Shown here piece by piece: positions 1 through 64,000 of a stretch of DNA of 64,000 bases. The notes under the pieces were generated by a model. The model was not told the DNA's origin, ran no database searches, and saw only the letters and a list, made by a program, of their open reading frames with translations. Location: the NCBI GenBank assembly GCA_965214705.1, contig OZ243972.1, positions 288,001 through 352,000 on the forward strand. Direction: 5' to 3'. Position 1 is the first letter of the stretch; the number at the start of each line of letters is the position of its first letter. The stretch comes from Alphaproteobacteria bacterium. Its GTDB lineage: Bacteria > Pseudomonadota > Alphaproteobacteria > UBA828. The position numbers and the translations under genes were made by a program.

Positions 1-220
1 CGTCTACCGCAGATCGTGTCCTCTCTGAGTTGGCGCGGTCGTCGGCTGGTCCTTCCGGGTCGGAACGCTTTTCGCATCGGTCGTGCGCCTGTGCCCGTAC
101 CCAACTCTTATCCGGGTGGTTGCCAGCGGCGGGGCGCTAGCCCCATCCCACTTGCTGCGGGCACAGCATTCCGGAGGTGGGGCCCTACTCTACCCTTTCG
201 CGGTGTCCTCATTCTTTCCA
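1..220 (-). mobile_element. Possible IS110-family left-end non-coding region (remnant, runs off the window start)
   Basis: Minus strand reads GTGGAAAGAATG...CCCGGATAAGAGTTGGGTACGGGCACAGGCGCAC...GGAAGGACCAGCCG, then a degenerate ACGATCTGCGGTAGACG (TICG.D-like). Resembles IS110 leaders as I recall them; not verifiable here. Confidence 0.3.
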
Positions 221-641
221 CGCTCAAGCGCGACGAATTGATCCGCGAAGGGCGTCAGGACGAGGTCGAAAGCATGGTGCAGGCGGGTAAGGAGACCCAA
301 TCGGAGCTGCTTTCCGCCGATTGAGCGACGGGTATGTGCCGGGCACCTCTCATATTGCCCGCTTCGCATCGGGGTCGGGGTTCCGGGATCGAGCGATTCG
401 ACAGTTCTGTCGGCACAGTTTAATCGGCCAGAGAACCTTGGTTGAGCTGGCCAGCGCATCAGGACCGGCATGCCGGTCCTAATGCAAACAAGTCGGGATT
501 CTCTCGGATCCGGTGGTCCAATATCAGGGGCAAGTCCGATCCACCTCGTTCCATGAACAGCGGTGGACCAATCCAATAGGGGAGGGTCTGTTCGCTGCCA
601 CAGGATACGACCGCGCGTGATCAAGAAGCTCTGGGCGGCCC

Positions 642-1526
642 TCAGCCGCGAACGGTGACCGGATCGACGATGTTGAGGCGGGTGATGTAGCGTTGGAAGA
701 TCAAGGCCATGATCACGGGCGGGATGATCGAGAGTGTGCTCGCAGCCGCGAATACCACCATCGGGGTGAGCCCGAGCGCACCGATCGGCGACACCCCGAT
801 CAGCGCCGGCGACAAGGTTTGCCACTTGCCGCCGCCGGTCAGAATAATGGCGAACAGAAGCTCGTTCCAGGCGAACAGGAAAGCGATTATGAAGGCGGCG
901 CTGATGCCGGGCGCCGCCATTGGCAGCATGACGTACCACAGCACTTTCAGTCTGCTGCAACCGTCCAATCGGGCAGCGCGCTCGACCTCGAGCGGCAGGG
1001 TCGCGAAGTATCCCATCAGCACCCACGCCAGGAGCGGGATGATGGCGGTCAGATAGGTGATGATCAGCGAGACCGGATTGCCGATCAAGCCGACTTGCCT
1101 GAACAGCGTGAAGTAAGGAATGAGGATCGCGACCGGCGGCAGGACGCGGGTCAGCAGCAACGCGAACAGGAAGCCGGTCTTGCCACGAAACTCAAACCGG
1201 CCAAACGCGTAGCCGGCCAGCGTCGCGATAGCCGTCGCGATGACCGCCGTCGGCACCGCCACAAGTAGGCTGTTGATGAAGCCAACGCCTACCGCCCTGG
1301 TTTGGGCGCCGAAGATCGCGTCGTACCCCTCATCGTCCCCGGCCAGCCCGACGACGCGACGGTAGTTTTGCAGCGTTGGATCCTCAAGCCACTTGACAAT
1401 GCCCTGGTTCAGTTCGGCCGTCTGCATGAACGAGGCCCACAACAGCCAGAAGAACGGGCCGACCGTCCAGATGCCGACGATGATCGCCGCGATAATGATC
1501 AAGCGCTTCTGGCGGCCGTAGTCCAT
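642..1526 (-). CDS. Carbohydrate ABC transporter permease (MalG-like)
   Basis: Multiple TM segments, EAA-like loop EVERAARLDGCSRLKV, AWNELLFA motif; last gene of a 4-gene operon. Confidence 0.93.
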   Translation of the reverse strand: MDYGRQKRLIIIAAIIVGIWTVGPFFWLLWASFMQTAELNQGIVKWLEDPTLQNYRRVVGLAGDDEGYDAIFGAQTRAVGVGFINSLLVAVPTAVIATAIATLAGYAFGRFEFRGKTGFLFALLLTRVLPPVAILIPYFTLFRQVGLIGNPVSLIITYLTAIIPLLAWVLMGYFATLPLEVERAARLDGCSRLKVLWYVMLPMAAPGISAAFIIAFLFAWNELLFAIILTGGGKWQTLSPALIGVSPIGALGLTPMVVFAAASTLSIIPPVIMALIFQRYITRLNIVDPVTVRG

Positions 1527-1533
1527 GCCGGAT

Positions 1534-2478
1534 TCAGACGGCGGGTGCCGCTTTGACCTCGTCGACGGCGCGAGTCACGTGGCGGCGCCGCGACAGCAGA
1601 AAGAAGTATGCGCACGCGAGAATCGTCGCGATGATGATGAGAATGAACGAGGTCGCGGAGGCCAACCCGTATTGTGAGAGGTTGAAGTTGAAACGGTAGA
1701 TCTGCATCGGCAGCACCAGAGTCACGGTCCCCGGCCCGCCGGCGGTGAAGGCGAACACCAGATCGAACTGGCGGAAGGCATCGACGGTCATCACCACCAG
1801 AACGATCAGCACCGCGTACCGGATATGCGGCAAGGTCACGTACCAGAAGCGCGCGATCGGACCCGCGCCGTCGATGCGGGCCGCCCCGTAAAGCGCTTTC
1901 GGGATGCTCTGAAGCGCCGCCAGGAAGAAGAAGGCGCCTAGCGGTGCGATGTGCCAAACGAAGGCGACGGCGACCCAGAACAGCGCCCAGTCCTCGTTGA
2001 GCCAAACGAAGCCCTCCTCGACGATGCCGAGCGGCACAAGGATGCCGTTGAACACGCCCCAACCGGGATCGATCATCATCGTCCACAGCCCAGCGGTCAC
2101 GATCTCCGAGATCGCCCAAGGCATCAGCACCAGGGCCCGCAACAACCCGCGCAGCGGAAAGTCCATGTCGAGGACCAGCGCGATCGCGAGCGAGAGTACG
2201 AACGAGAGCACCGTCACTATTGCTGCGAACCACAGGCTGCGCCACGTGGCGTCGATGACGTCCTCGTTCTCAAGCGCCTCCTGCCACAGATCGAACCCGA
2301 CGTATTCCTGAGACCGCAAGATGATGTTGGTCTCGTGCAGGCTGAGCCAGAAGGAATAGGCCAGCGGCGCTCCGATGATCAAGAGGTGGAAGGCCAGCAC
2401 CGCTGCCACGATGGCGAACGCGAACTGGCCATCGGTCATGTAGCCGCCCCGCAGCGTCATTTGCCTGATAGAGGCCAA
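1534..2478 (-). CDS. Carbohydrate ABC transporter permease (MalF-like)
   Basis: TM segments, LQSIPKALYGAARIDGAG loop, FDLVFAFTAGGPG motif. Confidence 0.93.
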   Translation of the reverse strand: MASIRQMTLRGGYMTDGQFAFAIVAAVLAFHLLIIGAPLAYSFWLSLHETNIILRSQEYVGFDLWQEALENEDVIDATWRSLWFAAIVTVLSFVLSLAIALVLDMDFPLRGLLRALVLMPWAISEIVTAGLWTMMIDPGWGVFNGILVPLGIVEEGFVWLNEDWALFWVAVAFVWHIAPLGAFFFLAALQSIPKALYGAARIDGAGPIARFWYVTLPHIRYAVLIVLVVMTVDAFRQFDLVFAFTAGGPGTVTLVLPMQIYRFNFNLSQYGLASATSFILIIIATILACAYFFLLSRRRHVTRAVDEVKAAPAV

Positions 2479-2488
2479 GGCTTGCCAC

Positions 2489-3589
2489 CTACTGCGGATG
2501 GACCCGCCGTCCGACTGAATCGAACAGGTAGATCTTCTCCGCAGGCAGAACGAGCAGGATTGTTTCGCCGACCCTTACAACCCGGTCGGGCTGGGTACGG
2601 ACCTTGAACAGCGTCCGTGATTCCCCGCCCGACTGATCGAACGAAATATCGAGAAACAGATCCGAGCCCACTGGCTCGGTTGCGAACACGATACCGTTGA
2701 CCGCGCCATCGCCGCTCGGCGCCTCGATTTCCACGCTCTCCGCTCGGATGCCGAGAGTGACGGCCGGATCCGAGACCGCGTTGTAGAGGGATTCGGGCAG
2801 CGGCAAAAAGAACTCCGGAGCCTGGAACCCGTGGGCGCCATTGCACTCGGCCATTCGGCCCGCGATGAAGTTCATGCCGGGATCGCCAAGGAAGTTCGCC
2901 ACCAACCTGTTGGCCGGGCGGCGGTAGACATCATCGGGCGAGCCATATTGCTGAATGCGCCCTGCGTCCATGACGGCGATGCGATCCGCCATCGTCAGCG
3001 CTTCGACTTGATCGTGGGTCACATAGATGAAGGTGGCGCCAAGGCGCTCGTGCAACTTCTTCAGTTCGACGCGCATCTCGACCCTGAGTTTGGCATCGAG
3101 GCTCGACAGCGGCTCATCGAACAGGAACACCGCCGGGTCGCGAACGACGGCCCGTCCCAGCGCAATGCGCTGGCGCTGGCCGCCCGAGAGCTCGTGGACG
3201 CGCCGGTTCAGCAACTCACCGACATGCAGCAGTTCGCTTACCTCCTGCACGCGTCGAGCGATCTCCGGCCGTGGCATCCGCGCCATCTTGAGCGGGAAAC
3301 CGATATTCTGTGCGACCGTCATGTGGGGATAAAGCGCGATGCTTTGAAAAACCATCGCGATGTCGCGCTTGTCGGGCGGCACCCGTTCGACCGACCGCTC
3401 GGCGATGCGGATGGATCCCGCGGTCGGAATCTCCAGACCCGCGATCATGTTGAGCGTCGTGGTCTTGCCGCAACCCGAAGGCCCCAGCAAGACCACGAAC
3501 TCACCGTTTCCGACCCTCAGGTCGATGTTGTCGACGGCGAGGGTGTTACCAAAGCGTTTGGTAACACCCTCAAGCGCTACCTCCGCCAT
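2489..3589 (-). CDS. ABC transporter ATP-binding protein (MalK/UgpC-like)
   Basis: Walker A GPSGCGKT, signature LSGGQRQR, Walker B FLFDEP, YVTHDQ; start placed at MAEVALEG. Confidence 0.95.
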   Translation of the reverse strand: MAEVALEGVTKRFGNTLAVDNIDLRVGNGEFVVLLGPSGCGKTTTLNMIAGLEIPTAGSIRIAERSVERVPPDKRDIAMVFQSIALYPHMTVAQNIGFPLKMARMPRPEIARRVQEVSELLHVGELLNRRVHELSGGQRQRIALGRAVVRDPAVFLFDEPLSSLDAKLRVEMRVELKKLHERLGATFIYVTHDQVEALTMADRIAVMDAGRIQQYGSPDDVYRRPANRLVANFLGDPGMNFIAGRMAECNGAHGFQAPEFFLPLPESLYNAVSDPAVTLGIRAESVEIEAPSGDGAVNGIVFATEPVGSDLFLDISFDQSGGESRTLFKVRTQPDRVVRVGETILLVLPAEKIYLFDSVGRRVHPQ

Positions 3590-3608
3590 TGCTGATCGCT
3601 GCGACGAT

Positions 3609-5003
3609 TCAGGTGTACTTGCTCTGCAGCTTATCCCAGAGCTTGCGCAGTTTACGCGCAACCTCTTTTGGCGTGGCGTCGCCTTTCAGCAGGAGATCGT
3701 TCGAGATCATGTCATGCATCGGCAACATCCACTCCTCGAACCATGCTGCCTTCAGCATATTGCAGGCCATGGCCCGCGCCCGGCCCTCGTTTTGCCACTG
3801 GTACTGTAGCTCGCCGAGTTCGGGGTGCATCCATTTCATGACGGCCGCCTTGGCCTCCGGATCCTCATAAATGGACTCGAACGGCACCTGGAGATTAGCC
3901 TTCATCACCCACTTCTTGTGGGTATGGTACACACCCTCATGGTTCTTGTAGCCGAAGAACTGCGCCAGCTTCCACACCCGCAACAGGTCCTCTTCACTGC
4001 GCTCGCGATTGCGAATGGCAACGAAGGCGTGCCCGACTAGAACAGTGTCCTGGGTAGCACCGGGCATGACCGGGTTCATATTGTTGTAGGGGCCGACGGC
4101 GCCCGACTTGTCCCCGTAAGAGAACACCTGATAGTCCTGGAACGGATGGAAGGCGTGTTTTCCCGAGACCCAGGCATCATTCATCGGGCCTTCCTGCATG
4201 GTCAGGATGCCGCGCGGCACCAGACCCTCGTCCCACCACTGCTTCCAGTCCGTCATGACCTTCACGAACATCGAGTTCTCGTCGAAGGTGGCGTTCAGCC
4301 CGTCGTCGACCAGGTACTCACCCTCGGAATAGCAGTGTGAGAACAGGTTCCAGGGGATGCCGCCCCAGGCATTGTTCCAGTTCATCAAAAGCGGTTCTTC
4401 GCTGATCCCCCTCTTCTTGAGGTCGCGGCAGATATCGGCGACCTCTTCCCACGTCTGAGGATAGTCCGCGGGGTTCGTGGTGCCGCCATAACCGCCGGCG
4501 GCCAGCACCTTCTCGTTACGATAGAGGCAGCAGGGCCCGCCGTTGTAATAGGTGAGCGCCATGAACTTGCCGTCCGGCGCGCGCGAATCGTCCGCTACGC
4601 CCTTCTGCATCTCGGATTCGATCTGATCGAATCCGGGTAGATCATCGATCGGCCGGATCCAGCCTGCGGCGTACCACCGCGAGGCCTGACCGCGCCCCGT
4701 ATAGAACATGTCGACCTGGGCGTTCGAAGCGAGCTGGGTCTCGACCACCGCCGGATAATCGCCGGTTATGACCCGCGCATCGACGTCCTCGCCGTAGGCC
4801 TCATTGAAGGCCTCGACGTTGCCAAGCACGATCTCGCTGCCGAACGGCCAGAACAGGAAAACCAGCCGATCACGGGCATGCGCGCGACGGATGAACGGTC
4901 CGGTGGACGCGGTGACCGCCGCCAGCCCTGCGGCACCTTTGAGAATACTGCGACGGGTCTTCCCAGCCGCCAGAATTTTGGTCTTGGGTTGTAAAATCTC
5001 CAT
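3609..5003 (-). CDS. ABC transporter substrate-binding protein with Tat signal
   Basis: TRRSILK twin-arginine motif and AHA cleavage-like site; first gene of the ABC operon. Confidence 0.88.
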   Translation of the reverse strand: MEILQPKTKILAAGKTRRSILKGAAGLAAVTASTGPFIRRAHARDRLVFLFWPFGSEIVLGNVEAFNEAYGEDVDARVITGDYPAVVETQLASNAQVDMFYTGRGQASRWYAAGWIRPIDDLPGFDQIESEMQKGVADDSRAPDGKFMALTYYNGGPCCLYRNEKVLAAGGYGGTTNPADYPQTWEEVADICRDLKKRGISEEPLLMNWNNAWGGIPWNLFSHCYSEGEYLVDDGLNATFDENSMFVKVMTDWKQWWDEGLVPRGILTMQEGPMNDAWVSGKHAFHPFQDYQVFSYGDKSGAVGPYNNMNPVMPGATQDTVLVGHAFVAIRNRERSEEDLLRVWKLAQFFGYKNHEGVYHTHKKWVMKANLQVPFESIYEDPEAKAAVMKWMHPELGELQYQWQNEGRARAMACNMLKAAWFEEWMLPMHDMISNDLLLKGDATPKEVARKLRKLWDKLQSKYT

Positions 5004-5239
5004 CTGTGAGCCCTCCCGATTGCGCGCAGTATCCGGTGCGGTTCCCGCGCACGTCCCATAGTTCTTTGCGACCTTGCGCCGAGATTTTCAAGAAACCCTG
5101 CTCCCTTCGACTCGGGTTGTCAACGGCCCCTCGCGAGGCGTGCAGGACTATCCCACGCTCCAGAATTTGGGGCATGTGCCCCGATTTTCTCGCGCGTAGC
5201 GTTGCGCCCGTGCGGCCAGATATCGTCTGTTGGTCCGGG

Positions 5240-5586
5240 CGCGCGCGCTCTCACCAAGCAGATCGAGGCGCACGACCCAGCGCCGGTACCGCGCCCTCGC
5301 CGCTGGCCATGCGAAAGCTCAAGGAGGACGACTGATGTACCTGCGACACTTCGCCTTCGCCCGCCTACCCTTCGAGACCCCGGCGGAGACCGACGAACTC
5401 TTTGAACTCCAGCACCCGCCGCGAGGCCGAGGCCAAGCGCGGCCACCTCGTCGAATTGCGCGGCATCGGCATGCTCACAGGCGAGGTGGTGAGAGGGCAA
5501 GACAACGGGCTGCCGCAACCTCACCGCCTAGTGCCACCAGGGCCTCTACAGCGTCCACTAGGTCTCGCTTACCACACCCGGCAACT
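5240..5586 (+). pseudogene. Degenerate ExeA-like AAA ATPase 5' part, preceded by a probable transposase tail
   Basis: ATG 5335 MYLRHFAFARLPF..., frameshifted into HLVELRGIGMLTGEV and GKTT..RNLTA*..GLYSVH*VSLTT; overlaps the stop of an upstream frame ending SPLAMRKLKEDD. Confidence 0.65.
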
Positions 5587-5930
5587 GGCCACCGCTCTCG
5601 AACGCCTTCGGGCGGAGGCGGGATACCCGGCGGAAGAACTCGAGGGCTGAGTGTTCCCGTCCCCGACGAGCGAACTGGGGTATATCGTGGAGCTTTTGCA
5701 TCCCTACACCCGCATCAGCCGGGCGGCCGGAACGAATTTCTGGTTCCATGGCCTGTGCAACTGCTTCATCACCGTGGCCGAGCGCGAGTTGATGCTGCCG
5801 CGCTCGCTGACCAAGCGATTGGTCAACCACGCTTGGCCTTCTGACGTGACCGAAGGCTACGCGGCGGACTGAACCTTGGAGCAACTCCGTGAGGCCGCGC
5901 AGCGCATCGCCGGTCGCTCCGCAGAATCAC
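5577..5930 (+). pseudogene. Tyrosine integrase C-terminal remnant, paralog of 23599-24831
   Basis: TRQLATALER...FWFHGLCNCFITVAERELMLPRSLTKRLVNHAWPSDVTEGYAAD* nearly matches the intact integrase; catalytic HxxR is HGLC and a Trp codon is TGA. Confidence 0.9.
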
Positions 5931-6411
5931 GCCAGTGTCGAAAACCGGAGCGGAAATCCGTCGTCAAATAGCGTGCGAAACAACACTGGATCGGGCGTGA
6001 ACAAGCCGGCTCGCACAGCCGCACCGAGCGTTGGCCCCGGCGATGGCCCGCCCCCGCCGGGTGAGAGCCGGGACGCTACACGATGGGTGCAAGGCCGGGC
6101 GGAGAGGTTCCGGGCGCCAGCTGGGCCAATGTCGGCTCATCGCGGGCAAGGCGCAGGAGGTCGAGCCCGGCTCGCAGGAGGTCGAAACGGCCGAATGGCA
6201 GCCTCGCGCGGCTTGCGCCGGCAAGCGGCGGCGAACCGGTCCAGGATGCGCGATGACGGGGTGCTCGAAATGGAGCTTTGCCCCGTCCGCACGCGAGGGA
6301 GCCGATGGAAGACGCAGAGGCGGTGTCGCCTGCTCGGGCGCCCGTGCGCCGGCACAGGCGCCGCTCCGCGATCGGCCTGCCGGCCGCGCTTCGAGCATGT
6401 CGATGCAGCCC

Positions 6412-7227
6412 CTAATATTGCAGCGTTCCTGTCAGAACGGGGCGCACCTTCCCACCCACGCGGAGCCGCTCGGCGACGTCCAGATACAATCGCGACGGGC
6501 GAGCGATCTCGAAACCCTGCTCCACGACAACCCGGCCGCTCCGGCCGAGCGATCGCAGATGCGCCGCGAACGCAGCGTTCGCGCTCCCCGTCGCAGGGTC
6601 TTCGTGCCAGGTCCCGTGGAAGGTCAGCATGCGGGCCGCGAAGTGCGCATCGTCGTTGTAGGGATCTTCGGCGAAGACGAACAGGGAGAGCCAGCCCCCG
6701 GCCGCCACGTCTTCGTACACGGCAGAATCGACCGCCGTCCGGCGCAGGGCATCGAGCGAGCGGACGCCGGTCAGCAGGAACCATGGTCCCACCGTGGCGA
6801 ACCGGCACGGGTAGCGGCCGTCCAGGTCGGACACATCCAGACCGAGCAGCGCAGCGGCGCGCGGCCGGTCCAGCAACTCCCCCATCGCCACCGCCGGAGG
6901 TCGCATCCAGGCGATGCCGTCCTCGAAGGTCACCGGTACTCGCCCGGCGGCGAGGTCCAGCGTATAGGAACCTCGGTCGCGGCCCAGCACCCATGCGGTG
7001 CCCAGCGTCGGATGCCCGGCGAACGGCAATTCCCGGTCCTTCGTGAAGATGCGGACACTTGCCTCCCCGGGGCGCTCGTCGATGACAAAGGTCGTCTCCG
7101 AGAAATTCATCTCGCGGGCGACAGCCTGCATCGCCTCGGTGTCGAGGTGGGCGCAGCGGCGGATCACCGCCAGTTGGTTGCCCTCGAGCGGGCGCTCGGC
7201 GAATACGTCCACGATCGAGCAGTCCAT
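6412..7227 (-). CDS. PhzF-family (DAP-epimerase fold) isomerase
   Basis: VDVFAERPLEGNQLAV, NFSETTF, ELPFAGHPTLG and EDPATGSAN motifs. Confidence 0.92.
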   Translation of the reverse strand: MDCSIVDVFAERPLEGNQLAVIRRCAHLDTEAMQAVAREMNFSETTFVIDERPGEASVRIFTKDRELPFAGHPTLGTAWVLGRDRGSYTLDLAAGRVPVTFEDGIAWMRPPAVAMGELLDRPRAAALLGLDVSDLDGRYPCRFATVGPWFLLTGVRSLDALRRTAVDSAVYEDVAAGGWLSLFVFAEDPYNDDAHFAARMLTFHGTWHEDPATGSANAAFAAHLRSLGRSGRVVVEQGFEIARPSRLYLDVAERLRVGGKVRPVLTGTLQY

Positions 7228-7393
7228 CGCCGCCATTCCCCACTGCCCTGTCGGGACGGCGCTCCCGTTGCGGGCGCGTTCGCCCGTTTCGCAAGCCCTT
7301 CGCGCGCCCGAAGGCTCCGCGCCCGGCCCGGATCGCCGGCGGCCCGTCACCGGGATATCGTGCGCGCCCGCGCCCGCGCGGCGGTGCCCCGCC

Positions 7394-8236
7394 TCACAAG
7401 AGCTCTATGTCGATCGCCTGCGGGCCGCGCGCGCCCTGCGCCACCATCACACTCACCCGCTGGGCCGGCTCCAGAGCGCCCAGGCCCGCCCGGTTGAGCA
7501 CATTCCCGTGCACGAACACGTCCCGGCCGCCGCCGTCTGGAACGACGAAGCCGTAGCCCCTGGCGGCGTCGTAGAACTTGACGAAGCCGCGACGCTCCTC
7601 GGCCGGCCCTGCCGGCACGTCATGGCCAACCCCGCGTTCGCGCGAACCATGCCGTGGCTCATCGCGCCCCGCACGGGGAGCCGGCGCCGTCGATGCGTCC
7701 ACGGCCAGGATGGAGGACACGACCGGCCCCCTCCGTCCGTCCACCACCTCGCAGGTCACACTGGCGCCCTGCGGGAGCCTGTCGTAGCCCGCCCCTTCGA
7801 CGACCGAGACATGACAGAACGCATCCGGTGAGCCGTCGTCGGGAGCCAGGAACCCGAAACCCCTCGCCGCAACGAACCATTTCACCGTCGCCACGAGACG
7901 GCGCGCGGCAGCCGGCACCCGCTCGCCCTGCACATGGCCGTACTCCCCGCGTATCGGCCCACCGCTCCCTGCCGGCGCGGTGGATGGAACCGGAGCATCG
8001 ACGGCGTGGATCCGCCCGACCTGCGGACCTTGCCGGCCCTGCACCACCTCGCAGGTGACGCTCGCGCCCTCGGGGAGCGTGTCCCAGCCCGCCTGAGACA
8101 CTGCCGAGGCATGGCAGAAGAGATCGCGCGAGCCGTCGGCAGGGGCCAGGAAGCCGTATCCCCTCACCGAATCGTACCACTTGACCGACGCAACGACCGC
8201 AGCGCCGGGGACTGCCTCTGAAACGATCTCCTGCAT
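7394..8236 (-). CDS. Protein with three tandem cold-shock domains
   Basis: Three VK(W/F)...RG(Y/F)GF...D.F.H units (RNP1/RNP2) separated by Pro/Gly/Arg linkers. Confidence 0.92.
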   Translation of the reverse strand: MQEIVSEAVPGAAVVASVKWYDSVRGYGFLAPADGSRDLFCHASAVSQAGWDTLPEGASVTCEVVQGRQGPQVGRIHAVDAPVPSTAPAGSGGPIRGEYGHVQGERVPAAARRLVATVKWFVAARGFGFLAPDDGSPDAFCHVSVVEGAGYDRLPQGASVTCEVVDGRRGPVVSSILAVDASTAPAPRAGRDEPRHGSRERGVGHDVPAGPAEERRGFVKFYDAARGYGFVVPDGGGRDVFVHGNVLNRAGLGALEPAQRVSVMVAQGARGPQAIDIELL

Positions 8237-8577
8237 TCCGACCGACCTGCTTTCCGTGAACTGCCGAGCCGACCCCGCCGAGGGGTCCGCGGCGCCATGA
8301 AGATTCCGGCGGCTGGCCGCCGCCGGGCGGGCGCGCATCATATCGACCGCGCGCGGAGGGCGACAGGCTCCATCTGCCGCTCCGTCTCCTGTTCCGGGCT
8401 TCCCCGGATGGCGGCGCAGCGGCGTCCGCCGGCCCGCCGGCCTTGCGCCCCGCCGCACCCTCCGGCGCCTTCCGCTGCCCGCACGCCGGCGAGAGCCAGA
8501 GCCTGGCCGGGAGCGGGCGGGCGTTCCGGCGAGGGGATGCCCGCCGCGCGCAATCTCTGACCGGAGGAGGCCGGACG

Positions 8578-8895
8578 ATGCAGACGGCTACAGCAACCGA
8601 TCGCACCGCCAACACCTATCTCGTCCACCTGTTCGGTGCCGGGCTCGAGGACGAGCGCTACGAGGTGCAGCGCTTCCAGACCGCAGCGGACGGCGAGATC
8701 AGGCCCTGGCGCGCGGGCGCGCGGGCGAAGAACGGACGCAAGCAGGCCCGCAAGATCATGAGCCTGCGCTCGGTCCAGCGCCTTCGCCCCGACCGCAACG
8801 AGATCATCATTGCCAAGGGTGTCAGTGTCGGCGGCGGCATCCAGTACTGGGGCGAGTGGACGGTCAACTTCTCTGTCGATCGCAAGCATCGGTGA
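8578..8895 (+). CDS. Conserved hypothetical 105-aa backbone protein, copy A
   Basis: RBS GGAGGAGG; TYLVH.FG.GL...RY.V.R...G.IRP...EIII motif shared with 21751 and 55849 copies. Confidence 0.8.
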   Translation: MQTATATDRTANTYLVHLFGAGLEDERYEVQRFQTAADGEIRPWRAGARAKNGRKQARKIMSLRSVQRLRPDRNEIIIAKGVSVGGGIQYWGEWTVNFSVDRKHR

Positions 8896-8973
8896 CGCGC
8901 CGCCCGGCGGGGCCGCGCTGCCGCCGGGCCGTCCGCCCGCTCGACCTCATCGCAGCCGGGGAGGAGTTCGACC

Positions 8974-9783
8974 ATGCCGCATCGGACCCGCGATGACCGG
9001 CGCGCCGGCGAGAGGCGCCGGTACGAGAGTTCGACCGCAGAACGGCGCGCGCACGGCTTGTGTGTCCGCTGCGGCAACGCCCCGCCTGCGTCCGGGCGCG
9101 CGAAGTGCGAGCCGTGCCTTGAGCAGCGTCGCCTCGCCGACCGGGCCAGATATGCCGCAGCCAAGGCTGAAGGCCGCCCATACGGCGGCAGAGACCCCGA
9201 GGCTCGCCGGGGCAATGCGCGTGCGAGGTCCAGGCGCCGCTACGAGGCGCGGCGCGCCGCCGGAACATGCACACACTGTGGCCAGCGCCCGCCTGTGGCG
9301 GGGCGCAGCAGATGCGAGCCATGCCTCGTCCGCCGCAACGCCAAGGAGCGGGATCAGTGGGCCAGGCGGTGCGCTCTCGGGCTATGCGGCAAGTGCGGCA
9401 GGCCGGCGGGCGGCGCCTCGCGATGCGGCGCATGCGCCGCCGCCCAGTCCTGCGATCCGAGGGTCAGGCGCGCCTCCGCGCAGCGCCGATACTGGCGTCG
9501 GCGCGCCCTCTCGCGCTGTACCGATTGCGGCGAGTACGCGGCCGGCGCATCGCGATGCGAGCCCTGTGCGCGCCGGTCATGGGCGCGCTCCGCCGAGCAT
9601 CGCGGGCTGCCCGCGGGCCCGACCCGCTATCGCGTGCTGGAGATCGCAACCGGGGCTGATCACGGCCAGTGGGACTCCCTGGCCGAAGTGGCGGCTTGTC
9701 TGGCGTTCGCGAACCTCTCGCCCGAGGACGTCGTCATCGAGAGCGACGCCTCGCTCATGGCCTCGTTGACGGCATGGGCGTAA
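8974..9783 (+). CDS. Arg-rich protein with four CxxC-x(9-11)-CxxC putative zinc fingers, copy A
   Basis: RBS GGAGGAG; four paired-CxxC units and a conserved C-terminal AACLAF..L segment; two paralogs in window. Confidence 0.82.
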   Translation: MPHRTRDDRRAGERRRYESSTAERRAHGLCVRCGNAPPASGRAKCEPCLEQRRLADRARYAAAKAEGRPYGGRDPEARRGNARARSRRRYEARRAAGTCTHCGQRPPVAGRSRCEPCLVRRNAKERDQWARRCALGLCGKCGRPAGGASRCGACAAAQSCDPRVRRASAQRRYWRRRALSRCTDCGEYAAGASRCEPCARRSWARSAEHRGLPAGPTRYRVLEIATGADHGQWDSLAEVAACLAFANLSPEDVVIESDASLMASLTAWA

Positions 9784-9947
9784 GGGGCGGCGGGACGGCG
9801 ACGCCCCAGCCATCCCTCTGACGCCGGAGAGGCTGGCCAGGGAGAGTTGGAGAGTAGCTTGGAGGAGGGTGAACGGAGGAGATCAGGAGAGAGATCGATC
9901 CGTTCGACAACCTTCGTCAGCAACCTGGATGAACAGGAGACAAGACC

Positions 9948-9989
9948 ATGGCATTCGGACTGAACAGAGCCGAAGTGATCGGCCGTCTT
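9948..9989 (+). pseudogene. ssb: ssb 5' fragment, truncated after 14 codons (copy A)
   Basis: RBS AGGAGA; MAFGLNRAEVIGRL matches the N-termini of the ssb copies at 23208 and 53792, then similarity stops at AT-rich DNA. Confidence 0.88.
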
Positions 9990-10107
9990 CTCGTGAATCC
10001 CGTTTTCTCAATTTATGCATCTGTAACACACTTACATTAGGCGGATAATTAGAGAGCTTGCCTAAGCAATGCTTCTCTCCAAATCACAGTCAACACATGG
10101 TCAACAC
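9988..10107. mobile_element. Putative att junction / end of a second integrative element
   Basis: TTCTCG (CGAGAA on minus) at the ssb breakpoint, AT-rich stretch, tandem TCAACAC at 10090 and 10101; mirror image of 58867-58976. Confidence 0.55.
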
Positions 10108-10202
10108 GAAGGAGCAGAATCGACAATTTTCGATTTCGGCACGATCCACTAATATGACCCTGCCCCGTTTGCGCCGTCGCAAACAACGCAGGTCGGATCA
10201 CA

Positions 10203-11393
10203 ATGTCGAGCAATCCAAGCCGCGCGCCCCACGGCCGCACGATCAGAGACAGCAACGGATATGCCGCCTTCGCACCGGCACCGCTGCCTCCGCCGGTCGC
10301 ATGGGACGACGACCTCGTGGCCGCTCTCTCCACGGCGGATCGGGCCATCGGCCGGCTCGCGGGCGAAGGCAGGCGACTTCGCAACCCCCATCTCTTCGTC
10401 AAGCCATTCGTGCACCGCGAGGCGGTGCTGTCCAGCCGCATCGAGGGCACGCGCACCACCCTAGGCGAACTGCTCGTGGCCACGGCTGGTGGGACCAGCG
10501 CTAGAGCCTCCGCAGATCTCGAAGAGGTCGCCAACTATGTCGCTGCCCTCGAGCATGGATTGGAGCGTCTGTCCTCGCTGCCGCTCTCCCTGCGCCTCAT
10601 CAGGGAACTCCACGAACGCCTCATGCGCGGTGTGCGCGGAGACGCGGCGTTGCCCGGTGAGTTTCGGCGCAGCCAGAACTGGATCGGTCCACCCGGATGC
10701 AGCCTGAGCGAGGCCACCTACGTGCCCCCGCCCCCGACCGAGTTGATGGCGTGCCTCGATCCGTTCGAGCGCTTTCTCCATGACGATACGCTGCCCCCGC
10801 TGATCCATGCCGGCCTCGTCCACGTCCAGTTCGAGGCCATACATCCCTTCCTTGACGGCAACGGCCGCGTCGGCCGTCTGCTTGTCACGCTTCTTCTGGT
10901 CGAACGTGCCGTTCTTCCGTCGCCGCTGCTTTACCTGAGCGCCTACTTCGAGGCGACACGGGAGTTGTACTACGAGCATCTTCTGGCCGTGACACGGGAT
11001 GGAGCGTGGGAGCGGTGGCTGTGCTACTTCCTGCGCGGCGTCAAAGTCCAGGCCGAGGACGCGGTCGAGCGCATGGAACAGATCGACGGCCTTCTCGAGG
11101 ACTGGCGGGAAGAGCTTGGCGGCGCCCACTTGGGTCGACCCGGGGAAGTGTTGCGCCTGTTCGCCGAGAACCCGTTCCGGACCGTGAGGGGCGTTGCCGA
11201 GGAGTTGGGTGTCGCCTACACGACGGCCCAGCGCGCCGTCGAACGACTGCAGGTGGCGGGTATCGTCTCGCCGGTCGGCTCGGCGAAACGGAACCGCGTT
11301 TATTGCGCCCGGGATATGCTGGCAGTGCTGGAGGCGCCCCGCGCGGCGGCACGGTCGCTCCCGGAAGCGCTTCCCCCTCCAGAGACAGCATGA
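10203..11393 (+). CDS. Fic-family protein with C-terminal HTH
   Basis: Canonical HPFLDGNGRVGR motif; EAVLSSRIEGT segment. Confidence 0.95.
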   Translation: MSSNPSRAPHGRTIRDSNGYAAFAPAPLPPPVAWDDDLVAALSTADRAIGRLAGEGRRLRNPHLFVKPFVHREAVLSSRIEGTRTTLGELLVATAGGTSARASADLEEVANYVAALEHGLERLSSLPLSLRLIRELHERLMRGVRGDAALPGEFRRSQNWIGPPGCSLSEATYVPPPPTELMACLDPFERFLHDDTLPPLIHAGLVHVQFEAIHPFLDGNGRVGRLLVTLLLVERAVLPSPLLYLSAYFEATRELYYEHLLAVTRDGAWERWLCYFLRGVKVQAEDAVERMEQIDGLLEDWREELGGAHLGRPGEVLRLFAENPFRTVRGVAEELGVAYTTAQRAVERLQVAGIVSPVGSAKRNRVYCARDMLAVLEAPRAAARSLPEALPPPETA

Positions 11394-11439
11394 GCGACAC
11401 ACACTTGCCCTCGCCGACGATCGGCTGCCCGGCGCTGAC

Positions 11440-14400
11440 CTACACGCTTGCATGCTCGTCTGGCTCGAACACGAGCTCCGGCACGACCACCTCCCAGGTC
11501 TCGCATCTCGCATTGTCCCGATACTTGGGCTCCGATGCCTCGCGGCTCCACTCGACGACGGCAAAAACCCCGGCCGATCGGCAGCCCGTGCCTGCCGGCG
11601 GCTCAAAGCCGCTGGCCATGCGGCCCACCAGCATGCCCGCCCCGTCCACCAACTCCATCCTTCCGCTCTGCGCCATGCGCGTTTCCAGCGGGTCTCCGGG
11701 CGAGAGCGCAGAGATCGCGCGGTGGACGGGATGACGGGCGCGGTGCCGTCCTGCGAACCCGAGGTCCACCTCGCCGAGACCGGCGCGCGCATGGCGGCGG
11801 TGGAGAGCCTCGGGCGCGGGAGGGAGCTCGACCCGCTCCCGCTGCACCACCGAGGGGTTGCCCGACAGCGCGTCCTGCAATCGATGAGGACCCTCGAGGC
11901 GGGCAAGCGTGAGAGTGTGCCGGGCACGGGTCATGGCGACGTAGTACAGGCGGCGCGCCTCGTCGGGGTCTTCGCCCTGTCCCAGCCGGTTCCAGCCGCC
12001 GTCCAGCACGGCGACATGGTCGAACTCCAGCCCCTTGGCGCGGTGCGCGCTCAGCAGCAGCAGGCCGTGCTGGCGGCGACGGACGTCGCGGCCCCACTCG
12101 GCGAGCCACTCGATGAAGCGGTCAACCGGCATCTCCCCGGCGCCGGCCTCCAGCGCAAGCTCCTCGACGGCCTGCCGAAGCAGGTCGTTCCATGGGTCGG
12201 CCGGCTGCGATGACATCCAATCCCGCAAAGCGCCGGCATCGATCAAGCGCGGCTGCCGGACGCGCGCCCAAGCGACCAGCGCCCGGGTCTCGCGCAGGCG
12301 CCAGAAGCTCGGGATGTCTTCGTTGCCCATCTGCGCCGGTATCCCGTGCAGCTCGCAGAAGGCCCGCAGCGGCGCGAGGTACTCCCATGTGCGGGCGATC
12401 GCAGCGCAGCGCGACCAGTCCCAGCCGGGCGCGAGCGCGGCGAGGCGCCGGAACTCCGCCATGACGCATTGCGCCTGCGAGACGGCGTCCCCTCCCGCCG
12501 GCAGGATCTGCACCCTGCCGCGGGTTACGGGGTCCATCCCTTCCCACGGACCGCCCGGCGGATCCTTGGCCCGTGCCCGGTCGATGCGGATGGGATGTCC
12601 CGCCTTCATCCTCTCCCGCGCCGGCGCGATCACCGCGTTGGCCGCCGCCACGATATGCCCGCTCGAGCGGTAGTTCGACGTGAGGTACTTCGGCCGGGGT
12701 CCGTAATCCGCCTCGAACCGGCGGATGAACTCGACGGACGCGCCGTTGAAGGCGTAGACGTTCTGATCGTCGTCGCCCACCGCGAACAGGGTGAGCCTGC
12801 CAGCATCGTCCCCGAGCGTGCGCCCAGCGAGCGCCGATATCAGCTCGTACTGCTCCGGCCCGATATCCTGGTACTCGTCCACCAGAATCCAGCGGAACCC
12901 CGCCAGCAGCCGCTCGCGGCGCTCGTCCGCTTCCTCCGGCGGCAGGCCCTCTCCGCGCAGGAGCTCGACTGCGCGGCGGATCACCTCGCTGAAGGTATCC
13001 TCGTCCGGAGGCTCCTCCCGTCCGCTGAAGCTGGCCCCGGTCAGCCGCATCGCCAGTCCATGGCAGGTCAGAACGGTCACGCCGCGCGCGTTGTCGCCGA
13101 TCAGCCCGGCGAGGCGCCGGCGGATGTCGACCGCCGCGTGACGGTTGTACGCCAGCGCCAGGATGCCGCGCGCACTCTCCCGTTTCGCGCGGACGAGCCA
13201 GGCAATGCGATGCACCAGCACTCGCGTCTTGCCGGAACCGGGACCGGCCAGCACCAGCACATGGGCCTGCTCACGGTCGTCGGCGACGATGTCCTGCTGG
13301 ACCGGGTTCTTCAGGCTCTCGACGATGGCGCGCCAGGATTCGGGCGTGGTCTCGCGGCCGATCTCCTCGTCCCGCCCGGGCAGCCAGCACTCGAGGAACT
13401 CGTCCTCGCTCAGCGCAAAGTAGTCCATGGCCAGGCGCAGCGCGTCGCCCATCGCGGCGAGGCCGCGCTGGGCGAACTCCACCATCACGTGGATCTGCAG
13501 CACCTGCCCCTTGTAGTGAAGCGCGAGCGGCTCGAAGTCGGTGCCGGCGAAGCCGCGCCGCTCCCGCTGCTCCAGGCGGATCGTCATCGCCGGGCGGAAC
13601 ACCGCCAGCCCCTTGTTGAGGCGGATCACGTCCAGCTCGTGTAGCCAGAGCAGCGCGCGGTCCAGCAGCCTGGCGGTGTCCTTGACGCCGCTCTTCAGCA
13701 CCAGGTCCCCCTCGATCGCCTGCAGCAGGTTGCCGAGGGTGGTCTCCGCCAGAAGGTCCGTGCCATGGACGCCGGAAGGCAGGCAGCCGATGAGATGCTC
13801 CAGCAGGCGCACGGCGCCCTCGCGCCGGCGCCGCGCCGTCTCCTCCAGGGCTCCCCAGTCACGCTGCAGGGCAACCCGCACGGTCTCGGCATCGAGCTTC
13901 CTCACCGCCAGGCTTCCGCCTGCACCGTCCTCGCCCCAGCCGTCGTGGGCGATGCCCCGCACGATGCGCCAGAGCCGCTCCGGCAGAGGCTCGGGCAGGC
14001 CCCGGTCGCGCAGCACCTGGGCGGCGATGCGCAGGTGCAGGGATGAGGCGTCGCCCTTGCCCAGGTCCGGCGCCGCTTCGCGCATGTGGGAGATCAGCGC
14101 GGTCTCCAGCGCCGCCGCCTCATTCAGGCGCGTCGGCGAGGACCGCTCGACGCCCGCGTGCACGAACGCGGTCAGCGCCGTGTCGTTGCTGGCGATGCCG
14201 AGCCGCTCGAGATCGTAGAGCGCGGCGCGCACACCATCGGGACCGAGACCCGATGCCGCCATCAGCTCGTCGGTGGTGACGCCTTCGTCGGACGGGGCCT
14301 CGATCAGCGTCTCGGCGATCCGCAGCAGCTGCCCGCGATAGGGGTCCGCGATGTTCGCCCGCGCGAGCCGTCCCGCGGCTTGTTCAACCGAGTTCACGCG

Positions 14401-16662
14401 CAGCGAGGAGGGGAAAACCTCGACGAAGTTCTCCTCCCGGCTCAGCAGCTCCGCCTCTTCCAGCCAGGAGACGGCGGTGCGCACGCGGGTGTCGTCGGTC
14501 GCGCTGTCGCGCGCGAACGCCATGTCCTCGTCCTCGCCCAGGATCTCGCCCGCCGTCGCCACCACGTCCCCGCCGGAGCGCTTCTTCCGGTCCAGGTTGC
14601 GCAGCGCCCGCAGGATGCCGTGAATCTCCGCCCTGGTGAGCCGCGAGCGCGCCGACATGCCGAACTGGCGCTCCACGTCGTCCGCCGCATACAGCAGCAC
14701 GCAGCGCGCCGACGCCCGGTCGCGCCCGGCGCGGCCCGCCTCCTGGAGGTAGTTCTCCAGGGACCCCGGAATGTCCGCGTGGATCACCAGCCGCACGTCC
14801 GGCTTGTCGATCCCCATGCCGAAGGCGTTGGTCGCGGCGATCGCGCGAAGCGCGCCGCCGATGAAGCGCCGCTGCACGTCCTTCTTGGTCTCCGGAGGCA
14901 GGCCGGCATGGAAGCGGTCCGCCGCCACCTCCTTCGATTGCAGGTATTCCGCGACCTCCTCGCTCTGCCGCCGCGTCGCGCAATAGACGATCGCGCCGCC
15001 GGGCGCCTCCGGCGGCAAATGCGTAATCAGCACGCGGTGGATGTCGGCAAACTTCTCGCCGGACGACGTCGGGATCACTTCGAAAGTCAGGTTGGTGCGC
15101 TCCGCCCCGCCGTCGAACACGGTGAGCTCGATTTCGAGCTCGTCCCGGAAGTAGCGCACGATATCGCCGGTGACGTCCGGCCTGGCCGTCGCGGTCAGGC
15201 AGAGCACGGGCGGGATCGGCCCCGGACCGGCCTTCTCCCGGATGAAGCGGCCCACGTAGCGGTAGTCCGGCCTGAAGTCGTGGCCCCAGCGCGACAGGCA
15301 GTGGGCCTCGTCCAGAACCCAGGCACCGATCTCGCGCTGGTCGAGCGCCCGGCGAAGCGTGCGGGCGCGAAGCTGCTCCGGCGAGATCAGCAATATTCCC
15401 GCGTCTCCCAGCCGTACCCGGTCCAACGCGTCGACACGTTCGGGCATCGACTGCAGGCCGTTCACGGTCACGCACGAGCCGATCCCGCGCGCCTCCAGAC
15501 CCGCCACTTGGTCCGCCATCAGCGCGACCAGGGGAGAGATCACGACCGTCAGAGCGCCGGTCTTGTCGTAGCGGGAGAGCGCAGGGATCTGGTAGCAGAG
15601 CGACTTGCCGGTGCCCGTGGGCAGGATGCCGAGCACGTGCCTGCCCGCCAGCGCCGCTTCGACGATGGCCCGCTGCATGGGGCGTCCCTCGTCGTCCGCA
15701 GGCTCGGGACGGAAGCCGTCGAAGCCGAACCAGCGCTTGAGCTCCTTCCCGGCATCGTGCCGCTCGCGGCACCAGCCGCACTCCGAATCGGCGCAGGCCG
15801 CGTCCCTGAGGCGGCGCACCAGGCGCCCGGTCTCGGGGAACTGGTGGCGCACCCAGGGCGGCATGACGGAGTTGCCGCCGGCCACCGACAGCCATGCCAG
15901 CGCATAGGCCAACGCCCAGCCATGCTGTCGCGCTCGCGCCACCGCGTCGCGTCCGTGGGTCAGGCACGCGGCGCCTTCCAGCCGCCGGTACACGGCCGCC
16001 CCGGCCTCCTCCTCCGTGGGGCGGGGCGATCGGCGGAGATCTGCGAACGTCTCGTCCAGGGCGCGGTCGACTCCGGCGTGCTCCGGCGTGCCCAGCCAGT
16101 GCCACACCGTCAGCAGGTCGGCCGGAGCCTGCCCGAGCGCCCGCACCTGGTCGCCGAACACCTCCAGGGCGAGGCGGGCATCCAGCTCCGGATCGTTGAC
16201 CCGGCCGCGCCTGAGCCCGCCGTCCTGATAGTGCTTGACCAGATGGTGATAGGGATTGCGCGGAAAGGCCAGGGGGCTGAGGCGCAAGGTGTCAACCGCC
16301 GGCAGCGTCAGCAGCTTCAGATCCGGCTTGGCCGCCGCGAGATGGGGCAGGTCGAAGGCGATCAGGTTATGACCCAGCACGAAGTCCGCCCCCTCGGCGA
16401 GGCCGTCGAGCTTCGCCAGCGCACGCGCCAGTCCCGCGCCCGAGTGGACCAGGCGTTGGCCGGTATCGGGGCGGACCGCCCCGAAGGCGCGGATGCGGCC
16501 GTGCCGCCTGCCGACCTCCAGGTCGAGGGAGACGCAGCGGGGCCGGAAGGTAGTGGCTTCGTTCGCCGCCGCATCCCGCTCGGCCTCGACCACGGGCGAC
16601 TCACCCGCCAGCTGCTTGATCGCCGGTCCGGCGATGCCCCGCGGTTTGTCCTGGCCGTGCAA
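11440..16662 (-). CDS. Large RecQ-family + UvrD-like double helicase with N-terminal exonuclease-like region
   Basis: RecQ motifs PTGTGKS, DEAH, HDFRPDY, QEAGRAGRD; SF1 motifs AGPGSGKT, VDEYQD, GDDDQ, HRAKGLEFD, YVAMTRAR; N-terminal LDLE..GHN..FD..DTL. Confidence 0.92.
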   Translation of the reverse strand: MHGQDKPRGIAGPAIKQLAGESPVVEAERDAAANEATTFRPRCVSLDLEVGRRHGRIRAFGAVRPDTGQRLVHSGAGLARALAKLDGLAEGADFVLGHNLIAFDLPHLAAAKPDLKLLTLPAVDTLRLSPLAFPRNPYHHLVKHYQDGGLRRGRVNDPELDARLALEVFGDQVRALGQAPADLLTVWHWLGTPEHAGVDRALDETFADLRRSPRPTEEEAGAAVYRRLEGAACLTHGRDAVARARQHGWALAYALAWLSVAGGNSVMPPWVRHQFPETGRLVRRLRDAACADSECGWCRERHDAGKELKRWFGFDGFRPEPADDEGRPMQRAIVEAALAGRHVLGILPTGTGKSLCYQIPALSRYDKTGALTVVISPLVALMADQVAGLEARGIGSCVTVNGLQSMPERVDALDRVRLGDAGILLISPEQLRARTLRRALDQREIGAWVLDEAHCLSRWGHDFRPDYRYVGRFIREKAGPGPIPPVLCLTATARPDVTGDIVRYFRDELEIELTVFDGGAERTNLTFEVIPTSSGEKFADIHRVLITHLPPEAPGGAIVYCATRRQSEEVAEYLQSKEVAADRFHAGLPPETKKDVQRRFIGGALRAIAATNAFGMGIDKPDVRLVIHADIPGSLENYLQEAGRAGRDRASARCVLLYAADDVERQFGMSARSRLTRAEIHGILRALRNLDRKKRSGGDVVATAGEILGEDEDMAFARDSATDDTRVRTAVSWLEEAELLSREENFVEVFPSSLRVNSVEQAAGRLARANIADPYRGQLLRIAETLIEAPSDEGVTTDELMAASGLGPDGVRAALYDLERLGIASNDTALTAFVHAGVERSSPTRLNEAAALETALISHMREAAPDLGKGDASSLHLRIAAQVLRDRGLPEPLPERLWRIVRGIAHDGWGEDGAGGSLAVRKLDAETVRVALQRDWGALEETARRRREGAVRLLEHLIGCLPSGVHGTDLLAETTLGNLLQAIEGDLVLKSGVKDTARLLDRALLWLHELDVIRLNKGLAVFRPAMTIRLEQRERRGFAGTDFEPLALHYKGQVLQIHVMVEFAQRGLAAMGDALRLAMDYFALSEDEFLECWLPGRDEEIGRETTPESWRAIVESLKNPVQQDIVADDREQAHVLVLAGPGSGKTRVLVHRIAWLVRAKRESARGILALAYNRHAAVDIRRRLAGLIGDNARGVTVLTCHGLAMRLTGASFSGREEPPDEDTFSEVIRRAVELLRGEGLPPEEADERRERLLAGFRWILVDEYQDIGPEQYELISALAGRTLGDDAGRLTLFAVGDDDQNVYAFNGASVEFIRRFEADYGPRPKYLTSNYRSSGHIVAAANAVIAPARERMKAGHPIRIDRARAKDPPGGPWEGMDPVTRGRVQILPAGGDAVSQAQCVMAEFRRLAALAPGWDWSRCAAIARTWEYLAPLRAFCELHGIPAQMGNEDIPSFWRLRETRALVAWARVRQPRLIDAGALRDWMSSQPADPWNDLLRQAVEELALEAGAGEMPVDRFIEWLAEWGRDVRRRQHGLLLLSAHRAKGLEFDHVAVLDGGWNRLGQGEDPDEARRLYYVAMTRARHTLTLARLEGPHRLQDALSGNPSVVQRERVELPPAPEALHRRHARAGLGEVDLGFAGRHRARHPVHRAISALSPGDPLETRMAQSGRMELVDGAGMLVGRMASGFEPPAGTGCRSAGVFAVVEWSREASEPKYRDNARCETWEVVVPELVFEPDEHASV

Positions 16663-16681
16663 CGCCGACCCTCCGACTCAC

Positions 16682-18989
16682 CTAACAGGGCGCCCGGCGG
16701 CGCCGGCCGAGCCGGATCGAGCATCGCCCATGCCGGCCGGCCCCAAGGCCCGAACGCCGGGCCCGGCAGATCTCGCCGGCGTCGTCGGCCGTGCGGCGGG
16801 ATGCCGATCCGCCGAGCCATTCGTCGAGCTTCGACCAGCGCCGGCGTCCCGAGACGTTGCGCACCGCGATCGCCACCGCCTTCTTCTGTCCCACCAGCAC
16901 CACCAGCCGCTTGCCCCGCGTCACCCCGGTGTAGAGCAGACTACGCCGCAGCATCGCGTAGTGCTGCGTCAGCACCGGGATGACCACCGCCGGATACTCC
17001 GAGCCCTGGCTTTTGTGCACGGTCGCGGCATAGGCCGGCACCAGCGTGTCCAGCCCGCCGAAGCCGTAGACATGGTCGCGTCCGCTCGAAGCGTGCCGTG
17101 AGCTCCCCGGCCTCGGGGTCGACGTCGACAACCTGGCCGATGTCGCCGTTGTAGACCTCCTTGTCGTAGTCGTTCTCGATCTGCATCACCTTGTCGCCGG
17201 GCGCGAAGGTCCAGCCGAAGCGCTCCACCCTGCGCTCGCCGGCCGGGTTGAGGGCGGCCTGAAGCTCGATGTTGAGCGAACGCGCGCCCGCCCCGCCCCG
17301 GTTCATCGGACACAGCACCTGGATATCGCGTACCGGGTCGAGGCCGAAGCGCTTCGGGATGCGCGTCTTCACCAGCTCGACGATCCTGGCGGCGGCGGTC
17401 TCCGGGTCGTCCGCCGGCACGAAGTAGAAGTCGCTGTCGCCGTCGGGCCGTGACAGGTCGGGGATGGCGCCCCGGTTGATCCCGTGAGCCGAGGTCACGA
17501 TCCGGCTCCGCACCGCCTGGCGGAACACCTCGGTCAGCCGCGCCACAGGCACCGCGCCCGAGACGATGATGTCGGCGAGCACCTGGCCGGGTCCCACGGA
17601 GGGCAGCCGGTCGACATCGCCCACGATCAGCAGCGCGGCTTCGTCGGGCACCGCCGCCAGCAGCGAGCGCATCAGCGGGACATCCACCATCGAGGTCTCG
17701 TCGATTACCAGAAGGTCGCAGTCAAGCGGGTTGGCCGCATCGCGCCTGAAGCCGCCGTGCCCAGGGTCCACCTCCAGCAGGCGATGCACCGTCTTCGCCT
17801 CCATCCCGGTGGCCTCGCTCATCCGCTTCGCGGCGCGCCCGGTCGGCGCGCACAGGAGAATGTCCACGCCCTTGGCCGAGAGGATGCGCAGGATCGCGTT
17901 GACGATCGTCGTCTTGCCCACGCCAGGCCCGCCCGTGACCACGGTGGCCTTGGCGGTGAGCGCAATACGGACCGCGTCGGCCTGGCCCGCTGCCAGGGCA
18001 AGGCCGGTCTTCCGCTCGACCCAGGGCAGCGCCTTCCCGATATCGATGTCCGGCCAGGGCAGCGGGCCGGCCGCGATCCGCAGAATCCGGTCCGCGATCG
18101 CCTGCTCCGCCCGGTAGAGGCCCCCGAGGAACACGCAGGGGGTATCGGCCACCGTGTCCGCGACCACGCTGCCTTCGGCCAACTCAAGGTCGAGCGCGCT
18201 TCGGACCAGGTCGTCGGGAACCTCCAGAAACCGGGATGCGAGCGGCCCCAGCTCTTCCGCCGGCAGGCCGCAATGCCCCTCGTCCATCGCCTCGGTCAGC
18301 GCATAGGAGATGCCCGCTCTAACCCGAATCGTCGCCGTCTTCTCGATGCCGAGCTTCATCGCGATGGTGTCGGCGGTCCTGAAGCCGATCCCGCGTATGT
18401 CGCGGGCGAGGCGGTAGGGGTTCTCCGTCATCACCTCGATGGCGTCCGCACCGTAGGTCCTGAATATGCGCACCGCCCGCGCCGTGCCCACGCCATGGCC
18501 GTGCAGGAATACCATGATCTCGCGCGACGCCTTCTGCTCCGCCCACGCGCCGGTGATGCGCCCGGCCCGGACCTTCCCGATCCCGGTCACCTCGCGAAGC
18601 CGTTCCGGCTCCGCCTCGATCACGTCGAACATCTTCTCGCCGAAGGCCCGCACCAGCTTGCCGGCATAGACGGGGCCGATGCCCCGGATCATGCCCGAGC
18701 CCAGGTACTTCTCGATGCCCTCCACGGATGACGGTGTGGACGTGCGCACGAAGCGCGCCTTGAACTGGTGCCCGTGGGTGCGGTCGTTGACCCATTCGCC
18801 CGACGCCGTGATCCATTCCCCGGCTCCACCATCGCGGCTCGGCCCACCACCGTGACAAGGTCGCGATGGCCCCCTGGCCTTCGTCCTGAGAACGCAGAAG
18901 CCGTTCTCGGGGTTGTGGTAGGTGACGCGCTCCACCAGGCCGGCCAGGACCTCCCGCTCCTCGGACGGCCGCTGCCGGCCGGCGGTCAA
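16682..18989 (-). pseudogene. recD2: RecD2-like SF1B helicase, frameshifted as given
   Basis: HhH region, GGPGVGKT, CAPTGRAA, IDETSM; C-terminal [24 protein letters not shown] lies in another frame (shift near 17085); compensated indel pair near 18830-18875. Confidence 0.85.
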
Positions 18990-19080
18990 GCCGCGCCGGG
19001 CGCGGATTGCGCCGCCCGCTCCCCGTTGCGCGAGGCGGGCATGCGCGTGTCGTGCGCTGCCGCTCCGGCGTCCCTGCGGT

Positions 19081-19758
19081 TCAGCACGATGCCAGGGTCA
19101 CCATGACCTCGTTCCTGCGGAGCATCGGGATCGTCCAGGGCGGGTTGTAGCCTGCCATACGCCAGTCCCCCGCATGCTCCAGATCGCGCGCTTCGATCCA
19201 GCGCTCAAGCCGCTGCCGCTCCGCCTCGCCCGCCTCGTTGTCCAGCTTGTCGCTGAAGCGGATGCTCGCGACACAGCGCGCGCCTAGGTCCCTGACCGCA
19301 ACGCCGCCGTCCACCGGCGCCGTCGCGGCCGTGTACCCGTCCGGCAGGACGAAGCCGACCCGCCAGCCGCCGATGCCGGGGCCGGCCAGCGCCTCCGGAC
19401 TCTCCCCGTCATCGGCGCCGAGGTCCGGCTCCAAGACCGTCGTGCCCGTGTTCACTATCGCAGGCGCTGCCAGCACCGGCGCGGTCATCGCGATATCGGA
19501 GCCGCCCGCGTTGGCCCCCGTGATGTACTCGAACAGCCGCCGGAAGCCGGCGCCGACCGCCTCGTCGAACGAGCCCGCCGCAGCGGTCCACGCCATCGCA
19601 TGGCCGTCGTACTCGCGCATCTCGATGTCGCCGTCGGCAAGCACGATCCTGTACGGGGGTTCCTCGGCAGCCTTGCCGCCGAACACGGAACAGGCGCCCA
19701 GGAAGAACGGCCGTGCAATGGCGACCAATGCGCCTATCAACTTCGTTCGCATCGACAT
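19081..19758 (-). CDS. SOUL-family heme-binding protein
   Basis: EEPPY, EMREY, GFRRLFEYITGAN, IAMTAPV, YNPPWTIPMLRRNEV motifs; lipoprotein-like LGAC signal. Confidence 0.9.
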   Translation of the reverse strand: MSMRTKLIGALVAIARPFFLGACSVFGGKAAEEPPYRIVLADGDIEMREYDGHAMAWTAAAGSFDEAVGAGFRRLFEYITGANAGGSDIAMTAPVLAAPAIVNTGTTVLEPDLGADDGESPEALAGPGIGGWRVGFVLPDGYTAATAPVDGGVAVRDLGARCVASIRFSDKLDNEAGEAERQRLERWIEARDLEHAGDWRMAGYNPPWTIPMLRRNEVMVTLASC

Positions 19759-19929
19759 CGAACCCAACCTCCGCTCGGTGCGACCTCTCGCGCCGCGGCG
19801 ATGCGCCTCAGTATATGGCCTCCCGGAAGCGTCGTCCTACCCGTGCGACTTCGGCAATAAACAGCCCCCGGTGCTCGGTCGAATCGCATGCCGCGGGGCG
19901 CGACCGCGCCCGGACAGGCAGGAGACCCG

Positions 19930-20113
19930 TTCCCGCGCGCATTCCTCATGTCGCAGCCGAGAGCTGGGCTCCTTCCGGCCCATGACGAACGTGCCATAAT
20001 CCACTTGCGGCTCCGCCGCGAGCAGCATCCGCACTCGATGAGGCCGCGCGCCGTCGGCAGGTGTCAGGAAGCCGAACCCTTTCACCGGGTCGCATCACGT
20101 CAACCTCCTCATG
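19930..20113 (-). pseudogene. Cold-shock-domain remnant
   Basis: Minus strand reads LT*CDPVKGFGFLTPADG, an RNP1 motif with the Trp codon as TGA; similar to RGYGFLAPADG in 7394-8236. Confidence 0.6.
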
Positions 20114-20343
20114 AATGACCGAAGCGGCAGCCCCGACGACCTTGATGCCTGGCGCCCCGTCGCCGTCGTCGGCGTCTTTTCGCTGCACGCGCGCCGGAAA
20201 GAGAAAGAGCCAGCCGGAACGGGGCGGCGGGCGGGGCGTCCCGGCGAGGGGCGCGTCGTTCCTCGCCGTTCGGGACGATGGCAGGCGGTTGCGCTGCGGA
20301 GAATAGCCCCTACATTCGCCGCTAATCATGCGGAGTATGGACC

Positions 20344-21450
20344 ATGTACATCTGGGAACACCCGCATTGGCCGCGCTTAGAGCAGGATCGGACCCGCCTC
20401 GCGGACGCTCTCGCCGAGACGCGCCACGCGCAGGGCAAGCTGCTCGGCCGCATGGAAGCCCTGGGTTTCGAGATGCGCAGCGAGGCCACCTTGCGCACCC
20501 TGACCGAGGACGTGGTGAAGACCAGCGAGATCGAGGGCGAGATCCTCGCCCCGGACCGGGTGCGCTCGTCCATCGCAAGCCGGCTCGGCCTCGATGCCGG
20601 CGGTCTGCCGGCTCCCGACCGCGCCGTCGACGGGGTCGTCGAGATGACGCTCGACGCCACGCGCAACTACGCCGAGCCCCTGACCGAAGAGAGGCTGTTC
20701 TCCTGGCACGCGGCGTTGTTCCCCACTGGGCGCAGCGGCATGCGTCGCATCCGCGTCGGCCGCTGGCGCGACGACGCGGACGGGCCGATGCAGGTCGTCT
20801 CGGGCCCGCTCGGGCGGCAGCGGGTCCACTACGCCGCGCCACCGGCCGAGCGCCTCGGCCGGGAGATATCCGCGTTTCTGAGGTGGTTCGAGGACATGCG
20901 CTCCACGGACCCGGTGCTCGCTGCCGGCGTGGCCCATCTCTGGTTCGTCTCGATCCATCCCTTCGAGGACGGCAACGGCCGTATCGCCCGGGCCGTCGCC
21001 GACATGGCGCTGGCGCGCTCCGAGGAGAGCCCCGAACGCTTCTACAGCATGTCGGCGCAGATACGCCTGGAGCGCAACGCCTACTACGACGTTCTCGAGG
21101 CGACCCAGAAGGGCGGGCTGGACATCACCGCATGGCAGCTCTGGTTTCTGGGCTGTCTCGGGCGCGCGATCGGAAACGCGCGCCGGACCCTCGCCTCGGT
21201 CCTCGCCAAGGCAGACTTCTGGGAGGCCCACGCCTCCGACGTACTGAACCCGCGCCAGGTGAAGGTGCTCAATCGTCTTCTTGACGGCTTCGAGGGCAGG
21301 CTCACGTCGTCGCGGTGGGCGCGGATGAACCACTGCTCCCAGGATACGGCGAACCGGGACATCCGCGATCTTGTCGAGCGCAGCATTCTTGTCCGCAGCC
21401 AGGCCGGAGGCCGCAGCACCAGCTACGAGCTTTCCGGCACGCGGGACTGA
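20344..21450 (+). CDS. Fic-family protein (DUF4172-type N-terminus)
   Basis: MYIWEHPHWP N-terminus, HPFEDGNGRIAR motif, GGRSTSY C-terminus. Confidence 0.95.
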   Translation: MYIWEHPHWPRLEQDRTRLADALAETRHAQGKLLGRMEALGFEMRSEATLRTLTEDVVKTSEIEGEILAPDRVRSSIASRLGLDAGGLPAPDRAVDGVVEMTLDATRNYAEPLTEERLFSWHAALFPTGRSGMRRIRVGRWRDDADGPMQVVSGPLGRQRVHYAAPPAERLGREISAFLRWFEDMRSTDPVLAAGVAHLWFVSIHPFEDGNGRIARAVADMALARSEESPERFYSMSAQIRLERNAYYDVLEATQKGGLDITAWQLWFLGCLGRAIGNARRTLASVLAKADFWEAHASDVLNPRQVKVLNRLLDGFEGRLTSSRWARMNHCSQDTANRDIRDLVERSILVRSQAGGRSTSYELSGTRD

Positions 21451-21750
21451 CGACGAGCGGGGTGCGCACGGCGGTGCGACCGGCGCCTTGCCCGATCGCA
21501 TTCCGAGGCGCGGCCCGGGAGTTTCCCGCACCCGCGACCGGCAACCTGCTGCCCATGCCGCCGCTCGCCTATCGGCCTGGGGCGAGGCACTAATCGTATC
21601 TTCACCCCCGCTCATCCCGCCTGCCACAAACGTCTTCGCCGTCACGCCGCCTGGAGGGAGAGCCTGGCCGTGACCGGGCCGGCGGGGCGGGCGGCCTGGC
21701 GGAGAGGACGCGCCTGCCGCTCGCGATCACGAACCGCGGGAGGGCAAACG

Positions 21751-22074
21751 ATGAGCACGGCGAGAACGATCCAACGCGCTGCCAGCACCTACCTGGTGCA
21801 CTTCTTCGGCGGCGGCCTCCAGGAGGAAGGCCGCTACGTGGTCGAGAGATATGAGACTGCCGCTTCAGGTGAGATCCGCCCGCTCGCTGCCGACGAGGAG
21901 AAGGGTACGGGTGGGCGCAAGCGGCGCACGACCCTGTCGTGCCGCGCCGTCCGGCGCCTGCGACCGGTGTCCAACGAGATTATCGTCGCTACCAATGTCA
22001 GCCGCGACGCAGGCATGCAGCTGTTCGGTTCCGCGGCCGCCGGTATCGCGCTGCGCGGCAAGTGGCGCTGCTGA
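21751..22074 (+). CDS. Conserved hypothetical backbone protein, copy B
   Basis: RBS GGAGG; paralog of 8578-8895. Confidence 0.8.
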   Translation: MSTARTIQRAASTYLVHFFGGGLQEEGRYVVERYETAASGEIRPLAADEEKGTGGRKRRTTLSCRAVRRLRPVSNEIIVATNVSRDAGMQLFGSAAAGIALRGKWRC

Positions 22075-22152
22075 CCGGCAGCCTGGCCGGGGGTGTCGCC
22101 GCCGCCGGCCGCTCTCCAGGCAGCCGGCTACACCCATGTCTTCGAGGATGCC

Positions 22153-22950
22153 ATGCCCGACAGTGACGAGAGCCCGCAGGAGCGCCAGCGCCGGCGTAAT
22201 GCCGACCGAGTCGCCCGTGGCATCTGCACCCGGTGCGGAGCGTTCCCGCCCGAGCCCGGCCTCAAGCTGTGCCGGCGTTGCGGCGAGAAGCGGCGCGCCG
22301 CCGAGAAGGTCCGTCGCGCCAGGGCCCGGGCGGAGGGCAGGATCTACGCCGGTCGAGATCCGGAAACGACACGGCGCGCCGCCCGTGCCGCCGACAAGCG
22401 GCGGCGGAAGGCGCGGCGGGACGCAGGCTTCTGCACGTCGTGCGGACACCGCCGGCCCGCCGATGGCCGTTCCATCTGCGAGCCGTGCCGCGACGGTCAG
22501 CGCGCGATCGAGCGCAAGCGATGCGCTACCCGCCGTGCTGCCGGGCGATGCGTACGGTGCGGGAAACCGGCATTCGGCGGCTCGTCCCGCTGCGGCCGGT
22601 GCGCCGTTCTCGAAGCGGAACGCGCGTCGCCCGAACGCAGGAAGGCGGCCAGCAGGAAACGCTACGCCAGACGCAGGGCGCGGAGGGCTTGCGTGGATTG
22701 CTCGATTCCTGTTGCCGGCACTGCGCGTTGCCCGGACTGCGCCCGGCGATCCAACTCGCGCGCCCTCGACCCTCACCGCCTGCCCGTGCCGTTCCCCGAG
22801 TACACCGTGGTCAGGCTCGACACCGGCGAGACGATCGAGAGCTTCGAGACCGAGGCGGAAGCCGCCGCCTGCCTGGTCTTCGCCAAGCTCCGCCCCGACC
22901 AGGTGGAGATACGCGCCAACGTCCCGTTGATCGCGCTCTCTCCGCCATGA
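22153..22950 (+). CDS. Arg-rich four-unit CxxC..CxxC zinc-finger protein, copy B
   Basis: RBS GAGG; four paired-CxxC units; C-terminal YTVV...EAAACLVFAKLRPDQVEI. Confidence 0.82.
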   Translation: MPDSDESPQERQRRRNADRVARGICTRCGAFPPEPGLKLCRRCGEKRRAAEKVRRARARAEGRIYAGRDPETTRRAARAADKRRRKARRDAGFCTSCGHRRPADGRSICEPCRDGQRAIERKRCATRRAAGRCVRCGKPAFGGSSRCGRCAVLEAERASPERRKAASRKRYARRRARRACVDCSIPVAGTARCPDCARRSNSRALDPHRLPVPFPEYTVVRLDTGETIESFETEAEAAACLVFAKLRPDQVEIRANVPLIALSPP

Positions 22951-23207
22951 ACGCGGCATCGCCGCGTGCAGGCATCCCGCAGGTAAAGCCACCCTCAGCC
23001 CCGGCGATTCCACGCCGACGCATCCCGCAGCGCCAGCATACTGATCGAACGTGCGGTCCGCCCGGTGGTCGTCCTCCCGGCGGGCGTCAGGGCAGGCGGC
23101 AGCCGGGAGGAGGAGAAGAGCTTTGGAGGAGTGAACGGGAGGTGGATCGAGAGAGATCGCCCCGTTCGGCAACCATCGTCAGAACTCGCACGTGAAGGAG
23201 CACGATC

Positions 23208-23420
23208 ATGAGTTTCGGACTGAACCGCGCAGAAGTCATTGGCCGCCTGGGTGCGGACGTCACAATCAACAGCCTCGCCTCCGGCGGGCGCGTGGCCAAT
23301 TTGTCGGTGGCGACCGACGAGGGGTATCTGGATCGCCAATCAGGCCAGAGGGTGGATCGGACAGAGTGGCACCGGGTGGTCAGCTTCCAGAGCGGGCTGA
23401 TCGACATGCTTGAGAAACAT
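23208..23420 (+). pseudogene. ssb: ssb 5' half (copy B), interrupted by integrative element
   Basis: MSFGLNRAEVIGRLGAD...TEWHRVVSFQSGLIDMLEKH, then unrelated sequence and stop at 23450. Confidence 0.95.
23406..23420 (+). repeat. attL core ATGCTTGAGAAACAT
   Basis: Imperfect direct repeat of 58966-58980 (ATGTTCGAGAAGCAC) exactly at the ssb breakpoint; shared GAGAA. Confidence 0.85.
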
Positions 23421-23598
23421 ACGGACAACGGATGGACACACATGCGCTAAGCTGCGTTGGAAACGACAGAAATATCATATATTCATTGAGTTACTGGAAA
23501 CCTCGCCCGAAACCAGCTCGACATAAGACACGCTACTATGCGCACCGGTTTTCTTTCAGGTGTTGATAATCGTGTTGCTCGGCGCTATGCTCCGCACC

Positions 23599-24831
23599 AT
23601 GAAAAATCAGAACCCCGGAAAACGCATCGCCAGGGTCAGGACCCACCTGACCAAGCGCGCCGTCGAGGCGCTCGAGCCCGGCGAGAAGTCCTGGATCGCC
23701 TGGGACGACCGCCTCACCGGCTTCGGTGTCCGTGTCCAGCCCTCGGGCACCAAATCCTTCATCGTCAACTACCGCCCCGGCGACGGCGGGCGCAAGGCGC
23801 CCAACAAGCGCGTCGTCATCGGACGCTTTGGCCGCATGGCCCCCGACGAGGCCCGGCGCAAGGCCCAGGACCTGCTCGGGCGTGTCGCCCGGGGCGAAGA
23901 CCCGGCCGGCGAGCGGTCGGAGGCGCGCGGCGTGCCGACGCTGGCCGAGGCTTTCGAGACTTACATGAGGGCCAATCCAAACCGGGCGGTCAACACCGTC
24001 AGGCTCTACCGCCAGAACCTGAGGGTCAATCTCGGGGACTGGCTGAAGCGTCCCCTCGACGGCATCTCGCGGCAAGACGTGGAGGACCGGTTCAACTTCA
24101 TCACCCGCAAACATGGCTGGGCGGGGGCGAACCAGACGCTTTCGATGCTGCGTTCGATCTACCGCCGGCCCTGCGTCGACCACGAGGGGTTGCGCAATCC
24201 CGTGGAGTTGTGGCTCGCGGCCGGCGGCCGCTTCCACCGCATGCGGCGGCGGCGGATCTCCGGTCCGGTCGAGGTGCTGCCGCGCTGGCGCGCGGGAATT
24301 GACGCGGTCGACCTCGATCCCGCGATCCGCGACATCTTCCTGATCGGGCTCTACACGGGCATGCGCATGGGCGAGGTCGTGTCACTACGCTGGGAGAGGG
24401 TGGACCTTGAGCGGCGCATTCTCAGGGTCGAGGAGACCAAGACCGGGGAGCCTCTGGAGCTTCCGGTGACCCGGCAGCTCGCCGCGATCTTCGAGCGCCG
24501 CCGGGCGCACGGCGGCGAGCCAAGTTCGGAGGCGGAGGGCTGGCTCTTCCCGGCCCCCAGGAAGGCCGCGTCGGGCCATGTCTCGCACCTTTCGCAGTTC
24601 TACCCCGACATCACCAAGGCCGCCGGAACCCGTTTCTGGTTTCACGGGCTGCGCAACGCCTTCATCACGGTGGCCGAGCGCGAGCTGATGCTGCCGCGCT
24701 CGCTGACCAAGCGGCTGGTCAACCACGCCCGCCCCCCCGACGTGACCGAGGGCTACGCTGCGGACTGGACCGTCGAACAGCTTCGCGAACCGGCACAGCG
24801 CGTTGCGGATCGGATTGACGAACTGATCTGA
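23599..24831 (+). CDS. Tyrosine integrase with N-terminal arm-binding domain
   Basis: LTKRAVEAL...WDDRLTGFGVRV..SGTKSF arm domain; catalytic R (TGMR), K (KTG), HGLR, H (VNH), Y (EGY). Confidence 0.95.
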   Translation: MKNQNPGKRIARVRTHLTKRAVEALEPGEKSWIAWDDRLTGFGVRVQPSGTKSFIVNYRPGDGGRKAPNKRVVIGRFGRMAPDEARRKAQDLLGRVARGEDPAGERSEARGVPTLAEAFETYMRANPNRAVNTVRLYRQNLRVNLGDWLKRPLDGISRQDVEDRFNFITRKHGWAGANQTLSMLRSIYRRPCVDHEGLRNPVELWLAAGGRFHRMRRRRISGPVEVLPRWRAGIDAVDLDPAIRDIFLIGLYTGMRMGEVVSLRWERVDLERRILRVEETKTGEPLELPVTRQLAAIFERRRAHGGEPSSEAEGWLFPAPRKAASGHVSHLSQFYPDITKAAGTRFWFHGLRNAFITVAERELMLPRSLTKRLVNHARPPDVTEGYAADWTVEQLREPAQRVADRIDELI

Positions 24832-25128
24832 ACGCGTCGTCAGCCGCCGCATGGGAGCGGATGGGATCGGCAAAGCACTGTATTCTCGACGTTCCTCCTC
24901 TTGGCGGGCACCCGCCTTTGGTGAGGGTCTGGCGAAGATCAGAAGGCAACTCGGCCGCTCGGGTGCTGGAATCACGCGGCTTGGTATGCGCGTCTCGGAG
25001 TCGATCCGCTAAAGTCTTCCACGAGCCGCACTGCCGATGTGGGGTCGGACAGGGGAAACAACCGTTGGGGCGGTGACCAGCAGATGGCGTCGTGACAAAC
25101 TTGCATCGTACATATTTGTACGGTTACT

Positions 25129-25344
25129 ATGACCGGTGACGAGTTCGTTCGGCGCGTCCGTCGTGTCGGGCGCGAGCGCGATGTCGCGGTGCGCTTGGAG
25201 ACCCGCCCGGGCAAGGGAAGCCATGCACGGCTGTATTTTGGGGAGCGCTTTGCCACGATAAAGGACCGACGCAAGGAGATCGGCGCGGGGCTCTTGGCGG
25301 CAATGCTCCGGCAGCTCGGGCTCAACCACGAGGACTTGGGGTAA
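25129..25344 (+). CDS. hicA: HicA-family toxin
   Basis: 71 aa, GKGSH motif, EIGAGLLAAMLRQLGL; upstream of HicB. Confidence 0.9.
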   Translation: MTGDEFVRRVRRVGRERDVAVRLETRPGKGSHARLYFGERFATIKDRRKEIGAGLLAAMLRQLGLNHEDLG

Positions 25345-25350
25345 CGGACG

Positions 25351-25797
25351 ATGAAGGAAGGTGGGATGACGCAAGGGCTAACTTGGCCCGCAGAACTGGA
25401 GCAGCAGGAGGATGGTTCGGTCCTGGTCTTCTTTCCGGACGTCCCGGAGGCGTTGACCGAAGGGGAGACGGAGGCGGAAGCGCTGGCGCAGGCCCAAGAC
25501 TGCCTTGTCGCCGCCCTTGGGGGATATGTAGGGGCGCGGCGCGCCATCCCCCGGCCGTCCCCGGCGCACGGGCGCGCCACGGTTCCGCTGCCGGCCCTCA
25601 CCGCCGCCAAGATTGCGCTCTACGGCGCGATGCGCACCCAAGGTGTCTGCAACACCGCGCTGGCTGAGCGGCTGGGCCTTTCCGAAGGGGCGGTGCGCCG
25701 GTTGATTGACCTCGACCACCGTTCGCACATCGGCCAGGTCGAAACGGCGCTGAATGTTCTGGGGCAGCGGCTCACGGTTGCGACCCGGGCGGCGTAG
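25351..25797 (+). CDS. hicB: HicB-family antitoxin with HTH
   Basis: VFFPDVPEALTEGETEAEAL motif and C-terminal HTH. Confidence 0.9.
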   Translation: MKEGGMTQGLTWPAELEQQEDGSVLVFFPDVPEALTEGETEAEALAQAQDCLVAALGGYVGARRAIPRPSPAHGRATVPLPALTAAKIALYGAMRTQGVCNTALAERLGLSEGAVRRLIDLDHRSHIGQVETALNVLGQRLTVATRAA

Positions 25798-25912
25798 AGT
25801 CTGCGTGATTAGGACAGCGAACCTGCGGGGAACGCACCCGTCCATGAGATGTGTGCATGGTGGATTTGGGAAAGGTGTCGATTCAATCGCACCGGGCAGC
25901 ATTCAAGAAGTC

Positions 25913-27073
25913 ATGAGATCGGTTTATCTCGACTATAACGGATCGACACCGCTTGATCCACGCGTGGCTGAAATCATGGTGCCGATTCTGATGGAGGGGA
26001 TCGGGAACGCATCGTCGATACACCGCTTCGGTCGCCAGCAGAGCGTTGCGGTCGATGAAGCCCGCGAACACGTTTGCGCCATGGTCGGGGGCCGCTCTGC
26101 CAACGTGGTGTTCACATCCGGCGCGACCGAGTCCAACAATCTGGCCCTCAGAGGGGCGGTGGAAGGCGCTCCTGTCGGCCGGCCCCGAATTCTGATTTCC
26201 GCAGTCGAACATGCATCGGTTCGACAGACTGCTCGGTGGCTCGAGGAGCGCGGAATGACGAACCTCGGGGTCATTCCCGTTACCCGAGGTGGCTTCGTCG
26301 ACCTTGATGCATTGGAATCTATAATCGGCACGGATGTGCTGCTGGTGTCGGTTATGGCGGCAAACAGCGAGACCGGTATACTGAATCCGGTGGAGAAGAT
26401 CGCCGAGCAGGCTCACGCCTTTGGCGCCCTGCTCCACTGCGATGCGACGCAGCTCGTAGGCCGATTGTCGTTCGATCTTGAACGGATCGGCGTTGACCTC
26501 GTATCGGTGAGCAGTCACAAGATATGTGGTCCGACCGGTGTCGGTGCACTCGTGGGCTCACGACGCGGCTTGCGGCGGCTGCAACCGATCATCCACGGTG
26601 GCGGGCACGAACACGGCTTGCGGTCGGGTTCGCTTAATGTTGCCGGCATCGCGGGTTTCGGCGCCGCCGCGCGGATAGCCACCGAAGAACGAACGCGTGA
26701 ATCGGCGCGAGTCGCGGAGGCGCGTGACCGATTGACCGCTGCGCTGAAGTCGCGGCTCACTGGTGTACACGAAGTCGGAGACGTCGCTCGGCGGCTCCCC
26801 AACACGGCCAACGTCCGATTTGAGGGTGCCGATGCGGAGGCAGTCGTAAGCAACATGGACCCTGTTGCCGTCTCGACAGGCAGTGCGTGCAGCTCTGGAT
26901 CGATTGAGCCCTCAGAGGTTCTACTCGCCATGGGCATCTCACGCGAATCAGCGTTCGAGACGGTCAGATTCAGTCTGGGCCGATTTACGACGACGGAAGA
27001 CATCAATCTCGCAGTGAATAAGACCGTCGACGCCGTGGAGCACGTTCGGAGCATGGCCAGGAGGAGTGCGTGA
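25913..27073 (+). CDS. sspA: Cysteine desulfurase (IscS/DndA/SspA-like)
   Basis: YLDYNGSTP, FTSGATESNN, HCDATQ, SSHK (PLP Lys), STGSACSS (catalytic Cys); TGATG-coupled to next gene; symbol assigned from context. Confidence 0.88.
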   Translation: MRSVYLDYNGSTPLDPRVAEIMVPILMEGIGNASSIHRFGRQQSVAVDEAREHVCAMVGGRSANVVFTSGATESNNLALRGAVEGAPVGRPRILISAVEHASVRQTARWLEERGMTNLGVIPVTRGGFVDLDALESIIGTDVLLVSVMAANSETGILNPVEKIAEQAHAFGALLHCDATQLVGRLSFDLERIGVDLVSVSSHKICGPTGVGALVGSRRGLRRLQPIIHGGGHEHGLRSGSLNVAGIAGFGAAARIATEERTRESARVAEARDRLTAALKSRLTGVHEVGDVARRLPNTANVRFEGADAEAVVSNMDPVAVSTGSACSSGSIEPSEVLLAMGISRESAFETVRFSLGRFTTTEDINLAVNKTVDAVEHVRSMARRSA

Positions 27074-28077
27074 TGCGTCCGCTCGACGCAGCCAAGCCGA
27101 TGTTCGCTCGGCACGAGACGTTTCATCCTCGCTATGGCTGGTTCAGGAAGGCCTACAGATTTGCAGCTGCAGATCCCCAAATCTTCAGCAGAGACGATGC
27201 ACCCGTGCGGATCGGGGTGGGCAAAAACATGGTCCGTGCGATTCGCTTTTGGGGGCTTGCTGCCAAGCTAATCGAGACGAAGGAGCGAACTTCCAACCTA
27301 CGGGTTTCCGAGTTGACTCCCACGTCCTTTGGCGAGGCGCTCTTCGGTAAGTCGGGGTGGGACCGATACATGGAGGATCCGGGGACACTTTGGCTCTTGC
27401 ACTGGTTGCTGCTGGCTCCTCCCTCGCTGTTGCCGGTGTGGTGGATTGCGTTCAACGACTTTCCCGCTGTGGAGTTCGACGACGACGATCTCGTGGCGGC
27501 AGTCACGACGCAGCTCGAGGCCATCGCGGAGTGGAATGTGCCCCATCCGTCGTCCGTGAAGAAGGATGTCGGCGCCATGCTGCGTACCTATGCACCGGCA
27601 GAGCGCGGCGGGCGCAACAGTATCGACGACATCCTGGATTGCCCGCTCCGCGAGCTGAACCTGATTGGCCGTTCGATCGGAACGAATCAATACCGGTTCG
27701 CGTTGGGAGCGAAGCCTAGCCTGCCGAGCGAGATCCTCGGTTATGCTGCCCTGGACTACTGTGTTCGTACTTCAACTGGAGGAAATACGGTCACGCTCGG
27801 TCGCCTTGCCCATGAGCCAGGCGCTCCTGGCAAGGTCTTCAAGTTGACCGAAGGCGAGTTTTATTCCGCAATCGAACCACTCGCGCGCGAAACGGATGCA
27901 ATTGCCCTGACGACGAGTACGGGAGGCGTTCAACTTTCCTGGTCAGGCAAGCCGAACGAAATCGCGACTGGGATTCTCGACCGGTACTATAGGTACTTCG
28001 TCTCTGACACCCGATCAGATCGTGCTGATCACGTCGACGCCCATTCGCCGCCGACCGTATCGGCGTTGGGGCCATAA
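27073..28077 (+). CDS. sspB: DUF4007-family protein (SspB-like)
   Basis: FARHETFHPRYGWFRK, IGVGKNMVRAIRFWG, DRYMEDPGTLWLLHW motifs typical of DUF4007. Confidence 0.85.
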   Translation: MRPLDAAKPMFARHETFHPRYGWFRKAYRFAAADPQIFSRDDAPVRIGVGKNMVRAIRFWGLAAKLIETKERTSNLRVSELTPTSFGEALFGKSGWDRYMEDPGTLWLLHWLLLAPPSLLPVWWIAFNDFPAVEFDDDDLVAAVTTQLEAIAEWNVPHPSSVKKDVGAMLRTYAPAERGGRNSIDDILDCPLRELNLIGRSIGTNQYRFALGAKPSLPSEILGYAALDYCVRTSTGGNTVTLGRLAHEPGAPGKVFKLTEGEFYSAIEPLARETDAIALTTSTGGVQLSWSGKPNEIATGILDRYYRYFVSDTRSDRADHVDAHSPPTVSALGP

Positions 28078-31000
28078 ATGGCCGTGCTTGCCGACCATAT
28101 CTCGGTTCTCGACCGTTTCGCCCGTTCGACGAATCTGGAGCGGGACGTAGACCGGCTTGAACCGCTCGATGGATACATCGTCACTGCACGTGCATTGGAT
28201 GTTGTCGAGCGCGTCGCTGGTACTGCCGTAGCGGGCGCGGCTGGGGGCGCGTGGTCGCTGACGGGCCCCTATGGTTCGGGCAAATCCTCCCTCGCCCTGT
28301 TGCTCGACGGTGCGTTTGGTCCCGCCGGCCCGACGCGAACACGCGCCTTGAAGTTGATCGATGAAACGTCACCGGCAGTGGGGGAGTCCATTCGGTGTGC
28401 CCATGAACGTTACCGCACGATGGATTCCGGATTCCAGCGCGGTCTGATTACCGCTAGCCGAGAGCCGATCGGCGACACGTTGCTTCGGGCACTTCAATCC
28501 GCGGTCCTCCGGCGATACGGCAAGCTTTCATCATCCGAAAAATTGCCGGCGGCCAACACGCTCAGGCGAGGAATTGACGACGCGGTGGAAAACAACCCGC
28601 ACAGAACCGGGCCCTCTGCGGTCGAAATAGTCGAAATCGCACGGTGCTTGGCAGAGAATTCGCCGCTGCTTCTGATCATCGACGAATTCGGTAAGAACCT
28701 GGAAGCGATCGGAGACAGCTCTGAAGCCGATCCTTATCTGTTGCAAATGCTTGCCGAGGCGGGACAGGGCTCGGGATTGCCCATTTTTTTGCTGACCTTA
28801 CAGCATCTGTCATTCGAGAATCATCTGACTGGTGTTGCGGCTCCTCGACGCCGTGAGTGGGCGAAAGTGCAGGGTCGATTCGAAGACATTGCCTATGTTG
28901 ACTCGTCCCGACAGTCCCGCGCGCTGATTGGAACTGTCTTCGCAGTCAGCAACGAGAACTTGCGGAAGCGGATCACTCGCTGGGCCCGACCCCACGCAAG
29001 GGCGATGCGATCGCTCGGCATAGCCGAAATGGCGGATCCGGAGGTCGTGGCCTCATGCTATCCCCTGCATCCTCTGGCCGCCATGCTTCTGCCGGAGCTC
29101 TGCAATCGCTACGGACAGCACGAACGGACGTTGTTCTCGTTCCTGGCCGGGCCGCACTCGGCTGGCGTTGCGTCCTTCCTTGCGAGCACCAAGCTACCGA
29201 GCCGCGGGGCGCTTCCGTCCCTCGGACTCGGAACCGTCTACGACTATTTCGTCTCCGGCGATGCGCAGGTGGAAATTGCATCGGATCGTCTGCGCCGATG
29301 GAACGAGATTGCCCTTCGGCTCCGCGATCTCCACGGCCTCTCCCCGCGAGAGACCCGTTTGGCAAAAGCCATTGCTCTGCTGAATCTGGTATCGGTCGGC
29401 GGAACCGTTCGGGCGTCTTCCGAGGTCCTGTCTCTCGTTGATGCCGATTCGGCCAATCTATTGGTGCGTCTCGATGCAGCGGGAGTTGTCACCTACCGGG
29501 AGTTTGCCGACGAGTACCGGATCTGGCAGGGGACGGACGTTGATATTCGTCGCCTCATGGAGCTTGCACGGCGGAAGGCAGGGCGGCAGTCGCTCTCCGA
29601 AATTCTTTCCGGCCTGGATGTGCCCGCGCCGGTAGTGGCCGCGCGACACAGCGCGAAGCACGATGTTTTTCGGGTGTTCGCCAGACGCTATGCTGACAGT
29701 GGCGAAGATGTCGAACCTCTGGATGCATTCGCTCCCTGTGACGGCGAAGTGCTGCTCGTCGTCGGAGCGGATCGGAGATTGCCGAAACTGGTCAGTCCGA
29801 CGGCGGCTGCCAAGCCGACCGTGGCGGCAATTCCGGATGACTTGACCGCACTCGACAGAGCTGGCCGAGAAATCGCTGCGGTCACCGTTGTATTGAATGA
29901 TCCTGTCGTCGAGTCCGATTGGGTGGCTCGGTGCGAACTCGCTGAGCGACTGGCGGAGTCTCAGGCCGCTCTTCGAGATGCCATGACCGTCACGTTCGGC
30001 GCTGGCGCATGCCAATGGGTCCTTATTGACGATTCTGGGGTGAGGGAGTTGCGCGCAGGACGAGGCAGCGCGGCATTGTCGGAGGCAGCCGATTTCGCGT
30101 ATCCGTTCACTCCGGCGGTCGGCAACGAAATGCTAAACCGGACTGACCTCACCTCCCAGGGTGCCAAGGCCCGACGTCGCCTGCTCGAAGCCATGATCGA
30201 ACGCCGTTCCGAGGCAAATCTAGGGCTTGAGGGCTACGGCCCGGAAGTGGCCATGTATCGCGCATTCCTGGCCAGGACGGGGCTCCACCTCCGTGTCTCC
30301 AATGGCGAAACCTATGATTTTGGCACACCAACAGACACATCGGTGCTTCCTGCCTGGAAGGCGCTGGAACGCGAATTCGCACGCGCCAAGACACTTCGTG
30401 TCAACCTCAAGGACATCCATGCCGTCCTCCTCCTGCCGCCGTTCGGAATGAAAGCGGCGATTGTTCCGGTGTTCGTGACGGCGGCGCTGCTCGCATTCAG
30501 AGATGAAATCGCGATCTACGAGCACGGGACCTTCAAACCGCTGCTGACTCCCGATCTGTCAGAACGGATGGTCCGAAACCCTAGCCACTTCGAGATCAAG
30601 CACTTCGCGAATGCCGCCGGAGCCCGTCGGCAAGTTGTCGACGCACTGGCAGAACGCCTCGGGGGGGTGACGCGGTTCGGCAAGCACAGGGTGGGGAATG
30701 TCCTTTCCGTGGTAGGTCTTATGGTGCATCAGGTCAGGAACCTCGACGGTTACACGCGGCGTACCCGCAATTTGGGAGCCGCCGCGCGAATGGTGCGGGA
30801 TGCGATCGGGATGGCAGTTGAGCCAGACGAGTTGCTTTTCGATGCCCTCCCGAGTGCTTTGGGATTCCGGCCCGTGCCGACCGACACGAAGACATATGCG
30901 AAGGCTTGCGAGTACGCCGATGGCGTGGGTGTCGCGTTTGACGAGCTCGCTGGATGCCATGACGAACTTCTCGCCGATCTCTTTCAGTTTCTCCTCGACA

Positions 31001-31548
31001 CAAGTGCGGAAAGCAGCCGACTCGCAGTGACCGGACAGGCGGCTGCCCTCGATAACGAAGTTCTAAACCCGTCAGTTAGAGCGTTTGTCAGAACGTTGGC
31101 CAATGACAGAGTTGATACGGATGCCGACTGGATCAGCGCCGTCGCCACGGTCGTGGCCGGGAAGGCTCCAATGGAGTGGGACGACGACGACCTGTCTCGT
31201 TTTCGCGGCGAGCTCCCCTTGGAAATTGCCGCCTTTCAGCGCCTTGTCGCGCTCCACGCCGAGCGACGGGCCGACGGCGGAGGCCCCTTCGACGCGCTGC
31301 GAGTTACCATCACCCGCCCCGATGGTAGCGAGCATGTTGGCTTGGTCGACATCGACCGACGCGAACGTGGCGTCGTAGACAAGGCCATTGGTGAAGTGCT
31401 GAAGGAGTTGGGCGAGACCATTGGTTCGCCTCATCGAGTCCACAAGGCATTGCTCGCCGCGCTCGGTGATCGGATTCTGTCCGAGCAGGCCAGAAGGGAG
31501 GATGAAGCGGTTCTTGTCCTCCCGAAAAGGAAATCTCGAAATGGATGA
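28078..31548 (+). CDS. sspC: Large P-loop ATPase (SspC-like)
   Basis: RSTNLERD N-terminus, Walker A GPYGSGKS, Walker B LLIIDEFGK, YPLHP; lies between DUF4007 and PAPS-reductase genes. Confidence 0.78.
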   Translation: MAVLADHISVLDRFARSTNLERDVDRLEPLDGYIVTARALDVVERVAGTAVAGAAGGAWSLTGPYGSGKSSLALLLDGAFGPAGPTRTRALKLIDETSPAVGESIRCAHERYRTMDSGFQRGLITASREPIGDTLLRALQSAVLRRYGKLSSSEKLPAANTLRRGIDDAVENNPHRTGPSAVEIVEIARCLAENSPLLLIIDEFGKNLEAIGDSSEADPYLLQMLAEAGQGSGLPIFLLTLQHLSFENHLTGVAAPRRREWAKVQGRFEDIAYVDSSRQSRALIGTVFAVSNENLRKRITRWARPHARAMRSLGIAEMADPEVVASCYPLHPLAAMLLPELCNRYGQHERTLFSFLAGPHSAGVASFLASTKLPSRGALPSLGLGTVYDYFVSGDAQVEIASDRLRRWNEIALRLRDLHGLSPRETRLAKAIALLNLVSVGGTVRASSEVLSLVDADSANLLVRLDAAGVVTYREFADEYRIWQGTDVDIRRLMELARRKAGRQSLSEILSGLDVPAPVVAARHSAKHDVFRVFARRYADSGEDVEPLDAFAPCDGEVLLVVGADRRLPKLVSPTAAAKPTVAAIPDDLTALDRAGREIAAVTVVLNDPVVESDWVARCELAERLAESQAALRDAMTVTFGAGACQWVLIDDSGVRELRAGRGSAALSEAADFAYPFTPAVGNEMLNRTDLTSQGAKARRRLLEAMIERRSEANLGLEGYGPEVAMYRAFLARTGLHLRVSNGETYDFGTPTDTSVLPAWKALEREFARAKTLRVNLKDIHAVLLLPPFGMKAAIVPVFVTAALLAFRDEIAIYEHGTFKPLLTPDLSERMVRNPSHFEIKHFANAAGARRQVVDALAERLGGVTRFGKHRVGNVLSVVGLMVHQVRNLDGYTRRTRNLGAAARMVRDAIGMAVEPDELLFDALPSALGFRPVPTDTKTYAKACEYADGVGVAFDELAGCHDELLADLFQFLLDTSAESSRLAVTGQAAALDNEVLNPSVRAFVRTLANDRVDTDADWISAVATVVAGKAPMEWDDDDLSRFRGELPLEIAAFQRLVALHAERRADGGGPFDALRVTITRPDGSEHVGLVDIDRRERGVVDKAIGEVLKELGETIGSPHRVHKALLAALGDRILSEQARREDEAVLVLPKRKSRNG

Positions 31549-32389
31549 TACGGTTCGCCACATCTGCGGTATCTCGGGAGGCAAGGACTCCAGCGCACTC
31601 GCCGTCTACCTGCGGGACAAGGTGCCAGGGATGGAGTATTTCTTCTGTGATACTGGCGCGGAACTTCCCGAGACGTATGAGTATCTGACCCGTCTCGAAG
31701 TGATTCTTGGCAAGCCAGTCATTCGACTGAACGCCCAGCGTGGCTTCGATCACTGGTTCGAGGTCTTTCGCGGGGCATTACCCTCTCCCCAGATGCGATG
31801 GTGTACCAAGAACATGAAGATCAAGCCGATCGAGGCGTGGATCGGCGACGCACTCGCTCTCTCCTATGTTGCGATCCGCGCCGACGAGTCGAATCGGAAG
31901 GGCTACATTTCTACGAAGCCAAATATCAGAACCCGCTTCCCTTTTATCGAGGACGGAATCGATCGCGATGGAGTAACCCAGATCCTCGAAGAAGCCGGTA
32001 TCGGCCTACCGACCTACTACGACTGGAGGACGCGATCGGGCTGCTACTTCTGCTTCTATCAACGCAAGGCCGAATGGGTCGGTCTCGCTGATCGGCATCC
32101 TGAGTTGTTTCGGCGTGCGGTCGCCATCGAGCGGAAGGTGTTGCGAGACGCCGGTGTTGACGGCGATGCCGATTTCCGCAGCCAAGCCATGCGGGGTCGC
32201 CAGTACACTTGGTCCAGCGGGGAGACCCTCACGGAGCTGCTGTCCCGTCGGATCGAGATTCTTGAGCGGCATGAGGCTGCTAAGTCTCGTGCAGCCAAAG
32301 TGCCGGCGAACGTCCCGCTGATCGAAATACTCACTGAAGCACTCGACGAGGACGACGACACCATACCCTGCACCGTGTGCGCATTGTGA
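31541..32389 (+). CDS. sspD: PAPS-reductase-family PP-loop protein (SspD-like)
   Basis: SGGKDS PP-loop, DTGAELPE, RWCT, RSGCYFCFYQ, terminal CTVC; overlaps upstream stop. Confidence 0.88.
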   Translation: MDDTVRHICGISGGKDSSALAVYLRDKVPGMEYFFCDTGAELPETYEYLTRLEVILGKPVIRLNAQRGFDHWFEVFRGALPSPQMRWCTKNMKIKPIEAWIGDALALSYVAIRADESNRKGYISTKPNIRTRFPFIEDGIDRDGVTQILEEAGIGLPTYYDWRTRSGCYFCFYQRKAEWVGLADRHPELFRRAVAIERKVLRDAGVDGDADFRSQAMRGRQYTWSSGETLTELLSRRIEILERHEAAKSRAAKVPANVPLIEILTEALDEDDDTIPCTVCAL

Positions 32390-34008
32390 GCGGTATGGCG
32401 GTGGCGCCGCCCGGCGGACCGGGGCTCTCAGTTGCCCGGTTTCTCGATTCGCTCCCGGATCGAGATCTCAGAAGATTCTTGGAACCTGGTGTCCTGTCGG
32501 TGTTGGACGCACTCTTCGGCGGCCGTATAGACGGCGAGGATCTGCGGCGAGTCGCTCGGACCTTGGTCGATTTCGATATCCTGCTCGGAGAGCCAAATGG
32601 TCGGAAGCTTGTCCTAAGCCTCGTTCCTGATGAAAAGCGCGCCGAGTTGGAGGCCCGCGTCGGGCGGATCATCGCGGCGAGTCGCGTGAGCGAGTGGTCC
32701 GAATCGGAGGTACGCCGGCTCCGCGACTTCTTCGGTCTGGTCGAGGAGCGGATCCTGCCCCCGCCGACGCCATCCACGGACACGATCACCCCGGTCTACG
32801 GCCTGTTCGATCATCAGAGGAACGCCGTGTGCAGGCTGGCGCCGTTGCTGGCCGAGGATGAACGCCGAGCCGTTCTTCATCTGCCGACCGGGGTCGGAAA
32901 GACACGGACAGCCATGCACGTGGTGGCGGAAACTTTGCGAGCTAACGAGCCGTCAGTCGTGGTTTGGCTGGCCTCCGGCAAGGAGCTGCTGGAGCAGGCG
33001 GTTGTGGCGTTCAAGGAAGCCTGGATGCACTTAGGAGCGAGGCAGCTCCAAATCGGAACCATGTGGGGCGACCGAATGCCGGATCTTGATCGCTTATCCG
33101 ACGGGTTTCTCGCGGTCGGGCTCGCAAAGGGCTGGGCGGCGATCTCGCGCACTGATCCAGATTGGGCAGTTCGGCTATCTCGACGGGTCCGGCTGGTAGT
33201 CTTCGACGAAGCCCACCAGAGCATCGCCAGAACCTATCGGCGGATCACCGAGGAGCTCACGCTGGACTTCAGGTGCGCGCTGCTGGGCCTCACTGCGACG
33301 CCGGGGCGGACATGGGCCGATATCGACAAAGACGGTGAGCTTGGCGAGTTTTTCGCCGGAAACAAGGTGACACTCGAAGTCCCCGGCAAGAATCCCATCG
33401 AATACCTCATCGAGAACGGATTCTTAGCACGGCCAAGCTTCCGGACACTCCTTTCGCGGCCCGGGCTCGTATTCAGTGAAGAGGAGCTTGCCCGCATCGC
33501 CGGAGGGTTGGACATTGCAGAAGAGATCGTGGTGGCCTTGTCGATGAGCGAGCAGTACGTGGCCGCGGTTCTGGATGCCGTCAACGAGTTGCTCGACGCT
33601 GGGCACAGGCGAGTGCTCGTCTTCGCCGCCACGGTGGACCACGCGCGGATATTGAGCGCGATTCTCGTCGCACGTGGCGTGCTCAGCAATGTGGTCACAG
33701 GTCTGACACCCGGGCGTGCGAGAGAGCACGCCATCAGGGCCTTCAGGTCCGATGACGACGTACCCATGGTCCTGGTCAACTTCGGCGTATTGACTACAGG
33801 GTTCGACGCCCCCAAGGCTAGCGCAGTCGTCATCGCCCGTCCCACTCGGTCCTTGGTGTTGTTTAGTCAAATGGTCGGTAGGGCAATTCGAGGTCCCAAG
33901 GCCGGTGGGACCGAGGCATGCGAAGTCGTAACCGTCGTCGATCCGAATCTGCCGGGTTTTGGCGATGTGGCGGCAGCGTTTCTGAACTGGGAGGACGTAT
34001 GGCAGTGA
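32386..34008 (+). CDS. SF2 DEAH-box helicase (ResIII-like)
   Basis: LPTGVGKT, DEAH, LTATP, LTTGFDAP, QMVGRAIRG; GTGA overlap with upstream gene. Confidence 0.93.
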   Translation: MSGMAVAPPGGPGLSVARFLDSLPDRDLRRFLEPGVLSVLDALFGGRIDGEDLRRVARTLVDFDILLGEPNGRKLVLSLVPDEKRAELEARVGRIIAASRVSEWSESEVRRLRDFFGLVEERILPPPTPSTDTITPVYGLFDHQRNAVCRLAPLLAEDERRAVLHLPTGVGKTRTAMHVVAETLRANEPSVVVWLASGKELLEQAVVAFKEAWMHLGARQLQIGTMWGDRMPDLDRLSDGFLAVGLAKGWAAISRTDPDWAVRLSRRVRLVVFDEAHQSIARTYRRITEELTLDFRCALLGLTATPGRTWADIDKDGELGEFFAGNKVTLEVPGKNPIEYLIENGFLARPSFRTLLSRPGLVFSEEELARIAGGLDIAEEIVVALSMSEQYVAAVLDAVNELLDAGHRRVLVFAATVDHARILSAILVARGVLSNVVTGLTPGRAREHAIRAFRSDDDVPMVLVNFGVLTTGFDAPKASAVVIARPTRSLVLFSQMVGRAIRGPKAGGTEACEVVTVVDPNLPGFGDVAAAFLNWEDVWQ

Positions 34009-35183
34009 GCACATCCGGGGTCCAACTGAGCTTTTCCATCATTGATTCCGAAATGACGGTCAAGGCGATGCGTGACAGCGGTTACAAGTCCACGACGCAT
34101 GCGCTGGCTGAACTCATCGACAACTCGATCGAGAGTAACGCGACGGCTGTCGAGGTGTTCGGAACCAGTCGCAGGGATGCCCGCACCGGAAGATTCACCC
34201 TCACGACGTTGGCGGTCCTCGACAACGGTGAGGGCATGAATGGCGACACCCTGCGAGGGAGCCTTCGCTATGGTCACGGTACCCGCCGTGAGCGGAGAGG
34301 TATCGGCCGTTTCGGTCTGGGTCTTCCCAACTCCTCGATGTCGCAAGCGAAACGAGTGGATGTGTGGTCGTGGCAATCGGGTGCCACGAACGCTCTTCAC
34401 ACGCACCTGTCCCTTGACGAGGTGGAGGCCGGAGCGAGAGAGATTCCGGAGCTGGAACGGCTGGAGATCCCGAGCGTTTTTCGCGAAGCGAGCCGCTGCG
34501 TGTTCGGCGACTCTGGCACCCTCGTGGTGTGGAGCGACCTCGATCGTGTCGAATGGAAGCAGGCATCCACGACGTTTAAGCACACCGAGTTACTGATTGG
34601 GCGGATGTATCGGCGCTTCCTGGCGAAACAATCAGAACGTCTACATCGGGATGATCCGAGGGAATCTGAGATCGGATCACGACGCACCATCACCTTGATT
34701 CCCATTCGGGAAGACGGAGAAGTAACTAAAGTTCAGGAGGATGAAATTGTTGAGGTGAGGCCAAACGATCCCTTGTATCTAATGACAAGCACGTCTTGCC
34801 CGGAGAGCTTTGGCCCCGGCCCCATGTTCACGGAGCTTGAGGGAAGTCCGTTCCAGGTACCCGTGAGGTACCAGGGACGGGACTTCGAGGTTCGCGTTCG
34901 GGCGAGCTATGCACGCGCACACGTCCGGGATTCTTCCGCGCCCGAGGCAGATTGGCCCGAAGAGTGGGTCGGCAAGGACGCGGGACGCGCTCCGTGGGGA
35001 AAACATGCGGATCAGAACATGGGGGTCTCGCTGGTTCGGGCGCACCGAGAGATTCAGCTCGATGATTCCTGGGTCAGTGGCGACGACCCGAGAGAACGCT
35101 GGTGGACCGTGGAAGTCGACTTTCCGACAGCACTCGACGAAGTGTTCGGCGTGACCAACAACAAGCAGGGCACAATGACCTTT
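33999..35183 (+). pseudogene. GHKL/MORC-like ATPase, 5' part (interrupted)
   Basis: ALAELIDNS, DNGEGM, GIGRFGLGL, GTLV Bergerat-fold motifs; LDEVFGVTNNKQ just before the insertion. Confidence 0.9.
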
Positions 35184-35412
35184 GAACGAAGCCGCTACGC
35201 GGAGTTAGCGGCGTAGAGTTCATTCATTTCCGAGGCGTCGCGGGTGCCGTTTGTTCTGTGCGTTCGCTTCCCGGTTGCGTCAGTGGCGCTCCGCCCGTCG
35301 GGTGGCGGATCCCCAGCAGCCTCCCGATCACCAGTGGTTAGTATCGACCCCTGCGACGGACCGTCGCCGGATCGGTCCGGCGGCGCGCCGTCGCGATCCA
35401 GGGAGATCGATA

Positions 35413-36291
35413 ATGACCGGGACCGCGTGCGACACGAACACCGTCACCCCTCTTCGCCAGCGCATGGAGGAGCAGCTCCGCATCGCCAATCTGGCCGCGA
35501 GCACGTCCAAGGCCTACATCTGCGAGATCAAGAACCTGGCCAGGTACTACGACGCCTCGCCGGACGAGCTCGACGCCGAGCAGGTGCGCCAGTGGTACCT
35601 GGGGCGGATCGACAAGGGGCTCAGTCCGGGCACGACCAACGTCTCCTTCGCCGCGCTGAACTTCCTCTACATCGACACACTCGGCTGGCCTGACCATGTC
35701 GCCGGCCTGCGCTCCCGCAAGAAGCCCGGCAAGCTGCCGCGCTACATGTCGGAGCAGGAGGTCGAGCACCTCATCCTTGCGACACCCGACCTCCGCCACC
35801 GTGCTGCCATTGTCACCGGCTATGGCGGCGGGCTCCGCATCTCCGAGACCTTGGCCATCAAGGTCGGCGACATCCTGTCGGAGAAGAAGCTGCTGCACAT
35901 CCCCTCCGGCAAAGGCGGCACCGAGAGAATGGCACCGTTGCCGGACATCGTCATCCACTACTTGCGCGTCTACTACAGGAACATCTGGCCGCGTCCGACG
36001 AGCTGGCTCTTCTACGGCGTCTCGCTCGACAGGCCCATCGCAACGGAGACCTTGCAGGCCGCCTTCAGGAGGGCGCGCGACATTGCCGAGCTCGACCGCA
36101 GCTACACCTTCCATTGCCTGCGCCATTCGGCGGCGACCCATCTCCTCGAGCGCGGCGGCGATATCGAGGTGATCCGGGACATGCTCGGCCATCGAAGCGC
36201 GAACACGACCCGTCACTACGCCCGCGTCACCGGCAAGATGTTCGAGGGCCTCGACCACCCGATCTCAGGCTTCGCAGCGTTGCGCAACTGA
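35413..36291 (+). CDS. Tyrosine recombinase associated with IS91-like transposase
   Basis: TPLRQRM N-terminus, GLRISE, GKGG, HCLRHSAATHLLE, LGH, TTRHY. Confidence 0.93.
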   Translation: MTGTACDTNTVTPLRQRMEEQLRIANLAASTSKAYICEIKNLARYYDASPDELDAEQVRQWYLGRIDKGLSPGTTNVSFAALNFLYIDTLGWPDHVAGLRSRKKPGKLPRYMSEQEVEHLILATPDLRHRAAIVTGYGGGLRISETLAIKVGDILSEKKLLHIPSGKGGTERMAPLPDIVIHYLRVYYRNIWPRPTSWLFYGVSLDRPIATETLQAAFRRARDIAELDRSYTFHCLRHSAATHLLERGGDIEVIRDMLGHRSANTTRHYARVTGKMFEGLDHPISGFAALRN

Positions 36292-36297
36292 CGGCGC

Positions 36298-37539
36298 GTG
36301 GAGGCCGAACGCGCGGGCGTGGCGGAGATCTTCCGCCGCGCCGGCGCCGCTTTCCGTGAGCGCCACAAAGGGCGCATCGACGCCGCCCGGCTCAAGGTCA
36401 TGGGCGCCATCGAGGCGTGCCGCACCGCCGTGCTCGGCGGCCACATGTACGCCTGCGAGGGCTGCGGGCGCGAGCATCCGCTCTTCAACTCCTGCCGCAA
36501 CCGCCACTGCCCCACCTGCCAGGGTCTCGCCGCCAACCTCTGGAGCGAGGAGCGCGCCGGGGACATCCTGCCGGTGCCCTACTTCCATGTGGTCTTCACC
36601 CTGCCCAAGGAGGTTGCCGCCATTGCCTTCTGCAACCGCAGGGTGGTGTTCGACATCCTCTTCCGGGCCGTCGCCGAGACCCTGCGCACCATCGCCGCCG
36701 ATCCCCGCCACGGCGGCATGCGCATCGGCGGCACCGCGGTCCTCCATACCTGGGATCAGAAGCTCCGCTTCCACCCGCACCTGCACGTGGTCGTGCCCAA
36801 CGCGGGCTTCGACGTAGACAGTGGCGAGTGGAAGACGGGGAGCACCACCTTCCTCGCCCCCGTCAAGGTCCTCGGCAGCCTGTTCCGCCGCCTCTTCCTC
36901 GAGGAGCTCGCCCGCGCCCACGGCCGGGGGGACCTGGAGTTCCACGGCACCCTCGCCCACCTCGCCAATCCCGGCGAGTTCCACGCCACGCTTGCCGCCG
37001 CCCGGGCCAGGGACTGGGTGGTCTACGCCAAGCGGCCCTTCCGCGGGCCTGAGCAGGTCTTCCGGTACCTCTCGCACTACACGCACAGGATCGCCATCTC
37101 CGACAGCCGCATCGTCTCCTTCGACGGCGAGACGGTCTCCTTCCGCCACCGAAAGCCCAAGGCGCCGGGGCAGAGAAAGCCGCGCTACGGCATCGCCACC
37201 GTGAGCGCCGACGAGTTCATCCGCCGCTTCCTGAGGCACGTCCTGCCGGACGGCATGCACCGCATTCGCTACTTCGGCATCCTCGCCAACGGCTGCCGCG
37301 CCAGCACGCTGGAGAGAGCACGCCAGGCTCTCGGCGCCCTCGGCTGCGCCGCCCCCGAGGGAAGCGTGGACGGCGCTCGGGCCGAGCCCGACGAAGAGCC
37401 CGAGATCGGCACCGCGCCCGTGGCCTGCCCCCACTGCGGCGGCGTCATGCGCCTCGTCCGCGAAATCCGCCGCCGCCATGAGCCCCGCTCGACGCGCGGC
37501 CCGCCGGCGCTGCCGCCGACCCACAGGGGGAAACCGTGA
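36298..37539 (+). CDS. IS91-family rolling-circle transposase
   Basis: Zn-binding NSCRNRHCPTC, YFHVVFTLP, HUH motif HPHLH, YLSHY (Y2), HRIRYFG. Confidence 0.95.
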   Translation: MEAERAGVAEIFRRAGAAFRERHKGRIDAARLKVMGAIEACRTAVLGGHMYACEGCGREHPLFNSCRNRHCPTCQGLAANLWSEERAGDILPVPYFHVVFTLPKEVAAIAFCNRRVVFDILFRAVAETLRTIAADPRHGGMRIGGTAVLHTWDQKLRFHPHLHVVVPNAGFDVDSGEWKTGSTTFLAPVKVLGSLFRRLFLEELARAHGRGDLEFHGTLAHLANPGEFHATLAAARARDWVVYAKRPFRGPEQVFRYLSHYTHRIAISDSRIVSFDGETVSFRHRKPKAPGQRKPRYGIATVSADEFIRRFLRHVLPDGMHRIRYFGILANGCRASTLERARQALGALGCAAPEGSVDGARAEPDEEPEIGTAPVACPHCGGVMRLVREIRRRHEPRSTRGPPALPPTHRGKP

Positions 37540-37801
37540 GACGCCCGCTCGCTTCGGCCCCGCGCAACGGCGCCAAAGCGCCGACGCACGACCGAACCTG
37601 TCTCCGCTTGAGCCGGGCTGACAGCCCTCGGCTCACACCCCGCTCAGTCCTCGCAGCGTGCGCCCGCATGCCTGCCGAAAGACCGGCGCGAGCGTCGATT
37701 TTATGCGCAACTCTGCTGCCGGTGGATGCCGCCTGACGCTGACATCAGCGCACTTTCCACATAGCTCAACTTCGCCTCTCGTGGCCCGCGGCTTCGTTCA
37801 A

Positions 37802-37843
37802 AAGGGTTGGGCAGGCTCTCTCTCGAGAGCCTGCCCAACCCTT
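37802..37843. repeat. 19-bp perfect hairpin at the IS91-like right end
   Basis: AAGGGTTGGGCAGGCTCTC-tctc-GAGAGCCTGCCCAACCCTT. Confidence 0.9.
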
Positions 37844-37849
37844 AACCTT

Positions 37850-38605
37850 CAGCGTCTTGCCCGGTTTGACTGGAAAAGAGAATCGCTTCCCGATGAGGAA
37901 TCGAGCGGTGATGTTCGCCGCCGGATGGAAGAAGAGGGAGATCACCGAAGCTACCTTCTGGATCTTCGCAAACAGATCACGAACGCGATCGAGCTACTCC
38001 GGCCTCGGTCCCGCCAAGCCAAGCAACCCCGTGGTAAGCGACACGTTCTCGATGAAGATCAGAAGGCCGACGCCAAGGCGACCGCTGCAATAACGCGCCG
38101 AATGCAAGAGGGCCACGAAGGCGAGTCCGACAAGGCGGGCGAATCAGGCTCCGCGGAGGAACAACGGGAAGCGCAAGTCGAATCCCTCACTGAGAAACAT
38201 CATTTCGACCAGACGGACGCGCTGCAGGAAATTGATGAGACGATTCGGGCGGGAAACCGCGTACGCTGGATCCAATCGGCGCAGTCCAGTCCTGCGTTCT
38301 TCGACGTCGAATCGTTGCCCAATGTGATTCAGGTCGCTCTCAACACGGACCATCCGGTGCACTCGCACCTCTACGACATCATGCATCCAGATGTCGAGGA
38401 CATGACCGACGACGAGGTTCGGGAACGACTCGCGCGAGCCGCCGCGGCGTTCCGCATCCTCATTTATTCGTGGGCACGCTACGAGGACGAGCAGACCGAA
38501 CGGGACCGCCGCCGGGTCCGAAACGCCCGGTTGGAGTGGGGTAAGTACGCGGAGGAATTCTTCGACGAGGATGACGATTCGGTTCCCCCGACGGATCTCG
38601 TATAG
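37850..38605 (+). pseudogene. GHKL/MORC-like ATPase, 3' part
   Basis: QRLARFDW...LNTDHP...WARYEDE continues in frame once the IS is removed; no start of its own. Confidence 0.85.
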
Positions 38606-38614
38606 GAATTCGTC

Positions 38615-39526
38615 GTGGCCGGCAGTGATCGTGATACTCAAGGTGCCCGAATCCGGGCCCTCTTCGAGCGTGCAGACGGCGAGGTCGCTGTGATTGCGCC
38701 ATTCATGAAGGTCGACGCACTGCGCTCTCTGCTCGAAGTCATCCCCGCCGATTTGCATCTGCGTTGCGTCTCCCGCTGGCTTCCGAAGGAAATCGCCGCC
38801 GGAGTCTCGGACCCGGAAATCCTGGATCTGCTTGAGGCGCGTGGCAACTTCAGTCTCTTCCTCGTGGACCGGTTGCACGCAAAGCTCTACATCGCCGGTG
38901 ACCGGTGTTTCGTGGGTTCGGCCAACGTTACCCATGCCGGGCTTGGAGAAGGCGGTGATGGCGGCAATATCGAGGTCCTCGTCGAGTCGACGGTCAACAA
39001 CCCTGGAGTCGCGGCTACGCTTAAGGAGATCGCTCAAGCTGGGCGAGAAGCGACAAGGAGCATGGCGCGGACGGCTCGGCGGCTTGCCGACAGCCTTGCC
39101 GATTCGACGAGACCTGCGGTTGCGCCTGATGTCCCCTGGTTTCCCAGGAGTCGCCGTCCCGAGCAGGCGTACGGCTTCTATGCGCAGCCGCCGAACGGTT
39201 TCGTAGGCGCGGCCGATCACGTTCTTATCGCGGACTTGGCAGGCTCAAATCTACCACCGGGTCTCAACGAGCAGGAGTTTAAGGATGCGATTCGAGAGTT
39301 GCTTGCCGCTATACCACCCGCCGAAATCCTCCTTGAAGGTTCGGGGGACATGACGCTTACCCGAGCCGACGCGAGTTCCTGGTTGGAGACGGTCACCGGA
39401 GATGATTTCTCCACCAACGACTTGTGGATTGCGTTCGTCAACTGGATGGTGTGTTTCTTTCCTGACTGGGTCATGAAACAGGAGATATCGGAGGTCGCCC
39501 TCCGGCGCGCCCGGTTGCTGGGCTAG
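38615..39526 (+). CDS. Phospholipase-D (HKD)-family nuclease-like protein
   Basis: IAPF, single LHAKLY...GSAN motif; 9 bp after the GHKL stop. Confidence 0.85.
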   Translation: MAGSDRDTQGARIRALFERADGEVAVIAPFMKVDALRSLLEVIPADLHLRCVSRWLPKEIAAGVSDPEILDLLEARGNFSLFLVDRLHAKLYIAGDRCFVGSANVTHAGLGEGGDGGNIEVLVESTVNNPGVAATLKEIAQAGREATRSMARTARRLADSLADSTRPAVAPDVPWFPRSRRPEQAYGFYAQPPNGFVGAADHVLIADLAGSNLPPGLNEQEFKDAIRELLAAIPPAEILLEGSGDMTLTRADASSWLETVTGDDFSTNDLWIAFVNWMVCFFPDWVMKQEISEVALRRARLLG

Positions 39527-39833
39527 GATGAACTTCGCCGCAAGTGTTTACTCGGTGCGGTGGCTCCGCGCATATCTGAGAATCTTGTATTCGAGGAGGA
39601 TCAGGGCGAAGAACATGGAGGCCTTGCCGGACTTTCGCGAGTGAGTGACCGTGTTCAAGGGACGCGCGTGGGACGCGCGGCCTTCGCCGTTTTCACCCAC
39701 CAGCAATGTGTCGAATGGGTTCGTCAACATGATCGGGATGGCCGCTGGAGCCTGGAGCGGGTGGTTGACCTGGATCGGCACGAAATACGCAATGTGATCG
39801 GCCGATGCGCGGTGAGATGACCCCTTGTCAGTG

Positions 39834-40630
39834 TTATGGGTAGACGTCCTCCCGGTCCTCGCGATAGTCGCCGACGACCCATATGAAGCTCTGGATGTCG
39901 ATGCGGTCGCGCGGATCGAGGTCTGACAATCGGTTCGCGGTCTGCTCGGTGAGTTCGAGAAGGGACGCATAGACGTCGAAATTGAGTTGGGCCTCGTAGA
40001 CGGATGCGAGCAGGTGGCCCACCCGTGTCGCGAAATCCTTCGTCGCTTCCAGCTTCAGATACATGTGGACTTCGGGCCGCCAAAGGAACGGCAGGTAGGT
40101 CGCAACGGTTCACTTGGCGCGGTCGTTGGGCTTGAGCACCCTCTCGAGTTCGCGCAACGCAGGCTCTGTCCCGTCCTCGGCGAACCTGGCTGCGGCCCGG
40201 ACGAAGGCATCGGCGTCCCGGCCGTGCATCAGATCCGCGACCCGCGCCTTCTCGAGCGGGGACAGCATGTTCGTGGCGTGGAACACCGAAAGCACCGCTT
40301 CGCCGAATCCGACGCCAGTCAGCGCGTCATCCAGCGGCGCGTATTCGTCCAGCTTTCTCTTCGCTACCACCTTGTAGTCGCGCTCCATTGACAAAAAACC
40401 GTCGGAACGGAAACCGTTGGGAAAGAACTTGAGGAACCGGATCCGCGCGCCGTCGAAGCCGAAATATCGTGGGTCGGCCTTGCCCGCATCTTCGTGAAGG
40501 CGCCGCTAGACATTCCGTCGACGCATCTCTGGCCATCGACGAGGCCGTAGAAATGGTGGTTCTTCTCGACGAGGCGCAGATTGCGCTTGCCCAGCCTTCC
40601 CTGCCGGACCCCTCGAGCGCTAGCGGCCAT
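39834..40630 (-). pseudogene. Disrupted hypothetical gene
   Basis: One frame reads YFGFDGARIRFLKFFPNGF...ERDYK...AK*TVATYLPFLWRPEVHMYLK...DIQSFIWVV with internal TGA at 40110; probable frameshift upstream. Confidence 0.65.
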
Positions 40631-41458
40631 GTCCTGTCCTCATAATCGTGGGGTCATCCTACCGCGCCGATGGCCGGGTTGTGTACCGCGTTCCGGCCAG
40701 GCAGCTGCCGCCGAATGCCGAGCGGGATGGGAGTAGTCCGCGGCACCGGACTGCCTACGATTCGCGTTCGGGAGATTCTGCGCCGAGGGTCTCGGATAGC
40801 GCAAGTCTCGCATCCTCCACGGCGATGACAACCAGTCGTCCTCGCCAAGCTTGGCAAGCTCGTCGCACTTCCGGAAACGCCAGCAGGTGGACGCGGCGGA
40901 TGGTGCCCTCGTTCAGGTCGGCCAGTTCCGTCGCGGCGGACCGGATCGGTGACGTATAGATTTGGGTCGCGTGCTTCGGACAGACCGGCCGGATGCGGTT
41001 CGTTGTCCGGCTCCGGCAATAGGGTGGAGATGAACTGCGGGATTTCGTTGACCTCGTGCTGACGATCACCCGCGATCAGGTCGCGCTCGCGGATGCGGGC
41101 GGATCGGAAGTGTGCCCCCGGGCCTCATGAAGCGCCGTCCCGAGTAGCTGCGGTGAAGGGCGGAATTGATTTCGGACTGTCTGGGTGCGGGACATCGGTG
41201 CAAATTCTCATTTGCGGCGCTGCGCACGGTAGCGCACTTATGTCGTCAATTGTTTGAAATCATTAGAATAAATGCGTTGCAACCTGCGATGGATCGCATT
41301 ACCTTCCGGCCGAATCCGGGCCGGGAAGGCAGTGAATTCCATGATGACGGTGGTTCTGCAACGAGGCGCAGAGACCGCAGCGACGGCGATGCGGCGGTGG
41401 ACGCGGTCCGTGCCGTCGGTAGCGGAACCGAGCGCGGTTGCGCGCCGGGGAGCACACC

Positions 41459-42256
41459 ATGCCAGACCGGGATAGGTGGCTCGTCCAGCTCCTCGTCGCG
41501 GCGATCTTCGTTGCAGGGATGGCGGTTCTGGTCACCGCCACCGCGCTGGTGCTCGGCACCACCGGCCATGAGTGGTACGCCGCATGGAAACTGACGCTGG
41601 TCGAGGCGATGCTCGGCGTCGGCTTCGACCAGTACGGGACGGTCGAATACCGAACGGCGGAGGGCGCGACCGTGACGGTCGAGCGCTACCGTCTCGCCTA
41701 TGCCATGGTTGAGCCGTGGCGGGCTCGCGACCACATCCTGTCGCTGATCGCTGACCGTGGCGTTCTGGGCGCTTGGACGGGCCTCGCTGTGTGCGTGCCG
41801 TGGCTGGGGGTCCGGGCGGCGATGTTCTCGCGGCGGTTCGGATCTGGGCGCGGCGCGGTCGTCGAGCCGGCGCCGCGGACCGGACCCGGATTCGCCGGCC
41901 GGATGCAGGACCCGGATTCGTGGAGCGACGGCGAGCTGATCGGGGCGCTTGTCCGGCGGAGCGGAGGGTTCGGGGTCCTGCTGGTGCCGGCGGCCGAGGT
42001 CGAGCGGCTGGCGGGCGGCCATGGCCAAACCAAAGGACAGCCCGCGAGGCCACCGGAAGCGCTATCGCCGTCGCCCGCGCCCGTCCTGCCCCCGTCCGGC
42101 GGCGCGGAGCAGGCCGGTGCCAAGGCAGGTAGGACCGTACAGCCGGTGGCTGCCGGAACGGTTGAGCGCCCGGGCAAGACGAACGCGGACAACCCAGGGA
42201 ATAGCAGGGCGGTCGCGGGCAGGAAGAAGTCTGGCAACCGCGAGCGCCGATTCTGA
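41459..42256 (+). CDS. Membrane protein resembling the N-terminus of a type IV coupling protein, no ATPase domain
   Basis: Two hydrophobic segments, TGATG-coupled to the relaxase; no Walker motifs; low-complexity tail. Confidence 0.5.
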   Translation: MPDRDRWLVQLLVAAIFVAGMAVLVTATALVLGTTGHEWYAAWKLTLVEAMLGVGFDQYGTVEYRTAEGATVTVERYRLAYAMVEPWRARDHILSLIADRGVLGAWTGLAVCVPWLGVRAAMFSRRFGSGRGAVVEPAPRTGPGFAGRMQDPDSWSDGELIGALVRRSGGFGVLLVPAAEVERLAGGHGQTKGQPARPPEALSPSPAPVLPPSGGAEQAGAKAGRTVQPVAAGTVERPGKTNADNPGNSRAVAGRKKSGNRERRF

Positions 42257-45234
42257 TGGTTGCCTCGATCGGCGCGGTGGCAAGCCCATCGCAAGGGGCG
42301 AGCTACTACGAGAGGGACGGATACTATGCGAAAGACGATCCCGAACATCGCGAGGCGAGCGCCTGGGCGGGAAAAGGCGCGTCCGAACTCGGACTCGAAG
42401 GACCGGTCGATCCGGACACCTTCAAGGCGGTGCTGGATGGCGAGGTGCCAGACGGGTCCGGGCGGAAGCTCGGGCGCAAGACCCGGGACGGCGATATCCA
42501 GCACCGTCCCGGACGCGATCTCACCTTCTCCGCGCCCAAGTCCGTCTCTCTCGCCGCGCTGATCGGCGGCGACGAACGCATCGTCGAGGCGCACGACCGG
42601 GCGGTCGGGCGCACGCTCGGATGGTTCCAGAAGAACGCCGCCGAGACCCGGATGCAAGATCCGGCGACCGGGCGCATGGTGCGCACCGGCGGCCAGAAGA
42701 CGGTAATCGCCACCTTCAGGCATGACACCTCCCGGAACCTCGATCCGGCGCTGCACACCCATTCGGTGATCGCCAACATGCTGCAGGGCGCCAACGGCAA
42801 GTGGCGGACCATGGCGAACGAGAGTCTCTACGCCTCGAAAATGCTGCTAGGGGCTATGTACCGGAGCGAGCTCGCGGGCGAGCTTGCAAAGCTCGGCTAT
42901 TCCATCGAGAAGACCCACGCGGACGGGCGCTTCGAGGTCGCAGGGGTATCCAGACACATTATAGATGCGTTCTCCACACGCCGGGCCGAGATCGAGGCGG
43001 CGATGGCCGAGCGCGGCCTCGGCGAGACGGCCGGGAACCAGCATCTCGCCCGGCGCGCGGCGCTGATGACGCGCGCGCACAAGCGGGAGGTCGACAAGGA
43101 GGCGCTGCGCGGGACCTGGGAGAAGCAGGCCGGGGAGCTTGGCTTCGACGCGAAGGCGCTCGCCGCATCGGCGATGGAACGGAGCCGGGACGCGGCCGGC
43201 AAGGGCCGCACCGGGGCGAGGGGACCGGGCAAGGACGGTCTACCCGGTGCGGCGCGCCAGACGGACCTGTTCGAGCATGCGGCGCAGGCGGACCACCCCG
43301 CACGCGAGGCCGTGGACTGGGCGCTCGCGCATCTCTCCGAGCGCGACGCGGTGTTCGCCTCGACCGACCTGCTCGCGGCCGCCCTCGCCTACAGCCCCGG
43401 CGCGGCCCCGGTCGGGGCCATCGAGCGGGCCGTGAATGATCTGAAGCGCGAGGGCCTGTTGCACGACGCGCCACTGCTCGAAGGCGGCGGCGGGCTCACC
43501 ACCGACAAGGTCATCGCTGGGGAACGGGAAACGATCGCGCTGATGCGCGGCGGCGCGGGCCGGGGCAAGGCGCCGATGCGCGGTTGGATGGTCGACCGGC
43601 ACCTGCGCAAGGGACCGCTCACGGCCGGACAGCAACAGGCGGTGAAGCTGATCCTCTCGGAGAAGGACCGCACCGTCGGAGTGCAGGGCTATGCCGGCAC
43701 CGGCAAGACGCGGATGCTCAACCGTGCCCGCGCGCTCGCGGAGAAGAAGGGCTGGCACATGGTGGGGCTCGCTCCCTCGGCCTCGGCGGTGCAGACATTG
43801 GCCGCGGAGTCCGGCATCGAGAGCGAGACGCTTCAGCGGTTCCTCGCACGGAACGCGGGCGTCGTCGAGGGCAGACTCACCAGGAAAGGCGCGCGGGAGA
43901 TGCGCGCCGCGTTTGCGAAGACCGTGCTGGTGGTCGACGAGGGTTCGCTGGCCTCCACCGTCCAGGCCCGGGATCTGCTCAGGATCGCGGGCGAGCTTCG
44001 CATCCCGAAGCTGGTGCTGGTCGGCGATGCGAAGCAGCTCGATGCCGTGGACGCGGGTAAGCCCTTCGCCCAACTTCAGCAGGCGGGCATGAAGACCGCG
44101 GTGATGGACGAGATCATGCGCCAGCGCAATCCGGACCTGAAGGCTGCGGTCGAGGCGAGCCTCGCGGGCGAGATCGGCAGGGCGTTCGAGAAGCTCGGCT
44201 CCAACGTCGCCGAGGTGAACCCCGATAACATCGCTGGCGCGGTCGCCGCGCGCTGGCTCGCCCTCTCCAAAGAAGAGCGCGAGCGCACCGGGGTGGTGGC
44301 CCCGAGCCACGAACTGCGCGAGGGGATCAACGCGCACATCCGCGAACGCCTCGCCCGCGAAGGACGGATAGTCGGGCCGACTCTCGAAACACAGCGCCTG
44401 GTCTCCAAGGGCTACACCAACGCGGAGAAGGCGCTGGCGGCGAACTACGCCCCCGGAGACGTGGTCGCGTTCCACCGCGCCTACAAGCGTCTCGGCGTCG
44501 AGAAGGGCGACGAGCGCCGCGTCATGGGCGTCGATCACGGGAAGAGGACCGTCCAGCTCGAAGGCCCGGACGGCTCGACCGTCGACTGGAAGCCATCGCA
44601 GATCGGCGGACGCAGGGGCGGCACGGAGGCCTACCGCGCCGAAACCATCGAGCTTCGCGCGGGCGACCGCATCCGCTGGACGCGGAACGACGCGGGGTTG
44701 AAGCTCGTGAACAGCGCCACCGCCGAGGTCGCCGGTGTCCGGAACGGGCGGGTGACGTTCGGGCTGGAGGACGGCCGGAACCTGACACTGACCCGAGGCG
44801 ATCCCCAGTTCCGTCATCTCGACCATGCCTGGGCCTCGACCGTGCACGCCTTCCAGGGCCGCACGGTGGACAACGTGATCGCCGCGATGGAGGCGAACCA
44901 CCCCCACCTGACGACGGGCAAGTCCTTCTATGTGGAGGTCTCGCGCGCCCGCGACCGGGCGGAGCTCGTCACGGACGACGCGCAGGCGCTGAGGGAACGG
45001 CTCGAGGCGGTGACCGGAGAGCGCATCTCGGCGCTCGAAGGGATCGGCGAATCCGTCCGGCCCGAGCACGGGAAGGACACCAAAGCCTCGCTCGACCGGG
45101 AGCGGAGGGACCGGGAGACCGCCGCGCCGCCGTCGCCGGACAAGGGCATCGAGCACGAGGCCGTGCCCAGCAAGGCCCCGGAGCCCGAGCCTCCGTCCCG
45201 TGGCAAGGTCGTCGAAATGGACATGGGGATGTAA
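42256..45234 (+). CDS. MOBF relaxase-helicase (TrwC/TraI-like)
   Basis: SYY..DGYY tyrosines, DLTFSAPKSVS, HDTSRNLDPALHTH, FSTRR; helicase GYAGTGKT, VDEGS, HAFQG. Confidence 0.95.
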   Translation: MVASIGAVASPSQGASYYERDGYYAKDDPEHREASAWAGKGASELGLEGPVDPDTFKAVLDGEVPDGSGRKLGRKTRDGDIQHRPGRDLTFSAPKSVSLAALIGGDERIVEAHDRAVGRTLGWFQKNAAETRMQDPATGRMVRTGGQKTVIATFRHDTSRNLDPALHTHSVIANMLQGANGKWRTMANESLYASKMLLGAMYRSELAGELAKLGYSIEKTHADGRFEVAGVSRHIIDAFSTRRAEIEAAMAERGLGETAGNQHLARRAALMTRAHKREVDKEALRGTWEKQAGELGFDAKALAASAMERSRDAAGKGRTGARGPGKDGLPGAARQTDLFEHAAQADHPAREAVDWALAHLSERDAVFASTDLLAAALAYSPGAAPVGAIERAVNDLKREGLLHDAPLLEGGGGLTTDKVIAGERETIALMRGGAGRGKAPMRGWMVDRHLRKGPLTAGQQQAVKLILSEKDRTVGVQGYAGTGKTRMLNRARALAEKKGWHMVGLAPSASAVQTLAAESGIESETLQRFLARNAGVVEGRLTRKGAREMRAAFAKTVLVVDEGSLASTVQARDLLRIAGELRIPKLVLVGDAKQLDAVDAGKPFAQLQQAGMKTAVMDEIMRQRNPDLKAAVEASLAGEIGRAFEKLGSNVAEVNPDNIAGAVAARWLALSKEERERTGVVAPSHELREGINAHIRERLAREGRIVGPTLETQRLVSKGYTNAEKALAANYAPGDVVAFHRAYKRLGVEKGDERRVMGVDHGKRTVQLEGPDGSTVDWKPSQIGGRRGGTEAYRAETIELRAGDRIRWTRNDAGLKLVNSATAEVAGVRNGRVTFGLEDGRNLTLTRGDPQFRHLDHAWASTVHAFQGRTVDNVIAAMEANHPHLTTGKSFYVEVSRARDRAELVTDDAQALRERLEAVTGERISALEGIGESVRPEHGKDTKASLDRERRDRETAAPPSPDKGIEHEAVPSKAPEPEPPSRGKVVEMDMGM

Positions 45235-45669
45235 GAACGCCCCCGTGGCCGCCACGTGTCTGTTCTGACCGGCGGCGGAAACACCGGAGCAGCCGTGGAT
45301 CGCTTGTTATAGGCGCTTTATAGGCGCTGCCCCATGAATGGGTGGTTCCGCGTCACTGTTCGGGTCGCTCAGCAAGCCGGCGCACCTGCGTTGTTCCCCG
45401 TTGTTCCGTACAGGGTTGACATCGTCCGTTCGACCCCGCAGAATACATCTTGGAACAACTAGGAACAACGCTGTGATCGAGTTGAGCTACGCCGCTTCGC
45501 ATCCCCCGGCACGGAGGCCAATCTGGACGGATGGCTTTCGCCATGCGCCGCGCGGACCACCACGTCATCGGCCAGGTGTTGGCCAAGAAGTTCGTCCGGA
45601 CCGAACGATCCTTGCAGGTTCGGGCCGGCGGGATTACGGACACATGTTATCGGACTCAGGATCAAGACC

Positions 45670-47973
45670 ATGACTGCAACTATATACACCGCATCGAAAT
45701 CCCGATCGAACCGTCCGGGCTGGTCGGTTAGCTTTCGTCATCCGCTACGCAGTGACGCGAGAGGCAGGCCGGGCCTGAAAATGCGCAGGGGATTGGGTAC
45801 GACGGACGAAGACAAGGCGGATCGGCTTGTCCAGGAAATGAACGTTCTTCTTTCTGATCGTGCATGGTGGAACGCGAACAGGCATGCCGATGCCGAGAAG
45901 CGGTTTTCACAGATCGTCGTCGATGCCTTCTACGACGAGATCCAGGCTGGTCGGGCAGATTCGGAGGCTCTCCGCGAAGAGTCGATACCGCTTCCCGGTC
46001 ACGAGCAAGGCTTTTCCCGGGTTCTGTTCGTCGGAACGACGGGGGCCGGCAAGACCTCGCTACTCAGGCAGCTGATCGACTCTGACCCGGACAGGGACAG
46101 GTTTCCCTCGACGGCTCCGGCAAAGACGACGATAGCTGACATCGAGGTCGTGCAGAACGAGGGTGACTATCGGGCTGCTGTCACGTTCTTCACAGAGTTT
46201 CAGGCTCAGTCGAGTATCGAAGAGTGCATCGTCGATTCGTGCCTGGCCACTCTTGATCGGCAGCCCACTGACAAGGTAGCCGAACGATTCCTAAACCACC
46301 GGGATCAGAAGTTCAGGCTCAGCTACGTACTTGGCGGATGGAATCAAGCTTCCCCGTCGGGTGAAAGCGATGAAGACGAGTTTTCCTTCGACGCCGAAAC
46401 AGAGACAACCGGCGGCGGGCAAGATGACGATGCTGTAACTGTATCCGAGCAATCCGCGAATCGCGAGGCTCTCCGAGGATTTCTTGAACGAATAGATGGA
46501 CTGGTCGCGTCGGCGGAGCAGCGATTGTCGAACGACCTTGGGATTGATCCCGGCGATACGAGCGGCGGCGATCGCGAGGCGGCCAAGCAGCTCATGGAGG
46601 AGAACTTCGAGGAATACGTTGCCGGGGAAGAACTATTCCAGGAGCTAGTCCAGGACGTGCTCGACTGTGTGCGCGCGCGTTTCGATCTGATCACCGAGGG
46701 CAGTCTGGAGCGGTACCGCTCCGGCTGGCCGAAACGCTGGACGTTCGAAACCGCGGAGCGCGGCCAGTTCATTGCTCAAATTCGCTGGTTTTCCAGTAAC
46801 GACTGGCGCCAGTTCGGCCGACTCCTGACGCCGCTTGTTGACGGCATCCGTGTGAGGGGTCCTCTTTTCCCGTCATTCGTCGAGACAGGGCCGCAGCTCG
46901 TCCTGATCGACGGCCAGGGGCTGGGTCATACACCGGATTCCTCGTCCAGCGTAACGACGCACATCACCAGACGGTTCGACCACGTGAACGTGATCCTGTT
47001 GGTGGACAATGCGCAACAGCCGATGCAGGCAGCGCCGCTTTCTGTTCTACGAACGGTCGCCCATAGTGGCCATAGCGAGAAGCTGGCAGTCGCGTTTACG
47101 CACTTCGACCAGATCAAGGGACCGAATCTGCGGACGTTGTCCGACAAGCGCGATCATGTGATGGCATCGGTTCTGAACGCGTTGTCGAATCTGCGCGATG
47201 ATCTCGGAATGTCCTTCGTCAGGAGCATTGAGCACGGAATCGACGCTCGGTGCTTCATGCTTGGCGGGGTCGACCGGAACCTTGGGCGCTTGAGGAGTCG
47301 GGCAGGAGACTACATGCGTGATGCGCTCCGAGCGCTCGTCCAGTTCTGTGAGGACGCCATTTTGCCGCCGGAGCCGCCGGAGGCGAGCCCCGTCTACGAT
47401 CCTTCCGGCATCCCGTTTGCCGTTCGAGAGGCGGTCTCGAACTTCCAGGCGCCCTGGCTTGCCCGCTTGGGACTGGCCTCTCACGAAGGAGTCAGGAAGG
47501 AGCATTGGACGCGGGTGAAGGCGCTGAACCGTCGAATTGCCGGCGAACTGGACGATGAGTACGACACGCTCAAGCCTGTTGCCGACTTGGTTGCTCGACT
47601 GAACGAGGCCGTTTCCCGCTTCCTGGACGTGCCCGTCGGATGGACGCGGGAACCGGCGGACGATCAGGAGCGTCAGGCTGCGATCGCAGGCATACAGAGG
47701 GTTGTGTCGTCTGAAGTACACGAACTGGCGCTTCGGCGTATCGTCGAGCGCCACCTCGCTGACTGGCGCACAGCTTACGATTTGCGTGGTAGAGGCTCGA
47801 CGTTTGTGCGGGCTCGCGCCATTCGCGGAATCTATGACGATGCCGCTCCTTTGCTGGACGCCATTATGCCGCCGCCGTCAAAGCGGTTCCTCGCGGAAAT
47901 TCGGCGTATCGTGGTCAACGCGATCAGGACAGGCGGTGGAGAGGTCAAATCGGATATCACACTGCATAACTAA
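45670..47973 (+). CDS. Large P-loop GTPase (dynamin-like motifs), function unknown
   Basis: G1 GTTGAGKT, G2-like KTT, G3 DGQG, G4-like THFD; long insert between G2 and G3. Confidence 0.75.
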   Translation: MTATIYTASKSRSNRPGWSVSFRHPLRSDARGRPGLKMRRGLGTTDEDKADRLVQEMNVLLSDRAWWNANRHADAEKRFSQIVVDAFYDEIQAGRADSEALREESIPLPGHEQGFSRVLFVGTTGAGKTSLLRQLIDSDPDRDRFPSTAPAKTTIADIEVVQNEGDYRAAVTFFTEFQAQSSIEECIVDSCLATLDRQPTDKVAERFLNHRDQKFRLSYVLGGWNQASPSGESDEDEFSFDAETETTGGGQDDDAVTVSEQSANREALRGFLERIDGLVASAEQRLSNDLGIDPGDTSGGDREAAKQLMEENFEEYVAGEELFQELVQDVLDCVRARFDLITEGSLERYRSGWPKRWTFETAERGQFIAQIRWFSSNDWRQFGRLLTPLVDGIRVRGPLFPSFVETGPQLVLIDGQGLGHTPDSSSSVTTHITRRFDHVNVILLVDNAQQPMQAAPLSVLRTVAHSGHSEKLAVAFTHFDQIKGPNLRTLSDKRDHVMASVLNALSNLRDDLGMSFVRSIEHGIDARCFMLGGVDRNLGRLRSRAGDYMRDALRALVQFCEDAILPPEPPEASPVYDPSGIPFAVREAVSNFQAPWLARLGLASHEGVRKEHWTRVKALNRRIAGELDDEYDTLKPVADLVARLNEAVSRFLDVPVGWTREPADDQERQAAIAGIQRVVSSEVHELALRRIVERHLADWRTAYDLRGRGSTFVRARAIRGIYDDAAPLLDAIMPPPSKRFLAEIRRIVVNAIRTGGGEVKSDITLHN

Positions 47974-48346
47974 CGGAACGACGATTTCAGGCTGGGTGCG
48001 GACGCGGAGCCGCTCAGTCGCCCGGCCCTCGGCTTTCCGCGCGGCTTCGAGATCGCTCGTGTTTGTCGTCGGTTAGGCTCGCAACCGCGCCGTTGACGGG
48101 CCGAAGTCTGGCGTGCAGGGAATCGTCGGGGGTGCATGGCTTGGGTTGATATCGGAGCGATTGTTCACGAGTATCGTAGCACCCAATCCGTGCGGCGATG
48201 AGCCCGCCGTTCGAAGGCGCGATCACGCGGCACGGCGCCAGAAGGAGCGACGTCGGGTCCAGGTCCGGGGTGAGTTTCGTCCCATCGCAGGACCCGGCTT
48301 GCGTCGCCAGGCGGCTGGAGCTTCGCTGAACGATGCCGCGAACGGT

Positions 48347-48721
48347 TCACGCTGGGCCTTCATTCATAGTGTCGGCCATCGCACCGTGGGCCGCGCCGAC
48401 GAGTTCGTCGAAGTCTTCCTGGCTCATCTGCTCCGTGTTGAGCATGGTCAGCATGTGGACGGCGCGGTAAATCGCTTCGATGAGCGCGATGTGTCCGGGC
48501 GACAAAGTGGCTGGCGGATGCTCGCCGAGCCGATCTTCGGCGAGAGCGGGCGCGCCCGAACGGACGAGCTCGCCGGCGGGAACAGCGTGCCGTGCTGCGG
48601 CCTGCTCGATCAGATCCCACTCGGAGTCGGAGAAACGGATGGAGTGAGGGTGGCGCGCACTGCCACGGTTTTCGCCGGACTGGTTGCTCGTTCCGCGAGG
48701 GAATCTATCTTTCCGGGTCAA
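48347..48721 (-). CDS. Ribbon-helix-helix relaxosome accessory-like protein
   Basis: HSIRFSDSEWDLIEQAAARH...GELVR pattern; RBS AGGAAAG. Confidence 0.6.
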   Translation of the reverse strand: MTRKDRFPRGTSNQSGENRGSARHPHSIRFSDSEWDLIEQAAARHAVPAGELVRSGAPALAEDRLGEHPPATLSPGHIALIEAIYRAVHMLTMLNTEQMSQEDFDELVGAAHGAMADTMNEGPA

Positions 48722-49606
48722 CTTTCCTGTTCCCTGTCGCTCGTCATCGGTTACGGGCTTGGCCCATTCCAGTCACGAAAGCCGTCCCGGGCCGCTCGGT
48801 TCCAGCCGAAAATCCCGTGTCCCGTGATGGTTAACCTGCCGGAGTCGGGGCCTCGGAATGGGGGTGTGGCGGCCACGGGCGGGGACCGCAACGCTGGGCC
48901 GAATCGCGGCGGCGCGTCTTGGAAAGGCCGCACTCAAACTGATTGTTCACGGTAACACGCCGTCTTACGCTCGGCAATCGCGTGCAGTCAGAATGAGTGT
49001 TTTCGCGGTCGGGCGCAGGCATGCGCCGACAGGGATGCGAAAGCGGCGTGTATGCGCTGAGACTACACGCGATCCGGCATAGACGAGGCGTTTCATGTCG
49101 TTGAGAGCGCACGGGGATGCAGGTCAGGCGCGCGCTGGGAGTTGAGGGCACCATAGGTGCGTTCCGGTGTGAGAACTGAACGCCGCAGGGCGTAGCGATA
49201 GCCTGGAATCCGAGTGAGAGCGATGAGGGAATCGCCGCCGGCGCAGGATGCGCTCGGGAGCCGCCGCGGCGCTTGAGCGGCGGGCGGTGCGGCCGGAGCC
49301 GCGGGCAGTCGTGCGCAGCACGCTGCCGAAGGCGATGGCGGTGGTGCCCGCACTGGTGCGGCCAGCGGTGGACGACGCAGTGCGGAGCGCGGTGTACGGC
49401 GAAGCCGTCACCGGCGACGCACGGAGTGCCGCGGCGACGAGCCGAGGCGCTGCCCGCAGCCGGCCAGGGCGAGCGAGGCGAGGTCGATGACGAGCGCGGC
49501 GCGCAGCGCCGGCGTGAGGATGACACGGCGGTGAAGACACCAGTGCCGTCGAACCTCGCAGCGAGCGTGTCGGCCCGGCAACGGCGGTGAGCGAAGCGAG
49601 CCGCCG

Positions 49607-49724
49607 GGCAAGCGGAGCGCGCAGCGACCGAAGGGAGCGGAGGCGCGAGGGATACCCGCCCGAAGGGCCGAGACCGCGCAGCGGGCTCGGCAGGGTAGCC
49701 CGGTCGCGAAGCGACGCGCCCAAC
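49607..49724. repeat. ~118-bp non-coding direct repeat, copy 1
   Basis: GGCAAGCGGAGCGCGCAGCGA...GAGCGGAGGCGCGAGGGATACCCGCCCGAAGGG...GCGACGCGCCCAAC; the 90-bp core differs from 51363-51452 at one position. Confidence 0.9.
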
Positions 49725-50055
49725 ACCGTCGAACGGAGACCTGCACACGCATCCATGTTCGGCACCAGCACCAGCATCACGGACACCAGCATCGGTGTTC
49801 GCATCGTTGCCGACGGCGACGGCGATGGCGTTGGTGAGCGTCCGTTGCCGCGAAGCGCAACGACGGCGGGAATACGCTCGCGCTGCCGATGGTGACACGC
49901 CGAGCTCGCGAGGCGGTGCAGGGGAAGAGCGGCGGAGCCGCCGCGGAGCGCGACGCCGCAGGCGGCGGACGCGGCGGGCGGCGAGGCGGTGGTGTCTGAC
50001 CAAAGAGAGAGGGCCGCACCGCCGAGGCGATGCGACCCTGTGGTGGCGATGGCGC

Positions 50056-50982
50056 TCACGCCGCGCAGCGCTGAACCGGGATGCCGAGCGCGACGGCCTT
50101 GTCGACGAGGTTGTCGGTGATGCCCGAGCCCGGGAAGGCGATGACGCCCTTGGGCAGCAGGTTCAGCAGGTCGTCGTTGCGCCGGAACGGAGCCGCGCGG
50201 CCATGGGCGTTCCAGTCGGGCTTGCACACCACCTGATGGACGCCGTTGCGGTCCGCCCACTGGGCTGCGATGCGTTCGACGCCGGGGCCGCCGCCGTGCA
50301 CGAGGACGAGGTCCGCGTACTTCGCCCGCGCCTTGTCGAGGCGTGCGAAGACGGCGTTCGCGTCGGTGACGTCCTTGCCGCCGGCGATGGCGACCAGCGT
50401 GCCCTCGGGCAGGTGGGCCTTCATCTCGCGGTCCTTGCGTGCGCGTAAGAAGTCGCGGGCGTCGATGGCGGCCGAGGTGAGCTTGCCGGTCTGGCTCGTG
50501 TGGCTGCCGTGCCTCGGGCGCCAGGTGTCGCCGGTCTCGCCGCGGTAGGCGTCTGCGGCGGCGTCGCGCAGTTGCTCGAAGGCGTCGCGGCGGTCGCCGA
50601 GGTTGCGCGCCCGGTCGGTCACCAGTTCGAGCTCGCGGGCGTTGATCTCGGTGCCGTCCTGGGCGCGCTGGAGGTCGCGGAGCTGGGGCGCGAGGCGGTC
50701 GACGCCGCGGTCGAGGCGCCGGACCTGGGCGTCGAGGCAGTTGACGAAGCCCCAGAGCAGGCTCTCGCGCTCGTCGGCGAGCTGGAAGCCGTCCGGCGCG
50801 ACGCCTTCGGCGAGGACGCGGAACGCCTCGCTCACCGCGTCGATGGCGTCGTCGCGGTCCCAGACCTCGCGCGGGTCGAACTCGTCGCGCTCGGGGGTTG
50901 CGCCGTAGAGCTGGGCGTTCTCGCAGACGATGGCGGTCGGGGACTGCGCCTGGTGGGTGTCGATGCTGTCGAGGTCGTACAT
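50056..50982 (-). CDS. DUF2493/YspA-SLOG-like protein
   Basis: LVHGGG.G.E.IA..WA, AAPFRRND, IAFPGSGI motifs; RBS AGGAGA; paralog at 63626. Confidence 0.85.
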   Translation of the reverse strand: MYDLDSIDTHQAQSPTAIVCENAQLYGATPERDEFDPREVWDRDDAIDAVSEAFRVLAEGVAPDGFQLADERESLLWGFVNCLDAQVRRLDRGVDRLAPQLRDLQRAQDGTEINARELELVTDRARNLGDRRDAFEQLRDAAADAYRGETGDTWRPRHGSHTSQTGKLTSAAIDARDFLRARKDREMKAHLPEGTLVAIAGGKDVTDANAVFARLDKARAKYADLVLVHGGGPGVERIAAQWADRNGVHQVVCKPDWNAHGRAAPFRRNDDLLNLLPKGVIAFPGSGITDNLVDKAVALGIPVQRCAA

Positions 50983-51335
50983 GAGTGTCTCCTGATTCGA
51001 GAGTGAGTGTTGAGCCTCGCGGCCCGTTGTCGCCGGAAGCGCGTCTCCCGACGTTGGCCTATTGGTTCACGCGCGCGCAGCGCAGCCACCGGGGCCGCAG
51101 GGCATGGCCCATCGGCGTGCGCGAGTGGTGCGGGCGCAGGGAGCGAAGCGACTGAGCCACGGTCGCGCGCGCCGATGGGACTAGGCGCGCCAGCGCCGTT
51201 GCCCTGCGAGTCCCGGCCGGAACGGAGCGAAGCGGAGTGAAGGACCCTGCCGCAGGCAGGGTTGGCGCAGTGAGCACGTGTGGGACAATGGGCCTACGTC
51301 GGGAAGAGAGCTCCCTCCCCTTGCGTGCTTTTCTT

Positions 51336-51452
51336 GGCAAGCGGAGCGCGCAGCGAGCTTGCGAGCGGAGGCGCGAGGGATACCCGCCCGAAGGGCCGAG
51401 ACCGCGCAGCGGGCACGGCAGGGTAGCCCGGTCGCGAAGCGACGCGCCCAAC
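51336..51452. repeat. ~118-bp non-coding direct repeat, copy 2
   Basis: Near-identical to 49607-49724. Confidence 0.9.
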
Positions 51453-51511
51453 CTTCTTCTTGATTGCGGCACCGCCCGCCGCGACTGTCGCGGTGACCGA
51501 ACGCATTTCCG

Positions 51512-51739
51512 TCAACCCCACAGCGGATGCGAGTCCACCCGCTGCTGGACCACGTCGCGGATGCTGTCGCGGTCGCGAATGCGCACCGGTCCACGGATGT
51601 CCTCGTCGAGATGCGCGACGTAGACGCGCTGGCCGGGATGGAGGACGTCGTCGAGGCAGTAGAGGTCGCCGATGCAGTCCCCGTCCTGATAGATGCGTGA
51701 TTCGCCCGGAGTGATGCGCTTGAAGGCGATGCGGCTCAT
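51512..51739 (-). CDS. Conserved 75-aa hypothetical protein
   Basis: RBS GAGGAGG; R(I/V)YQDGD..GD...DD.L...HL.ED.RGPVR shared with 60555-60782. Confidence 0.8.
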   Translation of the reverse strand: MSRIAFKRITPGESRIYQDGDCIGDLYCLDDVLHPGQRVYVAHLDEDIRGPVRIRDRDSIRDVVQQRVDSHPLWG

Positions 51740-52071
51740 GCGGCCCTCCTCGATTCGAGCTGCGAAGCGGCCCAGGCCGCGGCGCGGGCGAGCACGTGCC
51801 CGTGGCAGGGCAGTGGGTCGCACCAGCAGGCGAGCCGCATGCCGTCGAGCTCGGCGAGCGCCTCGAGCGCGACCTCGCCGGCGCGGATGCGCCGCCAGAG
51901 GTCGGCCCGGTAGCGCGCGATGACGTGCTCCCTCGTTCCATCGCGTCCGACCTTGAAGGGGTTCCCCCACTTGGTGCGCCGGTCGATGAGCACGGTGTTG
52001 CTGTGCACGTGCGCGTGCTCGAGCTCTTCCCTGAGCCCGGGCTCGTGCTTCAGATTGACGACGGCGTCCAT
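51736..52071 (-). CDS. DUF4326-like protein
   Basis: IDRRTKWGNPF and LACWCDPLPCHGHVL motifs. Confidence 0.85.
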   Translation of the reverse strand: MDAVVNLKHEPGLREELEHAHVHSNTVLIDRRTKWGNPFKVGRDGTREHVIARYRADLWRRIRAGEVALEALAELDGMRLACWCDPLPCHGHVLARAAAWAASQLESRRAA

Positions 52072-53088
52072 GGCCTCTCTCCTCTACTCCGGTCGGCTTG
52101 CCCGACCCTCCGCTCGCCTCTTCCTCCCGCGAAGCGGAACAGGGGCGCGAGCCGGGCGGTGAGCGCGCCGGGCCCGAGCGCCACGAGGTCGTCGTTGAAG
52201 TCCCCGCCCTCGGGGACGACGACGAGAGCGGCGACGCCGGCGCGCGCGCAGCGCCGCGCGAGGCGTTCCGCCGCCTGCTCGCCCTCGGCGTCGCTGTCGC
52301 GGGCGATGACGAGGCGGGCGAGGCCGGGCGGAGGCGCGAACGCGCCGAGGCTCCCGGCCGAGAGCGCCGCCGCGGCGGTGGTCTGCGGCACGGCGGTGAT
52401 GAGCGAGAGCACCGTCTCGATGCCCTCGCCGACCAGCAGCGACGCGTCGGGCCGTCCGAAGCGGACGGCGTGGCCGTAGATGCGCCCGAGCGCCTTGCGC
52501 GGATGGGCGACGCCCGCCTTGGCGGGCGAGCGGGGGTCGAGCCAGGTGCGCTGCACGCCGAGGATGGCGCCGTCGTCGCCGGTCGCGGCGGCGACCAGCG
52601 CCGGCAGGTGTCGGACGCTCGCGCCTTCGCGGTAGCGAAGCGCGGGGTGGAAGCGCAGCGCCGCGAAGCGGCAGCGCGCGAGACCCCGCGCCTGGAGGTA
52701 GCGCTCGGCATGTGTGCCGTCGATGGCGCGGCAGCCGCGCCAGAGGCGGCGCGCGGCCTCGCTCGCGTCGTAGGTCTCGCCCCCGTCCGTGGCCGGCGCA
52801 GCCGGCAGGGCGAGGAAGGCGCGCGCCTCGTCGAGCGCCGCGCGCAGCGTCGGCGCGCGGAGGCGGAGGCGGATGAGGTCGAGCAAGTCGCGTGCTTGCC
52901 GGTGGCCGATCGGTCCACTTCCCCGGTGTGCCGGGGCCTGCGAGGCGCACGTAGAGGGAGCGCCCGCGGGCGCCGTCGAGGTCGCCCGCGACCCAGTAGC
53001 GGCCCTGGCGGCGGCCGTGCGGCAGGTAGTGCCGGCACACGGCCTCGGCGCGCTCGCCGAGCGCGGCGGCGATGGCGGCGGCGTTCAC
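52050..53088 (-). pseudogene. Toprim-domain primase-like gene, frameshifted as given
   Basis: Paralog of 59494-60477; two single-base losses near 52890-52910 separate the GRYWVAGD N-terminus from the VGEGIET/DSD/GGDFNDD Toprim part. Confidence 0.82.
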
Positions 53089-53324
53089 GGCGCCGCTCCG
53101 GCGCAAGCGTTGCAAGATGACAGCATGGTTGGAGACTCCTCGGCCTGGCGGGGACGCCCCGATACCGGCCGCCCCTCCGGCTTTCGCCGGCGCCGGAGGG
53201 CGAACGCCACGCGCGAAGCGCGGGTGCGAGGCCCCGGCGAGGACGGACTCGAACCCGACTGCAAAGAAATTGGACCGACGCGCGAGGCGCCGGCCCGAGG
53301 TGGAGGGAGGATTGAGTGGACGAA

Positions 53325-53792
53325 TCAGAACGGCAGGTCTTCGCCGGATTCCGGCATCTGTGCCGGAGCGCCGCCCGCCGGCATGGCCTCGCCGTTCGCG
53401 GGTGCGGTCTCCGTCGCGGCGGCCGCGCCGTTAGCGCCGTTCGCCTTGTCGAGGAACTGGATCCGCGAGCCGGGCACGAGCAGGATCTCGGTCGAGAACC
53501 GGTCCGAGTCCTCGTCGTCCTTGCGCCAGCGCCGGGTCTGCATCTTGCCCGCGACGTAGACCAACCGGCCCTTCCTCGCGTTCTTGGTCAGCATGTCGAT
53601 GAGGCCGGGCTGGAAGGTCACCACCCGGTGCCACTCGGTCTTGTCGATGCGCTCGCCCGAGCTGCGATCCAGATACCCCTCGTCGGTCGCGATGCTCAGG
53701 TTGGCCACGCGGCCCCCCGAGACGAGATGGTTGACGACGACGTCGGCGCCGAGGCGGCCGATGACTTCCGCGCGATTCAATCCGAAGCTCAT
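53325..53792 (-). CDS. ssb: Single-stranded DNA-binding protein, intact (copy C)
   Basis: NRAEVIGRLGAD, TEWHRVV, KGRLVYVAGKMQTRRW, acidic tail EDLPF; RBS AAGGAG. Confidence 0.97.
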   Translation of the reverse strand: MSFGLNRAEVIGRLGADVVVNHLVSGGRVANLSIATDEGYLDRSSGERIDKTEWHRVVTFQPGLIDMLTKNARKGRLVYVAGKMQTRRWRKDDEDSDRFSTEILLVPGSRIQFLDKANGANGAAAATETAPANGEAMPAGGAPAQMPESGEDLPF

Positions 53793-54282
53793 GGGTTTCT
53801 CCTTCAGGTCAGGTTGATGACGATGGGATGCGAACGGACGGGACCGGGAGACCTTTCTCCAGACCCCTTCTCCGTTCACCCTTCTCCTGCTTCCCTCCTT
53901 CTCCATGACGGGACCGGATGGTCGGGGCAGCGCCGGACGAGGTCGTCGGCGAGCGCTTCCCGGACGGAGGGGACGTCGAGCCCGAGGTCCTCGAGGAGCC
54001 GGGTCGCCGATGGATCGATGGGGTCGTGGTCGGTGTCGATGCCGAACATGGGATGCCCTCCGCTGCGCCGCGCCCGGCAAGCGAGGAAACCACTCCCTCC
54101 GTCCTTGCCGGGCGTTCGCCCGGCCCACGCCATGCTCTGTCTCCCGGACAGGCGGGACGCTGTCGGTGGGGGAAGCGGCGGAGATGCATGGGGGCGACGC
54201 GGGTCGCCGCGGCGCTACGAAGGCCCGGCCCGGGAAGCCTCGGCGCTACCGGCCCCCGGCTGCGGACGGCGGGGTGGGCAGC

Positions 54283-54546
54283 TCAATCGCCGCCGCCGTT
54301 GCAGGAGGAACCGGCGCGCCGGCGGTGGGCGGCGAAGGCGGTCCAGGATGCTCGGTCGTGGCCGAGGCGCCGGTTCAGGCGATCGCACACGCCGAGCAAC
54401 TCGTCAGGGTTGAGCGCGATCATCGCCGTGGGAATGGTGGCGTCCATGCCCGCGACGGAGATCGCGACGCGGTGCAGGCCGTCCTCGGGGAGCTCCTCGA
54501 CGAAGAACACGAAATCCACCTCGTCGGGCAGGGTATCGGCGTTCAT
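54283..54546 (-). CDS. Hypothetical protein
   Basis: RBS GAGGGAG, protein-like composition, co-oriented with the backbone. Confidence 0.55.
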   Translation of the reverse strand: MNADTLPDEVDFVFFVEELPEDGLHRVAISVAGMDATIPTAMIALNPDELLGVCDRLNRRLGHDRASWTAFAAHRRRAGSSCNGGGD

Positions 54547-54745
54547 GGATGAACTCCCTCGGTTGCGCCGGTGCGGGCCATCGACGGGCCGGCTGGCGGT
54601 AGTGGCACGGCGGCGGAGCGGATGCCCACCGGCGGCACGGGCGGGATGCCTGTCCTCCGCGTCCCCGGTCGGCGGCGGGACGGCCAGACGTCTGTCACGG
54701 GCGCCGGCCGCGGCGGGTATCCACCGGATCGCCGGGGCACGGCCG

Positions 54746-55765
54746 TTACTCCCACCCCGTCATCGACTGCATGGGCGAGCGGTCCACAAGCACCTCGACC
54801 TGGTCCCGGGTCAGCTTCTCGAAGGCGAGATAGGCTGCCACGTCCATTTCGTCGTCGAAGACGCCGAGCGGCACGTCGGAGTCGACCGGCACCACGGTGA
54901 AGGTCGGAGGATAGATCGGCAACCCCCGGAAATGATCCGATCGCTCGTAACTGCGGCGCGCGCACGGCGCGCACCTCGCCGCGCCCTGGCTCGGCGCATT
55001 GCAGTCCGTACAGCGCCCGGTCATTTTCCGCGCCCAATACCGCCGACGGGCCGCCTCGTTCTTTCGTTCGGCGGAACGGCCTTCGAATTCGAGCGCCGAA
55101 CACGGTGCGCACCGCGAGGCGCCGTCGTTCGTCGGGCCGGCGCATTTCACGCACAACCCGGCGGACCTCCGGGCGGCGTAGAGCTCGCGGTCCGCCTCGC
55201 GTCTCGCGATGCGGCAAGGCTCGCAGGTCGTGCCGCCCTCGACGGGCGGACGGCGACCGCAACCGGTGCATAGCCCGGAATCGCGGCGGATGTTCTGGCG
55301 CCGCTTGCTGGCGAGGCGGGCGGCCCTGCGCTTGACCGCTACCGATCTGCCGCCGTACTTGAGCCCGGCACCCTTCGCCTTGCGGTATCGGATCCGGTCG
55401 GCCTCGCGCCTCTTCGCCAGACAGAGCTCGCACGTGCGGCGGCCGGGCTCGGTGGGATTGCGGCCGCATTTGCCGCACAACCCGGCCTCGCGCCGCTGTT
55501 CGGCTTCCCGGCGGGAGCGCTCGCGCTCGTACTGCCTTGCGCGGTTGGGGTCCCGTCTGGGCTGTCCCGCCGCGCGGAGACGCGCGTCGCGCGCCCGTCC
55601 GGCGGCGTTGGCCTTCTCGGCGCAGGCGCCGCAGACGGGCCGGCCGGGCACGGGTCGGCAGCGTCCGCACTTGACGCAAAGGCCGGCAGCGCGCCGTTTG
55701 GCAACCCGCCTGCGGGAGCGCTCGCGGTCTCTCTGCTTTCGTACCACCAAGTCTCGATATGCCAC
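54746..55765 (-). CDS. Arg-rich five-unit CxxC..CxxC zinc-finger protein, copy C
   Basis: RBS AGGAGG before GTG; five paired-CxxC units; C-terminal FTVV...VAAYLAFEKLTRDQVEV. Confidence 0.82.
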   Translation of the reverse strand: MAYRDLVVRKQRDRERSRRRVAKRRAAGLCVKCGRCRPVPGRPVCGACAEKANAAGRARDARLRAAGQPRRDPNRARQYERERSRREAEQRREAGLCGKCGRNPTEPGRRTCELCLAKRREADRIRYRKAKGAGLKYGGRSVAVKRRAARLASKRRQNIRRDSGLCTGCGRRPPVEGGTTCEPCRIARREADRELYAARRSAGLCVKCAGPTNDGASRCAPCSALEFEGRSAERKNEAARRRYWARKMTGRCTDCNAPSQGAARCAPCARRSYERSDHFRGLPIYPPTFTVVPVDSDVPLGVFDDEMDVAAYLAFEKLTRDQVEVLVDRSPMQSMTGWE

Positions 55766-55848
55766 AGCGTCCTCCTGGCGTGTTCGGACTTCGGACCGCG
55801 GGCGCCCCGGCCGGCTTGCCGCCGGCGGGACGCCCGGGAGAACGCCGC

Positions 55849-56184
55849 TCAGCCCCTCTGGCGGCGGTCGTGGAACATCGAGGTCGCGATGTCCCCCCAG
55901 TACTGCCTGCCGCCGCGGGTGCGCAGCCCCGTGCAGATGATGATCTCCGTGCGCGCCGGGCGCATGGCTTCGGCCTCCTCGCGCGAGACCACCATGCGCT
56001 TCGCCCTGCGCCGGCCCTTGGTCCGCGGGGCCTCGGGCTGGATCGGGCGAATGTCTCCGTCGATCAGTGCCTTGAAGCGCTCGACCACGAAGCGGTCCTC
56101 GCCGTCGAGGCCGTTGCCGAAGGTGTGAACGAGATATGTCCGGGCGCCGCCCTGAAGCGCTTCGATCGTCTGCATAAGTGTCAT
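55849..56184 (-). CDS. Conserved hypothetical backbone protein, copy C
   Basis: TYLVHTFGNGL...GDIRP...EIII...QYWG; paralog of 8578 and 21751. Confidence 0.8.
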   Translation of the reverse strand: MTLMQTIEALQGGARTYLVHTFGNGLDGEDRFVVERFKALIDGDIRPIQPEAPRTKGRRRAKRMVVSREEAEAMRPARTEIIICTGLRTRGGRQYWGDIATSMFHDRRQRG

Positions 56185-56629
56185 CTCCGTCGTGCCGATG
56201 GTCGGGAACGGCGGCAGCGCCTCTCCCCTGAGCGCCGACCGCCGCCCCGCTTCCGACCGGACTCCGACTCTCGGCGGCGCGAAGCACGTCGGGTGGCGAT
56301 AGGACGGCAAGGGGTTGCGGCAGCAAGACGGCGACGACGACTTCGGGGAAGGAGACAAGCCGCCGGCGAGGCCGATGGCGGGCGGTTCGTCGGGTTGGGC
56401 GGCAACCGTGCCGCGAGGCTTCCCGACGGCGCTGAAGCCGTGTCGGCGCTGCGATCGGCGACAGGCGGCGGCGTGCCGTCTACGCTGCGCATCCTCGGAT
56501 CCGGCGGTGTCGACGATCCGGCATCCACAGCCGAACAGGCGTTTGTGCCCGAGCCGGCGGAACGCTGGAATCCGGGGGTGAGAAGTGAGGAGGGAGTGGA
56601 GAGCGCGGCGAGTCGGGAGCGGCTGACTG

Positions 56630-57820
56630 ATGAACGCACAACAATCCAAGCCCGCGGCCTCGACGCACGGTTTCCTGTCCTACGGCTTCCGGCCCTTCTT
56701 CCTGTCCGCGGCGCTGTGGGCGCTGCTCGCCATGGCGTCTTGGGTCGCGATGCTTACCGGAAGGCTCGCGTTGCCGAGCGCTTTCGACCCGGTGTCCTGG
56801 CACGCCCACGAGGCGCTGTTCGGCTATCTCGGCGCGGTGCTCGCGGGGTTCCTGCTCACCGCCGTGCCGAACTGGACTTCCCGGCCTCCACTCGCGGGGT
56901 GGCCCCTGGCCGGCCTGCTCGCGCTCTGGGTCCTCGGCCGGGTTGCGGTCGCGGCGTCGGAATGGCTCACGCCCTTGGCGGTGGCGCTGATCGACCTGTC
57001 CTGCCTCGTCGTCCTTGGCGGCTACGTGCTGCGCGAGATCGTCGCCGGCAGGAACTGGCGCAACCTCGTGGTGATCGCGATGATCGGCGTGTTCGTCACG
57101 GGCAACGCGCTGTTCCATCGAGAAGCCGCCGACGGCGCGTACGCGGCGTCGGGCTACGGGCTGCGCATCGGCCTTGCCGCCGCGATCATGATGATCTCGA
57201 TGATCGGCGGGCGGATCGTTCCCGCGTTCACGCGCAACTGGCTGTCGGCGCGCGGCAGCGATGGGCTCCCGGCGGAGTTCGGGCGTCTCGACGGCCTCGC
57301 CCTCGCGCTCACCTTGTTCGCACTTGCCGCGTGGGTGGCGGTCCCCGAGGCATCCGCGTGCGGATATTTGCTCCTCGCCACGGGCCTCGCGCAGGCCGCA
57401 CGGCTCTCGCGCTGGTGCGGGCTGCAGACACGCCGCGAGCCCCTGCTGTGGATCCTGCACGTGGGATACGCGTTCGTGCCGCTCGGCATGCTGGGCGTGG
57501 GCGCGACAATCCTGTGGCCGGACACCTTGCCGCCCGCCTCGGCCCAGCATCTGTGGATGGCGGGCGCGATCGGCGTCATGACACTCGCTGTGATGACCCG
57601 CGCGACGCTTGGCCACGGCGGCCGGGTGCTGACCGCGGGGCCGGGGACGGCCGCAATCTATCTGCTGGTCGTTGCCTCGGTGCTCGCGAGGCTCGCCGGC
57701 GGCGTGCTCCCGGGCCATGCGATGGCGTTGTGGACGCTCGCGGGCCTCCTGTGGTGCTGCGGCTTTGCCGGGTTTATGCTTGCCTACGGACGGCTGTTGA
57801 TCGGCGCGGCGCAGCGGTGA
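56630..57820 (+). CDS. nnrS: NnrS-family heme/copper membrane protein
   Basis: GFRPFFL, WHAHE, GFLLTAVPNW, GGRIVPAFT, EPLLWILHVGY, MTRATLGH motifs. Confidence 0.95.
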   Translation: MNAQQSKPAASTHGFLSYGFRPFFLSAALWALLAMASWVAMLTGRLALPSAFDPVSWHAHEALFGYLGAVLAGFLLTAVPNWTSRPPLAGWPLAGLLALWVLGRVAVAASEWLTPLAVALIDLSCLVVLGGYVLREIVAGRNWRNLVVIAMIGVFVTGNALFHREAADGAYAASGYGLRIGLAAAIMMISMIGGRIVPAFTRNWLSARGSDGLPAEFGRLDGLALALTLFALAAWVAVPEASACGYLLLATGLAQAARLSRWCGLQTRREPLLWILHVGYAFVPLGMLGVGATILWPDTLPPASAQHLWMAGAIGVMTLAVMTRATLGHGGRVLTAGPGTAAIYLLVVASVLARLAGGVLPGHAMALWTLAGLLWCCGFAGFMLAYGRLLIGAAQR

Positions 57821-57951
57821 GCGGCGACGGCGGAAATGGCGTTCACGGCCGCCGCGCCGTGGCTCGCGAGGTACCGGCAAGGATCGCTCGGAAGATGACG
57901 ACTGCCCGCGGTTACCGCCGACGACGGCCGAGATAGCGCAGGGATCGCATC

Positions 57952-58788
57952 TTGGCAGGAGTTCGAATTTACGACGGTGCTATCCGTTCGCCGGTCGAAG
58001 TGCTGGAACGTTATCTGGATCGGGGCGGCACGACCATTATCCGTGCTGCATTCGAGCATTCTTACTTCGTCCACCCGGACGAGGTCCGACGGAAAACGCC
58101 CCTCTATCCGGATCGGGCCCGTCTCAGTCGCGAGCACTACCCGGGATCTGACAGGGGTGACCGAGGCATGTGGAAGGGTCGGGAAGTCAAGCTGGGCGAC
58201 AACTCCGCGGCTCAGAGGGCCTGGACGAGATATTCCGGCCGGAGCATCGAACGCTCTTCGGGCTACGGCGTTCGACATGTCTGGGGATACCCCTGGGATC
58301 CGGACGCGTTCACCGCCGGATGGAATCTCTGCTACATGCCCTTCTGGGCGGGGATGCTCACGGAGCGGCAACACCCCCATCCGGAACTGGAAGCGGCGAT
58401 TCGCCAGGCGGCATGGGACCTCTTCTTCCGTCAGGACCCGGTGTGCGCCCCGCCGGAGTTCGTAAACGATCCCGGGATCGATCTGGACGCGCTCCTCGGC
58501 GGACAGCCCATCCTTGTCTTGGCTGGGGGAGCGGCCCGTGCCGACCGATGCACGCTGGCGTCCGGGGCCTCAGGCGATGAGATCGACGCACGCATAAAGG
58601 AGATCAGAAGAGCCTCCAGGCAGAGTTGGTCGAACCTGCGGAAGGCCGTGCGTGCGCTCCAGGGGAAGCCGCACGAGCCCTTCGGAACCCGGAACGTCCA
58701 GGCGACAGCGAAGAGCACGGTTCGGCGTATCCAACGCGAGACGGGGCTGGATCTGACCGCACTCGCGTGTCGGCTGACGAAGAATTGA
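57952..58788 (+). CDS. Hypothetical protein, possible HNH-like nuclease
   Basis: Open 278-aa frame; RHVW...FTAGWNLCYMP resembles a beta-beta-alpha H...N pattern; start uncertain. Confidence 0.6.
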   Translation: MAGVRIYDGAIRSPVEVLERYLDRGGTTIIRAAFEHSYFVHPDEVRRKTPLYPDRARLSREHYPGSDRGDRGMWKGREVKLGDNSAAQRAWTRYSGRSIERSSGYGVRHVWGYPWDPDAFTAGWNLCYMPFWAGMLTERQHPHPELEAAIRQAAWDLFFRQDPVCAPPEFVNDPGIDLDALLGGQPILVLAGGAARADRCTLASGASGDEIDARIKEIRRASRQSWSNLRKAVRALQGKPHEPFGTRNVQATAKSTVRRIQRETGLDLTALACRLTKN

Positions 58789-58965
58789 GGGGTCGGTCGG
58801 GGGCATCCGGGAGATCTGGGACCCGGCGAGGTGGGTTGCGTGAGACATTTCGCAGGACTTGTCGCCGTGTTGCGATAGTGTTGACAAGCAGCTCGCGAGA
58901 ACCGGCCCTCATAGAATTAATTCTCTAAAAACACTAGGTTATGACGTAGAAAATCTCCTGCTCGA

Positions 58966-58980
58966 ATGTTCGAGAAGCAC
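58966..58980 (+). repeat. attR core ATGTTCGAGAAGCAC
   Basis: Counterpart of 23406-23420; preceded by AT-rich DNA and tandem GTGTTG at 58867 and 58878. Confidence 0.85.
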
Positions 58981-59214
58981 GCGAAGAAGGGCCGGCTGGT
59001 CTACGTCGCGGGCAAGATGCAGACCAGGAAGTGGCGCAAGGAGGGCGAGGACAGCGACCGGTTCTCGACCGAGATCCTGCTGGTGCCTGGTTCGCGCGTC
59101 CAGTTCTTGGATAAGCCTGCCGGCACCAACGGCAACGGTGCCCAGGCGCCCGACGGTGAGGCTGCGCCGGCCGGCGATGCCGCTACGGCAGGGACAGACG
59201 GCGTCCCGTTCTAG
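58966..59214 (+). pseudogene. ssb: ssb 3' half (copy B)
   Basis: EKHAKKGRLVYVAGKMQTRKW...DGVPF resumes where 23208-23420 stops. Confidence 0.95.
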
Positions 59215-59257
59215 TTGCCCGTCCTCGCAGCGGGCGTCCTCAGCCCGCTCGCCCCAG

Positions 59258-59296
59258 AGCCCACCCCGCGTCCCTCCCGCGCGGGGTGGGCTTTTT
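59258..59296 (+). terminator. Rho-independent terminator after ssb
   Basis: AGCCCACCCCGCG / CGCGGGGTGGGCT stem followed by a T run. Confidence 0.75.
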
Positions 59297-59493
59297 CGTG
59301 CAGCCTGATCCGAGGCCACCGTAGGCCGGACGGCGGGGCTCGCGCTTCGCGCGCCGCCCGCCGTCCCGGCGCCGACGAGAGGCCGAGCGATGCCGGGACC
59401 GGGCACGTCCCATCCAGCGGCCAGCGAGGTCCCCATGCTCTCCATCTCCGGTCCCGGCTTCGCCGGTTCCCGTTCGATCCCGAAGGGCGCGCC

Positions 59494-60477
59494 ATGAACG
59501 CGGCCGCCGTCGCCGCAGCGCTCGCCGAGCGCGCTGAGGAGGTCTGCCGCCGATACCTGCCCTACGGGCGGCGCCGGGGCCGGTATTGGGTCGCAGGCGA
59601 CCTCGATGGCGGGCGCGGGCGATCCCTCTTCGTCCGCCTCGCGCCCCCCGGCACGCCCGGCAAGTTCACCGATGCGGCCACGGGGGAACATGGCGACCTG
59701 CTCGACATCGTCCGCCATCGCGTCAACGCGCCGACGCTGCGCGCGGCGCTCGACGAAGCGCGCTCCTTCCTCGCCCGGCCGGCTGCCCCGGCCGCAGGCT
59801 CGGGCGACGCCTATGACGCCACCGAGGCGGCCCGCCGTCTCTGGCAGCGCTGCCGCGCCATCGACGGCACCCATGCCGAGGCCTACCTCGAGGCGCGCGG
59901 TATTGAGCGCTGCCGCTTCGCGGCCCTGCGCTTCCATTCCGGCCTCTTCTACCGCGACGGCGGCGGCATGCGCCGCCTGCCCGCCCTGGTCGCCGCCGTA
60001 ACCGCTCACGACGGCGACATCGTCACCGGTGTCCATCGCACATGGTTGGACCCTCGGCGTCCCGCGAAGGCCAGCGTCTCGCGCCCGCGCAAGGCGCTCG
60101 GGCGCATTTTCGGCCATGCCGTCCGCTTCGGACGCCCCGCCGACGGCGCTTCGCTCCTCGTCGGCGAGGGCATCGAGACCGTGCTGTCGCTGGTGACGGC
60201 CGTTCCGACCATCACCGCCGCCGCTGCGCTCTCCGCCGGCAGCCTGGGTGCCTTCTCTCCGCCTGCCGGCACAGCCCGCCTCGTCATCGCCAGGGACAAC
60301 GACGATGAAGGCGAGCGCGCGGCTCTCCGCCTCGCCCAGCGCTGCGCGCGGGCGGGCATCGCCACCACGGTCATCTCGCCCAGGGGTGAAGATTTCAATG
60401 ACGACCTCCTCGCGTTCGGCCCCGCCGCGCTTGCCGCCTGGACGGCGGCCGCGCTCGCAGAACGGGAGCCCGGGTGA
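59494..60477 (+). CDS. Toprim-domain primase-like protein
   Basis: YLEARGI, LRFH, GVHRTWL, VGEGIET, DND, GEDFNDD. Confidence 0.9.
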   Translation: MNAAAVAAALAERAEEVCRRYLPYGRRRGRYWVAGDLDGGRGRSLFVRLAPPGTPGKFTDAATGEHGDLLDIVRHRVNAPTLRAALDEARSFLARPAAPAAGSGDAYDATEAARRLWQRCRAIDGTHAEAYLEARGIERCRFAALRFHSGLFYRDGGGMRRLPALVAAVTAHDGDIVTGVHRTWLDPRRPAKASVSRPRKALGRIFGHAVRFGRPADGASLLVGEGIETVLSLVTAVPTITAAAALSAGSLGAFSPPAGTARLVIARDNDDEGERAALRLAQRCARAGIATTVISPRGEDFNDDLLAFGPAALAAWTAAALAEREPG

Positions 60478-60554
60478 GGGCAGCCAACGGGCGAGCCGCA
60501 TGGAGAGCAGAGAAAGTCCTCTCCGCGCCGGCATCACGCTACGGGGGGAAGACC

Positions 60555-60782
60555 ATGAGCAGCGATATCAAGTTCCGGCGGGTGAGCGAGAACGAGGCCC
60601 GCGTCTATCAGGACGGCGACTACGTCGGCGACGTCTTCCGCCAGGACGACATCCTCAACCGCGGCGCGGTGTTCCATGTGGTGCATCTCAGCGAAGACCC
60701 CCGCGGGCCCGTCAGGGTGCACGAGCGCCATCGCGTCCGCGAGGTCGCCCGACACCTCCTCGACACCCACCCGATGCTGTGA
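60555..60782 (+). CDS. Conserved 75-aa hypothetical protein
   Basis: Paralog of 51512-51739 in the same position downstream of the primase. Confidence 0.8.
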   Translation: MSSDIKFRRVSENEARVYQDGDYVGDVFRQDDILNRGAVFHVVHLSEDPRGPVRVHERHRVREVARHLLDTHPML

Positions 60783-60908
60783 GCGGTGACGAGCGCCACC
60801 GGGAGCGGCTCGCCCTCGATCCCGTTGCCGGGCCCGCGGCCGGCACCGCGCATTTCATCGCTGCGGGAGGTGCCGCGCCGCTTGCGGGAAACAAAAACAA
60901 GGGGTCCG

Positions 60909-63129
60909 GTAGAGTAGGACGCGAGCGCCTGGTGATCCTCACGCACCACAGGTTTCTCGCGCCCTCTCTCAGAACCGGGCGTGCACCTTTCGTTATGCAC
61001 CCGGCTCGCCAAAGGCTTTCGTGAAGGCAGGAGTTTTCATCCAATTGAGCTTGAACTGCATGACCGGAATCCGGCCCATTTGGTACAGCTCAGTGTCGCC
61101 ATCGGCCCAGACCCGAGCGCCGGGATACTGCCGGCTCGGCCTCGACCAAGAAGCGTACACCCGTCGCGGGGAGGCGCCGTCGTGCTTACCCCGCATCCAC
61201 AGCCAGAGCCGTCGCCACACATACCAGTCCAGACTGGACAGGATGCGCTTGGCCCCGATGCAGTGGCGGTAGTAGTGGCCCCACCCCCGGAGGATTGGAT
61301 TGATTTCCTGGAGCACGCTTCTCAGCGAGCGCGTCCGCGTCCGCTGATTCAGCACTTGCTTGATCCGCCGGCAGAAGTCACTGATCGCCTCCTTCGGGAT
61401 TTCGACCCGGCACATGTAGCCGTCATGGTCGTCCCCTTTGAGACGAACCCGGCATCCGAGGAACCGGAATCCTTCCGTCAGTCTGGTGATCCGCGTCTTC
61501 TCCTCCGATAGCGTCAGCCCCATCTCCTCGCGCAGCCAGTCCGCGAGCGCCTGCTTCTCAGCAGCCGCATCGTCGTAACCGCCCGCCACGAAGATCAGGA
61601 AGTCGTCGGCATATCGGACCGGGTAGAAGACCGTTCGCCCGGCCTCCCTGTCCCGAAATCGCCGTGTCGCGGCCATCCGCCTTCCGTCAGTCCGGATATT
61701 GGGATCATGCGGGTGCCTCACCCACCACCAGTACCGCTCCTCGATCGCGCTCAGCGCGATGTTGGCCAGCAGGGGAGACAGGACACCCCCTTGAGGCGTG
61801 CCGGTGGTTGTCGGATTGTAGTTGACGTCCTCCAATACCCCGGCTTTGAGGAACCGCACGATCAGCCTGTTGACCTTCCGGTCCGCAACGGATTTCCGTA
61901 CGCGCTCCATCAGGTAGTGATGGCCGATGTTGTCGAAGCAGCCCTCGATGTCGCCTTCAATCACCCATTGATAGGGAGGGTCGCGAAGCTTCCCATCGGT
62001 TCTCGACTTGTGAGTCCGAGTGGTCAGCCGGATATGTTCGAGTGCGCCATGGCAGCCCCGTCCGGGCCTGAACCCGTAGGAGACCTGCCAGAAACGCGCC
62101 TCGAAAATTGGCTCCAGGATGTTCTTGACCGCGCATTGCACCACGCGGTCAGCAACGGTGGGGATACCAAGGGGTCGGAACTTCCCCGGCTTGCCCGGCT
62201 TCGGAATCCACTTCCGCCGGGCGGGCGACGGTCGGTAGCTGCCATCGCGCAGCGCCTCCCGAAGCTCGTCCAGAAAGAGCGGTACACCTCCATCGCCAGC
62301 GGCAATGCTCGCCACCGTCAGCCCGTCGACGCCCGGCGTTCGTCTGCCCTTGTTCTGGGCAATCGAGTGCCATGCACAGCGAAGATTGCGCGGATCGGTT
62401 ACCCAGTTCCACACATCGCCGTAAGCGCCTTCAGGCGTCTCCTTACTCCACCGATACAACTTCCGCTGCACGTTGAGGAGCCAGGCCATGTCGGCCTGAT
62501 TATCCGAGTCCACGGATAGTTCCTCCGTCAGTCGATAGCCGATCCACCTTCTGCCCCCCTTCGCCATGTATGCGGCTTTCCCGCACTCCGACTACTACGA
62601 GGGCTCCGCCCCCATGCGGCCCGTCTCCGTTCTCCGCGGCTAGCCCGGTTCCGTGCCGGGCGAACAGCATGGGTTCCTGTGTTCCGATGACAAACCTGAG
62701 ACCCTTAGGCGGCACGCTATACCCCTTGCAGCTCTGGGGTTCGGGATAGAAGGGTTGACCCGTACCCGGGTGCGTTCAACACACCCGCCAGTCGGCAGAC
62801 GGAAGACCAACCGGCTCTCACCGCGCTCCCTCCGCCCCGTCGGGCCATTGAGGGTTGGACATCTAAATAAAGAGGCTTCCGTCACGTGCTTCGTTCAACC
62901 TCGCCATAGGTCCTGTGGTAGCCCGGCCCGCGAGCGACGGCCCGCACCCGGTACAGTTCAGATCGCAGCTCTTTCGCCCCACCGTCGGAAACCGGCGGAG
63001 CTTAGCGATCCCCTTCCGCCCAACACCCCTCGTCAGGCAGGGTGGCGTTTCAGCCACCGGTCGATCATCAGCACTACCAAGTGTTTGGTTTACTTCATGC
63101 TTTCCTCCTACTTGGTATTCACAGCGCAC
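60909..63129 (-). mobile_element. Group II intron
   Basis: 5' GTGCG at 63129; domain V GAGCCGGGTGC..GAAA..GCACGCCCGGTTC; domain VI ending CCTACTCTAC at 60909; EBS1 and EBS2 match the 5' exon. Confidence 0.92.
60993..62513 (-). CDS. ltrA: Group II intron reverse transcriptase/maturase without endonuclease domain
   Basis: TPGVDG, RPLGIP, SYGFRPGR, EGDIEGCFD, GTPQGGVLSPLLANI, YADD, FLG, LRGWGHYY; no HNH; RBS GGAGG before GTG 62513. Confidence 0.95.
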   Translation of the reverse strand: MDSDNQADMAWLLNVQRKLYRWSKETPEGAYGDVWNWVTDPRNLRCAWHSIAQNKGRRTPGVDGLTVASIAAGDGGVPLFLDELREALRDGSYRPSPARRKWIPKPGKPGKFRPLGIPTVADRVVQCAVKNILEPIFEARFWQVSYGFRPGRGCHGALEHIRLTTRTHKSRTDGKLRDPPYQWVIEGDIEGCFDNIGHHYLMERVRKSVADRKVNRLIVRFLKAGVLEDVNYNPTTTGTPQGGVLSPLLANIALSAIEERYWWWVRHPHDPNIRTDGRRMAATRRFRDREAGRTVFYPVRYADDFLIFVAGGYDDAAAEKQALADWLREEMGLTLSEEKTRITRLTEGFRFLGCRVRLKGDDHDGYMCRVEIPKEAISDFCRRIKQVLNQRTRTRSLRSVLQEINPILRGWGHYYRHCIGAKRILSSLDWYVWRRLWLWMRGKHDGASPRRVYASWSRPSRQYPGARVWADGDTELYQMGRIPVMQFKLNWMKTPAFTKAFGEPGA

Positions 63130-63625
63130 TCCGTCGTGATGTCCGAGGATTTCACACGTGCTCGCGACAGCAACCCTGCGGGTCCTCCGGTCGCTCCGCT
63201 CCCTACGGCCTGACCCAAGGAAGTCTAAGGCGGGCCGTGAAGTTCGGCGACCGTGAAGATGGCTTGCGTGTAATTGCCAACCGCCTCGTCTTGCAGCGCG
63301 CCGGCCCCTGACGCGGGGCCGACGCGTCACGCTGCACCGCCTCAAATCCATTCGCGGAACCATTCGTCGCGGCGCCTAGACGCCGGGCAGGCCCAAGCGG
63401 GCCCGCCCGGCACGGCGCCGTAATGACCACTGGAATGGATTTGCTGCGGAGCACCGTTCCCACCGGCACGGCGGCGCCATCTTCCGCACCGACATCGCCG
63501 AACTTCCGCACCCAAACCCGCCCAAGACTTCCCAGGGCCAGGTGCTGCCGCTGCGCGCGCGTGAATCACAAAGGACATCACCACGGGGCACAGGGTCCCG
63601 GAGGTTGAACCAACAGGAGATCGTC

Positions 63626-64000
63626 ATGATCGACACGACCAGCGCTACCGCATCAGCTTCTTCCACTGCCACGGTCTGCGAGGGCATGGCCCTCTACGGC
63701 GCAGCGCCCGAGCGCGGCGAGCTCGACAGCCGCGTCGTCTGGGACGAAGACGACGCCATCGATGCGCTGAACGAAGCCATCCGCGTCATCGTCGACGGCA
63801 TCACCGTAGACGGCACGCAGATGGCCGACGAGCGCGAGCCCCTGATGTGGGGCCTGACCAACATGCTGCACAGCCAGGTCACACGCCTCGACCGCGCCGT
63901 CGACCGCATCACGCCCGAGATGCGCGACCTCGAGAAGGCGCAGGACGGATCGGAGGTGAAGGCATGGGAGCTGCAGACCATGACTGACAGGGCGCAGAAC
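63626..64000 (+). CDS. DUF2493-like protein, 5' part (runs off window)
   Basis: RBS AGGAGA; LYGAAPERGELD...ADERE.L.WG...AQDG.E matches 50056-50982. Confidence 0.88.
   Translation, partial: MIDTTSATASASSTATVCEGMALYGAAPERGELDSRVVWDEDDAIDALNEAIRVIVDGITVDGTQMADEREPLMWGLTNMLHSQVTRLDRAVDRITPEMRDLEKAQDGSEVKAWELQTMTDRAQN

Follow-up and report, generated by a model that had tools for sequence, protein, structure and literature searches.

At this locus, an ssb gene is cut down to a stump of 14 codons that gives way directly to the end of a large integrated mobile element, and the question is whether related elements have inserted into each other's ssb, and how deep the nesting goes. The window, i.e. 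the whole stretch of 64,000 nt that was analysed, contains a 35.5-kb element (C) nested in the ssb of a second element (B), and an element end near position 9990, within the ssb of a third backbone copy (A). We conclude that related elements sit within each other's ssb certainly two deep and probably three deep; since the far end of B would lie past position 64000, the three-level nesting can be called probable, not more. The features are listed in Table 1.

Table 1. Features of elements A, B and C in the window (positions within the window)
Feature	Position	Strand	Basis or remark
Tyrosine integrase 3' remnant, ~106 codons, same family	5600-5916	+	Scrambled left border of island
orfA1, backbone copy A, no known family	8578-8895	+	47% aa identity to 21751-22053 copy, 44% to 56175-55855 copy
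ZnA, cysteine-rich zinc-ribbon-like protein	8974-9783	+	48% aa identity to ZnB, 45% to ZnC
ssb A upstream region	9849-9947	+	Within 76% nt match to 23112-23248
ssb A stump, from the ATG, codons 1-14 MAFGLNRAEVIGRL	9948-9989	+	Homology ends at 9988
Junction and proposed crossover segment	9979-9993	-	Minus strand CGAG/AAGACGGCCGA; proposed from L067 alignment
Core-proximal non-integrase (P) arm of B	9990-10090	-	40% G+C; L067 alignment
Arm-type doublet GTGTTGACCATGTGTTG, 11-bp spacing, mark of non-integrase end	10091-10107	-	Motif scan
B cargo: Fic, 1740-aa RecQ-like/UvrD-like fused helicase (-), RecD2 (-), SOUL protein (-), cold-shock stump	10203-20085		
Backbone B: second Fic gene, orfB1, ZnB, ssb B codons 1-70	20344-23417	+	
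Element C, 35.5 kb	23406-58977	+	attL core ATGCTTGAGAA (23406-23416) to attR core ATGTTCGAGAAG
C integrase-side doublet	23560-23577		
int C	23560-24831		Pfam Arm-DNA-bind_3 and Phage_integrase
C MobF relaxase	42256-45234		
C own backbone	50056-56175	-	
C non-integrase doublet	58867-58883		
Backbone B continued: rest of ssb B (to 59214), primase B (59215-60477), SLOG B off window edge	58966-64000	+	

The break in ssb A and the DNA beyond it

The third, diverged backbone copy (orf1, a zinc-ribbon gene and ssb) occupies positions 8578-9989. The protein encoded by orfA1 had no match in Pfam or NCBIfam, and ZnB gave a weak DZR_2 match under the family cutoff. The segment 9849-9988 matched the upstream region and 5' end of ssb B with 76% nucleotide identity over 143 nt, and ssb C (53887-53752) with 69% identity over 140 nt; both matches stopped at 9988. 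The peptide of the stump is identical to the first 14 residues of ssb in two related loci (L015 and L021). The genes ssb B and ssb C match PF00436, while the 14-codon stump is too short for an SSB profile search.

The earlier note had described copy A ssb as broken at TTCTCG, with AT-rich DNA and tandem TCAACAC motifs about 100 bp beyond it, and all of this was found. The string CTTCTCG spans the junction at 9987-9993, the G+C content is 0.40 past the break (9993-10090) compared to 0.72 before it (9000-9947), and two copies of TCAACAC (10090-10096 and 10101-10107), spaced by 11 bp, follow at 100 bp from the break. Codon 14 of ssb A accounts for the first three bases of the CTTCTCG 7-mer, which leaves CTCG as the only part that certainly does not belong to ssb. 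We also considered a 12-nt in-frame deletion in ssb A (IGRL-LVN) and rejected it, as the match to L031 was not significant.

The motif GTGTTG-N5-GTGTTG had two matches on both strands of the window, with 0.00 expected and no match in any of 100 dinucleotide shuffles. The other copy is at the non-integrase end of C, where the layout proposed earlier, i.e. the same arrangement inverted, was confirmed: GTGTTG starts at 58867 and 58878, and CGAGAAG is located at 58971-58977, 104 nt from the doublet start, compared to 114 nt between doublet and junction at the B end. When one mismatch and either N5 or N6 spacing were allowed, only the two N5 doublets and the integrase-side doublet of C at 23560 were detected. 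The N5 doublet is present in 7 of 79 related loci and, where the context is readable (C, L023, L031 and L066), it marks the end away from the integrase. In L023 and L031 it lies 1.6-2.1 kb past minus-strand Zn/orf1 genes, and in L066 it adjoins the 3' part of a split SLOG gene. The N6 form marks the integrase start of C and of 29 loci.

The B arm (9990-10107) matched the non-integrase arm of L067 over its whole length, with a score of 36 compared to 17.2 +/- 2.8 for shuffled sequences, a score reached by 0 of 1,000 shuffles. Out of seven arms compared with the B arm, only that of L067 was significant; for L031, C, L023, L066, L070 and L072, the whole-arm score did not reach significance in the shuffle test, and L072 shared only CGAGAAGACCGGCGA near the junction. 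A MAFFT alignment of six arms brought little into register past the doublet, an HMM built from the B, L067 and L072 arms found no further ends in the 1.62 Mb searched, and scans of the loci for junction-proximal strings of B returned noise only. A likeness of the B arm to the integrase-side arms of reverse-type loci (L041, L047, L052, L036 and L043) via AACGGGA and GCATAAAT was dismissed as chance: the scores were at shuffle level and those loci were not on top among 69.

The attL and attR of L067, whose target is an ordinary lipoprotein gene and not ssb, share a 9-bp direct repeat, ATGGCAAGA. The alignment sets this repeat opposite ACGGCCGAT of B, and the ssb-derived DNA starts within 0-3 nt of it. 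The resemblance of the two arms, together with the joining of ssb A at 0-3 nt from the start of the L067 repeat, argues that 9987-9993 is an integrase-made junction and not a random deletion end. The crossover of B would then fall in ACGGCCGAT/AAGACGG, which is ssb codons 11-14 (ATC GGC CGT CTT) in reverse complement, and not in CGAGAA; the exact overlap we infer from the alignment. The segment AAGACGGCCGA corresponds, again in reverse complement, to ssb codons 11 (nt 2) to 14. Codon 13 is CGT in the ssb A type and CGC in the ssb B/C type.

The idea that B and C use the same CGAGAA core is doubtful. The C core reads CGAATGT-TCGAGAA-ACATACG. At the B end, the sequence is GGGATTCAC-GAGAAG-ACGGCC, in which an ATGTT site is missing; the core-type sites differ (CGAATGT/ACATACG in C, GGGATTCAC in B). 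The two ends are also opposite in orientation relative to ssb, at codon 14 and at codons 69-70, respectively, and the homology to L067 puts the B crossover elsewhere. The CGAGAA shared by the two ends is probably in part a coincidence. In its left part, the overlap accepts mismatches: in C and L023, attL keeps the target version and attR the element version.

Elements B and C and the remains of A

Both halves of ssb B can be read: codons 1-70 span 23208-23417, the remainder spans 58966-59214 with the primase gene next to it, and C splits ssb B at codons 69-70. The junction GACATGTTCGAGAA/ACAT is shared by 10 related loci. The claim that C sits within the ssb of B is therefore well founded. At the C site, the ssb carried by C reads ATG CTG ACC AAG AAC compared to ATG TTC GAG AAG CAC in the target. 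With its own integrase and a MobF relaxase, and with no T4SS or other mating-pore gene found by Pfam, C has the predicted gene content of an integrative mobilizable element (IME). An IS91 is located within C.

To the right of 9990, the arm is followed by cargo, orf1, Zn, ssb, primase and SLOG, an order that mirrors the one in C, L023 and L031. The genes orfB1, ZnB and primase B are open, a group II intron lies in backbone B on the minus strand (~60900-62600), and the cold-shock stump in the B cargo resembles the beginning of the cold-shock gene of copy A. Outside C, the segment 9990-64000 contained neither an integrase gene nor a second doublet; B has neither integrase nor relaxase within the window, and the IME gene content is seen in C alone. 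With the N5 doublet, the L067-homologous arm and the mirrored gene order, the proposed element end at ~9990 within ssb A stands as a true one, of the non-integrase type and with the element interior to the right.

The remains of A are less orderly. No outer end of the element was recognisable in the window, with no further doublet even when one mismatch was allowed, and the left side of A, where remnants of integrase and exeA-like genes lie at 5336-5916, is scrambled. The integrase remnant showed 75.5% nucleotide identity to int C (24535-24812), and its best blastx match was L033 (81% over 105 aa). This remnant is not demonstrably the integrase of A itself, and neither an integrase nor a relaxase was attributed to A within the window.

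Related loci and the origin of the junction

Among the 79 related loci, 27 integrases adjoin an interrupted backbone gene of a kin element, and in 21 of these 27 that gene is ssb; several loci come from the same assembled genomes, so these counts are not counts of independent events. The ssb insertions use five places and both orientations: codons 69-70 forward (12 loci in 9 records), codon 32 forward (3 loci), and codons 19 and 15 reverse (3 loci each), while two second integrases are at codon 2/3 in reverse orientation. The other targets are SLOG (4 loci), a relaxase gene and a coupling protein gene (1 locus each). The earlier expectation that the family inserts into the ssb of its own kin at different positions is thus borne out. 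In the reverse-type loci L041, L047 and L052, the integrase is followed by the rest of ssb and then by primase and SLOG, the layout that the earlier note had predicted.

The insertion place follows the integrase clade: on a tree that left out 8 of the 79 integrases (truncated or with stops), we counted 14 label changes for 9 groups compared to a shuffled mean of 28.7, and 0 of 200 shuffles were as low. Also, four near-identical elements in one record (L003, L006, L007 and L023) are at four different places. No tRNA gene was detected in the window or next to any of the 79 integrases, and a tRNA target was rejected. A search of genome contigs with int C found relatives at up to 90% identity (best 89-90%). 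The plasmid collection contained no close family relative (one match at 31% identity), and 5000-12000, compared with plasmids by megablast, yielded nothing but a 3% chance match. Members of the integrase family have so far come from uncultured bacteria only, across several phyla.

The explanation we favor, with a probability of roughly 0.6, is that the junction is the attR of B in ssb A, and that B is one element running past 64000 whose own ssb was later split by C. An arm-binding tyrosine integrase would bind the GTGTTG doublets on both arms with its N-terminal Arm-DNA-binding domain, and its catalytic domain would carry out the strand exchange in a short overlap located ~105-115 bp away from the non-integrase doublet. 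B would have inserted into the ssb of a resident, partly decayed element A, leaving 9987-9993 as attR. Inverted relative to C, it would comprise the arm with its doublet, ~10 kb of cargo and the backbone orf1, Zn, ssb and primase. Its crossover would be on the opposite strand, at the reverse complement of codons 11-14, and thus at another place in ssb than that of C, which is in TCGAGAA at codons 68-70. C later split the ssb of B at codons 69-70. If B is indeed continuous, the DNA past the window should contain a minus-strand integrase and then ssb A from about codon 11-15 (...GRLGAD...), and the far end of B is expected to repeat a few bases of ATCGGCCGTCTT.

A less probable course of events is that B first inserted elsewhere, e.g. 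at codons 69-70 of another ssb, and that an integrase-made intramolecular inversion or deletion then joined its non-integrase att site to a look-alike site in ssb A codons 11-14; the remainder of ssb A would then be missing from the downstream DNA or lie there in inverse orientation. The canonical position of the crossover suits any integrase-made event and not insertion alone, and the A side is otherwise decayed and rearranged. The related loci also hold comparable products: L036 has two ssb pieces fused head to head at the codon 67-70 sites, and L031 has an attP-like fusion of two arms (this locus may be a true case of accretion). Furthermore, a break at codon 14 was seen in 0 of 17 ssb 5' ends of related loci, so the exact place is without a second example there. 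In L036, L043 and L031, the ssb-like sequence begins at codon 15 (reverse type), abutting the B site. We rejected L036 and L043 as the missing other half of that site: their boundary is within 1 nt of it, yet the attP-like stretch of L031 suggests that the segment shared by this clade is codons 16-22, and the sites are therefore neighbouring and not the same. Against an inversion or deletion, such a course needs two or more events compared to one for insertion, and reverse insertions in the 5' part of ssb are known from 8 loci and two second integrases. Moreover, ssb codons 11-14 match the aligned crossover segment well, hence direct insertion of B needs no special pleading.

It is rather improbable that B, though real, is dead, i.e. 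an integrase-less, cis-mobilisable relic whose far end is lost, in which case the locus would be a fossil stack and not three nested mobile elements. Signs of decay are all around (the integrase remnant at 5600-5916, the group II intron in backbone B, the IS91 in C), and the truncated or stop-containing integrases of 8 of the 79 relatives point the same way. However, we saw no sign of truncation of B within the window, orfB1, ZnB and primase B have open reading frames, and a dead B differs from the explanation we favor only in present-day activity.

The reading of 9990 as an ordinary deletion endpoint or old relic, with no insertion in ssb A and a partly chance likeness to an element end, is consistent with the chance-level scores of the six other arms beyond the doublet and with only 4 of 7 bases of the "core" being certainly non-ssb, but is largely refuted and very unlikely given the doublet, the L067 score, the break at 0-3 nt from the homologous crossover position and the similar doublet-junction distances in B and C.

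Comparison with known systems

The att sites of lambda/P4-type integrases comprise a short core, in which the core-type sites are inverted, and repeated arm-type sites on either arm at ~100-150 bp from that core. The Arm-DNA-bind_3 and Phage_integrase domains of int C and the layout of the C core resemble this arrangement. On the other hand, no tRNA serves as target here; the targets are internal to protein genes that are destroyed by insertion, and the overlap puts up with mismatches on its left.

Helper-embedded phage satellites share with the present family a single integrase clade in which each subclade keeps one site within genes of the carrier element, a doubled sequence motif in the attP regions, and nested composites. 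Those satellites reside within enterobacterial helper prophages, whereas here both partners are relaxase-bearing integrative elements, known from sequence alone, with insertions in ssb, SLOG, relaxase and coupling-protein genes.

The available part of a review of IMEs (PMC5704250) describes tyrosine-integrase elements that carry a relaxase without mating-pore genes and are inserted in a conserved gene of another transferable element. C, with its MobF relaxase and its nested position, resembles these elements. Unlike the situation described there, host and guest are related here and share the orf1-Zn-ssb-primase-SLOG backbone; the interrupted gene is ssb, a word that occurs 0 times in that part of the review; one integrase family uses at least five places in one gene and both orientations; and the elements reside in uncultured Proteobacteria and members of other phyla instead of Firmicutes. 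Accretion and CIMEs (Pavlovic 2004 and Bellanger 2011, as cited in the same part of PMC5704250) involve related elements stacked by site-specific recombination, with older members decaying. There, the elements lie side by side at a shared att site, while here the guest is within a gene inside the host element.

For annotation, nesting of this kind explains why several ssb stumps occur per island, and simple direct-repeat searches cannot delimit such islands. We tentatively suggest that the integrase family has radiated onto backbone genes of its kin, mainly ssb (at least six places, both strands), with stacks at least three deep, and that a guest disables the early-acting ssb of its host and brings its own, target-changed ssb. 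Such elements might be a conjugative-element counterpart of helper-embedded satellites with self-immunity. If so, they would provide a natural series for target change of a tyrosine integrase, with constant arms and differing cores, and an example of mobile elements that compete with their relatives or ride on them. That mobile elements can be nested, and that guests can occupy conserved genes of conjugative elements, is already known; new, if true, would be one integrase family repeatedly re-aimed within the small ssb gene of its own relatives, on both strands, and guests carrying their own target-resistant ssb.

Backbone copies and the end of element B

The window is a mosaic in which a chromosomal operon and gene remnants are followed by three diverged copies of the orf1/zinc-ribbon/ssb module (ssb, single-strand-binding-protein gene), one for each of the related integrated elements A, B and C. 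Protein identity among the copies was 44-52%, so that they diverged long ago and did not arise by recent duplication. At the left border of the island neither a doublet (paired GTGTTG repeat) nor an att site was recognisable. The integrase remnant there, closest to the related locus L033 (81% over 105 aa), cannot be assigned to element A, whose outer end was not recognisable within the window.

Features of the window and their coordinates
Feature	Position	Strand	Content
Chromosomal operon	1-5003		ABC transporter
Left-border remnants	5336-5916		Short ORF with an N-terminus we take to be ExeA-like, then last ~106 codons of a family tyrosine integrase
Integrase remnant	5600-5916
orf1, copy A	8578-8895
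Zinc-ribbon protein, copy A	8974-9783
ssb A	start 9948		Interrupted
TCAACAC pair	10090-10107		11 bp apart
Cargo of B	10203-21450
orf1, copy B	21670-22074
Zinc-ribbon protein, copy B	22093-22950
ssb B	start 23208		Remainder resumes at 58978
Doublet at start of C integrase	23560
Cargo of C	25129-35216
XerC-like recombinase, IS91-family (Y2) transposase	35251-37539		Adjacent genes, within C
Repeats flanking SLOG of C	49607-49724; 51336-51452		~118 nt, direct
ssb C	53325-53792	minus	Intact
Zinc-ribbon protein, copy C	54752-55483	minus
orf1, copy C	55855-56175	minus
Doublet of C	58867
Group II intron	60909-62567	minus	Rfam Intron_gpII match 60909-61009; RT/maturase ORF 60993-62567

The ssb A gene reads MAFGLNRAEVIGRL and then departs from the family sequence, unlike all 17 ssb 5' ends of related loci and the two other ssb genes of the window, which continue with G(A/S)D. 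At 9988 it ceases to resemble the B and C copies at the nucleotide level, and G+C is 40% in the ~100 bp past the break compared to 72% just before it; the TCAACAC pair lies beyond this AT-richer stretch. The description of the break in the earlier note was accurate. Read on the minus strand, the pair is GTGTTG-N5-GTGTTG, a pattern with two matches in the window against 0.00 expected, the second being 104 nt from where element C joins the 3' part of ssb B. A looser search (one mismatch, N5 or N6 spacing) found only three doublets in the window, the third at the start of the C integrase.

In every element whose context is readable (C, L023, L031 and L066), the N5 doublet lies at the end opposite the integrase; 29 loci have an N6 doublet where the integrase starts. 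The doublet at 10107 points left, so the interior of element B lies to the right. The gene order right of 9990 (cargo, orf1, zinc ribbon, ssb, primase and SLOG, running off the window) is the mirror image of that in C, L023 and L031; neither an integrase nor a second doublet was found in 9990-64000 outside element C.

The arm of B, between doublet and crossover junction, was significantly similar to one of the seven arms tested, that of L067 (score 36 compared to 17.2 +/- 2.8 for shuffles, with 0 of 1000 shuffles reaching 36). Starting at the doublet, the match passes CGCCTAATGT (10/10) and extends to GATTCA(C)GA(G)A(A/T)GA(C/T)GGC. A 9-bp repeat, ATGGCAAGA, common to both L067 junctions, aligns with ACGGCCGAT of B, the reverse complement of ssb codons 11-13; hence ssb A joins the arm 0-3 nt from the homologous crossover position, where a random deletion end would not be expected to fall. 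The N5 doublet, the mirrored gene order, the arm homology and the position of the junction establish the end of element B at ~9990.

L067 (9840-11520) and L072 (1-1660) are integrase-only mini-elements of ~1.6 kb, with the order integrase-side doublet, integrase, N5 doublet, junction; the repeat-flanked L067 sits within the part of an fn3 lipoprotein gene that encodes the signal peptide. The cargo of B, which may be a defence island, encodes two Fic-domain proteins, a 1740-aa RecQ-like/UvrD-like helicase fusion (its DpdF-like match is below the family cutoff) and a RecD2 helicase. The group II intron of backbone B lies between the primase region and SLOG; another precedes the integrase in L031.

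Element C and two places in ssb

The ssb B gene is split after codon 70 (...LIDMLEK), and its remainder (HAKKGRLVY...) is followed by a DUF7146-Toprim primase. The attL junction of the 35.5-kb element C is GACATGCTTGAGAA/ACATACGG and attR is CTCGAATGTTCGAGAAG/CACGCG, giving a core in which the inverted sites CGAATGT and ACATACG flank TCGAGAA. With both ssb parts and both junctions present, the proposed nesting of C in B is established. Element C encodes a MobF relaxase and a tyrosine integrase of the Arm-DNA-binding type; mating-pore genes were not detected. It thus looks like an integrative mobilizable element.

Its own ssb reads GAC ATG CTG ACC AAG AAC GCG around codons 67-71, where target ssb genes have GAC ATG TTC GAG AAG CAC GCG (compare 23406-23419 and 58965-58983). 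Judged from these three mismatches within the TCGAGAA overlap, the ssb of C may resist insertion by elements of its own kind. Codon 13 is CGC in ssb B and ssb C compared to CGT in ssb A. The cargo of C includes a HicA/HicB pair and a run of genes for a cysteine desulfurase-like aminotransferase, DUF4007, a 1156-aa protein, a PAPS-reductase domain protein, a helicase and a GHKL ATPase, a layout that may be that of an Ssp-type system for DNA phosphorothioation and defence. The repeats flanking SLOG are 95% identical (99% over the inner 90 nt).

That the family uses two different places in ssb, as had been suggested, is well supported. The B junction is at codon 14 and not at 69-70, in the opposite ssb orientation and with core-type sites unlike those of C, which rules out a second use of the C site. 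The claim of the same CGAGAA core at both is doubtful: in the shared 7-mer CGAGAAG, AAG is ssb codon 14 and CGAG belongs to the arm, and the match to attR of C would be largely a coincidence.

Nor does the B junction supply the precise counterpart of the codon-15 junctions in L036 and L043: 1 nt separates the boundaries, but L031 points to codons 16-22. Its attP-like stretch (7532-7828) consists of an N5 doublet, 127 nt, a 20-nt centre resembling the reverse complement of ssb codons 16-22, 132 nt and an N6-type doublet; a group II intron lies between it and the integrase at 10001. The stretch is a tandem accretion or else a pair of elements lying next to each other in a single ssb. It suggests that the codon-15 clade crosses over within codons 16-22, which would make its site and that of B neighbours.

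Targets of the related integrases

The related set comprised 79 loci from one scanned collection of genome contigs, nearly all in records titled as metagenome-assembled genomes, from several phyla, with integrases 59-90% identical to that of C. In 10 loci the integrase is immediately preceded by ssb codons 1-70, with the junction as in C (...GACATGTTCGAGAA/ACAT...); L042 and L065 have the same ssb place but a different integrase-side arm and another integrase clade. Insertions after codon 32 share the orientation of C (L064, L068, L076). Reverse insertions adjoin ssb from codon 19 (L041, L047, L052), codon 15 (L036, L043, L031) or codon 3 (second integrases of L018 and L024). The codon-19 order of integrase, rest of ssb, primase and SLOG matches exactly what the earlier note expected on the side of B that lies outside the window. 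The second integrases (L018 7280-8901, L024 8219-9842; ~61% identity, opposite strand) abut ssb codon 3 through their arm, leaving a 70-codon ssb piece between two different element ends.

A split SLOG gene adjoins four integrases, and in L066 the matching far end is an N5 doublet beside the SLOG 3' part; a relaxase gene adjoins one integrase and a coupling-protein gene another. Altogether, 27 of 79 integrases lie within a backbone gene of a kin element (ssb in 21 of the 27) and 52 adjoin ordinary genes or unassigned DNA, counts that are not all independent events, since several loci come from one assembled genome. A tRNA gene adjoined the integrase in none of the 79 loci.

In a FastTree phylogeny of 74 integrases, with the truncated or stop-containing L001, L026, L034, L038, L039, L049, L074 and L079 left off, nine site labels needed 14 changes compared to a mean of 28.7 for shuffled labels (0 of 200 shuffles as low). 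Target choice can be loose, as near-identical elements of one record (L003, L006, L007, L023) occupy four different places.

Nesting, rival histories and known systems

Three-level nesting, with C inside ssb of B and B inside ssb of A, is probable (about 0.6) though unproven. Insertion of B into ssb A, the model of the earlier note, would produce the codon-14 junction in one single event. The same junction in the window could possibly come from an integrase-made inversion after canonical insertion of B elsewhere, or from an integrase-made deletion between the att site of B and a similar-looking site in ssb A. Integrase-type rearrangements do occur: L036 carries two ssb pieces head to head at codon 67-70 sites. 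This fusion (9587-9900) reads ATGCACGAGAA-TCA-TTTTCAAGCAT and resembles the product of an inversion or deletion made by an integrase.

In a plasmid collection the family integrase had one distant match, at 31% identity. Among the matches listed by a literature search of full texts, we found no description of insertion into ssb of a kin element. Nesting, and guests in conserved genes of conjugative elements, are already known: streptococcal IMEs reside inside conserved genes or oriT of such elements, in a review whose available text does not mention ssb (PMC5704250), and nested ICE composites are still being reported (e.g., PMC12942858).

Follow-up and report, generated by a model that had tools for sequence, protein, structure and literature searches.

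A 35.5-kb mobilizable-type element within the ssb gene of a sibling element, probably placed there by a site-specific tyrosine integrase

The 64,000-nucleotide stretch of alphaproteobacterial DNA analysed here (the window) raises the question of why an ssb gene ends beside an integrase gene and resumes 35.5 kb further on. A sequence-only reading had placed the end of the ssb frame at IDMLEKH (23420) and its restart at MFEKHAKKG (58966), and both points are confirmed by the translations and by 21 intact ssb paralogs of the same genome. The N-half (23208-23450, + strand) encodes 71 ssb residues up to 23420 (MSFGLN...GLIDMLEKH), followed by nine unrelated, guest-encoded residues and a stop at 23450, and the C-half (58966-59214, + strand) encodes 82 residues, opening with MFEKHAKKG and terminating in ...DGVPF. 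The 104-position Pfam SSB profile is matched over positions 1-69 by the N-half and 62-98 by the C-half, making the two halves complementary parts of one SSB domain; both features of the SSB family are present, the domain itself and the C-terminal ...PF tip, which we take to be a protein-interaction motif. Together the halves amount to 148 residues, compared with 145-159 in the 21 intact paralogs, 15 of which run uninterrupted over the break point as ...GL[IV]DMLEKHAKKGRLVYVAG..., and at least seven intact copies in the genome join the left flank, ssb, and the right flank. These comparisons confirm that an element-borne ssb is interrupted at codons 66-70 by a 35.5-kb insert.

The two halves also share one ssb lineage, as had been claimed, with paralog C3:2314182 identical to the window at 53 of 56 nucleotides on the left side of the junction and at 149 of 150 on the right, so that the halves fit one gene. 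Upstream of codon 52 the N-half is closer to other paralogs than to C3:2314182, which points to mosaicism among the ssb paralogs. The position of this switch rules out a mosaic breakpoint at the att core, as would be left by exchange between attL and attR.

The interrupted gene lies in a host element whose backbone is preserved on both sides of the insert. To the left lie L1 (21670-22074, + strand; 134 residues, its frame backed by a GC3 plot, with no Pfam family matched) and L2 (22093-22950, + strand; 285 residues, its frame taken from the GC3 plot, with sub-threshold DZR matches in Pfam giving weak hints of a zinc ribbon). To the right lie a DUF7146-Toprim gene recognised by Pfam (59215-60477, + strand), which adjoins ssb in intact paralogous copies, a group II intron (60909-63328, - strand) with an RT-maturase ORF (60993-62567; Pfam RVT_1 and GIIM) and a 98.6% identical copy at C1:2991416, and a YAcAr-type gene (63542-64000, + strand) that leaves the window at 64000. 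The claim that host and guest are related elements holds, with five syntenic backbone genes common to the host flanks and the guest: L1 (37% identical to the guest copy at 55849-56649, - strand), L2 (44% identical to the C-terminal part of guest ORF 54746-56326, - strand), ssb, DUF7146-Toprim (75% identical), and YAcAr (56% identical). The host is a member of a multi-copy family built on the backbone L1-L2-ssb-Toprim-DUF4326-YAcAr...TrwC, and L1 homologs lie 5' of ssb at loci L008, L014, L015, L018, and L021. No relaxase and no integrase of the window integrase's family was found near the host copy, which may be a decayed remnant.

The guest (C1:311421-346965) opens with its integrase, followed by cargo on the + strand: a HicA/HicB-like toxin-antitoxin pair (25129-25797; sub-threshold Pfam matches to HicA_toxin at 23.2 bits and HicB_lk_antitox at 23 bits) and the phosphorothioation genes SspA-SspB-SspC-SspD (25754-32389), recognised by Pfam and by PADLOC (3.5e-128, 7.6e-104, 8.2e-302, and 4.8e-107 respectively). 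The helicase (ResIII/DEAD) and GHKL-ATPase genes 3' of SspD (32377-35216, + strand; Pfam, with weak PADLOC matches to PbeA and MzaB) are possibly the restriction partner of Ssp. An IS91-family unit (35181-37849, + strand; Pfam), comprising a tyrosine recombinase (35251-36291) and a Y2/IS91 transposase (36298-37539), is present in ~100 near-identical copies in the genome; with this unit inside the guest and the group II intron inside the host, either element may now be immobile. The guest further encodes a TrwC-type relaxase-helicase (42256-45234, + strand; 992 residues, Pfam TrwC 6.3e-84 and AAA_30) and a backbone in reverse orientation, with a YAcAr (SLOG) protein identified by Pfam (50056-50982, - strand), DUF4326 (51736-52071) and DUF7146-Toprim (52050-52886) genes, also from Pfam (51736-52886, - strand), an intact ssb of its own (53325-53792, - strand; 155 residues, Pfam SSB 1.2e-21), and L2-like and L1-like genes (54746-56649, - strand; approximate limits, assigned by likeness to host L1 and L2). 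Its right end (56630-58788, + strand) holds NnrS (56630-57820; Pfam 1.2e-106) and a 278-residue ORF (57952-58788) that matched no Pfam family.

The integrase (23599-24831, + strand; 410 residues, with a GTG at 23560 as an alternative start) is of the P4 type, matching Pfam PF13356 Arm-DNA-bind_3 at 61 bits (cut-off 27) and PF00589 Phage_integrase at 49.3 bits (cut-off 27.1), and a sequence search against the PDB returned no match at E <= 0.001. The motifs YTGMRMGE, ETKTGEP, FHGLRNAF, VNHA, and TEGY, read by eye in its translation, are candidates for the catalytic residues, presumably in the roles R, K, H-x-x-R, H/W, and Y. The gene begins 183 bp from attL, giving the locus the features of a site-specific element: a terminal integrase, a direct repeat at either end, and one target position shared across independent genomes.

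The junction strings reported earlier are correct as written, with the attL core at 23406-23420 (+ strand) reading ATGCTTGAGAA followed by ACAT, and the attR core at 58966-58980 (+ strand) reading ATGTTCGAGAA followed by GCAC. The shared core GAGAA (23412-23416 in attL) stands for the window, where the repeat between the two ends consists of these 5 bp plus imperfect flanks, but not for other genomes, where the core is an 11-bp repeat: ATGTTYGAGAA lies at both ends of the G003 and G004 guests. The window's target copy had two differences to the left of GAGAA, leaving GAGAA alone shared. The attP inverted repeat proposed by the sequence-only reading is a quasi-palindrome, ATGTTYGAGAAACAT, that is conserved in the junctions of other genomes. 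The proposed attB inverted repeat (TGCTT-gag-AAGCA) fared differently, as it needs a CTT codon found neither in any of the 21 paralogs nor in the attB of other genomes; in the rebuilt attB it is probably accidental. On the element side, the P' arm (23417-23598, + strand) carries conserved blocks 5' of the integrase (GACA, ACGACA, and GTGTTGAyA..GTGTTGC), with an alignment of 12 such arms showing that conservation begins precisely at the core; these blocks are putative arm-type sites or the int promoter.

The same junction recurs in other genomes. Among the best 80 of 377 integrase homologs, the loci that were inspected, 11 (72-90% identical, from 8 other genome records) carry an ssb N-half broken at the same codon, 177-200 bp 5' of the integrase, which answers the earlier question of whether a 5'-half ssb lies ~180 bp 5' of such homologs. 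In a twelfth locus, L016, the same-codon N-half lies 1.1 kb upstream of the integrase, and the same ssb codon is used by twelve loci in 9 genomes. The attL junction position is repeated in 11 other loci, a matching C-half with attR lies 31-43 kb downstream in four of the five genomes searched, and two further attR-type junctions were found. In four other genomes, five more attR junctions are built like that of the window, with an AT-rich element end and then ATGTTYGAGAA followed by GCACGCGAAGAAGGG. Host contexts differ among the loci (L1-L2-ssb, o87-ssb, or Toprim-...-ssb), and in a single genome three ssb copies carry an insertion, indicating separate events. The G003 and G004 guests share int, TrwC (72-78% identical), YAcAr (71% identical), DUF4326, ssb, L2, and L1 with the window guest and differ in cargo. 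The earlier suggestion that the integrase targets a backbone gene of sibling elements draws support from the same-codon loci, from the matching attR junctions 31-43 kb away, and from the single ssb lineage over the junction.

A tree of 86 integrases, from which three of the 80 loci were omitted (two with internal stops and one short), requires 17 changes of target label compared with a shuffled mean of 59.7, showing that integrase clades track target sites. The window integrase falls inside a starred 20-row clade that holds 10 of the 12 same-codon ssb rows, and sister clades use tRNA genes or other backbone genes (YAcAr, TrwC, and the 5' part of ssb); the guest's own YAcAr contains ...LLWGFVNCLDA..., the site of one of these sister clades. 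Beside the paralogous integrase at C1:4054547 lies an ssb that lacks its 5' piece; scanning the following 57 kb for peptide motifs gave only an intact ssb.

We consider it highly likely that a ~35.5-kb mobilizable-type guest entered the ssb of a sibling, at codons 66-70, by tyrosine-integrase site-specific recombination. The integrase would bind the attP quasi-palindrome ATGTTY-GAG-AAACAT, with strand exchange taking place within ~7 bp, TYGAGAA. Insertion would inactivate the host ssb, since no functional C-terminus is supplied, and this loss should be cheap, since the guest brings its own ssb and the cell has ~20 other copies. A redundant, conserved, multi-copy sibling gene would therefore offer a safe landing site that is always available.

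Specificity for ssb is not absolute. The same-codon loci uphold the claim of ssb targeting for 11 of the best 80, whilst six loci that share this element arm (L002, L019, L003, L006, L007, and L004) lie outside ssb, in genomes that, for L002/L019 and for L003/L006/L007, hold 12-13 element-type ssb copies. The left flanks of these six are core-like, e.g. CGCATGATTGAGAA in L004 and GTGTTCGAGAA in L002, as would be expected if the integrase recognised a short core motif (~ATGYTNGAGAA) rather than ssb, with ssb simply the commonest carrier of that motif in element-rich genomes. Indeed, 14 of the 42 ATGYTNGAGAA sites in the window's own genome lie in ssb (13 copies and the attR), so that a single ssb insertion is not improbable on such grounds. 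We nonetheless regard recognition of the motif alone as unlikely, given the identical ssb codon in the twelve loci and the presence in the guests of their own ssb, which fits a long association with an ssb target. Furthermore, the exact 11-mer ATGTTYGAGAA is present and empty at 8 non-ssb places in the genome, whereas the occupied ssb site matches it at 9 of 11 positions, and recognition thus seems to reach beyond the 11-mer.

With ~25 copies of ssb, ~100 of IS91, and numerous paralogous elements, the genome could also be thought prone to homologous recombination or rearrangement among repeated elements, or to mis-assembly of repeats, any of which might split ssb without integrase action, and the closest full-length paralogs of the N-half and C-half do differ. 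Such an origin is very improbable against a junction that is base-exact in other genomes, with the integrase 190 bp off and each end marked by an 11-bp direct repeat, and against a guest ssb that is internal and inverted rather than terminal. Additionally, C3:2314182 matches over the junction, and contig X17 from a public run (record 12) reproduces 23381-24689 with zero differences, the private CTT codon included, with 36 nucleotides only on the ssb side and possibly from the source sample itself.

Site-specific insertion into ssb raises the matter of the guest's own target copy. All five guests examined carry a reverse-oriented ssb of their own, and the GAGAA core, diverged to ATGCTGACCAAGAAC in the window guest, is found in none of the five, whereas 27 of the 47 remaining ssb copies in these genomes have it (Fisher p = 0.02, for copies that are not phylogenetically independent). 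The G005 guest ssb is one synonymous base away from the target. To judge from these five related guests, the diverged core may protect against self-insertion.

With its own TrwC relaxase and no mating-pore genes found, the guest has the gene content of an IME. T4SS families were absent from the insert ORFs scanned, and a genome-wide search gave no PF02534 or TIGR00929 match within C1:311421-346965; the self-encoded T4SS, VirB4-family ATPase, and coupling protein that would define an ICE were not found in these searches. Similarly, no T4SS gene was found in the 10 largest ORFs scanned of the G003 guest. Carrying a relaxase and neither VirB4 nor a coupling protein, the guest would need a co-resident conjugative element for transfer between cells. 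Across its own genome PF03135 (VirB4) gave no matches, a result whose limited sensitivity was exposed when TIGR00929 recovered four VirB4-like ORFs, below its cut-off; TIGR03744 matched in no genome, controls included, and is uninformative. The four ORFs lie elsewhere in the genome near TrwC paralogs 68-71% identical to the guest relaxase, and the elements concerned are candidate helpers only. No VirB4-like gene was found close to the window's host copy. The VirB4-like gene closest to the guest lies at a distance of 48 kb in G003 and 175 kb in G004; in G002 it sits on a different contig, and G005 has none. The idea that elements hosting a guest in their ssb carry a T4SS and act as its helpers is therefore unsupported in G002, G004, and G005. 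Neither an excised circle nor an empty site was found in contigs of public runs, and small ORFs near either guest end matched no excisionase-type family. Loose ends at 23416 in the Logan contigs of X18 and X2 continue GCACGCGAAGAAGG..., as either an empty site or an intact paralog would, and count neither way.

The sequence-only reading knew of no description of this target. The general idea is in print, judging from the available portions of two reports (PMC5704250, PMC10111431), whilst no internal ssb target of a tyrosine integrase was found in the literature, where supplementary tables (e.g. GInt Table S3) may list ssb-associated islands. Firmicute IMEs within ICE genes and helper-embedded phage satellites are known; the internal ssb target and the use of sibling elements as hosts are new. 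As described in the accessible part of PMC10111431, one tyrosine-integrase clade of the satellites uses 14 sites in lambda-type late genes of helper prophages, and, as here, subclades each use their own site in conserved genes of another mobile element, with the guest nested in a host element whose gene is broken. In contrast, the hosts here are integrative elements that carry a relaxase, their guests are siblings built on the same backbone, and the sites used fall within ssb, YAcAr, and TrwC. The Firmicute IMEs insert in conserved genes or the oriT of ICEs (Tn5252 superfamily, Tn916/ICESt3), and there too tyrosine integrases of mobilizable elements target and disrupt conserved conjugative-element genes (PMC5704250). 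In those Gram-positive ICEs the insertions hit Maff2-type genes, SNF2-type genes, and the nic site of oriT, and that review nowhere mentions ssb. Unlike these IMEs, the present guest and its host are siblings, and the guest supplies another copy of the gene it targets.

GInt islands, inserted at the end or beginning of ssb, likewise make this gene a recurrent target of unrelated mobile islands (PMC5385486, in the part available). GInts use a four-gene GinABCD machinery and gene-end insertion into "the same ssb gene homolog", leaving the product unaltered, whereas here a single P4-type integrase cuts mid-OB-fold and an element-borne, multi-copy ssb would be inactivated. Site-specific nesting of integrative elements into a composite resembles Tn1806 in ICESa2603-family ICEs, a case that, from the text accessible, involves streptococcal ICEs, another recombinase, and another target (PMC12942858). 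The tie between an integrase lineage and one site in a protein-coding gene across many genomes recalls the dusA-specific integrases; dusA, in the section available, is a chromosomal housekeeping gene with the site at its 5' end (PMC4482086), whereas here the targeted gene belongs to another mobile element.

We tentatively suggest, as a reading that is possible but short of even odds, that this integrase family has diversified across five or more sites in the backbone of its own element family (ssb codon ~69, a reverse-oriented site in the 5' part of ssb, YAcAr codons ~85 and ~225, and TrwC codon ~232), that siblings systematically nest in and inactivate each other across several bacterial phyla, and that guests with target-diverged copies reflect a contest of targeting and target escape. 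The 15-bp quasi-palindromic core offers a compact, testable att system in which natural target variants may be resistant, and for annotation a "pseudogenised" ssb, YAcAr, or relaxase gene beside an integrase should be taken as a warning of an element boundary. The locus adds a proteobacterial-type, relaxase-bearing case to the few integrases that target genes of other mobile elements rather than chromosomal tRNA or housekeeping genes, and does so for an entire radiation of integrases directed at several backbone genes, which would explain how heavily nested composite islands accumulate in element-rich genomes. If true, the suggested contest among siblings would be the conjugative-element counterpart of helper-embedded phage satellites.

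The ssb gene of the window is broken near 23420 and resumes at 58966, as the sequence-only reading had proposed, with the two parts matching complementary portions of the Pfam SSB profile (positions 1–69 and 62–98 of 104) and intact paralogs running across the break. In this high-G+C DNA the frame from 23208 is normal up to ...GLIDMLEKH (codon 71, ending at 23420), then adds nine unrelated residues and stops at 23450, and the C-half lies in a frame opening MFEKHAKKGRLVYVAG... at 58966 and ending ...DGVPF at 59214, for a total of 148 aa. The genome (contigs C1, C2 and C3; 7.9 Mb) holds 21 intact paralogs of 145–159 aa, 15 of which read uninterrupted ...GL[IV]DMLEKHAKKGRLVYVAG... across the break position, and at least seven intact paralogous copies (e.g. 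C1:2688812–2692893) join the left flank of the N-half to the right flank of the C-half. The best full-length paralog is not the same for the two halves; the paralog at C3:2314182 matches on both sides of the junction (53 of 56 nt identical directly left, 149 of 150 nt directly right), so both halves fit one gene, and their disagreement further upstream is probably mosaicism among the ssb paralogs. Elsewhere in the genome, another ssb copy is broken at residue 43 by ~7 kb (C3:70452–63043), an interruption that itself begins with a complete ssb, C2:27096–26977 is a fragment of residues 1–40, and at C3:303413–303114 an ssb 3' part adjoins a pair of more distant integrases.

Between the two halves lies a guest segment of about 35.5 kb, whose integrase gene (410 aa; Arm-DNA-bind_3 and Phage_integrase domains) stands 183 bp from the left junction and is followed by a HicA/HicB-like pair (sub-threshold matches) and by SspA, SspB, SspC and SspD (PADLOC E-values 1e-104 to 1e-302), the full phosphorothioation set SspABCD. 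Behind these are a helicase (ResIII/DEAD) and a GHKL ATPase, for which weak PbeA and MzaB matches were observed; the stretch from SspABCD to the ATPase (25754–35216) showed neither a canonical SspE nor a canonical SspFGH. An IS91-family unit of 2.67 kb (35181–37849), comprising a tyrosine recombinase (35251–36291) and an IS91/Y2 transposase (36298–37539), is present in ~100 copies of 98–100% identity on all three contigs, an extreme IS expansion. After this unit come a TrwC relaxase-helicase and a 767-aa P-loop protein, with YAcAr, DUF4326, DUF7146-Toprim, an intact ssb of the guest's own, and L2 and L1 (backbone genes without a family name) on the opposite strand, and NnrS and an ORF without assigned function just ahead of the right junction. 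No VirB4 or coupling-protein families were found in the insert, which has the gene content of an integrative mobilizable element rather than of a self-transmissible element. Outside the insert, the genome has four VirB4-like ORFs, located 14–42 kb from TrwC paralogs 68–71% identical to the guest relaxase.

The host flanks carry, all in the forward direction, L1 (21670–22074) and L2 (22093–22950) and, after the split ssb, Toprim (59215–60477) and a YAcAr-type gene (from 63542), the last two separated by a group II intron (60909–63328; RT-maturase ORF 60993–62567 on the minus strand). These are the backbone genes of the guest, with 37–75% identity between host and guest copies, and the host is therefore a related element, as had been claimed from the sequence. 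A 98.6% identical copy of the intron at C1:2991416 likewise lies just downstream of an ssb-Toprim module. The integrase family of the guest is also represented at 5543–5926 by a remnant (residues 285–408, 62% identical), 17 kb to the left of the ssb N-half. Possible defence cargo of the host element is found in the host flank at 11440–18989: a fused DEAD/UvrD helicase of 1740 aa, for which DpdF-like and GajB-like matches are strong, along with a helicase of RecD2 type and two genes with Fic domains. The segment 17361–20435 (3,075 bp; part of the RecD2-like gene and the SOUL gene) recurs with 99.9% identity ~100 kb downstream, at C1:410011–413085.

Scanning one genome per species yielded 377 relatives of the integrase, of which the best 80 loci (L001–L080; 66–90% identical) were kept. 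An ssb 5' half about 180 bp upstream of integrase homologs, the arrangement anticipated from the window, is present at 11 of these best 80 loci (L001, L008, L009, L014, L015, L017, L018, L020, L021, L036, and L044, from eight genome records), with the N-half ending at residue 71, 177–200 bp from the integrase, and no C-half behind it; L016, with an N-half 1.1 kb upstream, was left out of this count. The junction reads GACATGTTYGAGAA followed by ACAT... in the nine loci belonging to the clade of the window integrase, with point variants in L015 and L018, and ATGCTKGAGAA followed by TCAT in L036 and L044, which belong to a separate integrase clade. Upstream of the cut ssb the context varies by locus (L1-L2-ssb, o87-ssb, or Toprim-...-ssb), and in one genome three copies lying far apart are occupied; these are therefore separate insertion events.

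The C-half was searched for in five of the same-codon genomes, four of which have a C-half-only frame 31–43 kb downstream on the same strand. In all right junctions fetched, an AT-rich element end is followed by ATGTTYGAGAA and then GCACGCGAAGAAGGG, with two more junctions of this type found elsewhere in the searched genomes. Guests in the genomes with a C-half are flanked by an 11-bp direct repeat (ATGTTYGAGAA), and their rebuilt attP contains a quasi-palindrome of 15 bp, ATGTTYGAGAAACAT. The target copy of the window read ATGCTTGAGAA, and GAGAA alone is common to both junctions, which fits strand exchange toward the right end of the 11-mer; we infer a 7-bp overlap, TYGAGAA. Alignment of twelve element-side arms, the guest DNA between the left core and the integrase gene, shows conservation beginning exactly at the core.

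The guests of two other genomes (G003 and G004) have int, TrwC, YAcAr, DUF4326, ssb, L2, and L1 in common with the window guest, in the same order, and carry cargo unlike that of the window guest, which in G003 comprises an ankyrin-repeat protein, IS1595, and a SIR2-like gene; no T4SS family was found among ten ORFs scanned in the G003 guest. Integrase homologs (66–90% identical) and backbone genes (70–80%) also occur in MAGs labelled Alpha- and Gammaproteobacteria, Binatia, Thermodesulfobacteriota, Acidobacteria, Gemmatimonadetes, and Nitrospinaceae, a range that suggests either spread across phyla or binning errors.

Some 27 of the best 80 loci are insertions within genes that form the backbone of this element family, and at nine the site is a tRNA 3' end. 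At eleven loci of a sister integrase clade (including L035, L041, L043, L049, L051, L055–L057, L059, and L061) the YAcAr gene behind ssb-Toprim-DUF4326 is cut at about residue 85–90 (...LLWGFVNMLDA), with N- and C-fragments paired 18–46 kb apart in five genomes (G010–G014), and a second recurrent YAcAr break lies at about residue 225. The integrases of L060, L074, and L075 adjoin an inverted ssb without its first ~19 residues, and a paralog in the window's own genome, at C1:4054547 (C1:4054017–4055767), stands beside an inverted ssb cut at ~residue 9; a scan of the following 57 kb did not recover the missing 5' piece of this copy. These truncated, inverted copies probably represent a second, different target site within ssb. 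At a single locus, L063, the integrase adjoins a TrwC gene cut at about residue 232, which may be a fourth backbone target. A hairpin-like G+C-rich repeat, ...GCGCGTAGACT followed by (T/A)ACGAGT, precedes L077 and five paralogous integrases of the genome (~64% identical to the window integrase; C1:2967536, C1:265394, C1:2800897, C3:1322318, and C3:2903336), and could be a REP-like intergenic target.

On a tree built from 86 integrases (nine paralogs from the window's genome plus 77 of the best 80 loci, leaving out L002 and L029, which have internal stops, and L046, whose match is short), target classes assigned from the junctions require 17 changes, compared with a shuffled mean of 59.7. The window integrase falls in a well-supported clade of 20 rows, among them 10 of the 12 in which ssb is cut at this codon, five that share the element arm but lie at other sites, and a subclade whose target is different; the same-codon loci L036 and L044 belong to a second clade. 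The proposal that this integrase targets ssb is supported by the recurrence of one codon and the agreement of target classes with the tree, and six loci carrying the same arm next to a non-ssb left flank (L002, L019, L003, L006, L007, and L004) count against strict specificity. Element-type ssb copies number 12–13 in the genomes of L002/L019 and of L003/L006/L007, with none in that of L004. The window's genome contains eight perfect ATGTTYGAGAA sites outside ssb, all unoccupied, whereas the occupied site is a 9-of-11 match within ssb, which favours recognition beyond the core.

All five ssb-inserted guests inspected have an ssb of their own, with the cores ATGCTGACCAAGAAC (window), ATGTTCGAGCGGCAC (G002 and G003), ATGCTCGAACGCCAC (G004), and ATGTTCGAAAAGCAC (G005). 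The GAGAA core occurs in none of these five, compared with 27 of the other 47 intact ssb copies that the same six genomes contain (Fisher's exact test, p = 0.02 for absence of GAGAA; p = 0.005 for cores encoding other than EK). Divergence of the core could possibly protect the guest's own gene, a lead rather than a result because the guests are related to one another. As to activity, the public runs compared consisted of assembled contigs, one of which spans the left junction without differences but reaches just 36 nt into ssb; it may derive from the source sample. Contigs joining N-half directly to C-half sequence could equally be paralogs, and no excisionase family was found in small ORFs near either guest end.

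Integration into genes of other mobile elements has precedents. Firmicute IMEs, called hunters of conjugative elements, integrate into conserved ICE genes (Maff2-type, SNF2-type, and the oriT nic site; PMC5704250), and HE-PICIs are phage satellites with integrases of a single clade, the subclades of which use 14 prophage late-gene sites (PMC10111431). GInt islands insert at the end or beginning of ssb and leave its product unaltered, using a four-gene machinery that differs from the single integrase of the window guest (PMC5385486). The literature searched yielded no description of a tyrosine integrase that uses a site in the interior of ssb. Integrase-driven insertion into the ssb of a sibling element, as first read from the sequence, is supported as a real finding, and this nesting varies a known principle rather than establishing a new one. 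Of greatest interest is a pattern beyond the coordinates first given, in which a whole radiation of integrases appears to target several genes from the backbone of the very element family that carries it.

Follow-up and report, generated by a model that had tools for sequence, protein, structure and literature searches.

The window, a 64,000-nt stretch of alphaproteobacterial DNA, carries seven genes that probably make up a phosphorothioate (PT) restriction-modification system, with an SF2 helicase, a MORC-like GHKL ATPase and an HKD/PLD-family nuclease as a restriction arm that is probably inactive in this genome. This trio looks like a PT partner not described before, one that would cut foreign DNA lacking the marks, and conserved synteny strongly supports its link to PT genes. 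The cluster is arranged as follows.

25913..27073, + strand: sspA, cysteine desulfurase (PADLOC SspA E 3.5e-128, profile positions 1-374 of 374; Pfam Aminotran_5 E 8.7e-72)
27070..28077, + strand: sspB, DUF4007 protein (Pfam DUF4007 E 3.4e-84; PADLOC SspB E 7.6e-104)
28078..31548, + strand: sspC, large BrxC-like ATPase of 1156 aa (PADLOC SspC E 8.2e-302, profile positions 2-1104 of 1104; BrxC E 1.1e-87)
31541..32389, + strand: sspD, PAPS-reductase-like, sulfur-inserting (PADLOC SspD E 4.8e-107, profile positions 1-276 of 277; Pfam PAPS_reduct E 8.3e-08)
32377..34008, + strand: SF2 helicase/translocase of 543 aa (Pfam ResIII E 4.1e-19, DEAD E 1.9e-13, Helicase_C E 7.7e-13)
33999..35183, start possibly up to 33918, + strand: MORC-like GHKL ATPase, N-terminal piece with the ATPase and an S5-like middle domain (Pfam HATPase_c_3 E 2.8e-19)
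35184..37849, + strand: IS91-family insertion of 2,666 bp that splits the GHKL gene (homology break and transposase match)
37850..38605, + strand: MORC-like GHKL ATPase, C-terminal piece of ~251 aa, mostly helical (tblastn to locus L001)
38615..39526, + strand: HKD/PLD-family nuclease of 303 aa (H-x-K...G-S-x-N motif, Foldseek)

The original prediction of seven tightly coupled genes was borne out: all seven are on the + strand at the positions listed, overlapping or at most 9 nt apart. By their coordinates, sspA (ATG at 25913, within an ORF spanning 25754-27073) overlaps sspB by 4 nt, sspB abuts sspC, sspD overlaps the helicase gene by 13 nt and the nuclease gene follows the GHKL gene after a 9-nt gap. 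The sspC/sspD overlap is 8 nt when sspD is read from ATG 31541, a start taken from the ORF translation, and that of the helicase and GHKL genes is 10 to 91 nt according to which GHKL start is used. Full-length PADLOC matches to SspA, SspB, SspC and SspD also confirmed the identification of the first four genes as the SspABCD machinery, with an SspA desulfurase and adjacent, co-oriented SspB, SspC and SspD. From family membership, SspABCD is predicted to write PT marks on host DNA. The gene arrangement is far from chance, since the same order recurs across 56 independent loci.

Each member of the trio was compared with known families and structures. The helicase has GVGKT and FDEAHQS motifs that are invariant among the aligned helicases (alignment A1), and its profile matched RadD (6jde, E 3.9e-24) and SauUSI (7clg, E 4.8e-11) in the PDB. 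Its N-terminal domain (residues 1-135) reached a best score of 0.77 in the ESM Atlas, below the level of a lead. The GHKL profile matched MORC2 (E 9.2e-14), and the model of an intact homologue resembled the ATPase modules of SMCHD1 and MORC2 over 437-477 aligned columns. The C-terminal GHKL piece is 93% identical by tblastn to L001 at 12802-13560, which lies inside one 646-aa ORF, and the GHKL family comprises 1,222 clusters (50% identity) at E <=1e-30. The nuclease model (pLDDT 92.2) has a C-terminal helical domain finishing in a beta-hairpin; its top Foldseek matches were SauUSI (E 2.2e-06), Zucchini, the NgoAVII R-protein, NucT, Nuc and BfiI, and by sequence its match to SauUSI was marginal (E 8.6e-04). 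The Bergerat-fold residues E38, D41, N42, D75, G77, G79, G103, G106 and G108 of the GHKL protein and residues H88, K90, S102, N104, N118 and E120 of the nuclease were each invariant in 34 sequences. These conserved active-site residues suggest that the GHKL family and the nuclease are catalytically competent. Fused forms of the trio were sought because a fusion would have backed a physical complex; a search of longer proteins, in itself weak evidence, gave one weak match, and there was none in the best 150 GHKL relatives. No sulfur-binding or PT-sensing domain of known type was detected in the trio with Pfam, PADLOC or NCBIfam.

We collected 56 loci with no other query than two peptide patterns of the helicase. 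In 55 of the 56, the helicase and GHKL genes are coupled (overlapping or <=9 nt apart), and a single GHKL ORF of 616-711 aa is present in 54. A nuclease match by tblastn was obtained in 54 loci, and in 49 of them the nuclease gene begins <=40 nt from the GHKL end. The gene after GHKL differs from the PLD nuclease in L044 and L052. A PAPS-reductase-type PT gene was found nearby in 51/56 loci: SspB, SspC and SspD together in 43, SspC and SspD only in one, SspD at a contig edge in one, dndC by itself or together with dndD and dndE in four, and PDC-M33ABC with an SspD-like gene in two. No such gene was found in the other five loci, and the contig ends at the trio in four of these. Among plasmids, the trio occurs in at least 10 of 71 SspD-bearing records, and it adjoins ssp-type genes in all 12 of the best matches, which are all from cultured bacteria. 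This neighbourhood survey upholds the conservation of the trio beside PT genes. The trio is not a partner of Ssp alone, as it also follows dndC(DE) and the PDC-M33 plus SspD-like module. Its proposed role as a replacement for SspE holds in the window, which has no SspE-type gene, but fails as a strict rule: 16 of the 56 relatives have an extra DUF262 or DndB-like gene pair of a kind that the window lacks. These extra genes could be the real PT sensor, which would count against our preferred explanation. Culturable hosts of the trio include Roseobacter litoralis, Pannonibacter phragmitetus, Trichormus variabilis ATCC 29413, Mesorhizobium onobrychidis and Hymenobacter, and RefSeq labels its proteins generically as 'DEAD/DEAH box helicase', 'ATP-binding protein' and 'phospholipase D family protein'.

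The SspBCD partners of the trio fall in two deeply divergent lineages. Within one close trio clade (helicase >=61% identical), SspC is 55-84% identical in 23 loci and 24-29% identical in 12. Partner type changes 10 times on the helicase tree against a minimum possible of 3, and at least 4 to 6 of these changes are required by branches with good support. Identity within Ssp lineages exceeded that between them by 2.7 to 6.4 points for every trio segment; the helicase N-terminus and the nuclease C-terminus were the most variable parts, and no part of the trio co-varied sharply with the Ssp lineage. The trio is a portable cassette that has repeatedly joined differing PT-writing modules.

Whether this combination had already been described was left open in the original prediction. 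When checked against profile libraries, the trio matched no described system, and its matches in PADLOC v2.0.0, NCBIfam and Pfam were weak and at domain level. The weak PADLOC v2.0.0 matches of the window trio and its intact homologues were to the helicase part of PbeA, MzaB, ZacB/DrmC and Type I/IV enzymes; in NCBIfam, dnd_restrict_1 gave 34.5 bits with the trio proteins against a cut-off of 600. Membership of the trio in Pbe, Mza, DISARM, Azaca or Dpd was rejected because the PADLOC scores are weak and the NCBIfam matches lie far under their cut-offs. A literature search, which had the supplementary tables of PMC8092258 and PMC10853773 outside its scope, did not turn up any paper that places the trio next to ssp or dnd genes.

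The SspABCD-SspE and SspABCD-SspFGH systems share with this cluster the same modification module and the same logic, in that a single cluster also holds an effector module downstream. SspE, however, combines a DUF262 NTPase with a C-terminal nuclease and is unrelated to the trio. The window ORFs scanned with Pfam and PADLOC had no match to GmrSD_N/DUF262, SspE or DndB, and a tblastn of the window with the relatives' DUF262 and DndB-like proteins found nothing at E 1e-8. SspF, SspG and SspH are described as having no recognisable domains except a Walker A motif in SspF and an FtsK/SpoIIIE-like C-terminus in SspH (PMC8092258). These descriptions separate them from the trio, which has clear ResIII/DEAD/Helicase_C, HATPase_c_3 and PLDc domains and no FtsK-type match.

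PbeABCD, which accompanies DndCDEA, is likewise PT-associated and has both a ResIII/SF2 helicase and an HKD/PLD nuclease. The PADLOC PbeA profile matched the helicases at E 5.8e-17 to 3e-19, covering only positions 251-435 of 672 (E 5.8e-17), and there was no PADLOC match to PbeB, PbeC or PbeD in the trio. PbeA is reported to carry the PLD domain and the helicase in one polypeptide, PLD first (PMC6459918, PMC10853773), whereas the trio nuclease is a separate gene; PbeABCD also needs a CxC ABC ATPase (PbeC), the DndE-like PbeD and the small PbeB, and has no GHKL protein. Both PbeA/PbeC and the trio flank one dndCDEA in the Haloarcula locus L042. DISARM and Mza showed partial resemblances: DrmC/ZacB weakly matched the nuclease (PADLOC E 3.8e-10 to 9.2e-08; NCBIfam DrmC 17.7-19.3 bits vs 133) and MzaB weakly matched the GHKL domain (PADLOC E 4.4e-14; NCBIfam 65-66 bits vs 850). 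No DrmA, DrmB or other Mza component was found.

The MORC/paraMORC-SFII helicase-nuclease operons (Iyer, Abhiman and Aravind 2008) have the same layout as the trio: an SFII helicase and a DNase beside a GHKL ATPase that carries an S5-like domain. Such restriction operons are reported to combine MORC-type ATPases with nucleases and SFII helicases; they are highly mobile, and DNA looping or clamping between the recognition and cut sites is predicted for them (PMC2292703). As described there, these operons accompany DNA methylases, whereas the trio accompanies PT writers and its HKD nuclease is a separate gene; the words 'dnd' and 'PAPS' are absent from the text of PMC2292703. Among the window ORFs scanned, none matched a methyltransferase, and the PT writers stand in that place. 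SauUSI (PDB 7CLG) and the R and N proteins of NgoAVII/CglI are ATP-dependent restriction enzymes that pair a PLD-family nuclease with an SF2 helicase-like motor. SauUSI is a modification-dependent enzyme, and the nuclease and ATPase of NgoAVII are separate subunits. SauUSI is one polypeptide with a target-recognition domain, whereas the trio is encoded by separate genes with GHKL between them, and GHKL subunits and PT partners are absent from both SauUSI and the NgoAVII/CglI enzymes. The nearest analogues of the trio are SauUSI, PbeA, NgoAVII and the MORC-helicase-nuclease operons of Iyer et al. 2008.

At the DNA level the window is homologous to three intact loci up to 35182 and again from 37845-37850, and the reading frames agree with an insert at 35184-37849. 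The insert contains the following features.

35251-36291: tyrosine recombinase (Pfam Phage_integrase E 6.7e-33)
36298-37539: IS91-family transposase (NF033538 382.5 bits vs a cut-off of 125; Pfam Y2_Tnp E 2.7e-54, Zn_Tnp_IS91 E 4.3e-30)
37802-37843: 19-bp perfect hairpin

The transposase is of the IS91/Y2 HUH type with an N-terminal zinc-binding domain, which places the element in the IS91 family. It is present in a single copy within the window, has a GC content of 0.684 vs 0.58-0.62 in the cluster genes, and carries terminator-like sites inside its ends. Since plasmid matches were limited to its transposase gene (~67% identity, 36-39% coverage), the element is no known named copy. The trio module of the window is probably dead, because the insertion splits the GHKL gene and parts the nuclease gene from the upstream genes. 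A host-derived IS91-family element has probably silenced the restriction arm in this way and left SspABCD as a solitary modification module. The trio is also disrupted in loci L039, L034, L005 and L024.

We infer the function, complex formation and PT sensing of the trio, and propose that it is an ATP-dependent restriction module governed by PT marks. SspABCD would place PT on the cell's own DNA. The SF2 helicase would translocate along DNA, fuelled by ATP. Gating or positioning of the nuclease would fall to the MORC-like GHKL ATPase, working as a dimeric clamp or switch powered by ATP. The HKD/PLD protein may dimerise as single-HKD nucleases do, and would nick or cut DNA without the PT pattern. 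SspABCD together with SspE or SspFGH is reported to provide phage defence (PMC8092258), and the GHKL ATPase of VcSduA has been proposed to control a nuclease (PMC12137116). Several of the observations weigh against this proposal: no PT-sensing domain of known type was detected in the trio, no trio segment follows the Ssp lineage closely, no PT gene shows upstream in L048, and another gene comes after GHKL in L044 and L052.

The likeness to SauUSI fits attack on modified DNA equally well and counts against the proposal that unmarked DNA is cut. The trio might then be an autonomous, SauUSI- or Type IV-like ATP-dependent restriction enzyme against modified or foreign DNA, merely travelling with PT genes in defence islands. 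Both the nuclease and the helicase profiles match SauUSI 7clg, PADLOC gave a weak Type IV methyl-directed match (E 2.3e-12), and the cassette swaps partners; moreover, L048 has no PT gene within 10 kb upstream (its contig stops inside the GHKL gene), and a C5-methyltransferase adjoins the trio in two loci, L044 and L051 only. Co-residence in islands, however, would not by itself preserve one neighbour, and a PT writer of one of at least three kinds is in operon-like contact with the trio in 51 of 56 loci. The ssp-type neighbours of all 12 best plasmid matches, and the position of the trio inside the ssp operon of Trichormus variabilis plasmid A, between the sspD/dndB and cysteine desulfurase genes, point the same way and make an autonomous enzyme unlikely.

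The repeated disruption of the trio, in the window and the four loci named above, is what would be expected of a costly, self-harming module, and Rakesh et al. propose self-targeting for HKD-helicase effectors beside Dnd genes (PMC10853773). The trio could then be a PT-guarded suicide or addiction module that hits host DNA upon PT failure or phage disturbance and kills the infected cell instead of restricting the phage itself. Any restriction arm with an autoimmune cost would suffer such disruptions, though, no infection sensor is recognisable, and SspE and SspFGH are reported to target phage DNA (PMC8092258); we regard this explanation as improbable. A helper that opens, nicks or repairs DNA for PT installation or PT-related damage, rather than a defence effector, seems very unlikely. 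RadD, a repair helicase, is indeed closest to the trio helicase in both NCBIfam (NF053632, E 1.5e-32) and the PDB (6jde), and the GHKL protein is of the MutL/MORC class. The RadD score is nonetheless 112.7 bits against a cut-off of 720, IscS and SspBCD reportedly sufficed for PT in E. coli (PMC8092258), most sspBCD loci have no trio, as the plasmid counts given above indicate, and loss of GHKL is tolerated in the window, where sspABCD is intact.

The trio is a concrete candidate restriction partner for sspBCD loci. Neither SspE nor SspFGH was reported in 83.9% of 2,678 such loci (PMC8092258), which may be orphan epigenetic systems or may have partners yet to be recognised. One cassette serves Ssp-, Dnd- and PDC-M33-type writers and therefore could reveal writer-independent reading of the backbone sulfur mark. 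It could also show the role of a MORC-type ATPase in a nuclease complex, and it would close a gap in defence annotation, given the generic labels that its genes have today. More tentatively, and with somewhat more doubt than confidence, we suggest that the trio is a third, unnamed and widespread class of PT-dependent restriction, a universal reader or effector for Ssp, Dnd and PDC-M33 writers that is at least as common on plasmid-borne ssp loci as SspE or SspFGH. It might then be the first MORC-type GHKL ATPase under a DNA-backbone mark, a prokaryotic counterpart of the eukaryotic MORCs on epigenetically marked chromatin.

The cluster lies in a region of lower GC content, which drops from ~0.70 to ~0.60 beyond position 23000. 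Two further genes belong to this context.

23560..24831, + strand: tyrosine integrase, located where the lower-GC island begins on the left (Pfam Arm-DNA-bind_3 E 1.2e-16, Phage_integrase E 6.1e-13)
42256..45234, + strand: TrwC-type relaxase/helicase (Pfam TrwC E 6.3e-84, AAA_30 E 4.9e-45)

No tRNA and no flanking direct repeat was found at the island ends. The seven-gene cluster probably resides on a horizontally acquired island, which looks mobilisable given its TrwC-type relaxase.

The seven tightly coupled genes of the original prediction were confirmed in order and spacing; judged from their coordinates, no gap between neighbouring genes exceeds 9 nt, and some overlap or abut. The cluster and its best profile matches are as follows.

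25913-39526, plus strand: seven-gene cluster of sspA, sspB, sspC, sspD, helicase, GHKL (in two pieces) and PLD-like genes
Start ATG 25913 within ORF 25754-27073, plus strand: SspA (PADLOC E 3.5e-128, profile positions 1-374 of 374; Pfam Aminotran_5)
Plus strand: SspB (PADLOC E 7.6e-104; Pfam DUF4007)
Plus strand: SspC (PADLOC E 8.2e-302, profile positions 2-1104 of 1104)
Plus strand: SspD (PADLOC E 4.8e-107, profile positions 1-276 of 277; Pfam PAPS_reduct)
32377-34008, plus strand: SF2 helicase (Pfam ResIII, DEAD and Helicase_C)
Plus strand, split in two: GHKL ATPase (Pfam HATPase_c_3 E 2.8e-19)
38615-39526, plus strand: PLD-like protein of 303 aa (weak PLDc matches; clear H-x-K...G-S-x-N motif)

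Full-length PADLOC profile matches to all four of the first genes bear out their assignment to the SspABCD phosphorothioate (PT) machinery. ATG 25913 opens the usual desulfurase N-terminus and had been correctly chosen as the sspA start. The helicase, GHKL and nuclease genes (the trio) fitted no described system in PADLOC and HMM searches: PADLOC v2.0.0 returned weak domain-level matches only, and NCBIfam scores were far below the cut-offs. RefSeq and other sources give all three proteins generic names.

Relatives of the helicase comprised 4,122 proteins at E ≤0.001 among 8,000 candidates examined, with 73-94% identity in the 120 relatives listed. Loci were surveyed with two helicase peptide patterns in one genome per species. 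Of the 123 stretches that matched, 56 encoded a relative, giving 56 distinct loci (L001-L056) whose record titles span many bacterial phyla and some archaea. In 55 of the 56 loci, the GHKL gene overlapped the helicase gene or followed it by no more than 9 nt; the exception was L039, which has an insertion in the helicase gene. A single GHKL ORF of 616-711 aa was present in 54 loci; it is broken in L034 and runs off the contig in L048. Of the 54 loci with a tblastn nuclease match, 49 had a nuclease start no more than 40 nt from the end of the GHKL gene, the exceptions being L005 and L024 (both with insertions), L034, L044 and L052. A PLD-like ORF 9 nt after the GHKL gene of L046 was recognised by PADLOC alone.

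PT-modification genes (PT writers) beside the trio, counted within the sequence available around each locus
SspB, SspC and SspD: 43 loci (42 by tblastn, L045 by PADLOC)
SspC and SspD only: 1 locus (L055)
SspD at the contig edge: 1 locus (L037)
dnd genes: 4 loci (L042, dndC-D-E-A; L046, dndC-D-E; L051, dndC-D; L044, dndC)
PDC-M33A/B/C and an SspD-like PAPS reductase: 2 loci (L054, L056)
No partner seen: 5 loci (L003, L035, L052, L007, L048)

The neighbourhood survey thus placed the trio beside SspB/C/D homologues at 43 of the 56 loci, and a PAPS-reductase-type PT gene was present at 51. At the loci without one, the sequence begins less than 170 nt before the helicase (L003, L035 and L052) or at a DndB-like gene (L007); in L048, no PT genes were found in the 10 kb upstream, and the contig ends inside the GHKL gene. 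The ssp genes lie on the opposite strand to the trio in L027, L028, L030, L038 and L047. Collectively, these comparative genomic results support the proposal that the trio is a putative effector for Ssp and broaden it, in that the cassette is predicted to serve Ssp, Dnd and PDC-M33-type writers. The coupling to PT genes stands; the pairing is not confined to Ssp, and in the window the cassette is broken and its function is a prediction only.

PDC-M33 is a PADLOC candidate system. Its A, B and C proteins are encoded directly upstream of the SspD-like PAPS reductase and the trio (L054, 5734-9996; L056, 4423-9999), and in L054 a single 543-aa ORF joins PDC-M33C to the PAPS reductase. This arrangement and the fusion suggest that PDC-M33, too, is a modification module, of the sulfur or PT type. 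In L042 (Haloarcula terrestris, 56-14482), dndC-D-E-A lies between PbeA and a PbeC-like gene on one side and the trio on the other. Since Pbe genes and the trio flank the same dnd genes, one Dnd writer may serve two different effector modules there.

The cassette has changed partners. Within the clade of helicases that share 61% identity or more with the window helicase, SspC identity was 55-84% in 23 loci and 24-29% in 12. A helicase tree was built from 56 rows (the window and 55 loci, L039 omitted; six rows had no partner label) by a quick IQ-TREE search with SH-aLRT support only. Four partner labels required 10 changes on this tree against a minimum possible of 3, the label 'SspC at most 31%' being set relative to the window and possibly itself mixed. 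Shuffled labels required a mean of 20.7 changes, and none of 200 shuffles was as low as 10. Well-supported branches imply a minimum of 4 changes for one Ssp group and of 6 for the other; for example, L012 falls within a clade of full support that also contains L013 and L018, and the sister of L010/L014 is L004.

The trio was also found on plasmids of cultured hosts, where the 12 best helicase matches in the plasmid collection had E ≤4e-49. Six of these records were examined (Roseobacter litoralis pROLI83, Trichormus variabilis ATCC 29413 plasmid A, Pannonibacter phragmitetus BB, Hymenobacter sp. GOD-10R, Mesorhizobium onobrychidis and Treponema saccharophilum). In all six, the helicase, an 'ATP-binding protein' and a 'phospholipase D family protein' lay by DUF4007 and a large ATPase or hypothetical gene; a PAPS reductase was annotated in five, the Treponema record having a class-V aminotransferase instead. 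On the Trichormus plasmid, sspD/dndB lies on one side of the trio and a cysteine desulfurase gene on the other. Plasmid p.BB_2 of P. phragmitetus BB has sspA, sspBCD, helicase, ATPase and PLD genes, and its cluster is intact, as are those of pROLI83 and Trichormus plasmid A. In the reverse survey, 71 plasmid records had an SspD relative at E ≤1e-20. At least 10 of the 71 (10 of the 60 listed) were helicase records, all within the 12 best, with 0.5-9.3 kb between helicase and SspD. For 2,678 sspBCD loci, PMC8092258 gives SspFGH beside 7.3%, SspE beside 7.4% and neither beside 83.9%.

An extra gene pair adjoining the ssp genes and the trio was present in 16 of the 56 relatives and absent from the window and its nearest relatives. 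In nine loci (L004, L010, L014-L017, L020, L028 and L030) it encodes a DUF262/GmrSD_N protein (PADLOC NsnA, E 5e-29) and an unassigned ~240-aa protein; in six (L008, L009, L022, L023, L029 and L034) it encodes a GIY-YIG-like and a DndB-like protein; L007 has a hybrid form. These pairs may add sensing or regulation.

The helicase profile matched the solved structures of RadD (6jde, E 3.9e-24) and SauUSI (7clg, E 4.8e-11). Its GVGKT and FDEAHQS motifs are invariant, and no domain assignment was found for its first ~135 residues. The GHKL profile matched MORC2 best (E 9.2e-14), with Bergerat-fold residues invariant in 34 sequences. A model of the intact GHKL protein of L001 (pLDDT 84.5) aligned with MORC2 ATPase modules over 444-477 columns (rmsd 6.9-8.5), with SMCHD1 ATPase modules over 437-453 columns (rmsd 7.8-8.6) and also with Hsp90; ~250 mostly helical residues follow the ATPase module. 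The GHKL family has 8,836 representatives at E ≤0.001 and 1,222 at E ≤1e-30, and the 150 best relatives are stand-alone proteins of 364-663 aa. The nuclease model (pLDDT 92.2) was closest to SauUSI (E 2.2e-06), then to Zucchini, the NgoAVII R-protein, NucT, Nuc and BfiI. Residues H88, K90, S102, N104, N118 and E120 are invariant, and the classical D of the HKD motif is not conserved. Nuclease residues 146-303 are modelled as a helical domain ending in a helix-helix-hairpin, a secondary structure compatible with a winged-helix DNA-binding domain. Across the trio, no segment showed a sharp correspondence with the Ssp lineage; variability was highest in the helicase N-terminus and nuclease C-terminus.

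The analysis shows that the four modification genes belong to the Ssp families and that the coupling between the trio and PT writers is conserved. In the mechanism that we propose, SspABCD would mark host DNA, the helicase would translocate, a GHKL dimer would clamp DNA or switch the nuclease on, and a PLD dimer would nick or cut DNA without the PT mark. We rate the cluster as a PT-based restriction-modification system on a recognised MORC-helicase-nuclease theme; if this reading is true, the trio is a new restriction module. Iyer et al. 2008 (PMC2292703) described restriction operons with methylases in which MORC/paraMORC ATPases occur together with SFII helicases and nucleases, whereas the partners of the trio are PT writers; 'dnd' and 'PAPS' do not occur in the accessible text of that paper. 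PbeA differs in that one polypeptide carries the PLD, ResIII and helicase parts and acts together with an ABC ATPase and a DndE-like protein (PMC6459918 and PMC10853773). 'MORC' and 'GHKL' are absent from the main texts of the Dnd reappraisal (PMC10853773) and the BREX survey (PMC12839542). The literature searched contains no description of the trio beside ssp or dnd genes, and the trio may be listed outside it.

In relatives, the GHKL protein is one ORF, for example of 646 aa (L001) or 673 aa (L005). DNA homology to three intact relatives ends at 35182 in the window and restarts at 37845-37850. An insert at 35184-37849 (2,666 bp) fits the reading frames of the two GHKL pieces, and the pentamer ACCTT at 35178-35182 is repeated at 37845-37849. 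The insert encodes a tyrosine recombinase (Phage_integrase, E 6.7e-33) and an IS91-family transposase (NF033538, 382.5 bits against a cut-off of 125) and contains a perfect 19-bp hairpin at 37802-37843. One copy is present in the window. Its GC content of 0.684 is near the host value, unlike the island, which suggests that the element entered after the island arrived. Because the N-terminal piece reads ten codons into the element before a stop and the element ends carry terminator-like sites, the ATPase is truncated and the nuclease gene is severed from the upstream genes.

Disruptions in or beside the cassette arose independently in other genomes, and mobile elements strike the cluster repeatedly: insertions or breaks lie at 11047-12844 in L039, 13557-14847 in L005, 13635-16377 in L024, 6673-8115 in L015, 7421-8983 in L021 and about 10197 in L034. 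Among them are transposases of the Mutator (L024), IS66 and DDE types, a helicase gene with an interruption and a GHKL gene that is cut short. Disruption of the trio in the window, L039, L034, L005 and L024 is consistent with a module whose upkeep is costly.

The cluster genes have a GC content of 0.58-0.62 against 0.70-0.72 in the flanks, with a tyrosine integrase gene (23560-24831) at the left edge of the island and a TrwC relaxase gene (42256-45234) further right, indicating that the island was acquired and is probably mobilisable. No tRNA genes were found anywhere in the window, and no direct repeat flanking 23000-45234. A second lower-GC segment (0.59-0.65) lies at 45000-49000, just after the relaxase, and could be further island cargo. 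It contains an ORF at 45670-47973 (767 aa) with a weak AAA_22 match and nothing else, and one at 48113-48955 (280 aa) without a match in Pfam, PADLOC or NCBIfam. A near-identical direct repeat lies at 49607-49724 and 51336-51452, its copies ~1,729 bp apart and each made of a 21-nt block followed by a 90-nt block (99% identity); between them, on the minus strand, is a gene with a YAcAr/SLOG domain (50056-50982). Just outside the island, in host-GC sequence, are genes for a RecD2-type helicase (16941-18989) and a Fic/DOC protein with a DUF4172 N-terminal domain (20344-21450).
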